From assembly GCF_018350175.1 (NCBI RefSeq), contig NC_058381.1, positions 39,990,001 through 40,054,000 of the forward strand: a stretch of DNA of 64,000 nucleotides, read 5' to 3'. Numbering within the stretch: position 1 is the first letter of the stretch; each line of letters begins with the position of its first letter. The position numbers and the translations under genes are program-made. Below, in pieces: positions 1-64,000 of the stretch. Origin of the DNA: Felis catus (lineage: Eukaryota). The notes beneath the pieces were generated by a model. The model saw only the letters and a program-made list of their open reading frames with translations, did not search any database and was not told the origin of the DNA.

Positions 1-164
1 GGCTGAGGTCATTGATCCCATGGAAAGTCATGATTCGTGACACAGTTTGCAGACCTTAAGTTACACTTTTCACAGACCTGGAAACCATTAACACAAAGAT
101 AGAGATGGCTAAGATGAGGTCCTCTCTAGACTGAAGACCATAGGAAGTGTACATCATAGAATTT

Positions 165-760
165 TTAGTCCTTGCCCAAGGAATCTACAGCCATTGTCTC
201 AGAACAAGCTGAAATACTCATGTTTGCAGGCTGTTGGACATGGGATCTGAGTTGAACTCATTGCTGGATACCCAGAATCCTTCATGACCCCTATTTGAAT
301 ACACTGATCTAGATGTTAAAGGAGAAGTTTCCCCACTACCTTCATCCCAATGATCCCCTGGGAGAGGGGGGGATTTGTGCCTCCTTCTACGATAATGGTA
401 GGCTGTGTGCCTCTAGAGGTCTCAGGTCTAAGACAGGAAAGCTCATTGGAAGGCACGTGGGTAGTTCTGATTGGAAGTAAAATTCTGGCTGCCACCTCAT
501 CCCTTTGGGTTTCTAGTGCCAGGAAGGCAGCAGTCAACGTTAGGAGCTACAGGGGCCACAGGGAATATTTTTAGCATTCAGGTGATCTGCAGGGACATTT
601 GTGGCATTCCTATTCCCGGCATTCACTGCAGATGGGCAAATAGTATAGCCTAAAGAGGACACACGAACCAGGGGTTCAAGACTCTCAGGAATGGGGAACT
701 TGGTACTGAACCGGGCAAGTCAGCTAAAGGAGCGCTGAAGCTGCCCATTAACTCTCATCT
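165..760 (+). mobile_element. Possible degenerate ERVL/MaLR internal-sequence remnant
   Basis: 231-260 reads L-L-D-M-G-S-E-L, resembling the ERVL protease motif LLDTGSEL. 677-750 (AGACTCTCAGGAATG...) resembles the ERVL/MaLR-int 3' region. Recognised by eye only; no open ORF. Confidence 0.3.
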
Positions 761-2122
761 TCTAGGTTTTTATAGAAACTGTGGCAAACTACCTGGAGCA
801 AGGTTACTGAGAGAAATGCATAGATATGGGCAGAACCAGGAGTAGGTTCTGATATCCCATTCTGATTCTCTTTGCCATACATGCCCTCACCCACAAGGTA
901 GTTGAGTGTGGGCTATGCATGGTTCACACTGATCATGCACTATCTGCAGGTAACTGTCTCAGGCTCTGGGGTGGGGGACACCAGGAGTTCTTGCTCTCCA
1001 TCCTTTCCACTCACCAAAGGATGTTGACGTAGGAGCACAAAGGCCCAGGCGCTTTTTCCACTAAGATGAGCAAGCCTGTGGCCCAGTACACACCCCTCAT
1101 GTGTGGGTCAGAATACAGGGGCGGAGTTGAACTGAAAGCACCCTTTGTCTTAGCTTCTTTTACTACCCTGTGCTGACTCCGCTTTGCACTGGGTCTCCTG
1201 AGAGCACCTCCTTCCTTATGCAGTACTTATGCAGGAATACCCGTTGTAGGCTCTGGTGTTTTGAATGCAACGTGAGAATCGCATTTTGGTGTGGTCCGTC
1301 TCAAGCATAGCCTCCTTGAGAGAGACACTTCCTAACATGGTGAGCTGTTTTATTCGTGGGCGTGTCTGCGGTCCTTTGGAATATATGATCTTCCAAGAAT
1401 TGGACACAGGAAGTCTAAAACCAAGTGTGCACAAACTGTGAGAAGAAACAACATCCTATGAAAAGATTCAGTGGTTCAGCGGAGAATGAGGTCGAGAGCC
1501 CACAGTGTCACCCAGTGACCGTTCATATCATAGGGAAATGTTTGAAGGCACTGTTACTGAGACTTGGAACCCTGGTGTCAGGTCGGCCTCAGGGTCGGAG
1601 CTCAAAACAGAGGCTTGAGACCAAGTAGATTGTCCGGGAGGTGGTCCCAAGTAGTGCTCTAGGGATACTGTGAAGTGATCCAGGGAAGGGTGGAAACCAA
1701 TCCAGGTTGATTTCAAGAGCAGGTGAGTCCTGTGGGCATCGGGGGTTCGTTCAGTGCTACTGAGGCCCTCTGGTCTCACATGTCCCACTAGAGGGGATAG
1801 AGGCTAGAGCACTTATCCACCAACTACTGGCCACCTTGAACGCTTCTCCCAGGCACTTGCCTTCCCTGCTCTGTCCTGTGATATACGTTCCTTCACGTAG
1901 ACCGAGCCCTCCACAGAGAGTTCCAGGTGCTTGCTGCAAGCCACCATCCTACACTGTTAGCGTGGGAAGCGCCGAGGTGATAGAAGTGAAAGTCCTGAAA
2001 TCGCCTGCTATGATCTGCTCGTTGTGCAGAGAATAGTAGAAGACCTGACAGCTAAGGGTGACCATTGAAGAAGGAAAAAGAATGAGACACGATTTCTTAT
2101 ATTTATGCCTGGAAAATCAAGA

Positions 2123-2128
2123 TTTATT
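2123..2128 (-). terminator. Polyadenylation signal (AATAAA) of the first KRTAP4-like gene
   Basis: TTTATT on the plus strand, ~330 bp downstream of the stop, a typical distance for a KRTAP 3' UTR. Confidence 0.6.
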
Positions 2129-2458
2129 TGACGTACAGAAACATCTCCATATCAGAAAATCTGGCAGTAGCTGATACATCAATCAGAGTGGCACGTTAAC
2201 CTATATCAGATAATACAATCTTTGTAGTGATTTGCGGTGGAGTTAGTAACAAGGAGGTGAGGAGGGAGTGGGCGGTAGGGAGGTATATTCCAAGGCCAAC
2301 CAGTTGAAAAATCACTGGGAACTGAGGTTTTACAGTTGGCCTCACATGATTCAGCTCCCAGTTGGATGACATGAAGGAGATTGGCTGATGAAAGCAGGTC
2401 AGGGCACTCAGCAGCAGCAAGAGCCACCAGAGCAGGTTGGTGGGTGGTGGCAGGGGGT

Positions 2459-3055
2459 CTAGCAACAGCTGGGGCGGCAGCAGCTGGACACACAGCAGGT
2501 GGGGCGGCAGCAGGTGGTCCGGCAGCAGGTGGTCTGGCAGCAGGTGGGGCGGCAGCAAGGCTGGCAGCAGCTGGAGCCACAGCAATTCGAGCCACAGCCG
2601 CTGGAACCCCCACAGCAGGGGCGGCAGCAGCTGGACACACAGCAGGTGGGGCGGCAGCAGGTGGTCCGGCAGCAGGTGGTCTGGCAGCAGGTGGGGCGGC
2701 AGCAGGGCTGGCAGCAGCTGGAGCCACAGCAGCTGGAACCCCCACAGCAAGGCCGGCAGCAGCTAGAGATGCAGCAGCTGGGCCTGCAGCAGCTGGAACC
2801 ACAGCAGCTGGGGCGGCAGCAAGTGGTCCTGCAGCAGGTGGTCTGGCAGCAGGTGGGGCGGCAGCAAGGCTGGCAGCAGCTGGAGCCACAGCAGCTGGAA
2901 CCCCCACAGCAGGGGCGGCAGCAGCTGGAGCCACAGCAGCTGGGGCGACAGCAGGTGGTCCTGCAGCAGGTGGTCTGGCAGCAGCTGGGGCGGCAACAAG
3001 TCTCCTGGCCACAGCCCTGGTCAGAGCAGACGGAGCCACAACACGAGTTGACCAT
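2459..3055 (-). CDS. KRTAP4: Keratin-associated protein, KRTAP4 family (ultra-high-sulfur), 198 aa, single exon; ends at a probably premature TAG
   Basis: ATG at 3055 in context GACACCATGG gives [31 protein letters not shown], the KRTAP4 N-terminal signature, followed by CCXPX/CCXTT pentapeptide repeats. The ORF track's upstream start at 3133 is not the real start. Family-level symbol only. Confidence 0.93.
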
Positions 3056-3133
3056 GGTGTCAGAGGGAGGTTTTGGGTGGGTTTCCAGGAAGGTGGGTTT
3101 GGAAGTTTTGAACTTCTGCTTCCCCAAGGTCAC

Positions 3134-3141
3134 CTTTTATA
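3134..3141 (-). promoter_or_regulatory. TATA box (TATAAAAG) of the first KRTAP4-like gene
   Basis: CTTTTATA on the plus strand, ~80 bp upstream of the ATG. Confidence 0.75.
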
Positions 3142-3859
3142 CCTTGCTTGGTGGCCAGTGTCTCACATGCAACACTCTTTTCTTTTCATTGTTTGTCCTA
3201 ATAGTAGCCAATTATCTAATTAGCCAGTTTTCATTTTCAGGTTAAGGTTTTCAAGATAGATGGATAACATGATTTAATTTTCCTGATACATGACTCATCC
3301 CATCTGCTTTTCCTGAATCATCTTTAATGTGTTTGTCTTGCTTTAGCTACCTAAAAGAAAGCTGTCACCTGATTTCTGTCTAGAGGTATATGTGTTTATC
3401 TAATTGTGCTTAGCAAATCATATGTACTCTTGGGAGATAATGGTTCTTAGACGCCCACATTTGTTTTGGTGACCTGGGAATATCAGGGTGCATTTCGGTC
3501 TGATGACCCATTCATAGTGGGTCATTTATGCTGGGAACTTTTGAGTGTGGATTAGGGGATCACTGTCATGAGGATAAGAATCTTAGGACACACCTCCTCC
3601 CCATTGTGATCATGCCCCATTATCTAGACTTCCTGCTTGGAAATAAATAACTTTTCTAAAAAGTAAAACAAGGTCACAAATTTTGATATATCTTGTTTTC
3701 CCTCAGGTCTATCAAGGCATACTTAAAATACAAAAAATTCCACATGGTCAATGTTTCCATTTTGTTGAGTTTGGATATATGCCTAGACCCATAATACCAA
3801 CACCACAATTGAGGTAATAAATATTTTCTGTCATTGCCCAAAGATTTATTTGTCATCAT

Positions 3860-4560
3860 GCTCTGCATGTTATGTGTGGTAAGAACACTTAGCATGAGAT
3901 CTACCCTCTTAACAAGTTTGTCAGTGCACCCTGTTGTATTGTGAGCTATATGTACATTGTTGTTCTGTAAATCTCTAAAGCTTACTCATCCTGTATAAGT
4001 ATAATTTTATATTCATTAAACAACTACCTATTTCCTCTTCCTCCCTGGAAACCACCATTGTACTCTCTGCTCCTATGGACTTGATGATTTTATGTGTAAT
4101 CATGCAGTATTTACTTGTCCTTCTGTGACTTACTTCACTTAGCCTAATGTCTTCTAGGTCCATCCATATTGCTGCAAATAATGGGATTTCCTTATTTTTA
4201 TAAGGGTGATGATATTCCATTATGTGGCTATTTCATATTTTTTAAATCCATTTGTCTGTCAGTGGACATATGGGTTATTTCCATATCTTCACTATTGTAA
4301 ATAATGCTGTAATAAACATGGGAGTGCAGATACCTCCTCAAGATCCTGATTTCACTTCTTTCAGATATATACCCAAAAGTAGGGTTGCTGATTTATACAG
4401 TAGTTCTATTTTTCATTTTTTAGGAACCTCTATACTGTTTCCCTTAGTGGCTGCGCCATTTTACATCCCAACAGCATTAAAGCGTTCTAATTTCTCCACA
4501 TCCTCACCAATACTTGCTATCTTTGGTGGGGTGTTACAGATGTGAGGTGGTATTTCATTT
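3860..4560 (-). mobile_element. LINE-1 3' fragment (old)
   Basis: Typical antisense L1 3'-region text (AGAACACTTAGCATGAGATCTACCCTCTT..., GTCCATCCATATTGCTGCAAAT..., CATGGGAGTGCAGATACCTC..., TTCTCCACATCCTCACCAATACTTG). Boundaries approximate. Confidence 0.8.
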
Positions 4561-5049
4561 TTCTCCACAAACAAACCTCCAGAACTCAGCTTTAGGGCTT
4601 CTTAGGGGAAGACAGCTGCAGAGATAGAAGCCCTCTATCTACCTGTATCATAAGGTTCAAGTACCTTAACTTCTGCTTTGTTGGGCTGACCTTTCTTCTG
4701 ACTTTGACTTCTTGTTTTTCTGTCTTTGTCAGGGTATGTTGACTTATCTCTGTTTCCAAGATTTACTTGTCAATACAAGTTAGGTTGCCCAGTGTCCTTG
4801 CCTTTTACTGTAATTCATATCTTACCATCTTGCTGTCTCTTTAAATTGCTGGGCTCTGAAGATACCCTATATTTTTCTGCTTCATTACTTAAATTGTTGA
4901 TCAGATTTCACTTTCTAGGTCTTTATTTCCAAGAAAGGAGACATAAAATGAATATCCAGGTCAGACAACACCAACCTATTTATTCATAGTGGGATGGAGT
5001 AAAAGCTTAAAGGTTACAAAATTCCCAACCAAATGACTAGCAGACTAGT

Positions 5050-6000
5050 GTTTCAAAAACAATAGGGGCACTGCCAGTTCATCAGCTGGCTCTTCAAATA
5101 CATTTTCCCCATGGAGAACAAGGGAACCCAGAGAATGAGGAGAACACTGGAAAACCTTGTCTTTGAATTACATTCTTCCAAATATATGTCATTTTCAACT
5201 TTAGGATGGTTTTTGAGTAGTCATTCCATTCTTGGACTGGTCTTTCTGAAAACAGAACCATGGACATCTCAACTTTGTTGAGTCTTTCCGTAAAATATGT
5301 TTATCAAATCATGAAGTTGGGAAAGATTGAATATATTGAATGCCAGAATCATGATTCCAAGTGACTTGGACGTCCTAGCATAAGAAGCAAAATCTAGCAC
5401 AAGGAAATCTCCGAGCCTTTCTTAGATCTAAAAGAGTAGTTACCAATGCAACATGGCACATGGGATCGAGGAGGAGTAAATACATCTAAACTTCTTGGGA
5501 GAATTTATTTGAACTGCCTACATATTCTAAGGTTGTATGTACCCTTAGCAGCTCTTCCTTGGGTATAATATTATTACCAGAATGAGCCATGTTACTAGTG
5601 GTATTGGGTAGCAAAAGAGATTCAGAATTGCTGCTCTTCAGATAACCACTGGACATCTATAAGCATAGCTTGAAGCAGTTTGTAATGAAAAAGACATAGG
5701 TGTTTACATGATATTGTAACCTCAGTAGAAGTCCACATTTAGTGCCATTAAACGCTGAATGCAGACATTAATACATTAACGCAAGTGTGGTATTTTAAAA
5801 GGAAGAAGACACAGTTCTACTCCTTTCTGAGCATTCAGAACACATCTGAAAATGTGTTCAGTTCTTGCCTACATTTAGAATAATAGAGATAAATTGCGGT
5901 ATATTAAAAGCAAAATTGCTAAGATGGTGACATCGTGATCAATGAAGAGCAGGTGAAAAAACTTGGGAAAATTAACCTAAAGAAAAGAAAAGTGGAGCAA
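5050..6000 (+). mobile_element. Ancient L3/CR1 LINE remnant
   Basis: 5830-5930 (CATTCAGAACACATCTGAAAATGTGTTCAGTTCTTG...AAGATGGTGA) resembles the CR1/L3 ORF2 3' consensus. Heavily decayed; extent uncertain. Confidence 0.45.
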
Positions 6001-6379
6001 AGGCATGGGTGTGCAGCATGGAGGAGCTGTATGTGAGAGATTGGACTTGCCCCAAATGGATGTCATGGGCTGATACAGGATAAGTGGGTGGCTCATAGAG
6101 AAAAAAAAATTATACTCACCATAAAGTTTTATGGAATGGCTTCCTCCATACATAGCAGGGGGGCTTAAGTGTAAGCTGGTGTTGCAGAGGAAGACTCGTG
6201 AACCAGATGGAGGAGATTGGGTGAAATGACTTTGAGGATTCCTTTCTACCATAAGGGACCTATAAGTCTAATCAATCAAATTTTTTACGGTGCTTCTTTT
6301 TTTTTTTTTTCGTGGCCATTATGCCCTGGCCCTAATTTCCAAGTTGACACAACCAAGCTAAAAACCTAGGCTCACACAT

Positions 6380-6585
6380 ACAAGTGCACCTAAAACTGGT
6401 AAAATCTGAACAAGTTCTGTAGATTGTGCTAATGTTCGTTTCTGAGTTTTGGTGTGTACTATAATTCTATAAGAAGTGACCATTGGGGGAAATTGGATAG
6501 AGAGTACCCAGAATTTTGCTGTACTGTTTTCCAACTTATTGTGAACCTATAGTTATTTCAAAATAAAATGTAAAATAAAGCTCAG
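6380..6585 (+). mobile_element. Old L1M 3' end fragment
   Basis: Ends ...TGTACTGTTTTCCAACTTATTGTGAACCTATAGTTATTTCAAAATAAAATGTAAAA, a typical L1MB/L1MC terminus. Confidence 0.55.
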
Positions 6586-6839
6586 CGGGGGTTAAAGGGA
6601 GCATACTTTTATTTGTCTACCATGTACCTTTATTTCATTCATTAAATCTTTGTCACAACTGTCTTTTTTCCTTCAATCAATAAAATATATATTTGAGAAA
6701 TGAAGAGATTCTTGTAGGTATGAGATAAAATTTGAAAATTCTAGTTTGCTGCCTTGAAGTCAGACACATAGAGTTTTAAAAAATGTTTTAAAAAATTTTA
6801 AAACAAGTGTAAGAACACTTAAGTGTATCTTAAGTGTAA

Positions 6840-7666
6840 GAACACTTAAGATATACCTTCTTAGAAAATTTTAAGTATATAAGACAGTATTGTCAGCTGT
6901 CAGCACTATGCTATATAGTAGATATCCAGAAGTTACTTATCTTGCATAACTGAAACTTTGTACTCTGACCAGCATCTTCCCATTTATTCCTTTCCTCAGC
7001 CCCTGGCATCACCATTCTGCTCCCTGCTTCTATTTGATTATTGAGTTTGATTATTTTATGCATGTAAGATCATGCAGTATTTGTCTTTCTGTATTTGACT
7101 TATTTCATTTAGCATAATGTCCTCCAAGTCCACCCATGTTGCAAATGGCAGGATTTCCTCCTTTTAAAGCTGAATAATACTCCATTCTATATATACACTT
7201 TCTGTTCATCTGTAGGTGAATGCTTAGGTTGTTTCCATATCTTGGCTATTGTGAATATTATTGCCATAAACATTGGAGTACAGGTATTCCTCTGAGGTTC
7301 TGATTTCAATTACTTTGGATACATACTCAGAAATGGGATTGCTGGATTGTATGGTAGTTCTGTTTTTTAATTTTTTAATTTTTTAATGTTTATTTATTTT
7401 TGAGAGAGAGAGCAGAGGAGGGGCAAAGAGAGAGGGAGACACAGAATCTGAAGCAGGCTCTAGACTCTTAGCTGTCAGCACAGAGACCAATGAGGGGCTC
7501 AAACTCACAAACCACAAGATCATGACCTGAGCTGAAGTCAGATGCCTGACCAACTGAGCCACCTAGGAGCCCCTGTTTTTTAATTTTTGAGGAACCTCCA
7601 TATTGTTTTCCATTATAGCTGTACCAACTTAACATTTTCACCTACAGTGTACCAGAATTCCCTTTT
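6840..7666 (-). mobile_element. LINE-1 3' fragment interrupted by a CAN-SINE, running into an N block
   Basis: Antisense L1 3'-region text resumes after the SINE (TTTTAATTTTTGAGGAACCTCCATATTGTTTTCC). Confidence 0.8.
7375..7573 (-). mobile_element. CAN-SINE nested in L1
   Basis: Antisense tRNA-derived head (...CAACTGAGCCACCTAGGAGCCCC), (GA)n tract, T-rich tail; approximate TSD CTGTTTTT(T)AATTTTT. Confidence 0.9.
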
Positions 7667-7798
7667 NNNNNNNNNNNNNNNNNNNNNNNNNNNNNNNNNN
7701 NNNNNNNNNNNNNNNNNNNNNNNNNNNNNNNNNNNNNNNNNNNNNNNNNNNNNNNNNNNNNNNNNNNNNNNNNNNNNNNNNNNNNNNNNNNNNNNNNN
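7667..7798. other. N block (132 nt)
   Basis: Run of N in the sequence. Confidence 0.97.
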
Positions 7799-8271
7799 GT
7801 GTGTATCATCATCCTTTCTTTGGAGAAAAGCAGTCCTAAATTGAGAGTTTAAGTAACATGTCCAAGGCCACAGTTAGTATGTGGTACAGTCAAAATTCAG
7901 ACCTAAGTCTAATTCCCAAGTCCGTGGGCTATCTACACTGAGCTGCCTCTGTTTAAATTGGTTTAAATAAATTCATGGATTATAGTTTTCTAAGGACTCT
8001 TTTTTGTTGGCAGTTGTAATCCATAGCTCTCATGTTATATGTATTAGGCTCAAAGATGCCTCCCTTTAAACCTTTTCTTGTTTCTGCTAACACTTAATTG
8101 TGACCTGGATAAAAATCTCATTGGTGAGTACCAGTTTAATTTTTCTGTTGTAGGGTCCCCTGAGAATATGTGCTCCTATGTCACATGAAAAAGAGTAATA
8201 TGCATTGAACATTTCATTAATAAGAAATAATGAGAGATGAGCAATATCAGTGCCTTCCAATACTAAAAAGT

Positions 8272-8277
8272 TTTATT
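8272..8277 (-). terminator. Polyadenylation signal of the second KRTAP4-like gene
   Basis: TTTATT on the plus strand ~345 bp downstream of the stop. Confidence 0.5.
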
Positions 8278-8620
8278 TGGGAGCCTCAAGAAATTCCACA
8301 TGAACATAGATTCCATTGAGAAACATTGGAAAGAAAAAAAACCTAGAAGAGGAACATTTAAAGACTTTTATATTTAGAATCAGAATTAGAAATTCTGAAA
8401 AATCAGCTGCATAATCTGACCATAAATTCTGATTCATTTGGCAATAAGGTATTTCTACATAAGAGAATAAGTGACATAGAGACCAGAGGTTTCCAGATCA
8501 GTCCATGGGTCTGTTTGTAAGTTCATGACATCAGGAAGTGCCATGTGTTTTGTTAAATTAGATGCTTTCTTCCTGGACTGAAGGATGGGGGCAAGGAGGT
8601 TCCAGTCCAGAGCAGGATGT

Positions 8621-8839
8621 TCAGCAGCAAGAACTGCCATAGCAGCTGGGGCGGCAGCAGGTGCAGGTGGTCTGGCAGCAAGAGGGGTGGCAACAGCTGG
8701 ACACACAGCAGCTGGGGCAACAGTAGGTGGTCCTGCAGTGTGTGGTCTGACAGCAGCTGGGGCAGCAACAAGTCTCCTGGCAGAGGCCTTGGCCACAGCT
8801 CTGGTCAGAGCAGATGGAGCCACAACAGGAGTTGACCAT
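8621..8839 (-). CDS. KRTAP4: Short KRTAP4-family protein, 72 aa (open frame; promoter possibly impaired)
   Basis: [25 protein letters not shown]...SCYGSSCC*; context GACACCATGG; native GSSCC-stop ending. Family-level symbol only. Confidence 0.8.
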
Positions 8840-9539
8840 GGTGTCAGAGGGCAGAGGCTCTGGTTGGGTTTCCAGAAGAGTGTATTCCTTGAATCTAGAA
8901 GACTTCTTGCTCCAGGCCCCCTTTTACACCCTTTTACACCCCTTTTACATCCATGGACCTCTTTCCATGTTACTGTTTACCCTAACAAGTAAGCAATCAT
9001 TTAATTAGGTAATTACATTTTCCAAGTTGGATGGAAAACATTGTTTCTTTTGCCTGATTAGGATTTATCCCATTATCTCCTCCCCTGTCACATCTTGGCT
9101 GTCTTCCTTTGTATGAATCATCTTGGCTCAGATTCTAAGCTGAATATGTTGACTCTCTCTCCATCTGCTCTTTCCTCCTGAATCATCCCTGGTAATTCTG
9201 TCCTTGTAGGCACCATCTATGTTTACAGATAGAGAAGCTTCTTCCAGAGAGCAGTTGTCATGGTGAACCTTGACATGGAGTAGTCCAGGTTTCGCTCTTC
9301 CTCATCTGTGGGTCTTATCATGCCTGCAATTTTTGCAGCATTTCTTATGGAAAAAAGATTTAATCATAGGTTAAATCCAGATGTAAGAAAATCTCAGAAG
9401 AATGGAATCTTAACCTGAGAAGTCAAAGTAAAATCCATCAGTGTGGTCAGTTGTTAGCAAAAACAGTTGTGGGCACATGCAGAATTCTCAAGATACTCAG
9501 ACTGTGTTCTAATCCCATTTCCTGGACTTGCTGTTTTTA

Positions 9540-9758
9540 TTTTTTTCAACTTTTTTTTTTTTTTTTTTTTTTTGGGACAGAGAGAGACAGAGCATGAACG
9601 GGGGAGGGGCAGAGAGAGAGGGAGACACAGAATCGGAAACAGGCTCCAGGCTCCGAGCCATCAGCCCAGAGCCTGACGCGGGGCTCGAACTCACGGACCG
9701 TGAGATCGTGACCTGGCTGAAGTCGGACGCTTAACCGACTGCGCCACCCAGGCGCCCC
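9540..9758 (-). mobile_element. Young felid-type CAN-SINE (SINEC_Fc-like)
   Basis: CpG-intact head GGGGCGCCTGGGTGGCGCAGTCGGTTAAGCGTCCGACTTCAGCCAGGTCACGATC, a 23-nt pure A tail, and a perfect 17-bp TSD TGGACTTGCTGTTTTTA at 9523-9539 and 9760-9776. Confidence 0.95.
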
Positions 9759-10063
9759 ATGGACTTGCTGTTTTTAAAGAACAAATATGTATCTGGAATG
9801 GACATATAGCCCTTCAGGAATCACCACCACTAGAATTGATAACAGAACCTAATATATGCAAAAAAATTTATATTTATATACAAAATAGAATATACAGTAT
9901 AGCCCCAATTATGTAAAAACATAGAGAAATATTGAAATTATTACAAATATTAATTTTATTAACATTTAATTACAGAAATTAAAAATGATATTAACAGTAT
10001 TTCTGGTTGGTGGACTTACGGAAACTGTTAATTTTCTCCTTGACACTTTTATCTTCTACTTTG

Positions 10064-10274
10064 NNNNNNNNNNNNNNNNNNNNNNNNNNNNNNNNNNNNN
10101 NNNNNNNNNNNNNNNNNNNNNNNNNNNNNNNNNNNNNNNNNNNNNNNNNNNNNNNNNNNNNNNNNNNNNNNNNNNNNNNNNNNNNNNNNNNNNNNNNNNN
10201 NNNNNNNNNNNNNNNNNNNNNNNNNNNNNNNNNNNNNNNNNNNNNNNNNNNNNNNNNNNNNNNNNNNNNNNNNN
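10064..10274. other. N block (211 nt)
   Basis: Run of N in the sequence. Confidence 0.97.
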
Positions 10275-10347
10275 ACATCACTATTTAGAGATCTCTAATG
10301 TGACCCTCTAGGACTGGGGGTTGGAAGATACCAGATCAGGATGATGC

Positions 10348-11000
10348 TGTCAGGGAGGAAGAATTTCCTTTTCCCCTCAAGGTCCTTCTAGCTGGACTAA
10401 GAAACAAGTTGACAGAGGCACCTGGGTGGCTCATTCGGTTAAGCTTCTCACTCTTGGTTTCAGCTCAGGTCATGATCTTACACTTTCATGTGTTCGAGCC
10501 CCAACATGGGCTCTGCACTGGCAGTGCAGAGCCAACTTGAGATTCAGTATCCCTCTCTCTCTGCCCCTCCCCCACTTGTGTTGTCTCTGTCTCTCTCAAA
10601 ATAAAAATTAAAAAAAAAATTTGTTTGAAAAGAAACAAGTTGACATGAAACAGATTAACAGGAGAAAATTAATTTTAACAGCATACATCTGGGGACACTG
10701 AAATTCCAAAGATCATGAGGCAGCATGATGCTTCTATGAGCTAAGGAGAAGGGTGGGAGTCTGAGGATACAAATGGGGAAAAGACCATTATCTGGAAGGT
10801 GAGAGATGTTTAAAAAGCAAAGTTGCCCTATTATGTTGATAAGCTTCTTAGCTATCTTCGTTAATAATTCTCTTCCTGATAAAAGCAGGCAGTTGAGGGG
10901 AGGTAAAGAGTGTTTCCTGAATCTGCTGGTTTTTGATTGGTTTTAACTCAAGGTTCATGCCAAAGTGGCCCCTTTGGGGGCAGTCTGCCCTCAGCACCTA
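10348..11000. mobile_element. Probable solo LTR (ERV), split by a SINE
   Basis: Starts TGTCAGGGAGGAAG; contains CAGATTAACAGGAGAAAA and ...GCCAAAGTGGCCCCTTTGGGG, motifs I recall from mammalian ERV LTRs. Family not determined. Confidence 0.45.
10415..10629 (+). mobile_element. CAN-SINE
   Basis: GAGGCACCTGGGTGGCTCATTCGGTTAAG head, (CT)n, A tail; 16-bp TSD AAGAAACAAGTTGACA at 10399-10414 and 10630-10645. Confidence 0.93.
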
Positions 11001-11029
11001 TACTTCTCAATATCATCCAGGTCTCAGCT

Positions 11030-11285
11030 CAAATCATCCCCTTCACAAGAGAAACCACCTCTGACCTCACAATCGCAAGGATTTCTCAGTCCCTTTCATC
11101 ATATTGTACTCTTTGTGTTTCACTTGTCTTCCTAGAACTTACCTTTATTTGAAAGCACAATCATGTGCTTATTGTCATGTGTTGCCCTCTAGAATATCAA
11201 CTCTTGGTATTACATTCTCAGTAGCTTGAATATTGCTCTGATATATAGTAAGCATTCAGTAAGTATTTGCTGAATGAATGAATAA
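11030..11285. mobile_element. L2 3'-end fragment
   Basis: Ends with CATTCAGTAAGTATTTGCTGAATGAATGAAT, a typical L2 terminus. Confidence 0.5.
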
Positions 11286-12197
11286 ATATAGCACATGATT
11301 CCACTGGGCAGGGTCATGGCATGTGTGTATACATATTTAAACATAGAAATATTTATATAAACATGGGAAAAGGTCAGGAATGATATCTATCAATCTAGGG
11401 ATGGGAAGAAAGTCATTAGGGAGACTTTTACTTTATACTTTATGAATTTTCTTCATGTTGGGTTATTAGAAATACTTTTGCCTTCTTTTCAGTGTTTTCA
11501 AATAAAGTCAAGTTTTTTAAAACAAACAGGATATTTGGCTTAGCCAAGAAACACATCTCATGAACTATGGATTCTTGTTATAACCTCTTCCAGATTCTGT
11601 GTGACCCTACCAGGCATGGGGCAAGGCCTCATGATAACAGGCTATTGACTCTCTGGTGCCCTTAGGATGTATTCCAAACTTCTCAACACCCTTCACACAC
11701 CTACTTTCCAACCCCATCTACAGTCACTCTCTCATCTTCCTCATTGCCCTAAGCTCTAGTCCACACTTCTCAGATTCAACCCTTTGCAATTCTGTCCAAT
11801 GCCCTAGAAAACCTATTCCTTATTTTCTACCTCACAAGAACATAGCTCAAATGCCACTCTCTGATAGCTTCTCTTACTCCCTCAAACAGTTATTTGGTGT
11901 TATTTCTTTGATATTCCCATAGAGTTCAATTCATCTTGGCTACAGAGCTGCAACCATGTTGTTCTTGTTTGAATCCTCCACATCTAGCAAAGTCCTTGGC
12001 TCATAGTATATTCTCAATAAAAGGTTTTGGAGCTTGAGAAAACATTAAAATAACTTTAAAGATCTTTTAAGTTGTATTATGATACTAAGTTATAAAATGT
12101 CTGCATAGAAACAATATAATGAAATTTCACTAATTGAAAAATAAGAGAGCAGACTGGCCTAATTTAGCTGGCTAGAACTTTTTAAAATATTGCCTTT

Positions 12198-12429
12198 AGG
12201 GGCACTTTTAGGTGGCATCTTTAGGGATTTAGTTGGTTAAGTGTCTGATTCTTGATTTCAGCTCAGGTCATGATCTCATGGTTCGTAAGATCGAGCCCTG
12301 CACTGGGCTCTGCACTGACAGTGTGGAGCCTGCTTGGGATTCTCTGTCTCTCTCTCTCTCTGTCCCTCCTCTACTCACACTCTATCTCTCTCTCAAAATA
12401 AATAAGTAAATAAATAAACTTAAAAAAAT
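12198..12429 (+). mobile_element. CAN-SINE (older)
   Basis: Diverged head, GATTTCAGCTCAGGTCATGATCTCATGG core, (CT)n and AAATAAAT tail. Confidence 0.88.
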
Positions 12430-13062
12430 ACTACCTTTTAGTTTCTTTCCAATACATTTAAAGTGTAATTAAGAATCATAGCTAAAGAATGCTTCTAAGT
12501 GATAGGATCAAGGCATAGGTACAGAATGATATGATTCACTTGCAGTTAGCATTAAGTAAGTCCACACTGTGTTAAATATATCTTCTGTAATTAAATTCAC
12601 TGTCTCAGTTTGCCTTACAAACAATCATTTTACGGAAGATGCCAAGTTTCAGGTGGGCGCAGGCCAGGAAAAATTAGCCTGCACATGTCACTGATGGAAT
12701 GTGTCCAAATTAGTGATATTTTATTGTGTGGATGTCATAGCAAGAGATTTAAAGGGTGTAGGAGACATTTAGGACATTGTTCTAATCCTTTTCTCATGGT
12801 TCTGGTAATGTGTCAGCCACATAATGGATAATTGCCCCAATACATGACACTCCCAGGAATGTATAATGTCCTTAGAATAGAATTACTTTCCTGAGAGTGA
12901 AAGCGAATCACTGGTCCCATAGTCTTTAATGTTTAGGATGTGCACAGGATCATGTAGGGATTGTGTTGGGGCCTACAAAGCCCCAAGTGACTCACAGTTC
13001 AAATCACAAGAGCAGGCCCATGTTTGCAGACAAGCTACATGTTGGTTAGAAATGTTCTCCTT

Positions 13063-13288
13063 GGGGTGCCTGGGTGGCTCAGCTGGTTAAGCATCCAACT
13101 CTTGGTTTTGGCTCAGGTCACAATCTCACAGTTTGTGGGTTCAAGCCCTGCATTGGGCTGTACTCTGCCGGTGACGAGTCTGCTTGGAATTCTCCCTCTC
13201 TCTCTCTCTCTCTCTCTGCCCCTCCCTTGCTTGCTCTGTCTCTTTCTCTCTCTGTCTCAAAACAAATAAATAAATAAAACTAAAAAAA
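13063..13288 (+). mobile_element. CAN-SINE
   Basis: GGGGTGCCTGGGTGGCTCAGCTGGTTAAG head, (CT)n, A-rich tail; imperfect TSD AAATGTTCT. Confidence 0.92.
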
Positions 13289-13545
13289 ATGTTCTTCTGG
13301 AAAGGTCTTTGTTGGGTTTGGTAGAATCATAAAACTAGAGTCTTGTAGAGCTGTAGATTGTCACTCACTGATGTATGTAGCAAACAGCAGTTGAAAGCTT
13401 CCCTATTCTGTTCCAGGCACTAGGCATGAATGTCCGTACTACTTGTTCTTTAAGACTCAAGTGTCATTACCTCATCCAACAAACTCTGCTTGATACTCTC
13501 CACTCAAACTGCCTTTCCCTCTTCTAATATCCTGGAGGTATCTTT

Positions 13546-13778
13546 AAAAAAAATTTTTTTTAATTTACACTTACTTATTTTTGAGAGACAGAATGAGACA
13601 GAGCATGAGTGTGGGGGGGGGGGGGGCGGGGAAGAGAGAAGAGACACAGAATCTGAAGCAGCCTCCAGGTTCTGAGCAAGCATTCAGCACAGAGCCTGAT
13701 GTGGGGCTCAAACCCAAGAACTGTGAGATCATGACCTGAGCCGAAGTCAGACACTTAACTGACTGCGCCAGGCACCCC
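13546..13778 (-). mobile_element. CAN-SINE
   Basis: Antisense head ending GGCACCCC; TSD CTGGAGGTATCTTT at 13532-13545 and 13778-13791. Confidence 0.92.
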
Positions 13779-14205
13779 TGGAGGTATCTTTTAGCCCCCA
13801 TGCCTAGCTTGCAGCATGGCCAAGAGCTAGTTCCATATACACGTTTGTTAAATAAATCATATAGTCTCCACCTTTGAGAAACTCAGTGTGGACAGAGAAA
13901 GAGATGAATAAAGAGACAGTTCTAGTCCAAAGAAAAATTCTTTATGGAGAACCAAGTGCTCCTGTAGACTGTCTCAGGATAGGAGAAATAACTGTCTAAA
14001 AGTGATGCAGAAAAGGGACATTAGATTTAGACCTCAAAGAGCAAAAGGGGACAGATGGAGAATGAATTTGAGACAGAAATGCTGACGTGTACAAAGGCGC
14101 AGAGACATGGGAGAGCATGGTGTGTTCATGGAGTGGGAAGTGATTTTGGAGAGCTAGAGTTACAGAGGTACTCTAGCATTCCTGTACTTTAAAATAACCT
14201 TAGGA

Positions 14206-14396
14206 TGTGGGGAGCTGACTTTGGCTCAGGTCATGATCTTGTGGTCCGTGGGTTCAAGCCCCATGTCGGGCTTTGTGCTGACAGCTCGGGGCCTGGAACC
14301 TGGTTCAGATTCTGTGTCTCCCTTTCTCTCTGCCCCTTCCCACCCCCCCTCTCTCTCAAAAATAAATAAACATTTTTAAAAATTTTTAAAAAACAT
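14206..14396 (+). mobile_element. 5'-truncated CAN-SINE
   Basis: Core GGCTCAGGTCATGATCTTGTGGTCCGTGGGTTCAAGCCCC; 16-bp TSD TAAAATAACCTTAGGA at 14190-14205 and 14397-14412. Confidence 0.9.
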
Positions 14397-15193
14397 TAAA
14401 ATAACCTTAGGACGTGATGTATACTTTGGAGGATGTTGGAATGTCACAGAGCAACACTGATGGGGCAGGAGACATAGATTTTTCTCTTTAGCTTGAATCA
14501 TGTAAGGGTAAGAAACTGAAGCATGAATGAAATCTGCATATGGTGTATGAATGGCGAATAACTCTTGCCAAAAATTTTCTTCACCCAGTGGCCATTCTCT
14601 TGAAGCTAGGGTGAGTAGAAAAAAATGAAGCATTGCTGGTTCATTAAAGACTCAAAGAGATGAGTTTTCTTTGTGTTATCTGATGCTTTTTTGTTGTTAA
14701 AATAAGTTTAGAAATTCTGTTATGTAGTGATCCAGGTCTAAATTCTTGTCTGTATCTGTATACAAAATCAGTTATTCAGGAGCTAGTTATAAACACAGGA
14801 GAAGTAAGTCCGTCTTATTTCTGTGATGAGAAAAGTGAATATAGAATTAAAAAATGGGATAATCAATAGAAGAGAAAAATCTAAGAAAATGTCATCAGTA
14901 AAAACTGAGAATTAAGATGATCTACTCAGAGTCATATAACCTTGGCCAATAACATCTTTCTTACTGAGTGATGGGAGATAGTGTTGAATGCCTGGTAGTC
15001 ACTTACAGAGTGCCTCATGCAGAGTGATGGTCTTAGGGAAAATGTGGGAGAGAAATCAGAAACTAGACACACAGCCATCGCAACTAATTTGAGTAACATC
15101 ACCCAGGACTCTGTGTCCTGGTGCCTTGCATAAAAGAAGCTTTTGATTCTGTAATGATGTTGATGGGGAAGGTGCAAGTGTGGGATAGGGCAT

Positions 15194-15405
15194 TCAGCAA
15201 CAAGAGGATCCATAGCAGCGAGGGCAGCAGCAGGTGGTATGGAAACAAGTGATCTGGTGGCGTCTGGGTATCCAGCAGCTAGGGTGGTAGCGACTGGACA
15301 TATCACATTTAGGGTGGCAGTAGCTGGGGCACCAAGAGGTCCCCTGGCAGAGGCTGTGCCACAGCCCCGGTCAGAGCAGATGGAACCAGAATAGGAGCTG
15401 ACCGT
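15194..15405 (-). pseudogene. KRTAP4-family pseudogene (start ATG>ACG, frameshift)
   Basis: Minus strand reads ACACC-ACG GTC AGC TCC TAT TCT GGT TCC ATC TGC TCT GAC CGG GGC TGT GGC (xVSSYSGSICSDRGCG), then shifts frame; ends TGC TAT GGA TCC TCT TGT TGC TGA (CYGSSCC*), like the gene at 8621. Confidence 0.88.
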
Positions 15406-16576
15406 GGTGTCAAATGGTGGAGGTTCTGGGTAGGTTTCCAGATGAGTGAGTTCCTGAGTTTGGTTATCTCCTTCCACAGTGTCCTCTTTGTACTCAGCTG
15501 AGATGCTGCTCCTCAAAAATAAAACTCAACCAGAATCTCCAACCTAACTTTCCTTACTCTCTTTCCCATAAATACATTTCACCCACCATACTAACTTATT
15601 TCCTATGGCATTTGTTGTTTCACCCAGGAATCTCTGGCTCTTGTCTCCTCATTGTCCCAATCCATGAATTAATATTGATATACTTCTACTCCTTAACTGG
15701 TTATACTGTTTTCCTGATACTTTTAAAGTAAAGATTGCCTTCATAAGAATACAGACACTCTGCTTTTACCCAGTTCTCTCCTTCACTTTGTCTTGTCTTA
15801 CGTGTTTGTGAGCTGTATGCCTTCTCCTGAGTTTTCAAACTTGACACATTTTATTTCTAGGAATCAATCCTTATTTATTGTTCTTCTCCAGTATCACCAA
15901 CACACTCTACTGGCACGTATCTTCCTATTAAATTCAAGATTCCATTGTGAGTTCCATGAGGGGTGAGAACTGGGTCTCATCCCACATGTGTACTTCCCAG
16001 AACCCAATAGCACAAGGACCTTGCTAGGTGGCCTAAAATTCAATTATAGTAAAAAGGACATTCTTGTTTTCTCTTGATAAACTTGATGGGAGAGAGGTGG
16101 ACAGTCCGGTTTGGGGAAAATTTAATTATTTGCATTTTCTCTAATGTAGGCTTTGATTGATATGTGCAAAATCAGTTTTCTTTGTAGGGCAGAAACCCAA
16201 ACTTATCTTCAGTTCATAATCAACATTAAAAAATAATTAAGGACCACAAATGTTTCTGACACAGAGTAAGCATTTATTGAGACATAATTATTCTATCTCA
16301 CATAATTCGTTGCAAAGGCCAAGCATGCACAACAATCATAAGATTAGGAACCTGTCCCCATGAAGTAAGGTAGATATTTGACTGAATGTCAAGGTAATAG
16401 GCATAGAACTTGGAGGGTTTGCATGGTATTTAGTTGCTTGGTGGCATGACCAATAAGATAAATAAATACAGTGACAGATCAGAACATGGCCAGATGCTGT
16501 GGACAAAAGAAATGAGAATAAGATGAGTACATTGGCATGATGGTGCTCAACTCAGGGCTGGTGGTGAGGAGCAAAG

Positions 16577-16799
16577 TCAACAATAAGAGGATCCACAGCA
16601 AACAGGGCAACAGCAGGTCATATGGCCCCAGGGGGCCCCAGGGAGTCTGACAGCCTGCTGAGTGGAAGCAGCTGGAGTCATAGCAGGAAAGGTGGCAGCA
16701 GCTGGACACATAGCAGCTGGGTCAGCAGCAGGTCTCCTGGTAGAGGCCATGGCCAAAGCCCTTGTCAGAGCAGACAGAGCTACAACAGGAGCTGACCCT
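16577..16799 (-). pseudogene. KRTAP4-family pseudogene (start ATG>AGG, internal TGA)
   Basis: AGG GTC AGC TCC TGT TGT AGC TCT GTC TGC TCT GAC AAG GGC ... GAG ACC TGC TGC TGA; ends TGC TGT GGA TCC TCT TAT TGT TGA. Confidence 0.88.
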
Positions 16800-16919
16800 G
16801 GTATGAAACGGTGGATGTTCTGTGTGGGCCTCCAGGACAATGAGATTCTCAAGTGGAAATCTTCTTCTCCCAACTCTACTGAAGAGCTGTCATCATCACG
16901 TCCAGGGTTATTTTCTTGC

Positions 16920-17148
16920 NNNNNNNNNNNNNNNNNNNNNNNNNNNNNNNNNNNNNNNNNNNNNNNNNNNNNNNNNNNNNNNNNNNNNNNNNNNNNNNNN
17001 NNNNNNNNNNNNNNNNNNNNNNNNNNNNNNNNNNNNNNNNNNNNNNNNNNNNNNNNNNNNNNNNNNNNNNNNNNNNNNNNNNNNNNNNNNNNNNNNNNNN
17101 NNNNNNNNNNNNNNNNNNNNNNNNNNNNNNNNNNNNNNNNNNNNNNNN
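16920..17148. other. N block (229 nt), probably covering the tail of the adjacent SINE
   Basis: The N run directly adjoins an antisense SINE body. Confidence 0.9.
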
Positions 17149-17258
17149 TTGAGCTGTGGTCAGCTGAGAGCCTGATGCTGGGCTCGAACCCATGCACCAT
17201 GAGATCATGACCTGAGCTGGAGTCAGATGCTTACCTGACTGAGCCACCCAGGTACCCC
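17149..17258 (-). mobile_element. CAN-SINE (visible 5' half)
   Basis: ...GAGATCATGACCTGAGCTGGAGTCAGATGCTTACCTGACTGAGCCACCCAGGTACCCC. Confidence 0.9.
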
Positions 17259-17351
17259 TTGTTTACCATGTTTAAAGAGAACTTATCAGACATTGTGATT
17301 GTGGCATGACTCTCATGCAGAGGTCACTTTGCATTTAAAATGGATGCTTAT

Positions 17352-17547
17352 GGGGAGCTTAGGTGGCTCAGTCAGTTGAACGACTGACTCTTGATCTCAG
17401 CTCAGGTCATGATCCCAGGGTTGTGGGATCAAGCCCTGCATTGGGCTCCACACCGAGAGTGGAGCCTGCTTAAGATTCTCTCTCTTCCTCTGTCCCTCTT
17501 CCCTGCCCACTCTCTTAAAAACAATAATAATAAATTTTAAAAAGTAG
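17352..17547 (+). mobile_element. CAN-SINE
   Basis: GGGGAGCTTAGGTGGCTCAGTCAGTTGAAC head; TSD AATGGATGCTTA at 17339-17350 and 17548-17559. Confidence 0.9.
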
Positions 17548-18559
17548 AATGGATGCTTACACAGTTTTCATGTAATTTATCCCTAAAAGCATCACTTGCC
17601 TTTTTTTTCTGTTTCAGCATCATCTCATCTGTTTGTCTTATCCTTTTAATATGTATCATTGGATATTCTGAGCATACTTGGAGTCACTCTTTGGCCTTCC
17701 AATCATTTAACCTCTTATATCCAAAAGAGACACAGAACCACATTTCCTCCTATCAGGACAACACTTAAAACAGACACAAACATGGATATGCTATTGCACA
17801 AAAAAAAAAAGGAAAAGGAAAAAGAAAAAGAAAATGAGACCCCACTCCATTGTAGCACCATGGCTGGTGGTAAAACCAGCCCAGCACACCTGTAACTTAG
17901 TGAAGAAGCTAAGAAATACAACTGGGTTTAAGGCATGTGGCTTCAAGTTTATCTCATTCAAAATTGAATTGGTCATTCTCTCACTTTTTCTAAACCAACA
18001 CCCCAATTATCCAGTCCTATTACAAATTACTTATTTTTGGTCCAAGTTTTCAAGCTAATAAAGTTACTAGAGTTCTCCTTTCTTCAAATGATCGTGTATT
18101 GATTCTCTCTATGCTGGAGCCATTCTCAGGACATAGACACAGAAGCAAATAATATCCACCCCATCCTTTTGCCACTAGGACTCCATTCTGACTTGCTGAA
18201 CAACAGCAGATTATTTGACAGGGTGGATTGGTAAGGCCATTACCCATATGCTGGGTCTGCAAACAGGAGGTTTATACACCTTCATCCACATTTATCCACC
18301 TTTATCCGCTTCAGCAACATATGCCAGCAACAGAGGCACCTGCAGATGCATCCAAAATACTAGCCTTGGTTAAGTCAGAGCAAATGAAGCTGCATCAAGA
18401 GCCACATTGTTGCCACTGAAAGGAAAAGTCTCTTTTCTTTAAAAGGTTACAAGTGTAGAAATTGCGAAGTGTCCAAAATATTGTGCGCTTACTCTGCTTT
18501 GCTCCATTTATACACAGGATGGAGTAATTGTCCCTTTTGTTCCTGCATGAATACATCTT

Positions 18560-19471
18560 ATGTTTATTTTAATTTTTTATTGAAGTATGATTAACATACA
18601 TTGTTATATTAGTCTCAAGTGTACAATATGATGTTTCAACAATTCTATACATTATTCAGTGCTAATCACGGTAAATGTACTCTTTTTAATTTTTAAAAAA
18701 ATTTTATTATTTTTTGTTTTTAGAGAGAGTGCAAGCTGGGGAGAGGCGCAATGGGAGAGAGAGAATCTTAAGCAGGCTCCACCCTCAGCACAGAGCCCAA
18801 CATGACCCTGGGATCATGACCTGAGCTGAAGTTGAGTTGGATGCTCAACCCAACTGAGCCACCCAGGCACCCCACGGTAAATTTACTCTTAATCCACTTT
18901 ATCTATTTCACCCACATCCCCATCCACTTCCCCTCTGGAAAGTGCCACTTTGTTCTCTGTATTTAAGGGTCTGTTTTTTCATTTGTCTCTTTTTTTCCTT
19001 TATTCATTTGTTTGTATCTTTTATTCCATATGTCAGTGAAATCATATGGTTTTTGTCTTTCTCTATCTGATTTACTTCATTTACCATTACATCCTCTAAA
19101 TCCATCCATGTCGTTGAAGATGGCAAGATCTTGTTCTTTTTTCTGGCTGAGTAATATTCCATGTTTTAAACATACCACATCTTCCTTATTCATTCATCTA
19201 TTGGCGGACACTTGGGATGCCTCCATATTTTGGCTGTTGTAAATAATGGTGCGATAAGTATAAGGGTGCATATATCTTCTCAAGTTAGTGTTTTCATATT
19301 CTCTGGGTAAATACTCAGTAGTGGAATTACTAGATCATATGGTAATTCTATTTTTAATTTTTTTGATGAGCCTCCATACTGTTTTCCACGGGGGTTGCAC
19401 CAATTTGCATTCCCACCAGTAGTGCATGAGGGTTCTTTTTCTCCACATCCTCACCATCACTTGTTATATAT
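18560..19471 (-). mobile_element. LINE-1 3' end, split by a SINE and running into an N block
   Basis: Starts with the antisense poly-A/L1 terminus TTTTTTATTGAAGTATGATTAACATAC and continues with classic L1 3' text to CTCCACATCCTCACCATCACTTG. Confidence 0.88.
18685..18872 (-). mobile_element. CAN-SINE nested in L1
   Basis: Antisense head ...GAGCCACCCAGGCACCCC; TSD CACGGTAAAT(G/T)TACTCTT with one mismatch. Confidence 0.9.
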
Positions 19472-19618
19472 NNNNNNNNNNNNNNNNNNNNNNNNNNNNN
19501 NNNNNNNNNNNNNNNNNNNNNNNNNNNNNNNNNNNNNNNNNNNNNNNNNNNNNNNNNNNNNNNNNNNNNNNNNNNNNNNNNNNNNNNNNNNNNNNNNNNN
19601 NNNNNNNNNNNNNNNNNN
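19472..19618. other. N block (147 nt)
   Basis: Run of N in the sequence. Confidence 0.97.
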
Positions 19619-20397
19619 GCATTTGTTCTTTTAAACTGCACTTCAAAGCAAATATTATAGTTGTCAAAGTTCTTTGAAACCTTTCTCTTTACCATTAAAT
19701 GTAAATATACTATCTGCAGAGAAAGCTTTTTTATCAGCTCTGTCAACAGATTTGCAGCTCAGCATGTAAAAGACTGTCAGTTATACTCAATTCAGTCCCC
19801 TGATGCAGGAAACAAGATACCTAATGAAGTTGCTTGCTACTAATACATTTATCAATTACTGAATTTTGTGACACAGATGTACATCTTGTGAAAATATGGC
19901 TTTAGTTAAAAATGTGTTAAAGTATGTTTTGAAATCATCACCTTTGTTTCATCTATTATCAGAAGTATATCCCTAAATAGTTAGTGCCAAAGGAAAAAAA
20001 GTAGGTGGTGACAGTGGTTCTGACTTCTCCACATTAGCTTGAATTGTCAGGTGACCAGAGGATGTATTCTGTCTTAAAAAATAGTGATTCATAATTAAAT
20101 GATGCTGTTATTGCCTACTGCCTCTTCCACTTCTGAAAATAAGTTCCTAAGGATTATCAATTAACTAGGGGAACAGTCCTACCCTTTACATTCAGAAGTT
20201 CATAATCTTTAAGGGACTCTTTCTCCTTGGGTAATTCTCCATGTATCTAGAAAAATATATTATAAATGATACCAGGAAAATTCTGATCATTGGTTCCAAA
20301 TTTGGAACCAGTGTATGAAAGGCCTAGTGGAGAAGATAATTTCAGTGGCTTAAAAATTTATCTCTGCTCAGAAACCCAACTCTGCACATCTGAGACC

Positions 20398-20650
20398 ATG
20401 ATCTACTCTGGCTGCAGCTCCTGCTGCCAGCCTTTGTGCTACAGGACCACCTTCTGTTGGACCAGTGGCTGCAGACAAACTGTTGCGGGGCCAGCTGCAG
20501 TGGACAAATCCACAGTGGGGCCAGCTGCCATGGAGCCAGCTGCTGCCAGCCTTGTTGCCACCCGACCTGCTGCAACACCACCTTCTATAGGACCTCCTGC
20601 TGTCACATATGCTGTGTGTCCAAACCTACTGCCAGCCTTCCTGCTGCTAA
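20398..20650 (+). pseudogene. KRTAP9-like pseudogene (two frameshifts); gene of the decayed unit 0 of the array
   Basis: GAGACCATG ATC TAC TCT GGC TGC AGC TCC TGC TGC CAG CCT (MIYSGCSSCCQP); KAP-like text continues in a second frame (GASCCQPCCHPTCC) and ends CAG CCT TCC TGC TGC TAA in the third. The 3' flank, including AATAAA at 21083-21088, is homologous to the array units. Confidence 0.85.
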
Positions 20651-22393
20651 TTGCTTTGCCAAGAGGCACCATCTGCATAAAACACCAATTTGTCATTTGG
20701 GAAACAAAGTCACTGCCAATATTGCTGAAAGCCTGTGCACAGTCAACAACATTACAGGCTTGTGAATCACCTTGAGGAAGTGTGGACCATTTCTAGCTGA
20801 GTCTCATCTTCCTTCATCTTTGGATCATGTGCCAGCTTCATGCATACTGATATGGAGTCATGACCTCTGCCTTGACTCCACAGTCAAGATTGTCACCCTC
20901 TCCCTTTCAATAACATAGAGAAAGAAATTCTAGTGACTCACACATAGGTGTCTACAACTACTCAAAGTCTTCAAATCATGTTTCCTTTTTCAGTGTACTC
21001 ATGGTTCTTATATCCTTCTTTCTTCTTCTCGTGATCCATGTAAATGTCTCCTGAGACACAGGGAGTCTCACCTTTATTTCTCAATAAAGCCTGTACCATT
21101 TGCGTCCCATATGATGTTCATTTCTTTGTACAGTGTTCCCAGTGTAGGTATTTGTACACAGGATACATACCAAATGCAGTACCCATTTGGAGCCTCATAC
21201 AGTGTCTCACAAATTATTATCTTCATTTTCATATGAATAAACTTCCAGTGGCCTGTCTTAAGCTGATATACACAGACTCAGAACCCAGACTGTGTCTCCT
21301 GCCCTTGATGAAGCGCACATATGTTCATTCTCTCCAGATGAGTTAGAAAGCACCCTGAGTCTCAAGAGTAGCAAGATGTTCATTTGAGTGTCTTCTTTGG
21401 CCAAGGAAGTAATATTCTCTTGTGTATGCAAGTGACATCTGGGAATAACTTGTGGATATCAATGTCCAACAATTCAGCTGACAGTAGCCACATGTGGGAG
21501 CAGCAGGACCTGCCCTTTGAAGCTCTTGTGAACGTAGGAGTTTTGTTACTTTAGACTCCTAGCTCCTCAGCACTCCTCTGCATCAGACACAGGCGACATG
21601 CAGTGTTCCCACAAGAAACACATGGAGCTGACCACATTGTATTTGGTTCTTGGGAATCACATTCTTGCTTGGCTTCCTGGTCCTCGGCGCATATTAGCAG
21701 AGTAAAAAAGAGTCGGGTAGTTTTGCCAAACCTATTTATCTCCCCAACTGTAAGGTGGTTTGTCATCATGATCAAAGTGTTACCAAGGCAATTAAAGAAG
21801 AATGATGTCAGGGACTGAGAGATCATGCAATGGGCATGTATGACTTTGAGTAATTCATAACTTCTGAACCATCAAAGGCAAAGGAACTCCCTCCGGATTT
21901 TGTGAAGGAACTGTGAACAACAGAGGGGGAAAAATGCTGCCTGCTCTGTGGGGGTGAGGAGAATGTGAGGAAAAAAAAAGAGACAACAACGTGGGCATTC
22001 CTATGAGTCAAGAACGAAGCCTGCTGCTTCTGGTCCTGAACTACTGGTGCCAACTCAGCATTCAGGGCTATGAGGCCGATTCAGGCTCTGAGAGGAATAG
22101 GAGACAGGGCCCAGGGTCCCTTCCTGGGAGCAGTGGAGGGACCTCTGATGAGCTTCGAAGGCCCCTATGCAGGACACATGCCACCATTGGAGACTAGGTA
22201 CCCAGGATGCTCTGGAGAGACTGCCAAGGCCAAACGTGCCTACCGCTGCTGGTTCTCAAGAGCGCCGTGTTGGCAAACTGAGATGAAAACCTGACGCGAC
22301 CCATGTTTCCGAATATTTGCTGGATGTTGACTAAATCCTTCATGAGCATTCCCTTCAATTCTTGGAGGGATTTGCAAAGTAGGTATTAAGGTT

Positions 22394-22437
22394 CCCATTG
22401 TAGAGGTGAGGAAATTGAGACTGAGTGGGGTAAAGGA
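22394..22437. mobile_element. MIR core fragment (present once per array unit)
   Basis: CCCATTGTAGAGGTGAGGAAATTGAGACTGAG resembles the MIR core CCCATTTTACAGATGAGGAAACTGAGGCTCAG. Confidence 0.55.
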
Positions 22438-22939
22438 AGGTCAGAGTTTTGTTTCTTTCAGAAGCTACTTGGAAGAAAAATGTCTAGGAATGTGGTTTTG
22501 CAGGGAGGTCATATTGCACTGGTCTGAGTGTAGGTAAGTGTCAAGGGAAAAAGCACTTTGAAGCCAGAATCACAGGTTGCAACTAAAGCTTTAACCGGAA
22601 AGATATATCAGAAATGATGTCTCACACATATACAGACACAGACACAGATACTGAGACTCTCCTATATCAGCAATCAGAGAGCTGGAATCTTTATAAACCA
22701 GGTCTCCAGAAGCACAGATGGAGGGTTCTTTCTCTGAGTGGCATACTCAGGCAGCTTGACATTCTGCTATGCATGAAGAGCCCTTAGGCAAGGATTAGGA
22801 GTCAGGGCATACCTAGGGCTGGTGAATTCAAGACATCATTGACAATCCATGGTTATTAACGTTCAACCCAATATTTTATAAACTGGCTTGGTGGATAGAC
22901 AAAGTAATTGGAAGAAACAGAAGAAGATGGTGGAATATG

Positions 22940-23180
22940 AATGGGGGGATGAGAGGAAGTAGGAATAAAAGGAGAAGGGAGGGAGGAAAAAGAAAGCATA
23001 GAAGGAAGGGGGGAGGGAGGAAGAGAGGGAGACAGGGGAAGAGAAGAAAGAAACTAAGGAATGAAGGGAAGGAAGGAAGGCAAGAAGGCACGGTGCGAGG
23101 AAGGGATGGACAGGCATGCAGGGAGGAAGGGAGAAAGGCAGAAAAAGAAAGACAGCCTGACAGAAAAAAGAAAGAGCAAC
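22940..23180 (+). repeat. GA-rich polypurine low-complexity tract (one per unit)
   Basis: Almost pure A/G with GGAA repeats. Homologues at ~26880-27150, ~30860-31120, ~34890-35135 and in each later unit. Confidence 0.9.
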
Positions 23181-23882
23181 CATAAATAAAGATGTAATGA
23201 GCTACGTGAGGACACTGATGAGGCTAGCTAACAAGGTTAGGACTAGAGTCCCCAACTCACCTGGTTTTGCCCATCCTTCCCCCTTACTGCCCCTGAAAGC
23301 CCCACATCCTGTGAAAGCATTCGATCCTAGGTAAATAGAGAGTACTGGTCAATCCCCCACCTGCTTTGCTTCTGCCTGGCCATGTAGCAGAGAAAACCCC
23401 AGATATCGGCTATACAAGGGTCTTTGATTGAACTGAGATACACAGGTGGGGTTGGGTGCTTCAGGCGACCTATATGCCTATGGGAGTCTTGAATCCGAAT
23501 TCTGTCGGGAAAACTACCTGGGCCCTGGGATCTACCACATTTGTCCCAAGGACATATCAGCATCATGCCCGTCACCTCAGAGATACTCGCAATCCACATA
23601 CACTCTAAGGGCAAAGACTGGGGAGGGAAAACTGCTGTGACCCTAGCCACCCCAGCAGAACGTGATCACACGATGGATGCCATGATCACTGAAACAAGAA
23701 CGATGCTGCTGATGGGCCCACCTTCCTCTCGTTGGAAAATGTTGCTGTGAGTTATTCTCAAATAGGAAACCATTAATCACATATTTGTAACGATTCCTAA
23801 CATTTAGGAAACAACTTCCTCATTTATGATTCCCCAGTGACTACAGAAAATGATGTAAACACCAACAAGGAAAGTCCTGCCC

Positions 23883-23916
23883 ATTGGTCTAAACTCCGGG
23901 GGTCCAGCGCATAAAA
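23883..23916 (+). promoter_or_regulatory. Core promoter of the array genes: inverted CCAAT (ATTGG) plus CATAAAA TATA-like box, conserved in all 10 copies
   Basis: ATTGG at 23883-23887; CATAAAA at 23910-23916, 86 bp upstream of the ATG. Same offset in B1 (35924-35930). Confidence 0.65.
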
Positions 23917-23995
23917 GCCCCAGAACCGAAGGAAGCACCAGAATCTGACAACCTCACCTCCGGACAGGACCTGCCCACCCTCCACCCCAGACACC

Positions 23996-24514
23996 ATGAC
24001 CCACTCGTGCTGCTCCTCTTGCTGCCAGCCTACGTGCTGCAGGACCACCTGCTGCNNNNNNNNNNNNNNNNNNNNNNNNNNNNNNNNNNNNNNNNNNNNN
24101 NNNNNNNNNNNNNNNNNNNNNNNNNNNNNNNNNNNNNNNNNNNNNNNNNNNNNNNNNNNNNNNNNNNNNNNNNNNNNNNNNNNNNNNNNNNNNNNNNNNN
24201 NNNNNNCCAGCGGCTGTGGACACAACTGCGGTGGGTCTAGCGGCTGTGGGTCGAGCTGCTGCCAGCCTTGCTGCCGCCCAACTTGCTGTCACACCACCTG
24301 CTGCCGGACCACCTGCTGCCAACCCAGCTGTTGTGGGTCCAGCGGCTGTGGGTCCAGCAGCTGTGGACAAAACTGCTGTGGGTCCCACTGCTGCCAGCCA
24401 GTTTGCTGTACCCCCGTGTACTGCACGAGAACCTGCTACCACCCCACCTGCTGCTGCCTGCCTGGGTGCCTAGCCCAGGGCTCTGGATCCTGCTGCCAGC
24501 CTTCCTGCTGCTGA
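23996..24514 (+). CDS. KRTAP9: KRTAP9-family protein, A-type copy 1, 172 codons (151 nt masked)
   Basis: [21 protein letters not shown]-terminus and [21 protein letters not shown]-terminus are KRTAP9 hallmarks. Frame is preserved across the N block, but stops hidden in it cannot be excluded. Family-level symbol only. Confidence 0.85.
24056..24206. other. N block (151 nt) inside gene A1; identical blocks at 28037-28187 and 32010-32160
   Basis: Same length and same homologous position in three copies. Confidence 0.97.
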
Positions 24515-24959
24515 TTGCCTCGCCAAGAACCACCATCTGACTTGCCACTTGGGAATTGGTCACCGCCAAGCGTTGCGGAAAGCCAGCCCGCAATCCCCAA
24601 CATCTCGGTTAGTCGCCTGCCTGTCTACCATCTCGTGAACCGGCCCGATGAAGTTGTGGACCGCTTCTCCCTGATTCGCTTCTTCTTTCCTTCCTCTGGG
24701 TCATGTGCCAGCTTCACCCATCCTGATACAGAGTGAGGATCTCTGTTTGGTCTCCATAGTCAAGAACTTTATCCTGTCCCTCTAAATACGTCAGCGAAAC
24801 AACTCCTCAGGAATGACCTATAACTCGTGGAAACTGCTGAAAGCCCACACGGGTATGTTTCCTTTCTCGGTGTACTCATGAAGCTTGTACGCCTCTTGCT
24901 GCCTGTCATGTTCCCTTTCAATGTCTCCCTAGACGCGGGGAGTCTCACCTGTATCTCTT

Positions 24960-24965
24960 AATAAA
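24960..24965 (+). terminator. Polyadenylation signal AATAAA of the array genes (in every copy, e.g. 37076-37081 for B1)
   Basis: AATAAA ~445 bp after the ancestral stop, followed by a GT-rich downstream element (TGTCT(T/A)TGTGTTTTTG). Confidence 0.75.
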
Positions 24966-27005
24966 TCCTAGTCATTTGGAATCCCGTACTGTCTTTGTGT
25001 TTTTGTACCCTGTTTCCAATGCGAGGTTTTGTACGTACATTTTACATCACGTGCAGTGTCCGTGTGGAGCCATACACGGTCCTCCACAAGTCATTATGCG
25101 CATTTTCAGCTGAGGAGATTTCACGGTGGAATGTCGCACAGCTGGCATGGACACACTCGGATCCAAGACTGTGGTTCGGGCGCTTGCTGAAGCGCACTTA
25201 CGTTCAGATCTCCAGACGTGGTAGCAGACACCCTTAGTCTCAGCACCAGCAACGTGTCCATCCGAGGCCTGCTTTGACCGCACAAGTGTTACTCTCCTGT
25301 CCAGGCGGGCCATCACTGGCACTACATTGTAGACATCAGTGTCCTACAACTCAGCCACAGCAGCCATATGTGAGGACGGCGGGACCTGCCCTTTAGAGCC
25401 CTGGGGAACACGGGATGCTCCTGTTGCCTTGGGTGGCATCCGGCCCCTCAGCACTCTTCTGCCTCACATACAGGTGAGCCTGCGGTGTCCTCGTGAGCAA
25501 CAGAGGCCGCTGAACACGCTTGTGTTTGGGTCGTGCATATCACATTCTTGTTTGGCCTCCTCGTCCCCAGGACCTAATGGTATAGTAAAATGGCATCATG
25601 TGATTTTCTGCCAAACCTATGTATCTCCCCTCCCGTAAGGCAGTTTGTCATGGTGATCAAAATGTTGCCCAGAGAGTTGATGAAGCATGGTGTCAGGGCC
25701 AGAGAGATCGTGCAATGGGCACGTAGGACTTTGAGTACTCCATGAGCTCTGAACCATCTAAGGAAACAGAATAAGCTCTGGTGTATTGTGGAGGAAGTGT
25801 GAGCAACCGAGGGGGGAAAAAACGATGCCTGCTCCGTGGGGGTGAGGAGAATGTGAGGAAGAGAAAAGAGACAACAACGTGTGCATTCCTAGGAGTCGAG
25901 GGCGAAGGCTGGTGCTCCTGGTCCAGAGCCACTGGTGCCGCATCAGCACTCAGGGCTGTGAGGCCGATTCAGGCTCTGAGAGGAATAGGAGACAGGGCCC
26001 CGGGTCCCTTCCTGGGAGCAGTGGAGGGACCTCTGATGAGCTTCGAAGGCCCCTATGCAGGACACATGCCACCATTGGAGACTAGGTACCCAGGATGCTC
26101 TGGAGAGACTGCCAAGGCCAAACGTGCCTACCGCTGCTGGTTCTCAAGAGCGCCATGTTGGCAAACTGAGACGAAAACCTGACGCGACCCATGTTTCCGA
26201 ATATTTGCTGGATGTTGACTAAATGCTTCATAAGCATTCACTTTAATTCTTGGAGGAACTTACAAAGTAGGTATTAAGGTTCCCATTGTAGAGGTGAGGA
26301 AATTGAGACTGAGTGGGGTAAAGGAATGTCAGAGTTTGGTTTTCCAGAAGCTCCTCTTAAGTAAAGAGTCCAGGAATGTGGATTCGTTGGGGAGATCATA
26401 TCAAACTGGTCAGGGTGTAGGGAAGTTTCGCAGGGGAGAAACACTTTGAGGACAGCATCATAGTTTCCAATAAAAGCATTAACATGAAAAGTGTCCCTGA
26501 AACAATACAGCACGCAAACACACGCACACGCACACACAAACACACACAGATGTTGAGATCCACTTATTTCACCCATGAGGGACCTGGAGTCTTTGTAAAC
26601 CAACTGTCCAGAAGCAAGGGTCGAGTGTATTTTCTCCGTGTGGCATGCTCAGGCAGCCTGACTTTCTGCTGTGCGTGAAAAGAGCACGTACGCATTGAGG
26701 TGCAGAGCTGGTAGGCAGAAGTTGTCCCAAACACACCAGTACCCAAGAGATAGGTTTGGTGGCTTCAGACATCTTTGGCAGACTATGGTTTTCGCCACTC
26801 ATTGCACTATGTTCTTTATTTGCCAGGCGGATGGACAAAATAATTGCAAGAAACAGGAGAAGATGGTGGAATATGAAGGAGGGATGAGGAGGAGTAGGGA
26901 GAAAAGGAGAAGGGGGGGAGGAAGAAAGGAAGCATAGAAGGAAGGGGGGAATGATGAGGAGAGGAAGAAAGGGAGTAGAAGAAAGAAAGAAAATAAAGAA
27001 TGAAG

Positions 27006-27061
27006 GGAAGGAAGGAAGGAAGGAAGGAAGGAAGGAAGGAAGGAAGGAAGGAAGGAAGGAA
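27006..27061 (+). repeat. (GGAA)14 microsatellite; (GGAA)12 at 30987-31034; only (GGAA)3 in B units
   Basis: Counted directly. The 8-bp difference matches the 3981 vs 3973 bp period difference. Confidence 0.9.
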
Positions 27062-27976
27062 AGAAGGGACGGTAGGAGGAAGGGATGGACAGGCATGCAG
27101 GGAGGAAGGGAGAAAGGCAGAAAAAGAAAGACAGCCTGACAGAAAAAAGAAACAGCAACCATAAATAAAGATGTAATGAGCTACTTGAGGACACAGACGA
27201 GGCTATCTAACAAGTTTAGGACTAGAGTCCCCAACTCACCTGGTTTTGCCCATAATGCCCCCGCTTTCTGCCCCTGAAAGCTCCAAATCCTGTGAAAGCA
27301 TTCGATCCTAGGTAAATCAGGGCTACTGGTCAATCCCCCACCTGCTTTGCTTCTGTCTGGCCATGTGGCAGAGAAAACACCAGACATTGGCTACGCAAGG
27401 GTCTTTGATTGAACTGAGATACGCAAGTGGGGTTGGGTGCTACAGGCGACCGATATGCCTATGGGAGTCTTCAATCCGAGTTGTGTCGGGAAACCTACCT
27501 GGACTCTGGGACCTACCACATTTGTCCCAAGGACATATCAGCATCATGCCCGTCACCTCAGAGATACTCGCAATCCACATACCTTCTAAGGACAAAGACT
27601 GGGGAGGGAAAACTGCTGTGACCCTAGCCACCCCAGCAGAACGTGATCACACGATGGATGCCATGATCACTGAAACAAGAACGATGCTGCTGATGGGCCC
27701 ACCTTCCTCTCGTTGGAAAATGTTGCTGTGAGTTATTCTCAAATAGGAAACCATTAATCACATATTTGTAACGATTCCTAACATTTAGGAAACAACTTCC
27801 TCATTTATGATTCCCCAGTGACTACAGAAAACGATGTAAACACCAACAAGGAAAGTCCTGCCCATTGGTCTAAACTCCGGGGGTCCAGCGCATAAAAGCC
27901 CCAGAACCGAAGGAAGCACCAGAATCTGACAACCTCACCTCCGGACAGGACCTGCCCACCCTCCACCCCAGACACC

Positions 27977-28495
27977 ATGACCCACTCGTGCTGCTCCTCT
28001 TGCTGCCAGCCTACGTGCTGCAGGACCACCTGCTGCNNNNNNNNNNNNNNNNNNNNNNNNNNNNNNNNNNNNNNNNNNNNNNNNNNNNNNNNNNNNNNNN
28101 NNNNNNNNNNNNNNNNNNNNNNNNNNNNNNNNNNNNNNNNNNNNNNNNNNNNNNNNNNNNNNNNNNNNNNNNNNNNNNNNNNNNNNNCCAGCGGCTGTGG
28201 ACACAACTGCGGTGGGTCTAGCGGCTGTGGGTCGAGCTGCTGCCAGCCTTGCTGCCGCCCAACTTGCTGTCACACCACCTGCTGCCGGACCACCTGCTGC
28301 CAACCCAGCTGTTGTGGGTCCAGCGGCTGTGGGTCCAGCAGCTGTGGACAAAACTGCTGTGGGTCCCACTGCTGCCAGCCAGTTTGCTGTACCCCCGTGT
28401 ACTGCACGAGAACCTGCTACCACCCCACCTGCTGCTGCCTGCCTGGGTGCCTAGCCCAGGGCTCTGGATCCTGCTGCCAGCCTTCCTGCTGCTGA
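27977..28495 (+). CDS. KRTAP9: KRTAP9-family protein, A-type copy 2, 172 codons (partly masked)
   Basis: Visible sequence identical to copy A1. Confidence 0.85.
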
Positions 28496-31400
28496 TTGCC
28501 TCGCCAAGAACCACCATCTGACTTGCCACTTGGGAATTGGTCACCGCCAAGCGTTGCGGAAAGCCAGCCCGCAATCCCCAACATCTCGGTTAGTCGCCTG
28601 CCTGTCTACCATCTCGTGAACCGGCCCGATGAAGTTGTGGACCGCTTCTCCCTGATTCGCTTCTTCTTTCCTTCCTCTGGGTCATGTGCCAGCTTCACCC
28701 ATCCTGATACAGAGTGAGGATCTCTGTTTGGTCTCCATAGTCAAGAACTTTATCCTGTCCCTCTAAATACGTCAGCGAAACAACTCCTCAGGAATGACCT
28801 ATAACTCGTGGAAACTGCTGAAAGCCCACACGGGTATGTTTCCTTTCTCGGTGTACTCATGAAGCTTGTACGCCTCTTGCTGCCTGTCATGTTCCCTTTC
28901 AATGTCTCCCTAGACGCGGGGAGTCTCACCTGTATCTCTTAATAAATCCTAGTCATTTGGAATCCCGTACTGTCTTTGTGTTTTTGTACCCTGTTTCCAA
29001 TGCGAGGTTTTGTACGTACATTTTACATCACGTGCAGTGTCCGTGTGGAGCCATACACGGTCCTCCACAAGTCATTATGCGCATTTTCAGCTGAGGAGAT
29101 TTCACGGTGGAATGTCGCACAGCTGGCATGGACACACTCGGATCCAAGACTGTGGTTCGGGCGCTTGCTGAAGCGCACTTACGTTCAGATCTCCAGACGT
29201 GGTAGCAGACACCCTTAGTCTCAGCACCAGCAACGTGTCCATCCGAGGCCTGCTTTGACCGCACAAGTGTTACTCTCCTGTCCAGGCGGGCCATCACTGG
29301 CACTACATTGTAGACATCAGTGTCCTACAACTCAGCCACAGCAGCCATATGTGAGGACGGCGGGACCTGCCCTTTAGAGCCCTGGGGAACACGGGATGCT
29401 CCTGTTGCCTTGGGTGGCATCCGGCCCCTCAGCACTCTTCTGCCTCACATACAGGTGAGCCTGCGGTGTCCTCGTGAGCAACAGAGGCCGCTGAACACGC
29501 TTGTGTTTGGGTCGTGCATATCACATTCTTGTTTGGCCTCCTCGTCCCCAGGACCTAATGGTATAGTAAAATGGCATCATGTGATTTTCTGCCAAACCTA
29601 TGTATCTCCCCTCCCGTAAGGCAGTTTGTCATGGTGATCAAAATGTTGCCCAGAGAGTTGATGAAGCATGGTGTCAGGGCCAGAGAGATCGTGCAATGGG
29701 CACGTAGGACTTTGAGTACTCCATGAGCTCTGAACCATCTAAGGAAACAGAATAAGCTCTGGTGTATTGTGGAGGAAGTGTGAGCAACCGAGGGGGGAAA
29801 AAACGATGCCTGCTCCGTGGGGGTGAGGAGAATGTGAGGAAGAGAAAAGAGACAACAACGTGTGCATTCCTAGGAGTCGAGGGCGAAGGCTGGTGCTCCT
29901 GGTCCAGAGCCACTGGTGCCGCATCAGCACTCAGGGCTGTGAGGCCGATTCAGGCTCTGAGAGGAATAGGAGACAGGGCCCCGGGTCCCTTCCTGGGAGC
30001 AGTGGAGGGACCTCTGATGAGCTTCGAAGGCCCCTATGCAGGACACATGCCACCATTGGAGACTAGGTACCCAGGATGCTCTGGAGAGACTGCCAAGGCC
30101 AAACGTGCCTACCGCTGCTGGTTCTCAAGAGCGCCATGTTGGCAAACTGAGACGAAAACCTGACGCGACCCATGTTTCCGAATATTTGCTGGATGTTGAC
30201 TAAATGCTTCATAAGCATTCACTTTAATTCTTGGAGGAACTTACAAAGTAGGTATTAAGGTTCCCATTGTAGAGGTGAGGAAATTGAGACTGAGTGGGGT
30301 AAAGGAATGTCAGAGTTTGGTTTTCCAGAAGCTCCTCTTAAGTAAAGAGTCCAGGAATGTGGATTCGTTGGGGAGATCATATCAAACTGGTCAGGGTGTA
30401 GGGAAGTTTCGCAGGGGAGAAACACTTTGAGGACAGCATCATAGTTTCCAATAAAAGCATTAACATGAAAAGTGTCCCTGAAACAATACAGCACGCAAAC
30501 ACACGCACACGCACACACAAACACACACAGATGTTGAGATCCACTTATTTCACCCATGAGGGACCTGGAGTCTTTGTAAACCAACTGTCCAGAAGCAAGG
30601 GTCGAGTGTATTTTCTCCGTGTGGCATGCTCAGGCAGCCTGACTTTCTGCTGTGCGTGAAAAGAGCACGTACGCATTGAGGTGCAGAGCTGGTAGGCAGA
30701 AGTTGTCCCAAACACACCAGTACCCAAGAGATAGGTTTGGTGGCTTCAGACATCTTTGGCAGACTATGGTTTTCGCCACTCATTGCACTATGTTCTTTAT
30801 TTGCCAGGCGGATGGACAAAATAATTGCAAGAAACAGGAGAAGATGGTGGAATATGAAGGAGGGATGAGGAGGAGTAGGGAGAAAAGGAGAAGGGGGGGA
30901 GGAAGAAAGGAAGCATAGAAGGAAGGGGGGAATGATGAGGAGAGGAAGAAAGGGAGTAGAAGAAAGAAAGAAAATAAAGAATGAAGGGAAGGAAGGAAGG
31001 AAGGAAGGAAGGAAGGAAGGAAGGAAGGAAGGAAAGAAGGGACGGTAGGAGGAAGGGATGGACAGGCATGCAGGGAGGAAGGGAGAAAGGCAGAAAAAGA
31101 AAGACAGCCTGACAGAAAAAAGAAACAGCAACCATAAATAAAGATGTAATGAGCTACTTGAGGACACAGACGAGGCTATCTAACAAGTTTAGGACTAGAG
31201 TCCCCAACTCACCTGGTTTTGCCCATAATGCCCCCGCTTTCTGCCCCTGAAAGCTCCAAATCCTGTGAAAGCATTCGATCCTAGGTAAATCAGGGCTACT
31301 GGTCAATCCCCCACCTGCTTTGCTTCTGTCTGGCCATGTGGCAGAGAAAACACCAGACATTGGCTACGCAAGGGTCTTTGATTGAACTGAGATACGCAAG

Positions 31401-31949
31401 TGGGGTTGGGTGCTACAGGCGACCGATATGCCTATGGGAGTCTTCAATCCGAGTTGTGTCGGGAAACCTACCTGGACTCTGGGACCTACCACATTTGTCC
31501 CAAGGACATATCAGCATCATGCCCGTCACCTCAGAGATACTCGCAATCCACATACCTTCTAAGGACAAAGACTGGGGAGGGAAAACTGCTGTGACCCTAG
31601 CCACCCCAGCAGAACGTGATCACACGATGGATGCCATGATCACTGAAACAAGAACGATGCTGCTGATGGGCCCACCTTCCTCTCGTTGGAAAATGTTGCT
31701 GTGAGTTATTCTCAAATAGGAAACCATTAATCACATATTTGTAACGATTCCTAACATTTAGGAAACAACTTCCTCATTTATGATTCCCCAGTGACTACAG
31801 AAAACGATGTAAACACCAACAAGGAAAGTCCTGCCCATTGGTCTAAACTCCGGGGGTCCAGCGCATAAAAGCCCCAGAACCGAAGGAAGCACCAGAATCT
31901 GACAACCTCACCTCCGGACAGGACCTGCCCACCCTCCACCCCAGACACC

Positions 31950-32468
31950 ATGACCCACTCGTGCTGCTCCTCTTGCTGCCAGCCTACGTGCTGCAGGACC
32001 ACCTGCTGCNNNNNNNNNNNNNNNNNNNNNNNNNNNNNNNNNNNNNNNNNNNNNNNNNNNNNNNNNNNNNNNNNNNNNNNNNNNNNNNNNNNNNNNNNNN
32101 NNNNNNNNNNNNNNNNNNNNNNNNNNNNNNNNNNNNNNNNNNNNNNNNNNNNNNNNNNNNCCAGCGGCTGCGGGCACAACTGCGGTGGGTCTAGCGGCTG
32201 TGGGTCGAGCTGCTGCCAGCCTTGCTGCCGCCCAACTTGCTGTCACACCACCTGCTGCCGGACCACCTGCTGCCAACCCAGCTGTTGTGGGTCCAGCGGC
32301 TGTGGGTCCAGCGGCTGTGGACAAAACTGCTGTGGGTCCCACTGCTGCCAGCCAGTTTGCTGTACCCCCGTGTACTGCACGAGAACCTGCTACCACCCCA
32401 CCTGCTGCTGCCTGCCTGGGTGCCTAACCCAGGGCTCTGGATCCTGCTGCCAGCCTTCCTGCTGCTGA
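31950..32468 (+). CDS. KRTAP9: KRTAP9-family protein, A-type copy 3, 172 codons (partly masked)
   Basis: Same architecture with a few substitutions ([13 protein letters not shown]); intact C-terminal domain. Confidence 0.85.
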
Positions 32469-34470
32469 TTGCCTCGCCAAGAACCACCATCTGACTTGCC
32501 ACTTGGGAATTGGTCACCGCCAAGCGTTGCGGAAAGCCAGCCCGCAATCCCCAACATCTCGGTTAGTCGCCTGCCTGTCTACCATCTTGTGAACCGGCCC
32601 GGATCAAGTTGTGGACCGCTTCTCCCTGATTCGCTTCCTCTTTCCTTCCTCTGGGTCATGTGCCAGCTTCACCCATCCTGATACAGAGTGAGGATCTCTG
32701 TTTGGTCTCCATAGTCAAGAACTTTATCCTGTCCCTCTAAATACGTCAGCGAAACAACTCCTCAGGAATGACCTATAACTCGTGGAAACTGCTGAAAGCC
32801 CACACGGGTATGTTTCCTTTCTCAGTGTACTCATGAAGCTTGTACGCCTCTTGCTGCCTGTCATGTTCCCTTTCAATGTCTCCCTAGACGCGGGGAGTCT
32901 CACCTGCATCTCTTAATAAATCCTAGTCATTTGGAATCCCGTACTGTCTATGTGTTTTTGTACCCTGCTTCCAATGCGAGGTTTTGTATGTACATTTTAC
33001 ATCACATGCAGTGTCCGTGTGGAGCCATACACGGTCCTCCACAAGTCATTATGCGCATTTTCAGCTGAGGAGATTTCACGGTGGAATGTCCCACAGCTGG
33101 CATGGACACACTCGGATCCAAGACTGTGGTTCGGGCGCTTGCTGAAGCGCACTTACGTTCAGATCTCCAGACGTGGTAGCAGACACCCTTAGTCTCAGCA
33201 CCAGCAACGTGTCCATCCGAGGCCTGCTTTGACCGCACAAGTGTTACTCTCCTGTCCAGGCGGGCCATCACTGGCACTACATTGTAGACATCAGTGTCCT
33301 ACAACTCAGCCACAGCAGCCATATGTGAGGACGGCGGGACCTGCCCTTTAGAGCCCTGGGGAACACGGGATGCTCCTGTTGCCTTGGGTGGCATCCGGCC
33401 CCTCAGCACTCTTCTGCCTCACATACAGGTGAGCCTGCGGTGTCCTCGTGAGCCACAGAGGCAGCTGAACACGCTTGTGTTTGGGTCGTGCATATCACAT
33501 TCTTGTTTGGCCTCCTCGTCCCCAGGACCTAATGGTATAGTAAAATGGCATCATGTGATTTTCTGCCAAACCTATGCATCTCCCCTCCCGTAAGGCAGTT
33601 TGTCATGGTGATCAAAATGTTGCCCAGAGAGTTGATGAAGCATGGTGTCAGGGCCAGAGAGATCGTGCAATGGGCACGTAGGACTTTGAGTACTCCATGA
33701 GCTCTGAACCATCTAAGGAAACAGAATAAGCTCTGGTATATTGTGGAGGAAGTGTGAGCAACCGAGGGGGGAAAAAACGATGCCTGCTCCGTGGGGGTGA
33801 GGAGAATGTGAGGAAGCAAAAAGAGACAACAACGTGTGCATTCCTAGGAGTCGAGGACGAAGGCTGGTGCTCCTGGTCCAGAGCCACTGGTGCCGCGTCA
33901 GCACTCAGGGCTGTGAGGCCGATTCAGGCTCTGAGAGGAATAGGAGACAGGGCCCCGGGTCCCTTCCTGGGAGCAGTGGAGGGACCTCTGATGAGCTTCG
34001 AAGGCCCCTATGCAGGACACATGCCACCATTGGAGACTAGGTACCCAGGATGCTCTGGAGAGACTGCCAAGGCCAAACGTGCCTACCGCTGCTGGTTCTC
34101 AAGAGCGCCGTGTTGGCAAACTGAGATGAAAACCTGACGCGACCCATGTTTCCGAATATTTGCTGGATGTTGACTAAATCCTTCATGAGCATTCCCTTCA
34201 ATTCTTGGAGGGATTTGCAAAGTAGGTATTAAGGTTCCCATTGTAGAGGTGAGGAAATTGAGACTGAGTGGGGTAAAGGAATGTCAGAGTTTGGTTTTCC
34301 AGAAGCTCCTCTTAAGTAAAGAGTCCAGGAATGTGGATTCTTTGGGGAGGTCATATCACACTGGTCCGAGTGTGGGGAAGTGTCACAGGGAAGAAACACT
34401 TTGAGGCCAGCCTCACAGTTTGCAACCAAAGCTTTAACCTGGAAGGTATCTCAGAAACGGTACAACTCCA

Positions 34471-34526
34471 AACACGCACACGCGCGCGCGCACGCGATCG
34501 CGCACACACACGCAGACGCGCGCGCG

Positions 34527-34562
<36 letters not shown>
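34471..34562. repeat. Compound (CG)n/(CA)n alternating purine-pyrimidine tract, one per B-type spacer
   Basis: ACACGCACACGCGCGCGCGCACGCGATCGCGCACACACACGCAGACGCGCGCG(CG)CACG(CA)14-16. Homologues near 38631, 42791, 46951, 51106, 55266, 59424 and 63582. Confidence 0.92.
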
Positions 34563-34565
<3 letters not shown>

Positions 34566-36009
34566 TGAGATTCTCTTATTTCAGCCATGAGGGAGCTGGA
34601 GTCTTTATAAACCCACTCTCCAGAAGCAAGGGTTGAGTGTGTTTTCTCCGTGTGGCATGCTCAGGCAGCCTGACATTCTGCTGCGCGTGAAAAGGGCACT
34701 TAGGCATTGAGGTGCAGAGCTGGTAGGCAGAAGTTGTCCCAAACACACCAGTACCCAAGAGATAGGGTTGGTGGCTTCAGACGTCTTTGGCAGACTATGG
34801 TTGTCACCATTCATTCCACTATGTTCTGAATTAGCCGGGCGGATGGAGAAAATCATTGGAAGAAACAGAAGAAGATGGTGGAATATGAATGGGGGGATGA
34901 GGAGAGGAGTAGGGAGAAAAGGAGAAGGGAGGGAGGAAGAAAGGAAGCATAGAAGGAAGGGGGCAGGGAGGAAGCGAGGGAGAAAGGGAGGAGAAGAAAG
35001 AGAGAAACTAAAGAATGAAGGGAAGGAAGGAAGGCAAGAAGGCACGGTGTGAGGAAGGGATGGGCAGGCATGCAGGGAGGAAGGGAGAAAGGCAGAAAAA
35101 GAAAGACAGCCTGACAGAAAAAAGAAAGAGCAACCATAAATAAAGATGTAATGAGCTACGTGAGGACACTGACGAGGCTAGCTAACAAGGTTAGGACTAG
35201 AGTCCCCAACTCACCTGGTTTTGCCCAAACTGCCCCCGCCTTTATGGCCCTGAAAGCCCCCCCTCCGGTGAAAGCGTTCGACCCGAGGAAAATCAGGGGT
35301 CCTGGTCAACAAGGACGTACATTGACTGATGGTTGCTTAGTCCCAGGGTACTGCTGCTGCTTCTCCCCACCTGCTTTGCTTCTGCCTCGCCATGTGGCAG
35401 AGAAAACCCCAGACATCGGCTACGCAAGGGTCTTTGATTGAACTGAGATACGCAGGTGGGGTTGGGTGCTACAGGAGACAGATAACGCCTGTGGGAGTCT
35501 TGAATCCGGCTTCTGTGGGGAAACGGAACTGGGCTCAGGGAACTACCACATCTGTCCCAGTGAACATATCAGCATCGTGCCCCTCACCTCAGAGATACTC
35601 GCAATCCACTTACAGTCTAAGGGCAAAGACTGGGGAGGGAACACTGCTGTGAGCCTAGCCACCCCAGCAGAACGTGATCACACGATGGATGCCATGATCA
35701 CTGAAACAAGAACGATGCTGCTGATGTGCCCACCTTCCTCGCGTTGGAAAATGTTGCTGTGAGTTATTGTCAAATAGGAAACCATTAGACACTTATTTTG
35801 TAACGATTCCTAACATTTAGGAAACAGCTTCCTCGTTTATGATTCCCCCAGTGACTACGGAAAACGATGTAAACACCAACAAGGAAAGTCCTGCCCATTG
35901 GCCTAACCTTCGGGGGTCCAGCGCATAAAAGCCCCAGAACCGGAGGAGGCACCAGAATCTGACAACCTCACCTCCGGACAGGACCCGCCCACCCTCCACC
36001 CCAGACACC

Positions 36010-36492
36010 ATGACCCACTCGTGCTGCTCCTCTTGCTGCCAGCCTACGTGCTGCAGGACCACCTGCTGCCGGACCACCTGCTGCCAGCCCAGCGGCTGTG
36101 GGTCCAGCGGCTATGGGTCGAGCTGCTGCCAGCCTTGCTGCCGCCCAACTTGCTGTCACACCACCTGCTGCCGGACCACCTGCTGCCAGCCCAGCTGCTG
36201 TGGGTGTAGCGGCTGTGGACACAACTGCGGTGGGTCTAGCGGCTGTGGTTCCAGCTGCTGCCAGCCTTGCTGCCGCCCAGCTTGCTGTCACACCACCTGC
36301 TGCCGGACCACCTGCTGCCAGCCCAGCTGCTGTGGGTCCAGCGGCTGCGGACACAACTGCGGTGGGTCTAGCGGCTGTGGGTCGAGCTGCTGCCAGCCTT
36401 GCTGCTGCCCAACTTGCTGTCATACCACCTGCTGCCGGACCACCTGCTGCCAGCCCAGCTGTTGTGGGTCCAGCGGCTGTGGACAAAACTGA
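36010..36492 (+). CDS. KRTAP9: KRTAP9-family B-type copy 1: truncated 160-aa ORF (premature TGA; ancestral stop 36628-36630); possibly a pseudogene
   Basis: KRTAP9 N-terminus and repeats, then ...GGA CAA AAC TGA where A copies have AAC TGC; a second TGA at 36523-36525. Promoter, Kozak context and polyA signal are intact. Confidence 0.85.
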
Positions 36493-38685
36493 TGTGGGTC
36501 CCGCTGCTGCCAGCCAGGTTGCTGAACCCCCGTGTACTGCACGAGAACCTGCTACCACCCCACCTGCTGCGGCCTGCCTGGGTGCCTAGCCCAGGGCTCT
36601 GGATCCTGCTGCCAGCCTTCCTGCTGCTGATTGCCTCGCCAAGAACCACCATCTGACTTGCCACTTGGGAATTGGTCACCGCCAAGCGTTGCGGAAAGCC
36701 AGCCCGCAATCCCCAACATCTCGGTTAGTCGCCTGCCTGTCTACCATCTTGTGAACCGGCCCGATGAAGTTGTGGACCGCTTCTCCCTGATTCGCTTCTT
36801 CTTTCCTTCCTCTGCGTCATGTGCCAGCTTCACCCATCCTGATACAGAGTGAGGATCTCTGTTTGGTCTCCATAGTCAAGAACTTTATCCTGTCCCTCTA
36901 AATACGTCAGCGAAACAACTCCTCAGGAATGACCTATAACTCGTGGAAACTGCTGAAAGCCCACACGGGTATGTTTCCTTTCTCGGTGTACTCATGAAGC
37001 TTGTACGCCTCTTGCTGCCTGTCATGTTCCCTTTCAATGTCTCCCTAGACGCGGGGAGTCTCACCTGCATCTCTTAATAAATCCTAATCATTTGGAATCC
37101 CGTACTGTCTATGTGTTTTTGTACCCTGTTTCCAATGCGAGGTTTTGTACGTACATTTTACATCACATGCAGTGTCCGTGTGGAGCCATACACGGTCCTC
37201 CACAAGTCATTATGCGCATTTTCAGCTGAGGAGATTTCACGGTGGAATGTCCCACAGCTGGCATGGACACACTCGGATCCAAGACTGTGGTTCGGGCGCT
37301 TGCTGAAGCGCACTTACGTTCAGATCTCCAGACGTGGTAGCAGACACCCTTAGTCTCAGCACCAGCAACGTGTCCATCCGAGGCCTGCTTTGACCGCACA
37401 AGTGTTACTCTCCTGTCCAGGCGGGCCATCACTGGCACTACGTTGTAGACATCAGTGTCCTACAACTCAGCCACAGCAGCCATATGTGAGGACGGCGGGA
37501 CCTGCCCTTTAGAGCCCTGGGGAACACGGGATGCTCCTGTTGCCTTGGGTGGCATCCGGCCCCTCAGCACTCTTCTGCCTCACATACAGGTGAGCCTGCG
37601 GTGTCCTCGTGAGCCACAGAGGCAGCTGAACACGCTTGTGTTTGGGTCGTGCATATCACATTCTTGTTTGGCCTCCTCGTCCCCAGGACCTAATGGTATA
37701 GTAAAATGGCATCATGTGATTTTCTGCCAAACCTATGCATCTCCCCTCCCGTAAGGCAGTTTGTCATGGTGATCAAAATGTTGCCCAGAGAGTTGATGAA
37801 GCATGGTGTCAGGGCCAGAGAGATCGTGCAATGGGCACGTAGGACTTTGAGTACTCCATGAGCTCTGAACCATCTAAGGAAACAGAATAAGCTCTGGTAT
37901 ATTGTGGAGGAAGTGTGAGCAACCGAGGGGGGAAAAAACGATGCCTGCTCCGTGGGGGTGAGGAGAATGTGAGGAAGCAAAAAGAGACAACAACGTGTGC
38001 ATTCCTAGGAGTCGAGGACGAAGGCTGGTGCTCCTGGTCCAGAGCCACTGGTGCCGCGTCAGCACTCAGGGCTGTGAGGCCGATTCAGGCTCTGAGAGGA
38101 ATAGGAGACAGGGCCCCGGGTCCCTTCCTGGGAGCAGTGGAGGGACCTCTGATGAGCTTCGAAGGCCCCTATGCAGGACACATGCCACCATTGGAGACTA
38201 GGTACCCAGGATGCTCTGGAGAGACTGCCAAGGCCAAACGTGCCTACCGCTGCTGGTTCTCAAGAGCGCCGTGTTGGCAAACTGAGATGAAAACCTGACG
38301 CGACCCATGTTTCCGAATATTTGCTGGATGTTGACTAAATCCTTCATGAGCATTCCCTTCAATTCTTGGAGGGATTTGCAAAGTAGGTATTAAGGTTCCC
38401 ATTGTAGAGGTGAGGAAATTGAGACTGAGTGGGGTAAAGGAATGTCAGAGTTTGGTTTTCCAGAAGCTCCTCTTAAGTAAAGAGTCCAGGAATGTGGATT
38501 CTTTGGGGAGGTCATATCACACTGGTCCGAGTGTGGGGAAGTGTCACAGGGAAGAAACACTTTGAGGCCAGCCTCACAGTTTGCAACCAAAGCTTTAACC
38601 TGGAAGGTATCTCAGAAACGGTACAACTCCAAACACGCACACGCGCGCGCGCACGCGATCGCGCACACACACGCAGACGCGCGCG

Positions 38686-38724
<39 letters not shown>

Positions 38725-40169
38725 TGAGATTCTCTTATTTCAGCCATGAGGGAGCTGGAGTCTTTATAAACCCACTCTCCAGAAGCAAGGGTTGAGTGTG
38801 TTTTCTCCGTGTGGCATGCTCAGGCAGCCTGACATTCTGCTGCGCGTGAAAAGGGCACTTAGGCATTGAGGTGCAGAGCTGGTAGGCAGAAGTTGTCCCA
38901 AACACACCAGTACCCAAGAGATAGGGTTGGTGGCTTCAGACGTCTTTGGCAGACTATGGTTGTCACCATTCATTCCACTATGTTCTGAATTAGCCGGGCG
39001 GATGGAGAAAATCATTGGAAGAAACAGAAGAAGATGGTGGAATATGAATGGGGGGATGAGGAGAGGAGTAGGGAGAAAAGGAGAAGGGAGGGAGGAAGAA
39101 AGGAAGCATAGAAGGAAGGGGGCAGGGAGGAAGCGAGGGAGAAAGGGAGGAGAAGAAAGAGAGAAACTAAAGAATGAAGGGAAGGAAGGAAGGCAAGAAG
39201 GCACGGTGTGAGGAAGGGATGGGCAGGCATGCAGGGAGGAAGGGAGAAAGGCAGAAAAAGAAAGACAGCCTGACAGAAAAAAGAAAGAGCAACCATAAAT
39301 AAAGATGTAATGAGCTACGTGAGGACACTGACGAGGCTAGCTAACAAGGTTAGGACTAGAGTCCCCAACTCACCTGGTTTTGCCCAAACTGCCCCCGCCT
39401 TTATGGCCCTGAAAGCCCCCGCCTCCGGTGAAAGCGTTCGACCCGAGGAAAATCAGGGGTCCTGGTCAACAAGGACGTACATTGACTGATGGTTGCTTAG
39501 TCCCAGGGTACTGCTGCTGCTTCTCCCCACCTGCTTTGCTTCTGCCTCGCCATGTGGCAGAGAAAACCCCAGACATCGGCTACGCAAGGGTCTTTGATTG
39601 AACTGAGATACGCAGGTGGGGTTGGGTGCTACAGGAGACAGATAACGCCTGTGGGAGTCTTGAATCCGGCTTCTGTGGGGAAACGGAACTGGGCTCAGGG
39701 AACTACCACATCTGTCCCAGTGAACATATCAGCATCGTGCCCCTCACCTCAGAGATACTCGCAATCCACTTACAGTCTAAGGGCAAAGACTGGGGAGGGA
39801 ACACTGCTGTGAGCCTAGCCACCCCAGCAGAACGTGATCACACGATGGATGCCATGATCACTGAAACAAGAACGATGCTGCTGATGTGCCCACCTTCCTC
39901 GCGTTGGAAAATGTTGCTGTGAGTTATTGTCAAATAGGAAACCATTAGACACTTATTTTGTAACGATTCCTAACATTTAGGAAACAGCTTCCTCGTTTAT
40001 GATTCCCCCAGTGACTACGGAAAACGATGTAAACACCAACAAGGAAAGTCCTGCCCATTGGCCTAACCTTCGGGGGTCCAGCGCATAAAAGCCCCAGAAC
40101 CGGAGGAGGCACCAGAATCTGACAACCTCACCTCCGGACAGGACCCGCCCACCCTCCACCCCAGACACC

Positions 40170-40652
40170 ATGACCCACTCGTGCTGCTCCTCTTGCTGCC
40201 AGCCTACGTGCTGCAGGACCACCTGCTGCCGGACCACCTGCTGCCAGCCCAGCGGCTGTGGGTCCAGCGGCTATGGGTCGAGCTGCTGCCAGCCTTGCTG
40301 CCGCCCAACTTGCTGTCACACCACCTGCTGCCGGACCACCTGCTGCCAGCCCAGCTGCTGTGGGTGTAGCGGCTGTGGACACAACTGCGGTGGGTCTAGC
40401 GGCTGTGGTTCCAGCTGCTGCCAGCCTTGCTGCCGCCCAGCTTGCTGTCACACCACCTGCTGCCGGACCACCTGCTGCCAGCCCAGCTGCTGTGGGTCCA
40501 GCGGCTGCGGACACAACTGCGGTGGGTCTAGCGGCTGTGGGTCGAGCTGCTGCCAGCCTTGCTGCTGCCCAACTTGCTGTCATACCACCTGCTGCCGGAC
40601 CACCTGCTGCCAGCCCAGCTGTTGTGGGTCCAGCGGCTGTGGACAAAACTGA
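40170..40652 (+). CDS. KRTAP9: KRTAP9-family B-type copy 2 (truncated, 160 aa)
   Basis: Same translation as B1, with both premature TGAs. Confidence 0.85.
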
Positions 40653-42845
40653 TGTGGGTCCCGCTGCTGCCAGCCAGGTTGCTGAACCCCCGTGTACTGC
40701 ACGAGAACCTGCTACCACCCCACCTGCTGCGGCCTGCCTGGGTGCCTAGCCCAGGGCTCTGGATCCTGCTGCCAGCCTTCCTGCTGCTGATTGCCTCGCC
40801 AAGAACCACCATCTGACTTGCCACTTGGGAATTGGTCACCGCCAAGCGTTGCGGAAAGCCAGCCCGCAATCCCCAACATCTCGGTTAGTCGCCTGCCTGT
40901 CTACCATCTTGTGAACCGGCCCGATGAAGTTGTGGACCGCTTCTCCCTGATTCGCTTCTTCTTTCCTTCCTCTGCGTCATGTGCCAGCTTCACCCATCCT
41001 GATACAGAGTGAGGATCTCTGTTTGGTCTCCATAGTCAAGAACTTTATCCTGTCCCTCTAAATACGTCAGCGAAACAACTCCTCAGGAATGACCTATAAC
41101 TCGTGGAAACTGCTGAAAGCCCACACGGGTATGTTTCCTTTCTCGGTGTACTCATGAAGCTTGTACGCCTCTTGCTGCCTGTCATGTTCCCTTTCAATGT
41201 CTCCCTAGACGCGGGGAGTCTCACCTGCATCTCTTAATAAATCCTAATCATTTGGAATCCCGTACTGTCTATGTGTTTTTGTACCCTGTTTCCAATGCGA
41301 GGTTTTGTACGTACATTTTACATCACATGCAGTGTCCGTGTGGAGCCATACACGGTCCTCCACAAGTCATTATGCGCATTTTCAGCTGAGGAGATTTCAC
41401 GGTGGAATGTCCCACAGCTGGCATGGACACACTCGGATCCAAGACTGTGGTTCGGGCGCTTGCTGAAGCGCACTTACGTTCAGATCTCCAGACGTGGTAG
41501 CAGACACCCTTAGTCTCAGCACCAGCAACGTGTCCATCCGAGGCCTGCTTTGACCGCACAAGTGTTACTCTCCTGTCCAGGCGGGCCATCACTGGCACTA
41601 CGTTGTAGACATCAGTGTCCTACAACTCAGCCACAGCAGCCATATGTGAGGACGGCGGGACCTGCCCTTTAGAGCCCTGGGGAACACGGGATGCTCCTGT
41701 TGCCTTGGGTGGCATCCGGCCCCTCAGCACTCTTCTGCCTCACATACAGGTGAGCCTGCGGTGTCCTCGTGAGCCACAGAGGCAGCTGAACACGCTTGTG
41801 TTTGGGTCGTGCATATCACATTCTTGTTTGGCCTCCTCGTCCCCAGGACCTAATGGTATAGTAAAATGGCATCATGTGATTTTCTGCCAAACCTATGCAT
41901 CTCCCCTCCCGTAAGGCAGTTTGTCATGGTGATCAAAATGTTGCCCAGAGAGTTGATGAAGCATGGTGTCAGGGCCAGAGAGATCGTGCAATGGGCACGT
42001 AGGACTTTGAGTACTCCATGAGCTCTGAACCATCTAAGGAAACAGAATAAGCTCTGGTATATTGTGGAGGAAGTGTGAGCAACCGAGGGGGGAAAAAACG
42101 ATGCCTGCTCCGTGGGGGTGAGGAGAATGTGAGGAAGCAAAAAGAGACAACAACGTGTGCATTCCTAGGAGTCGAGGACGAAGGCTGGTGCTCCTGGTCC
42201 AGAGCCACTGGTGCCGCGTCAGCACTCAGGGCTGTGAGGCCGATTCAGGCTCTGAGAGGAATAGGAGACAGGGCCCCGGGTCCCTTCCTGGGAGCAGTGG
42301 AGGGACCTCTGATGAGCTTCGAAGGCCCCTATGCAGGACACATGCCACCATTGGAGACTAGGTACCCAGGATGCTCTGGAGAGACTGCCAAGGCCAAACG
42401 TGCCTACCGCTGCTGGTTCTCAAGAGCGCCGTGTTGGCAAACTGAGATGAAAACCTGACGCGACCCATGTTTCCGAATATTTGCTGGATGTTGACTAAAT
42501 CCTTCATGAGCATTCCCTTCAATTCTTGGAGGGATTTGCAAAGTAGGTATTAAGGTTCCCATTGTAGAGGTGAGGAAATTGAGACTGAGTGGGGTAAAGG
42601 AATGTCAGAGTTTGGTTTTCCAGAAGCTCCTCTTAAGTAAAGAGTCCAGGAATGTGGATTCTTTGGGGAGGTCATATCACACTGGTCCGAGTGTGGGGAA
42701 GTGTCACAGGGAAGAAACACTTTGAGGCCAGCCTCACAGTTTGCAACCAAAGCTTTAACCTGGAAGGTATCTCAGAAACGGTACAACTCCAAACACGCAC
42801 ACGCGCGCGCGCACGCGATCGCGCACACACACGCAGACGCGCGCG

Positions 42846-42884
<39 letters not shown>

Positions 42885-44328
42885 TGAGATTCTCTTATTT
42901 CAGCCATGAGGGAGCTGGAGTCTTTATAAACCCACTCTCCAGAAGCAAGGGTTGAGTGTGTTTTCTCCGTGTGGCATGCTCAGGCAGCCTGACATTCTGC
43001 TGCGCGTGAAAAGGGCACTTAGGCATTGAGGTGCAGAGCTGGTAGGCAGAAGTTGTCCCAAACACACCAGTACCCAAGAGATAGGGTTGGTGGCTTCAGA
43101 CGTCTTTGGCAGACTATGGTTGTCACCATTCATTCCACTATGTTCTGAATTAGCCGGGCGGATGGAGAAAATCATTGGAAGAAACAGAAGAAGATGGTGG
43201 AATATGAATGGGGGGATGAGGAGAGGAGTAGGGAGAAAAGGAGAAGGGAGGGAGGAAGAAAGGAAGCATAGAAGGAAGGGGGCAGGGAGGAAGCGAGGGA
43301 GAAAGGGAGGAGAAGAAAGAGAGAAACTAAAGAATGAAGGGAAGGAAGGAAGGCAAGAAGGCACGGTGTGAGGAAGGGATGGGCAGGCATGCAGGGAGGA
43401 AGGGAGAAAGGCAGAAAAAGAAAGACAGCCTGACAGAAAAAAGAAAGAGCAACCATAAATAAAGATGTAATGAGCTACGTGAGGACACTGACGAGGCTAG
43501 CTAACAAGGTTAGGACTAGAGTCCCCAACTCACCTGGTTTTGCCCAAACTGCCCCCGCCTTTATGGCCCTGAAAGCCCCCCCTCCGGTGAAAGCGTTCGA
43601 CCCGAGGAAAATCAGGGGTCCTGGTCAACAAGGACGTACATTGACTGATGGTTGCTTAGTCCCAGGGTACTGCTGCTGCTTCTCCCCACCTGCTTTGCTT
43701 CTGCCTCGCCATGTGGCAGAGAAAACCCCAGACATCGGCTACGCAAGGGTCTTTGATTGAACTGAGATACGCAGGTGGGGTTGGGTGCTACAGGAGACAG
43801 ATAACGCCTGTGGGAGTCTTGAATCCGGCTTCTGTGGGGAAACGGAACTGGGCTCAGGGAACTACCACATCTGTCCCAGTGAACATATCAGCATCGTGCC
43901 CCTCACCTCAGAGATACTCGCAATCCACTTACAGTCTAAGGGCAAAGACTGGGGAGGGAACACTGCTGTGAGCCTAGCCACCCCAGCAGAACGTGATCAC
44001 ACGATGGATGCCATGATCACTGAAACAAGAACGATGCTGCTGATGTGCCCACCTTCCTCGCGTTGGAAAATGTTGCTGTGAGTTATTGTCAAATAGGAAA
44101 CCATTAGACACTTATTTTGTAACGATTCCTAACATTTAGGAAACAGCTTCCTCGTTTATGATTCCCCCAGTGACTACGGAAAACGATGTAAACACCAACA
44201 AGGAAAGTCCTGCCCATTGGCCTAACCTTCGGGGGTCCAGCGCATAAAAGCCCCAGAACCGGAGGAGGCACCAGAATCTGACAACCTCACCTCCGGACAG
44301 GACCCGCCCACCCTCCACCCCAGACACC

Positions 44329-44811
44329 ATGACCCACTCGTGCTGCTCCTCTTGCTGCCAGCCTACGTGCTGCAGGACCACCTGCTGCCGGACCACCTGC
44401 TGCCAGCCCAGCGGCTGTGGGTCCAGCGGCTATGGGTCGAGCTGCTGCCAGCCTTGCTGCCGCCCAACTTGCTGTCACACCACCTGCTGCCGGACCACCT
44501 GCTGCCAGCCCAGCTGCTGTGGGTGTAGCGGCTGTGGACACAACTGCGGTGGGTCTAGCGGCTGTGGTTCCAGCTGCTGCCAGCCTTGCTGCCGCCCAGC
44601 TTGCTGTCACACCACCTGCTGCCGGACCACCTGCTGCCAGCCCAGCTGCTGTGGGTCCAGCGGCTGCGGACACAACTGCGGTGGGTCTAGCGGCTGTGGG
44701 TCGAGCTGCTGCCAGCCTTGCTGCTGCCCAACTTGCTGTCATACCACCTGCTGCCGGACCACCTGCTGCCAGCCCAGCTGTTGTGGGTCCAGCGGCTGTG
44801 GACAAAACTGA
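44329..44811 (+). CDS. KRTAP9: KRTAP9-family B-type copy 3 (truncated, 160 aa)
   Basis: Same translation as B1, with both premature TGAs. Confidence 0.85.
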
Positions 44812-47004
44812 TGTGGGTCCCGCTGCTGCCAGCCAGGTTGCTGAACCCCCGTGTACTGCACGAGAACCTGCTACCACCCCACCTGCTGCGGCCTGCCTGG
44901 GTGCCTAGCCCAGGGCTCTGGATCCTGCTGCCAGCCTTCCTGCTGCTGATTGCCTCGCCAAGAACCACCATCTGACTTGCCACTTGGGAATTGGTCACCG
45001 CCAAGCGTTGCGGAAAGCCAGCCCGCAATCCCCAACATCTCGGTTAGTCGCCTGCCTGTCTACCATCTTGTGAACCGGCCCGATGAAGTTGTGGACCGCT
45101 TCTCCCTGATTCGCTTCTTCTTTCCTTCCTCTGCGTCATGTGCCAGCTTCACCCATCCTGATACAGAGTGAGGATCTCTGTTTGGTCTCCATAGTCAAGA
45201 ACTTTATCCTGTCCCTCTAAATACGTCAGCGAAACAACTCCTCAGGAATGACCTATAACTCGTGGAAACTGCTGAAAGCCCACACGGGTATGTTTCCTTT
45301 CTCGGTGTACTCATGAAGCTTGTACGCCTCTTGCTGCCTGTCATGTTCCCTTTCAATGTCTCCCTAGACGCGGGGAGTCTCACCTGCATCTCTTAATAAA
45401 TCCTAATCATTTGGAATCCCGTACTGTCTATGTGTTTTTGTACCCTGTTTCCAATGCGAGGTTTTGTACGTACATTTTACATCACATGCAGTGTCCGTGT
45501 GGAGCCATACACGGTCCTCCACAAGTCATTATGCGCATTTTCAGCTGAGGAGATTTCACGGTGGAATGTCCCACAGCTGGCATGGACACACTCGGATCCA
45601 AGACTGTGGTTCGGGCGCTTGCTGAAGCGCACTTACGTTCAGATCTCCAGACGTGGTAGCAGACACCCTTAGTCTCAGCACCAGCAACGTGTCCATCCGA
45701 GGCCTGCTTTGACCGCACAAGTGTTACTCTCCTGTCCAGGCGGGCCATCACTGGCACTACGTTGTAGACATCAGTGTCCTACAACTCAGCCACAGCAGCC
45801 ATATGTGAGGACGGCGGGACCTGCCCTTTAGAGCCCTGGGGAACACGGGATGCTCCTGTTGCCTTGGGTGGCATCCGGCCCCTCAGCACTCTTCTGCCTC
45901 ACATACAGGTGAGCCTGCGGTGTCCTCGTGAGCCACAGAGGCAGCTGAACACGCTTGTGTTTGGGTCGTGCATATCACATTCTTGTTTGGCCTCCTCGTC
46001 CCCAGGACCTAATGGTATAGTAAAATGGCATCATGTGATTTTCTGCCAAACCTATGCATCTCCCCTCCCGTAAGGCAGTTTGTCATGGTGATCAAAATGT
46101 TGCCCAGAGAGTTGATGAAGCATGGTGTCAGGGCCAGAGAGATCGTGCAATGGGCACGTAGGACTTTGAGTACTCCATGAGCTCTGAACCATCTAAGGAA
46201 ACAGAATAAGCTCTGGTATATTGTGGAGGAAGTGTGAGCAACCGAGGGGGGAAAAAACGATGCCTGCTCCGTGGGGGTGAGGAGAATGTGAGGAAGCAAA
46301 AAGAGACAACAACGTGTGCATTCCTAGGAGTCGAGGACGAAGGCTGGTGCTCCTGGTCCAGAGCCACTGGTGCCGCGTCAGCACTCAGGGCTGTGAGGCC
46401 GATTCAGGCTCTGAGAGGAATAGGAGACAGGGCCCCGGGTCCCTTCCTGGGAGCAGTGGAGGGACCTCTGATGAGCTTCGAAGGCCCCTATGCAGGACAC
46501 ATGCCACCATTGGAGACTAGGTACCCAGGATGCTCTGGAGAGACTGCCAAGGCCAAACGTGCCTACCGCTGCTGGTTCTCAAGAGCGCCGTGTTGGCAAA
46601 CTGAGATGAAAACCTGACGCGACCCATGTTTCCGAATATTTGCTGGATGTTGACTAAATCCTTCATGAGCATTCCCTTCAATTCTTGGAGGGATTTGCAA
46701 AGTAGGTATTAAGGTTCCCATTGTAGAGGTGAGGAAATTGAGACTGAGTGGGGTAAAGGAATGTCAGAGTTTGGTTTTCCAGAAGCTCCTCTTAAGTAAA
46801 GAGTCCAGGAATGTGGATTCTTTGGGGAGGTCATATCACACTGGTCCGAGTGTGGGGAAGTGTCACAGGGAAGAAACACTTTGAGGCCAGCCTCACAGTT
46901 TGCAACCAAAGCTTTAACCTGGAAGGTATCTCAGAAACGGTACAACTCCAAACACGCACACGCGCGCGCGCACGCGATCGCGCACACACACGCAGACGCG
47001 CGCG

Positions 47005-47039
<35 letters not shown>

Positions 47040-48484
47040 TGAGATTCTCTTATTTCAGCCATGAGGGAGCTGGAGTCTTTATAAACCCACTCTCCAGAAG
47101 CAAGGGTTGAGTGTGTTTTCTCCGTGTGGCATGCTCAGGCAGCCTGACATTCTGCTGCGCGTGAAAAGGGCACTTAGGCATTGAGGTGCAGAGCTGGTAG
47201 GCAGAAGTTGTCCCAAACACACCAGTACCCAAGAGATAGGGTTGGTGGCTTCAGACGTCTTTGGCAGACTATGGTTGTCACCATTCATTCCACTATGTTC
47301 TGAATTAGCCGGGCGGATGGAGAAAATCATTGGAAGAAACAGAAGAAGATGGTGGAATATGAATGGGGGGATGAGGAGAGGAGTAGGGAGAAAAGGAGAA
47401 GGGAGGGAGGAAGAAAGGAAGCATAGAAGGAAGGGGGCAGGGAGGAAGCGAGGGAGAAAGGGAGGAGAAGAAAGAGAGAAACTAAAGAATGAAGGGAAGG
47501 AAGGAAGGCAAGAAGGCACGGTGTGAGGAAGGGATGGGCAGGCATGCAGGGAGGAAGGGAGAAAGGCAGAAAAAGAAAGACAGCCTGACAGAAAAAAGAA
47601 AGAGCAACCATAAATAAAGATGTAATGAGCTACGTGAGGACACTGACGAGGCTAGCTAACAAGGTTAGGACTAGAGTCCCCAACTCACCTGGTTTTGCCC
47701 AAACTGCCCCCGCCTTTATGGCCCTGAAAGCCCCCCCCTCCGGTGAAAGCGTTCGACCCGAGGAAAATCAGGGGTCCTGGTCAACAAGGACGTACATTGA
47801 CTGATGGTTGCTTAGTCCCAGGGTACTGCTGCTGCTTCTCCCCACCTGCTTTGCTTCTGCCTCGCCATGTGGCAGAGAAAACCCCAGACATCGGCTACGC
47901 AAGGGTCTTTGATTGAACTGAGATACGCAGGTGGGGTTGGGTGCTACAGGAGACAGATAACGCCTGTGGGAGTCTTGAATCCGGCTTCTGTGGGGAAACG
48001 GAACTGGGCTCAGGGAACTACCACATCTGTCCCAGTGAACATATCAGCATCGTGCCCCTCACCTCAGAGATACTCGCAATCCACTTACAGTCTAAGGGCA
48101 AAGACTGGGGAGGGAACACTGCTGTGAGCCTAGCCACCCCAGCAGAACGTGATCACACGATGGATGCCATGATCACTGAAACAAGAACGATGCTGCTGAT
48201 GTGCCCACCTTCCTCGCGTTGGAAAATGTTGCTGTGAGTTATTGTCAAATAGGAAACCATTAGACACTTATTTTGTAACGATTCCTAACATTTAGGAAAC
48301 AGCTTCCTCGTTTATGATTCCCCCAGTGACTACGGAAAACGATGTAAACACCAACAAGGAAAGTCCTGCCCATTGGCCTAACCTTCGGGGGTCCAGCGCA
48401 TAAAAGCCCCAGAACCGGAGGAGGCACCAGAATCTGACAACCTCACCTCCGGACAGGACCCGCCCACCCTCCACCCCAGACACC

Positions 48485-48967
48485 ATGACCCACTCGTGCT
48501 GCTCCTCTTGCTGCCAGCCTACGTGCTGCAGGACCACCTGCTGCCGGACCACCTGCTGCCAGCCCAGCGGCTGTGGGTCCAGCGGCTATGGGTCGAGCTG
48601 CTGCCAGCCTTGCTGCCGCCCAACTTGCTGTCACACCACCTGCTGCCGGACCACCTGCTGCCAGCCCAGCTGCTGTGGGTGTAGCGGCTGTGGACACAAC
48701 TGCGGTGGGTCTAGCGGCTGTGGTTCCAGCTGCTGCCAGCCTTGCTGCCGCCCAGCTTGCTGTCACACCACCTGCTGCCGGACCACCTGCTGCCAGCCCA
48801 GCTGCTGTGGGTCCAGCGGCTGCGGACACAACTGCGGTGGGTCTAGCGGCTGTGGGTCGAGCTGCTGCCAGCCTTGCTGCTGCCCAACTTGCTGTCATAC
48901 CACCTGCTGCCGGACCACCTGCTGCCAGCCCAGCTGTTGTGGGTCCAGCGGCTGTGGACAAAACTGA
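48485..48967 (+). CDS. KRTAP9: KRTAP9-family B-type copy 4 (truncated, 160 aa)
   Basis: Same translation as B1, with both premature TGAs. Confidence 0.85.
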
Positions 48968-51160
48968 TGTGGGTCCCGCTGCTGCCAGCCAGGTTGCTGA
49001 ACCCCCGTGTACTGCACGAGAACCTGCTACCACCCCACCTGCTGCGGCCTGCCTGGGTGCCTAGCCCAGGGCTCTGGATCCTGCTGCCAGCCTTCCTGCT
49101 GCTGATTGCCTCGCCAAGAACCACCATCTGACTTGCCACTTGGGAATTGGTCACCGCCAAGCGTTGCGGAAAGCCAGCCCGCAATCCCCAACATCTCGGT
49201 TAGTCGCCTGCCTGTCTACCATCTTGTGAACCGGCCCGATGAAGTTGTGGACCGCTTCTCCCTGATTCGCTTCTTCTTTCCTTCCTCTGCGTCATGTGCC
49301 AGCTTCACCCATCCTGATACAGAGTGAGGATCTCTGTTTGGTCTCCATAGTCAAGAACTTTATCCTGTCCCTCTAAATACGTCAGCGAAACAACTCCTCA
49401 GGAATGACCTATAACTCGTGGAAACTGCTGAAAGCCCACACGGGTATGTTTCCTTTCTCGGTGTACTCATGAAGCTTGTACGCCTCTTGCTGCCTGTCAT
49501 GTTCCCTTTCAATGTCTCCCTAGACGCGGGGAGTCTCACCTGCATCTCTTAATAAATCCTAATCATTTGGAATCCCGTACTGTCTATGTGTTTTTGTACC
49601 CTGTTTCCAATGCGAGGTTTTGTACGTACATTTTACATCACATGCAGTGTCCGTGTGGAGCCATACACGGTCCTCCACAAGTCATTATGCGCATTTTCAG
49701 CTGAGGAGATTTCACGGTGGAATGTCCCACAGCTGGCATGGACACACTCGGATCCAAGACTGTGGTTCGGGCGCTTGCTGAAGCGCACTTACGTTCAGAT
49801 CTCCAGACGTGGTAGCAGACACCCTTAGTCTCAGCACCAGCAACGTGTCCATCCGAGGCCTGCTTTGACCGCACAAGTGTTACTCTCCTGTCCAGGCGGG
49901 CCATCACTGGCACTACGTTGTAGACATCAGTGTCCTACAACTCAGCCACAGCAGCCATATGTGAGGACGGCGGGACCTGCCCTTTAGAGCCCTGGGGAAC
50001 ACGGGATGCTCCTGTTGCCTTGGGTGGCATCCGGCCCCTCAGCACTCTTCTGCCTCACATACAGGTGAGCCTGCGGTGTCCTCGTGAGCCACAGAGGCAG
50101 CTGAACACGCTTGTGTTTGGGTCGTGCATATCACATTCTTGTTTGGCCTCCTCGTCCCCAGGACCTAATGGTATAGTAAAATGGCATCATGTGATTTTCT
50201 GCCAAACCTATGCATCTCCCCTCCCGTAAGGCAGTTTGTCATGGTGATCAAAATGTTGCCCAGAGAGTTGATGAAGCATGGTGTCAGGGCCAGAGAGATC
50301 GTGCAATGGGCACGTAGGACTTTGAGTACTCCATGAGCTCTGAACCATCTAAGGAAACAGAATAAGCTCTGGTATATTGTGGAGGAAGTGTGAGCAACCG
50401 AGGGGGGAAAAAACGATGCCTGCTCCGTGGGGGTGAGGAGAATGTGAGGAAGCAAAAAGAGACAACAACGTGTGCATTCCTAGGAGTCGAGGACGAAGGC
50501 TGGTGCTCCTGGTCCAGAGCCACTGGTGCCGCGTCAGCACTCAGGGCTGTGAGGCCGATTCAGGCTCTGAGAGGAATAGGAGACAGGGCCCCGGGTCCCT
50601 TCCTGGGAGCAGTGGAGGGACCTCTGATGAGCTTCGAAGGCCCCTATGCAGGACACATGCCACCATTGGAGACTAGGTACCCAGGATGCTCTGGAGAGAC
50701 TGCCAAGGCCAAACGTGCCTACCGCTGCTGGTTCTCAAGAGCGCCGTGTTGGCAAACTGAGATGAAAACCTGACGCGACCCATGTTTCCGAATATTTGCT
50801 GGATGTTGACTAAATCCTTCATGAGCATTCCCTTCAATTCTTGGAGGGATTTGCAAAGTAGGTATTAAGGTTCCCATTGTAGAGGTGAGGAAATTGAGAC
50901 TGAGTGGGGTAAAGGAATGTCAGAGTTTGGTTTTCCAGAAGCTCCTCTTAAGTAAAGAGTCCAGGAATGTGGATTCTTTGGGGAGGTCATATCACACTGG
51001 TCCGAGTGTGGGGAAGTGTCACAGGGAAGAAACACTTTGAGGCCAGCCTCACAGTTTGCAACCAAAGCTTTAACCTGGAAGGTATCTCAGAAACGGTACA
51101 ACTCCAAACACGCACACGCGCGCGCGCACGCGATCGCGCACACACACGCAGACGCGCGCG

Positions 51161-51199
<39 letters not shown>

Positions 51200-52644
51200 T
51201 GAGATTCTCTTATTTCAGCCATGAGGGAGCTGGAGTCTTTATAAACCCACTCTCCAGAAGCAAGGGTTGAGTGTGTTTTCTCCGTGTGGCATGCTCAGGC
51301 AGCCTGACATTCTGCTGCGCGTGAAAAGGGCACTTAGGCATTGAGGTGCAGAGCTGGTAGGCAGAAGTTGTCCCAAACACACCAGTACCCAAGAGATAGG
51401 GTTGGTGGCTTCAGACGTCTTTGGCAGACTATGGTTGTCACCATTCATTCCACTATGTTCTGAATTAGCCGGGCGGATGGAGAAAATCATTGGAAGAAAC
51501 AGAAGAAGATGGTGGAATATGAATGGGGGGATGAGGAGAGGAGTAGGGAGAAAAGGAGAAGGGAGGGAGGAAGAAAGGAAGCATAGAAGGAAGGGGGCAG
51601 GGAGGAAGCGAGGGAGAAAGGGAGGAGAAGAAAGAGAGAAACTAAAGAATGAAGGGAAGGAAGGAAGGCAAGAAGGCACGGTGTGAGGAAGGGATGGGCA
51701 GGCATGCAGGGAGGAAGGGAGAAAGGCAGAAAAAGAAAGACAGCCTGACAGAAAAAAGAAAGAGCAACCATAAATAAAGATGTAATGAGCTACGTGAGGA
51801 CACTGACGAGGCTAGCTAACAAGGTTAGGACTAGAGTCCCCAACTCACCTGGTTTTGCCCAAACTGCCCCCGCCTTTATGGCCCTGAAAGCCCCCGCCTC
51901 CGGTGAAAGCGTTCGACCCGAGGAAAATCAGGGGTCCTGGTCAACAAGGACGTACATTGACTGATGGTTGCTTAGTCCCAGGGTACTGCTGCTGCTTCTC
52001 CCCACCTGCTTTGCTTCTGCCTCGCCATGTGGCAGAGAAAACCCCAGACATCGGCTACGCAAGGGTCTTTGATTGAACTGAGATACGCAGGTGGGGTTGG
52101 GTGCTACAGGAGACAGATAACGCCTGTGGGAGTCTTGAATCCGGCTTCTGTGGGGAAACGGAACTGGGCTCAGGGAACTACCACATCTGTCCCAGTGAAC
52201 ATATCAGCATCGTGCCCCTCACCTCAGAGATACTCGCAATCCACTTACAGTCTAAGGGCAAAGACTGGGGAGGGAACACTGCTGTGAGCCTAGCCACCCC
52301 AGCAGAACGTGATCACACGATGGATGCCATGATCACTGAAACAAGAACGATGCTGCTGATGTGCCCACCTTCCTCGCGTTGGAAAATGTTGCTGTGAGTT
52401 ATTGTCAAATAGGAAACCATTAGACACTTATTTTGTAACGATTCCTAACATTTAGGAAACAGCTTCCTCGTTTATGATTCCCCCAGTGACTACGGAAAAC
52501 GATGTAAACACCAACAAGGAAAGTCCTGCCCATTGGCCTAACCTTCGGGGGTCCAGCGCATAAAAGCCCCAGAACCGGAGGAGGCACCAGAATCTGACAA
52601 CCTCACCTCCGGACAGGACCCGCCCACCCTCCACCCCAGACACC

Positions 52645-53127
52645 ATGACCCACTCGTGCTGCTCCTCTTGCTGCCAGCCTACGTGCTGCAGGACCACCTG
52701 CTGCCGGACCACCTGCTGCCAGCCCAGCGGCTGTGGGTCCAGCGGCTATGGGTCGAGCTGCTGCCAGCCTTGCTGCCGCCCAACTTGCTGTCACACCACC
52801 TGCTGCCGGACCACCTGCTGCCAGCCCAGCTGCTGTGGGTGTAGCGGCTGTGGACACAACTGCGGTGGGTCTAGCGGCTGTGGTTCCAGCTGCTGCCAGC
52901 CTTGCTGCCGCCCAGCTTGCTGTCACACCACCTGCTGCCGGACCACCTGCTGCCAGCCCAGCTGCTGTGGGTCCAGCGGCTGCGGACACAACTGCGGTGG
53001 GTCTAGCGGCTGTGGGTCGAGCTGCTGCCAGCCTTGCTGCTGCCCAACTTGCTGTCATACCACCTGCTGCCGGACCACCTGCTGCCAGCCCAGCTGTTGT
53101 GGGTCCAGCGGCTGTGGACAAAACTGA
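52645..53127 (+). CDS. KRTAP9: KRTAP9-family B-type copy 5 (truncated, 160 aa)
   Basis: Same translation as B1, with both premature TGAs. Confidence 0.85.
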
Positions 53128-55320
53128 TGTGGGTCCCGCTGCTGCCAGCCAGGTTGCTGAACCCCCGTGTACTGCACGAGAACCTGCTACCACCCCACCT
53201 GCTGCGGCCTGCCTGGGTGCCTAGCCCAGGGCTCTGGATCCTGCTGCCAGCCTTCCTGCTGCTGATTGCCTCGCCAAGAACCACCATCTGACTTGCCACT
53301 TGGGAATTGGTCACCGCCAAGCGTTGCGGAAAGCCAGCCCGCAATCCCCAACATCTCGGTTAGTCGCCTGCCTGTCTACCATCTTGTGAACCGGCCCGAT
53401 GAAGTTGTGGACCGCTTCTCCCTGATTCGCTTCTTCTTTCCTTCCTCTGCGTCATGTGCCAGCTTCACCCATCCTGATACAGAGTGAGGATCTCTGTTTG
53501 GTCTCCATAGTCAAGAACTTTATCCTGTCCCTCTAAATACGTCAGCGAAACAACTCCTCAGGAATGACCTATAACTCGTGGAAACTGCTGAAAGCCCACA
53601 CGGGTATGTTTCCTTTCTCGGTGTACTCATGAAGCTTGTACGCCTCTTGCTGCCTGTCATGTTCCCTTTCAATGTCTCCCTAGACGCGGGGAGTCTCACC
53701 TGCATCTCTTAATAAATCCTAATCATTTGGAATCCCGTACTGTCTATGTGTTTTTGTACCCTGTTTCCAATGCGAGGTTTTGTACGTACATTTTACATCA
53801 CATGCAGTGTCCGTGTGGAGCCATACACGGTCCTCCACAAGTCATTATGCGCATTTTCAGCTGAGGAGATTTCACGGTGGAATGTCCCACAGCTGGCATG
53901 GACACACTCGGATCCAAGACTGTGGTTCGGGCGCTTGCTGAAGCGCACTTACGTTCAGATCTCCAGACGTGGTAGCAGACACCCTTAGTCTCAGCACCAG
54001 CAACGTGTCCATCCGAGGCCTGCTTTGACCGCACAAGTGTTACTCTCCTGTCCAGGCGGGCCATCACTGGCACTACGTTGTAGACATCAGTGTCCTACAA
54101 CTCAGCCACAGCAGCCATATGTGAGGACGGCGGGACCTGCCCTTTAGAGCCCTGGGGAACACGGGATGCTCCTGTTGCCTTGGGTGGCATCCGGCCCCTC
54201 AGCACTCTTCTGCCTCACATACAGGTGAGCCTGCGGTGTCCTCGTGAGCCACAGAGGCAGCTGAACACGCTTGTGTTTGGGTCGTGCATATCACATTCTT
54301 GTTTGGCCTCCTCGTCCCCAGGACCTAATGGTATAGTAAAATGGCATCATGTGATTTTCTGCCAAACCTATGCATCTCCCCTCCCGTAAGGCAGTTTGTC
54401 ATGGTGATCAAAATGTTGCCCAGAGAGTTGATGAAGCATGGTGTCAGGGCCAGAGAGATCGTGCAATGGGCACGTAGGACTTTGAGTACTCCATGAGCTC
54501 TGAACCATCTAAGGAAACAGAATAAGCTCTGGTATATTGTGGAGGAAGTGTGAGCAACCGAGGGGGGAAAAAACGATGCCTGCTCCGTGGGGGTGAGGAG
54601 AATGTGAGGAAGCAAAAAGAGACAACAACGTGTGCATTCCTAGGAGTCGAGGACGAAGGCTGGTGCTCCTGGTCCAGAGCCACTGGTGCCGCGTCAGCAC
54701 TCAGGGCTGTGAGGCCGATTCAGGCTCTGAGAGGAATAGGAGACAGGGCCCCGGGTCCCTTCCTGGGAGCAGTGGAGGGACCTCTGATGAGCTTCGAAGG
54801 CCCCTATGCAGGACACATGCCACCATTGGAGACTAGGTACCCAGGATGCTCTGGAGAGACTGCCAAGGCCAAACGTGCCTACCGCTGCTGGTTCTCAAGA
54901 GCGCCGTGTTGGCAAACTGAGATGAAAACCTGACGCGACCCATGTTTCCGAATATTTGCTGGATGTTGACTAAATCCTTCATGAGCATTCCCTTCAATTC
55001 TTGGAGGGATTTGCAAAGTAGGTATTAAGGTTCCCATTGTAGAGGTGAGGAAATTGAGACTGAGTGGGGTAAAGGAATGTCAGAGTTTGGTTTTCCAGAA
55101 GCTCCTCTTAAGTAAAGAGTCCAGGAATGTGGATTCTTTGGGGAGGTCATATCACACTGGTCCGAGTGTGGGGAAGTGTCACAGGGAAGAAACACTTTGA
55201 GGCCAGCCTCACAGTTTGCAACCAAAGCTTTAACCTGGAAGGTATCTCAGAAACGGTACAACTCCAAACACGCACACGCGCGCGCGCACGCGATCGCGCA
55301 CACACACGCAGACGCGCGCG

Positions 55321-55357
<37 letters not shown>

Positions 55358-56802
55358 TGAGATTCTCTTATTTCAGCCATGAGGGAGCTGGAGTCTTTAT
55401 AAACCCACTCTCCAGAAGCAAGGGTTGAGTGTGTTTTCTCCGTGTGGCATGCTCAGGCAGCCTGACATTCTGCTGCGCGTGAAAAGGGCACTTAGGCATT
55501 GAGGTGCAGAGCTGGTAGGCAGAAGTTGTCCCAAACACACCAGTACCCAAGAGATAGGGTTGGTGGCTTCAGACGTCTTTGGCAGACTATGGTTGTCACC
55601 ATTCATTCCACTATGTTCTGAATTAGCCGGGCGGATGGAGAAAATCATTGGAAGAAACAGAAGAAGATGGTGGAATATGAATGGGGGGATGAGGAGAGGA
55701 GTAGGGAGAAAAGGAGAAGGGAGGGAGGAAGAAAGGAAGCATAGAAGGAAGGGGGCAGGGAGGAAGCGAGGGAGAAAGGGAGGAGAAGAAAGAGAGAAAC
55801 TAAAGAATGAAGGGAAGGAAGGAAGGCAAGAAGGCACGGTGTGAGGAAGGGATGGGCAGGCATGCAGGGAGGAAGGGAGAAAGGCAGAAAAAGAAAGACA
55901 GCCTGACAGAAAAAAGAAAGAGCAACCATAAATAAAGATGTAATGAGCTACGTGAGGACACTGACGAGGCTAGCTAACAAGGTTAGGACTAGAGTCCCCA
56001 ACTCACCTGGTTTTGCCCAAACTGCCCCCGCCTTTATGGCCCTGAAAGCCCCCCCCTCCGGTGAAAGCGTTCGACCCGAGGAAAATCAGGGGTCCTGGTC
56101 AACAAGGACGTACATTGACTGATGGTTGCTTAGTCCCAGGGTACTGCTGCTGCTTCTCCCCACCTGCTTTGCTTCTGCCTCGCCATGTGGCAGAGAAAAC
56201 CCCAGACATCGGCTACGCAAGGGTCTTTGATTGAACTGAGATACGCAGGTGGGGTTGGGTGCTACAGGAGACAGATAACGCCTGTGGGAGTCTTGAATCC
56301 GGCTTCTGTGGGGAAACGGAACTGGGCTCAGGGAACTACCACATCTGTCCCAGTGAACATATCAGCATCGTGCCCCTCACCTCAGAGATACTCGCAATCC
56401 ACTTACAGTCTAAGGGCAAAGACTGGGGAGGGAACACTGCTGTGAGCCTAGCCACCCCAGCAGAACGTGATCACACGATGGATGCCATGATCACTGAAAC
56501 AAGAACGATGCTGCTGATGTGCCCACCTTCCTCGCGTTGGAAAATGTTGCTGTGAGTTATTGTCAAATAGGAAACCATTAGACACTTATTTTGTAACGAT
56601 TCCTAACATTTAGGAAACAGCTTCCTCGTTTATGATTCCCCCAGTGACTACGGAAAACGATGTAAACACCAACAAGGAAAGTCCTGCCCATTGGCCTAAC
56701 CTTCGGGGGTCCAGCGCATAAAAGCCCCAGAACCGGAGGAGGCACCAGAATCTGACAACCTCACCTCCGGACAGGACCCGCCCACCCTCCACCCCAGACA
56801 CC

Positions 56803-57285
56803 ATGACCCACTCGTGCTGCTCCTCTTGCTGCCAGCCTACGTGCTGCAGGACCACCTGCTGCCGGACCACCTGCTGCCAGCCCAGCGGCTGTGGGTCCAG
56901 CGGCTATGGGTCGAGCTGCTGCCAGCCTTGCTGCCGCCCAACTTGCTGTCACACCACCTGCTGCCGGACCACCTGCTGCCAGCCCAGCTGCTGTGGGTGT
57001 AGCGGCTGTGGACACAACTGCGGTGGGTCTAGCGGCTGTGGTTCCAGCTGCTGCCAGCCTTGCTGCCGCCCAGCTTGCTGTCACACCACCTGCTGCCGGA
57101 CCACCTGCTGCCAGCCCAGCTGCTGTGGGTCCAGCGGCTGCGGACACAACTGCGGTGGGTCTAGCGGCTGTGGGTCGAGCTGCTGCCAGCCTTGCTGCTG
57201 CCCAACTTGCTGTCATACCACCTGCTGCCGGACCACCTGCTGCCAGCCCAGCTGTTGTGGGTCCAGCGGCTGTGGACAAAACTGA
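56803..57285 (+). CDS. KRTAP9: KRTAP9-family B-type copy 6 (truncated, 160 aa)
   Basis: Same translation as B1, with both premature TGAs. Confidence 0.85.
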
Positions 57286-59478
57286 TGTGGGTCCCGCTGC
57301 TGCCAGCCAGGTTGCTGAACCCCCGTGTACTGCACGAGAACCTGCTACCACCCCACCTGCTGCGGCCTGCCTGGGTGCCTAGCCCAGGGCTCTGGATCCT
57401 GCTGCCAGCCTTCCTGCTGCTGATTGCCTCGCCAAGAACCACCATCTGACTTGCCACTTGGGAATTGGTCACCGCCAAGCGTTGCGGAAAGCCAGCCCGC
57501 AATCCCCAACATCTCGGTTAGTCGCCTGCCTGTCTACCATCTTGTGAACCGGCCCGATGAAGTTGTGGACCGCTTCTCCCTGATTCGCTTCTTCTTTCCT
57601 TCCTCTGCGTCATGTGCCAGCTTCACCCATCCTGATACAGAGTGAGGATCTCTGTTTGGTCTCCATAGTCAAGAACTTTATCCTGTCCCTCTAAATACGT
57701 CAGCGAAACAACTCCTCAGGAATGACCTATAACTCGTGGAAACTGCTGAAAGCCCACACGGGTATGTTTCCTTTCTCGGTGTACTCATGAAGCTTGTACG
57801 CCTCTTGCTGCCTGTCATGTTCCCTTTCAATGTCTCCCTAGACGCGGGGAGTCTCACCTGCATCTCTTAATAAATCCTAATCATTTGGAATCCCGTACTG
57901 TCTATGTGTTTTTGTACCCTGTTTCCAATGCGAGGTTTTGTACGTACATTTTACATCACATGCAGTGTCCGTGTGGAGCCATACACGGTCCTCCACAAGT
58001 CATTATGCGCATTTTCAGCTGAGGAGATTTCACGGTGGAATGTCCCACAGCTGGCATGGACACACTCGGATCCAAGACTGTGGTTCGGGCGCTTGCTGAA
58101 GCGCACTTACGTTCAGATCTCCAGACGTGGTAGCAGACACCCTTAGTCTCAGCACCAGCAACGTGTCCATCCGAGGCCTGCTTTGACCGCACAAGTGTTA
58201 CTCTCCTGTCCAGGCGGGCCATCACTGGCACTACGTTGTAGACATCAGTGTCCTACAACTCAGCCACAGCAGCCATATGTGAGGACGGCGGGACCTGCCC
58301 TTTAGAGCCCTGGGGAACACGGGATGCTCCTGTTGCCTTGGGTGGCATCCGGCCCCTCAGCACTCTTCTGCCTCACATACAGGTGAGCCTGCGGTGTCCT
58401 CGTGAGCCACAGAGGCAGCTGAACACGCTTGTGTTTGGGTCGTGCATATCACATTCTTGTTTGGCCTCCTCGTCCCCAGGACCTAATGGTATAGTAAAAT
58501 GGCATCATGTGATTTTCTGCCAAACCTATGCATCTCCCCTCCCGTAAGGCAGTTTGTCATGGTGATCAAAATGTTGCCCAGAGAGTTGATGAAGCATGGT
58601 GTCAGGGCCAGAGAGATCGTGCAATGGGCACGTAGGACTTTGAGTACTCCATGAGCTCTGAACCATCTAAGGAAACAGAATAAGCTCTGGTATATTGTGG
58701 AGGAAGTGTGAGCAACCGAGGGGGGAAAAAACGATGCCTGCTCCGTGGGGGTGAGGAGAATGTGAGGAAGCAAAAAGAGACAACAACGTGTGCATTCCTA
58801 GGAGTCGAGGACGAAGGCTGGTGCTCCTGGTCCAGAGCCACTGGTGCCGCGTCAGCACTCAGGGCTGTGAGGCCGATTCAGGCTCTGAGAGGAATAGGAG
58901 ACAGGGCCCCGGGTCCCTTCCTGGGAGCAGTGGAGGGACCTCTGATGAGCTTCGAAGGCCCCTATGCAGGACACATGCCACCATTGGAGACTAGGTACCC
59001 AGGATGCTCTGGAGAGACTGCCAAGGCCAAACGTGCCTACCGCTGCTGGTTCTCAAGAGCGCCGTGTTGGCAAACTGAGATGAAAACCTGACGCGACCCA
59101 TGTTTCCGAATATTTGCTGGATGTTGACTAAATCCTTCATGAGCATTCCCTTCAATTCTTGGAGGGATTTGCAAAGTAGGTATTAAGGTTCCCATTGTAG
59201 AGGTGAGGAAATTGAGACTGAGTGGGGTAAAGGAATGTCAGAGTTTGGTTTTCCAGAAGCTCCTCTTAAGTAAAGAGTCCAGGAATGTGGATTCTTTGGG
59301 GAGGTCATATCACACTGGTCCGAGTGTGGGGAAGTGTCACAGGGAAGAAACACTTTGAGGCCAGCCTCACAGTTTGCAACCAAAGCTTTAACCTGGAAGG
59401 TATCTCAGAAACGGTACAACTCCAAACACGCACACGCGCGCGCGCACGCGATCGCGCACACACACGCAGACGCGCGCG

Positions 59479-59515
<37 letters not shown>

Positions 59516-60960
59516 TGAGATTCTCTTATTTCAGCCATGAGGGAGCTGGAGTCTTTATAAACCCACTCTCCAGAAGCAAGGGTTGAGTGTGTTTTCTCCG
59601 TGTGGCATGCTCAGGCAGCCTGACATTCTGCTGCGCGTGAAAAGGGCACTTAGGCATTGAGGTGCAGAGCTGGTAGGCAGAAGTTGTCCCAAACACACCA
59701 GTACCCAAGAGATAGGGTTGGTGGCTTCAGACGTCTTTGGCAGACTATGGTTGTCACCATTCATTCCACTATGTTCTGAATTAGCCGGGCGGATGGAGAA
59801 AATCATTGGAAGAAACAGAAGAAGATGGTGGAATATGAATGGGGGGATGAGGAGAGGAGTAGGGAGAAAAGGAGAAGGGAGGGAGGAAGAAAGGAAGCAT
59901 AGAAGGAAGGGGGCAGGGAGGAAGCGAGGGAGAAAGGGAGGAGAAGAAAGAGAGAAACTAAAGAATGAAGGGAAGGAAGGAAGGCAAGAAGGCACGGTGT
60001 GAGGAAGGGATGGGCAGGCATGCAGGGAGGAAGGGAGAAAGGCAGAAAAAGAAAGACAGCCTGACAGAAAAAAGAAAGAGCAACCATAAATAAAGATGTA
60101 ATGAGCTACGTGAGGACACTGACGAGGCTAGCTAACAAGGTTAGGACTAGAGTCCCCAACTCACCTGGTTTTGCCCAAACTGCCCCCGCCTTTATGGCCC
60201 TGAAAGCCCCCGCCTCCGGTGAAAGCGTTCGACCCGAGGAAAATCAGGGGTCCTGGTCAACAAGGACGTACATTGACTGATGGTTGCTTAGTCCCAGGGT
60301 ACTGCTGCTGCTTCTCCCCACCTGCTTTGCTTCTGCCTCGCCATGTGGCAGAGAAAACCCCAGACATCGGCTACGCAAGGGTCTTTGATTGAACTGAGAT
60401 ACGCAGGTGGGGTTGGGTGCTACAGGAGACAGATAACGCCTGTGGGAGTCTTGAATCCGGCTTCTGTGGGGAAACGGAACTGGGCTCAGGGAACTACCAC
60501 ATCTGTCCCAGTGAACATATCAGCATCGTGCCCCTCACCTCAGAGATACTCGCAATCCACTTACAGTCTAAGGGCAAAGACTGGGGAGGGAACACTGCTG
60601 TGAGCCTAGCCACCCCAGCAGAACGTGATCACACGATGGATGCCATGATCACTGAAACAAGAACGATGCTGCTGATGTGCCCACCTTCCTCGCGTTGGAA
60701 AATGTTGCTGTGAGTTATTGTCAAATAGGAAACCATTAGACACTTATTTTGTAACGATTCCTAACATTTAGGAAACAGCTTCCTCGTTTATGATTCCCCC
60801 AGTGACTACGGAAAACGATGTAAACACCAACAAGGAAAGTCCTGCCCATTGGCCTAACCTTCGGGGGTCCAGCGCATAAAAGCCCCAGAACCGGAGGAGG
60901 CACCAGAATCTGACAACCTCACCTCCGGACAGGACCCGCCCACCCTCCACCCCAGACACC

Positions 60961-61443
60961 ATGACCCACTCGTGCTGCTCCTCTTGCTGCCAGCCTACGT
61001 GCTGCAGGACCACCTGCTGCCGGACCACCTGCTGCCAGCCCAGCGGCTGTGGGTCCAGCGGCTATGGGTCGAGCTGCTGCCAGCCTTGCTGCCGCCCAAC
61101 TTGCTGTCACACCACCTGCTGCCGGACCACCTGCTGCCAGCCCAGCTGCTGTGGGTGTAGCGGCTGTGGACACAACTGCGGTGGGTCTAGCGGCTGTGGT
61201 TCCAGCTGCTGCCAGCCTTGCTGCCGCCCAGCTTGCTGTCACACCACCTGCTGCCGGACCACCTGCTGCCAGCCCAGCTGCTGTGGGTCCAGCGGCTGCG
61301 GACACAACTGCGGTGGGTCTAGCGGCTGTGGGTCGAGCTGCTGCCAGCCTTGCTGCTGCCCAACTTGCTGTCATACCACCTGCTGCCGGACCACCTGCTG
61401 CCAGCCCAGCTGTTGTGGGTCCAGCGGCTGTGGACAAAACTGA
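60961..61443 (+). CDS. KRTAP9: KRTAP9-family B-type copy 7 (truncated, 160 aa)
   Basis: Same translation as B1, with both premature TGAs. Confidence 0.85.
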
Positions 61444-63636
61444 TGTGGGTCCCGCTGCTGCCAGCCAGGTTGCTGAACCCCCGTGTACTGCACGAGAACC
61501 TGCTACCACCCCACCTGCTGCGGCCTGCCTGGGTGCCTAGCCCAGGGCTCTGGATCCTGCTGCCAGCCTTCCTGCTGCTGATTGCCTCGCCAAGAACCAC
61601 CATCTGACTTGCCACTTGGGAATTGGTCACCGCCAAGCGTTGCGGAAAGCCAGCCCGCAATCCCCAACATCTCGGTTAGTCGCCTGCCTGTCTACCATCT
61701 TGTGAACCGGCCCGATGAAGTTGTGGACCGCTTCTCCCTGATTCGCTTCTTCTTTCCTTCCTCTGCGTCATGTGCCAGCTTCACCCATCCTGATACAGAG
61801 TGAGGATCTCTGTTTGGTCTCCATAGTCAAGAACTTTATCCTGTCCCTCTAAATACGTCAGCGAAACAACTCCTCAGGAATGACCTATAACTCGTGGAAA
61901 CTGCTGAAAGCCCACACGGGTATGTTTCCTTTCTCGGTGTACTCATGAAGCTTGTACGCCTCTTGCTGCCTGTCATGTTCCCTTTCAATGTCTCCCTAGA
62001 CGCGGGGAGTCTCACCTGCATCTCTTAATAAATCCTAATCATTTGGAATCCCGTACTGTCTATGTGTTTTTGTACCCTGTTTCCAATGCGAGGTTTTGTA
62101 CGTACATTTTACATCACATGCAGTGTCCGTGTGGAGCCATGCACGGTCCTCCACAAGTCATTATGCGCATTTTCAGCTGAGGAGATTTCACGGTGGAATG
62201 TCCCACAGCTGGCATGGACACACTCGGATCCAAGACTGTGGTTCGGGCGCTTGCTGAAGCGCACTTACGTTCAGATCTCCAGACGTGGTAGCAGACACCC
62301 TTAGTCTCAGCACCAGCAACGTGTCCATCCGAGGCCTGCTTTGACCGCACAAGTGTTACTCTCCTGTCCAGGCGGGCCATCACTGGCACTACGTTGTAGA
62401 CATCAGTGTCCTACAACTCAGCCACAGCAGCCATATGTGAGGACGGCGGGACCTGCCCTTTAGAGCCCTGGGGAACACGGGATGCTCCTGTTGCCTTGGG
62501 TGGCATCCGGCCCCTCAGCACTCTTCTGCCTCACATACAGGTGAGCCTGCGGTGTCCTCGTGAGCCACAGAGGCAGCTGAACACGCTTGTGTTTGGGTCG
62601 TGCATATCACATTCTTGTTTGGCCTCCTCGTCCCCAGGACCTAATGGTATAGTAAAATGGCATCATGTGATTTTCTGCCAAACCTATGCATCTCCCCTCC
62701 CGTAAGGCAGTTTGTCATGGTGATCAAAATGTTGCCCAGAGAGTTGATGAAGCATGGTGTCAGGGCCAGAGAGATCGTGCAATGGGCACGTAGGACTTTG
62801 AGTACTCCATGAGCTCTGAACCATCTAAGGAAACAGAATAAGCTCTGGTATATTGTGGAGGAAGTGTGAGCAACCGAGGGGGGAAAAAACGATGCCTGCT
62901 CCGTGGGGGTGAGGAGAATGTGAGGAAGCAAAAAGAGACAACAACGTGTGCATTCCTAGGAGTCGAGGACGAAGGCTGGTGCTCCTGGTCCAGAGCCACT
63001 GGTGCCGCGTCAGCACTCAGGGCTGTGAGGCCGATTCAGGCTCTGAGAGGAATAGGAGACAGGGCCCCGGGTCCCTTCCTGGGAGCAGTGGAGGGACCTC
63101 TGATGAGCTTCGAAGGCCCCTATGCAGGACACATGCCACCATTGGAGACTAGGTACCCAGGATGCTCTGGAGAGACTGCCAAGGCCAAACGTGCCTACCG
63201 CTGCTGGTTCTCAAGAGCGCCGTGTTGGCAAACTGAGATGAAAACCTGACGCGACCCATGTTTCCGAATATTTGCTGGATGTTGACTAAATCCTTCATGA
63301 GCATTCCCTTCAATTCTTGGAGGGATTTGCAAAGTAGGTATTAAGGTTCCCATTGTAGAGGTGAGGAAATTGAGACTGAGTGGGGTAAAGGAATGTCAGA
63401 GTTTGGTTTTCCAGAAGCTCCTCTTAAGTAAAGAGTCCAGGAATGTGGATTCTTTGGGGAGGTCATATCACACTGGTCCGAGTGTGGGGAAGTGTCACAG
63501 GGAAGAAACACTTTGAGGCCAGCCTCACAGTTTGCAACCAAAGCTTTAACCTGGAAGGTATCTCAGAAACGGTACAACTCCAAACACGCACACGCGCGCG
63601 CGCACGCGATCGCGCACACACACGCAGACGCGCGCG

Positions 63637-63673
<37 letters not shown>

Positions 63674-64000
63674 TGAGATTCTCTTATTTCAGCCATGAGG
63701 GAGCTGGAGTCTTTATAAACCCACTCTCCAGAAGCAAGGGTTGAGTGTGTTTTCTCCGTGTGGCATGCTCAGGCAGCCTGACATTCTGCTGCGCGTGAAA
63801 AGGGCACTTAGGCATTGAGGTGCAGAGCTGGTAGGCAGAAGTTGTCCCAAACACACCAGTACCCAAGAGATAGGGTTGGTGGCTTCAGACGTCTTTGGCA
63901 GACTATGGTTGTCACCATTCATTCCACTATGTTCTGAATTAGCCGGGCGGATGGAGAAAATCATTGGAAGAAACAGAAGAAGATGGTGGAATATGAATGG

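Follow-up and report, generated by a model that had tools for sequence, protein, structure and literature searches.

Why does one locus of the cat genome hold a long run of near-identical hair-protein genes, and does the run reflect a recent gain in dosage of a working gene or the turnover of an older repeat? The locus was analyzed in a stretch of 64,000 nucleotides (hereafter the window) and in extended coordinates beyond its right edge. With moderate confidence, we conclude that unequal crossing-over, together with GC-biased gene conversion, has likely enlarged and homogenized the array. On this view, the copy with the greatest amplification is probably a truncated passenger, not one favored for a gain in dosage.

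Organization of the Array

The array has 11 intronless KRTAP9-like genes, one per unit, arranged head-to-tail with three of type A followed by eight of type B (table 1). Each unit comprises, in order, an upstream spacer with promoter, the gene, and a 3′ flank. Ten KRTAP-type ATGs are in the window. In extended coordinates, the gene B11 starts just past it at 65119, with the end of the array near 66,897. Successive ATGs are separated by 3981, 3973, 4060, 4160, 4159, 4156, 4160, 4158, 4158, and 4158 bases, and the length of a (CACG)/(CA)n microsatellite explains most of the differences in period. The array has a GC content of 0.52–0.55 and a CpG observed/expected ratio of 0.45–0.50 versus 0.11–0.21 in the adjoining flanks. 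All matches found in the genome are at this locus (at least 16 of 16 and at least 19 of 19 in two genome searches).

Table 1. Features of the array and its left edge, in positions of the window
Feature	Position	Strand	Remarks
P20, diverged KRTAP9-like pseudogene unit, left edge	20398..22614	+	∼76–78% identical to array unit, AT-richer
Gene-conversion tract in P20 flank (368 bp)	22071..22438	+	exact 42- and 325-bp blocks equal to B4 38075–38442; surroundings 60–84% identical
Array of ∼4.0–4.2-kb units	22623..64000	+	continues ∼2.9 kb past window edge
A1, KRTAP9-like gene, 172 codons, C-terminal tail intact	23996..24514	+	151 internal bases masked; stop possible there
A2, KRTAP9-like gene, like A1	27977..28495	+	151 internal bases masked
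A3, A-type gene of chimeric unit 3	31950..32468	+	172 codons, 151 masked bases
CATAAAA, TATA-like box of B4	35924..35930	+	also in A and most local KRTAP9-like paralogues
B4, truncated KRTAP9-like ORF, 160 codons, 35% Cys	36010..36492	+	premature TGA at 36490–36492; ancestral stop 36628–36630
Second in-frame TGA, lost tail of B4 (codon 172)	36523..36525	+	common to all B copies
AATAAA, polyadenylation signal of B4	37076..37081	+	sole one in 1.34 kb scanned, homologous last unit
(CACG)/(CA)n microsatellite	38633..38721	+	fixed place in every unit
B5, truncated gene	40170..40652	+	
B6, truncated gene	44329..44811	+	
B7, truncated gene	48485..48967	+	
B8, truncated gene	52645..53127	+	
B9, truncated gene	56803..57285	+	
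B10, truncated gene	60961..61443	+	
B11, truncated gene	L001:1119-1601		past window

Copies within a class are nearly indistinguishable. Units 1 and 2 have no substitutions over readable sites, and the seven complete B units differ by one substitution in total, plus length differences in (CA)n and poly-C, while A and B differ at 183 aligned sites. Some of the near-identity of the B units could be an artifact of polishing a collapsed array during assembly. Unit 3 is chimeric, with an A-type gene, a patchwork 3′ region in which A and B alleles alternate to about +1430 and sequence is B-type from +1606, and a B-type spacer.

An earlier note on this DNA described a tandem KRTAP9 array of at least ten copies with an eleventh cut by the edge, consisting of three A-type (∼3.98-kb) and seven B-type (∼4.16-kb) units. 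The array is real, and identity among units is far beyond chance. The ten ATGs and two classes stand, but the total is 11 rather than open-ended, just two periods are A-type, and the third unit is chimeric. The note's macrosatellite-like organization is borne out by multi-kb, head-to-tail, near-identical units at a single locus. The B class has spread very recently, with a single substitution among seven complete units.

Other copies are nearby. About 25 kb downstream is an inverted copy of the unit that is 97–98% identical on either side of an L1 insertion, with mismatches concentrated beside the L1; among the best 40 of 7052 candidates scored, the best other genome match of this L1 is 90%. 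Directly upstream is a second recent array, a 23.4-kb KRTAP4 pair in about five copies. A divergent AT-richer tract of ∼47 bases, present in a single X19 contig and a single X23 read, has a full match to none of 13 local copies.

Identity of the Genes

The KRTAP9-like identity assigned by the earlier note is supported by composition, profile, and position. The B protein, encoded by an intronless ORF, is 35% Cys, scores 80 bits with Pfam Keratin_B2_2 (cut-off, 27), and has the cysteine and pentapeptide-repeat pattern of KRTAP9 (PF13885, E = 1.2e-22, over the curated cut-off). In an Atlas ranking, an intact local paralogue was KAP9-9-like (0.97), KAP4-12-like (0.96), and KAP9-1-like (0.96). Homologue searches returned no match, and an exact look-up of five proteins against a 15-billion collection matched none. 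A complete C-terminal tail is typical of KRTAP9; A1–A3 have it and all eight B copies do not, so that the most fitting name for B is a truncated gene derived from KRTAP9. Subfamily names of neighboring genes are presumed from their N-termini. Gene order across 414 kb places the array in the KRTAP1-4/9/16/17 cluster, the content of which is given in the accessible text of PMC8657448.

Loss of the Tail in B Genes

All eight B copies have two in-frame premature stops that remove a 46-residue tail, which is intact in A1–A3 and in nearby paralogues. Read through these stops, B genes have 206 codons; their proteins are thus shorter because of the premature stops alone. Relative to A1, the B tail has five non-silent changes (the two stops and three missense) and no silent change. 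The tails of A1 and the inverted copy are identical, and that of another paralogue has one silent change. Ahead of the stop the pattern differs. The first 160 B codons have nine silent and eight amino-acid-changing codons relative to a co-linear intact paralogue, and with about 101 silent and 379 amino-acid-changing sites, the ratio is about 0.25, which fits ongoing selection on a short B protein.

Because the promoter, poly(A) signal, and open 160-codon frame are kept, B genes would probably continue to encode a product, a short protein rich in cysteine. The CATAAAA box was ruled out as an array-specific TATA mutation, being common to most local paralogues. In 1/100 of one single-cell RNA run, tissue not stated, about six reads are in the 3′ UTR, and from about 20 bases downstream of the poly(A) signal onward there are none. 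At one site, two of four RNA reads have the B4–B10 allele. RNA-labeled runs were not taken as expression because their contigs run past the poly(A) signal, and DNA carry-over is possible.

These features leave some room for the alternative that the B protein of 160 residues works as a cross-linker despite lacking the tail and that its amplification was selected as a gain in dosage affecting properties of hair, whisker, or claw. The frame is open without a frameshift, cysteine-rich, and well above the profile cut-off, the promoter box and poly(A) signal are retained, amino-acid changes ahead of the stop are too few, and a few RNA reads fall within the UTR. Junction-dependent nonsense-mediated decay usually spares single-exon transcripts. 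A nonsense allele of KRTAP20-2 is associated with wool curvature (PMC8657448). Nevertheless, two stops and three missense changes have accumulated in a tail that is near-invariant among intact paralogues, and conversion from those paralogues alone could keep the 5′ part clean. The KRTAP4 block next door has also been amplified recently, which suggests that the region is generally unstable. We regard selection on a working B protein as rather unlikely.

A Signature of GC-Biased Conversion across the Unit

The noncoding DNA of the unit shows, from its substitution pattern, a strong signature of GC-biased gene conversion. In the 3′ flank, the array stem has 127 W>S and 37 S>W changes versus 201:261 in four pooled paralogues (Fisher P = 3e-14), and at non-CpG sites the counts are 92:34 versus 164:221 (P = 3e-9). 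In the upstream spacer, W>S:S>W is 73:19 for B, whereas six paralogues together give 141:206 (P = 2e-11). Changes were polarized by parsimony with paralogues about 25% diverged as outgroups, and the pooled counts share outgroups. P20 is the sister lineage of the 3′ flank of the array. With the converted tract excluded, the array exceeds P20 in W>S (75 vs. 40 of 563 sites; P = 8e-4) and has fewer S>W (17 vs. 46 of 377 sites; P = 2e-4), whereas W>W (13 vs. 7) and S>S (10 vs. 10) are little changed. Equilibrium GC is 0.75 for the array and 0.37 for P20. Transversions follow the same direction (A>C and T>G, 27+22; C>A and G>T, 4+13). Conversion tracts extend into neighboring paralogues, as the exact 368-bp tract in the P20 flank makes visible. 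The unit has thus likely been enriched in G and C by long recombination between copies.

The bias could instead have been acquired by a single copy, at a long-lived allelic hotspot or through germline hypomethylation, and followed by one recent amplification. Allelic recombination hotspots give the same W>S signature, the B units are nearly identical, and tips of the inverted copy (9:14, W>S:S>W) and of A (11:15) have no GC bias. However, the bias spans a 2-kb 3′ flank and a 1.4-kb spacer and persists in B after the A/B split (18:2 for changes derived in B, vs. 11:14 for those derived in A, in the spacer). Non-allelic conversion is directly visible in the 368-bp tract and in chimeric unit 3, and the inverted copy resembles the array right to the border of an L1 that looks old. 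Hypomethylation cannot account for the bias at non-CpG sites, nor for the transversions A>C and T>G. Bias gained as a single copy is therefore quite unlikely.

The stem of the array unit is 0.13 substitutions per site, similar to the paralogue tips (0.11–0.14). Together with the strong GC bias and the conversion tracts, this stem length suggests that the lineage of the unit is old and long recombining, and just the expansion or homogenization of B is very recent. On this reading, copies are near-identical because a unit with a longer history of recombination has lately turned over.

Copy Number and Assembly

In one independent whole-genome run (X7), a B-allele contig across both stops has a depth of 293.5 with no other letters, compared with 8.24 at the junction where the array ends and 4.5+4.6 in a flank pair. 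B contigs in this other animal are therefore roughly 30-fold (∼26–36×) deeper than single-copy contigs. Depth of a contig does not equal a copy number, and the comparison covers one deep run and ∼0.8 kb of unique flank. In run X11, the unit was assembled at a depth of 16.2 and the flank was not assembled. At least half of the sampled array words are present in 20 of 24 listed runs, and all are present in 18 of those. The depth in X7 argues against over-expansion and suggests that copy number differs between animals or that the assembly collapses a longer array. Over-expansion from one or two real copies, which the earlier note had named as a risk and which draws on the inability of most reads to separate seven 4.16-kb units with one substitution, is already largely refuted by these depths and word counts, which point to more copies rather than fewer, and is highly improbable.

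A Proposed History and Its Implications

Turnover by unequal crossing-over and GC-biased conversion, the reading we prefer, would have proceeded as follows. A unit running from one KRTAP9 gene through its 3′ flank to the promoter that follows would have been multi-copy since long ago, and repeated non-allelic recombination would have fixed G/C over A/T across the entire unit. A nonsense mutation may then have removed the tail of one copy, with decay of the tail afterwards, and the tail-less copy would have spread very recently through unequal exchange. At present, copy number would vary among animals or a longer array would be collapsed in the assembly. The picture of the array as simply a recent increase in the dosage of a functional gene does not accord with eight of 11 copies having two premature stops and a decaying tail, nor with the unit's stem length and strong GC bias.

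A more far-reaching version is a long shot. It holds that the array is an undescribed cat macrosatellite, highly variable in copy number (∼8 to more than 30), whose age is tens of millions of years and whose high GC was brought about by biased conversion. A KRTAP9 copy with two nonsense mutations would have overtaken it recently and would still be expressed, as a tail-less protein that alters fiber cross-linking according to copy number. If true, B copy number would be a hidden structural determinant of coat texture missed by SNP arrays. Regardless, the array is a measurable case of GC-biased gene conversion remodeling a whole 4-kb gene unit, for which the AT-rich neighboring paralogues serve as controls. 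It is also a case of an array overtaken by a broken gene copy. For cat genetics, it marks a site within the main hair-protein cluster that is probably either a large copy-number variant or under-assembled and that would escape short-read and array studies. Should the truncated B protein be made, copy number is a testable candidate for coat texture.

Comparison with Known Systems

Literature searches found no description of this array, though felid structural-variation work in a subscription journal may cover it; no literature was found on copy-number variation of KRTAP in Felis catus, and neither KRTAP nor keratin occurs in a cat-genome review. The array resembles gene-containing macrosatellites such as D4Z4/DUX4, RNU2, and RS447/USP17. 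In these, a unit of several kb that carries a single gene recurs head-to-tail, the copies are near-identical and richer in GC and CpG than the flanks, and the edge units are diverged. The array differs from them in that its cargo is a structural hair gene, mostly truncated, its CpG observed/expected ratio is under the usual island threshold, and its copy-number variation is suggested by a single run.

Like the KRTAP9 subfamily, the genes of the array are intronless, ∼35% Cys, have Keratin_B2/B2_2 repeats, and are located between KRTAP4-like and KRTAP16/17-like genes. Expansion and conversion of KRTAP genes are already known. Lineage-specific KRTAP9 expansions include 50 genes in sloth, 19 in cow, and two in panda (PMC4180150 Table 1), and dog has seven (PMC2528016 Table 1); felids are absent from these two tables. 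Unlike in published expansions, whole 4-kb units and flanks are near-identical here, and eight of 11 copies are double-nonsense truncations. The array is also in line with the concerted evolution and GC-biased gene conversion of high-cysteine KRTAPs, in which paralogue conversion, raised GC, and homogenized coding regions are reported (in the accessible text of Wu 2008, PMC2528016; Khan 2014, PMC4180150; bioRxiv 10.1101/282418), and coding tails of local paralogues are almost identical. As far as their accessible text extends, those studies measure coding sequence, and flanks of KRTAP1 are reported not to be homogenized (bioRxiv 10.1101/282418). In contrast to KRTAP1 as described there, the noncoding flanks of this array are homogenized and have a polarized W>S excess.

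Array anatomy and gene identity

The feature is a gene-containing macrosatellite composed mostly of truncated KRTAP9-like genes and carrying a strong signature of GC-biased conversion. Self-comparison of the window and an ORF listing bear out the ten plus-strand KRTAP-type genes at ~4-kb spacing described in the earlier note. The eleventh unit that it placed at the window edge is real and is also the last, as extended sequence (the window plus 150 kb downstream and 200 kb upstream from the same genome) closes the array at 11 genes, ~2.9 kb beyond the edge. Successive periods are 3981, 3973, 4060, and then 4156-4160 bases. Units 1 and 2 have no substitutions between them at readable sites; 151 bases are masked in each A-type gene (172 codons), and intactness of these genes refers to the remaining sequence only. 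In unit 3, the gene is A-type and the spacer B-type, with a patchwork 3' region between them. The seven complete B units (genes of 160 codons) have one substitution among them, plus differences in microsatellite and homopolymer length. In two genome searches, with at least 16 and at least 19 matches, all those listed (16 of 16 and 19 of 19) are confined to this locus. Array GC is 0.52-0.55 and CpG observed/expected is 0.45-0.50, relative to a CpG ratio of 0.11-0.21 in adjacent flanks. At the end of the terminal unit (last ~110 bases), several sites differ from other units, with most changes leading to A/T, as would be seen in an edge copy that escapes homogenisation.

Assignment to KRTAP9, as previously proposed, is well supported by position and composition, in the sense of KRTAP9-like. 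All five proteins scanned match Pfam Keratin_B2_2 and Keratin_B2, cysteine content is 34-36%, and an Atlas ranking of an intact local paralogue places KAP9-9-like first with KAP4-12-like narrowly behind. By gene order, the array has KRTAP4-like genes on one side and KRTAP16/17-like genes on the other, names that we presume from N-termini, with the content of the KRTAP cluster taken from part of PMC8657448. Its surroundings include a second recent tandem array, whose unit has two KRTAP4-like genes (198 and 183 codons) and whose copies are 99.5-99.95% identical, with GC of 0.447 and CpG observed/expected of 0.30.

Locations of features around the array (L, pieces of extended sequence outside the window; G000:C37, the window's own contig)
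Feature	Location	Strand	Description
Gene related to upstream KRTAP4-like array	window 2459-3055		
Inter-array KRTAP4-like sequences (short or disrupted)	window 8621-8839 and 16577-17200	minus	72-codon ORF; SINE-adjacent remnant
Inverted intact KRTAP9-like gene	L003:5003-9742	minus	167 codons; ~25 kb downstream of array
Upstream KRTAP4-like array	G000:C37:39,866,059-39,986,271 (L023-L035)		just upstream of window; ~5 copies of 23.3-23.4-kb unit
Further KRTAP9-like genes or pseudogenes	L001-L006 (extended window 67,500-120,000)	both	~eight
Another GC- and CpG-raised patch, between KRTAP9-like block and KRTAP16-like gene	L008-L009 (extended window 136,000-144,000)		GC up to 0.51; CpG observed/expected 0.39-0.45
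End of terminal unit	L001:2780-2900		
Variant 3' UTR	L001:1833-1879		

Truncation of B-type genes

All eight B genes end at a stop in codon 161 and carry another in-frame stop in codon 172; with both stops ignored, the frame has 206 codons and is co-linear with an intact paralogue. In the 46-codon tail, all five B-specific changes relative to A1 (the first A-type gene) are non-silent, whereas the tails of A1 and the inverted copy are identical, suggesting that selection had ceased to act on the tail long before the spread of B. In the part preceding the stop, nine silent and eight amino-acid-changing codons separate B from the co-linear paralogue, a ratio of ~0.25 per site that could reflect either ongoing selection or conversion by intact copies. 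B genes also retain a CATAAAA box and an AATAAA signal. A selected role for the short B protein is the main rival to a neutral history.

GC-biased substitution and non-allelic exchange

Non-coding flanks were aligned with local paralogues (seven rows for the 3' flank and nine for the upstream spacer), and substitutions were scored solely at sites on which all aligned outgroups agreed. For the 3' flank, 127 weak-to-strong (W>S) and 37 strong-to-weak (S>W) changes fall on the array stem versus 201 and 261 in four pooled paralogues (p=3e-14). Non-CpG counts are 92:34 and 164:221, respectively (p=3e-9). Spacer counts are 73:19 in B and 141:206 in six paralogues; after the A/B split, they are 18:2 in B and 11:14 in A. 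Relative to P20, a diverged sister pseudogene unit at the left edge, and with the converted tract left out, the array has 75 versus 40 W>S, 17 versus 46 S>W, 13 versus 7 W>W, and 10 versus 10 S>S changes. Equilibrium GC is 0.75 for the array and 0.37 for P20. Since S>W changes are suppressed to about a third, we infer that the bias was active over much of the stem (0.13 substitutions per site) rather than in one brief burst. Counting against this, the A tip (11:15) and the inverted-copy tip (9:14) have no bias, outgroups are paralogues, and pooled counts have outgroups in common.

Non-allelic exchange is visible at the locus. The P20 flank has exact 42-bp and 325-bp blocks matching the array within sequence that is elsewhere 60-84% identical. 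The inverted copy is 97-98% identical to the array in its 3' flank and only ~78% in its upstream region. Just past the poly(A) signal, its array-like flank is split by a 2.2-kb L1 that seems to contain an internal inversion; over 501 bases of this L1, the best other genomic match is 90% among 40 of 7052 candidates scored. Mismatches with the array are concentrated beside the L1 and near zero farther out, which fits conversion persisting after insertion. From the L1, the multi-copy state appears to be very roughly 10-20 million years old. For the B units, at a rate of 0.86e-8 per generation with 3.8-year generations (from part of PMC9290555), a single substitution across 29 kb translates to an age of roughly 15,000 years; the error is wide, and assembly polishing could bias the estimate towards youth.

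Copy number and transcription

Sampled words of a B stretch occur in other sequencing runs: at least half in 20 of 24 listed runs and all in 18, across nine studies, though one run could be the source sample. One run labelled feline metagenome has half of the words, and the SINE type looks felid; the host is probably a cat. Four runs were compared over 2141 bases spanning both stops, the UTR, the array end, and ~0.8 kb of flank. In run X7, the contig across both stops reaches a depth of 293.5 without alternative letters; the main 3'-flank contig reaches 282.9. Comparison depths are 8.24 (array-end junction), 4.5 and 4.6 (flank pair), and 10.8 (paralogue contig). The ratio of ~26-36, versus eight B copies in this assembly, speaks against the over-expansion that the earlier note had allowed for and hints at copy-number variation or collapse, although contig depth is not a copy number. 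Run X11 yielded one 2282-base unit contig (depth 16.2), with the flank not assembled.

In RNA run X19, some B-type contigs run beyond the poly(A) signal, making DNA carry-over possible. In X23 (single-cell RNA, tissue not stated, 1/100 read), about six UTR reads end near that signal, a weak sign of transcription. A B-type copy seen in one contig of X19 and one read of X23 departs from the array within ~47 bases of 3' UTR by 11 letters and a 1-base deletion. Most of these letters are A/T in place of G/C, like the ancestral state, and the variant has no full match among 13 local copies.

Proposed history and comparison with other arrays

Most likely, the unit was multi-copy and recombining over a long time, which would have raised its GC content. 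One copy would then have lost its tail, and this tail-less copy would recently have spread via unequal exchange. Array anatomy, stops, substitution bias, and conversion tracts are observed directly; the age of the unit, the sequence of events, neutrality, and copy-number variation are inferred.

We found no account of this array in the openly accessible literature. The available portion of a cat-genome review does not mention KRTAP or keratin (PMC11216403). Parts of PMC4180150 and PMC2528016 describe how KRTAPs expand, evolve in concert, and, in high-cysteine coding sequences, undergo GC-biased conversion; their tables, as far as available, include no felid. Several of the further KRTAP9-like copies downstream have nearly identical coding tails and proximal promoters and flanks that are only ~73-85% identical, like KRTAP1, for which available parts of bioRxiv 10.1101/282418 describe homogenisation limited to coding regions. 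In contrast to the AT enrichment of expanding arrays, two KRTAP clusters among them, reported in part of PMC10463633, the present unit has locally gone in the opposite direction.
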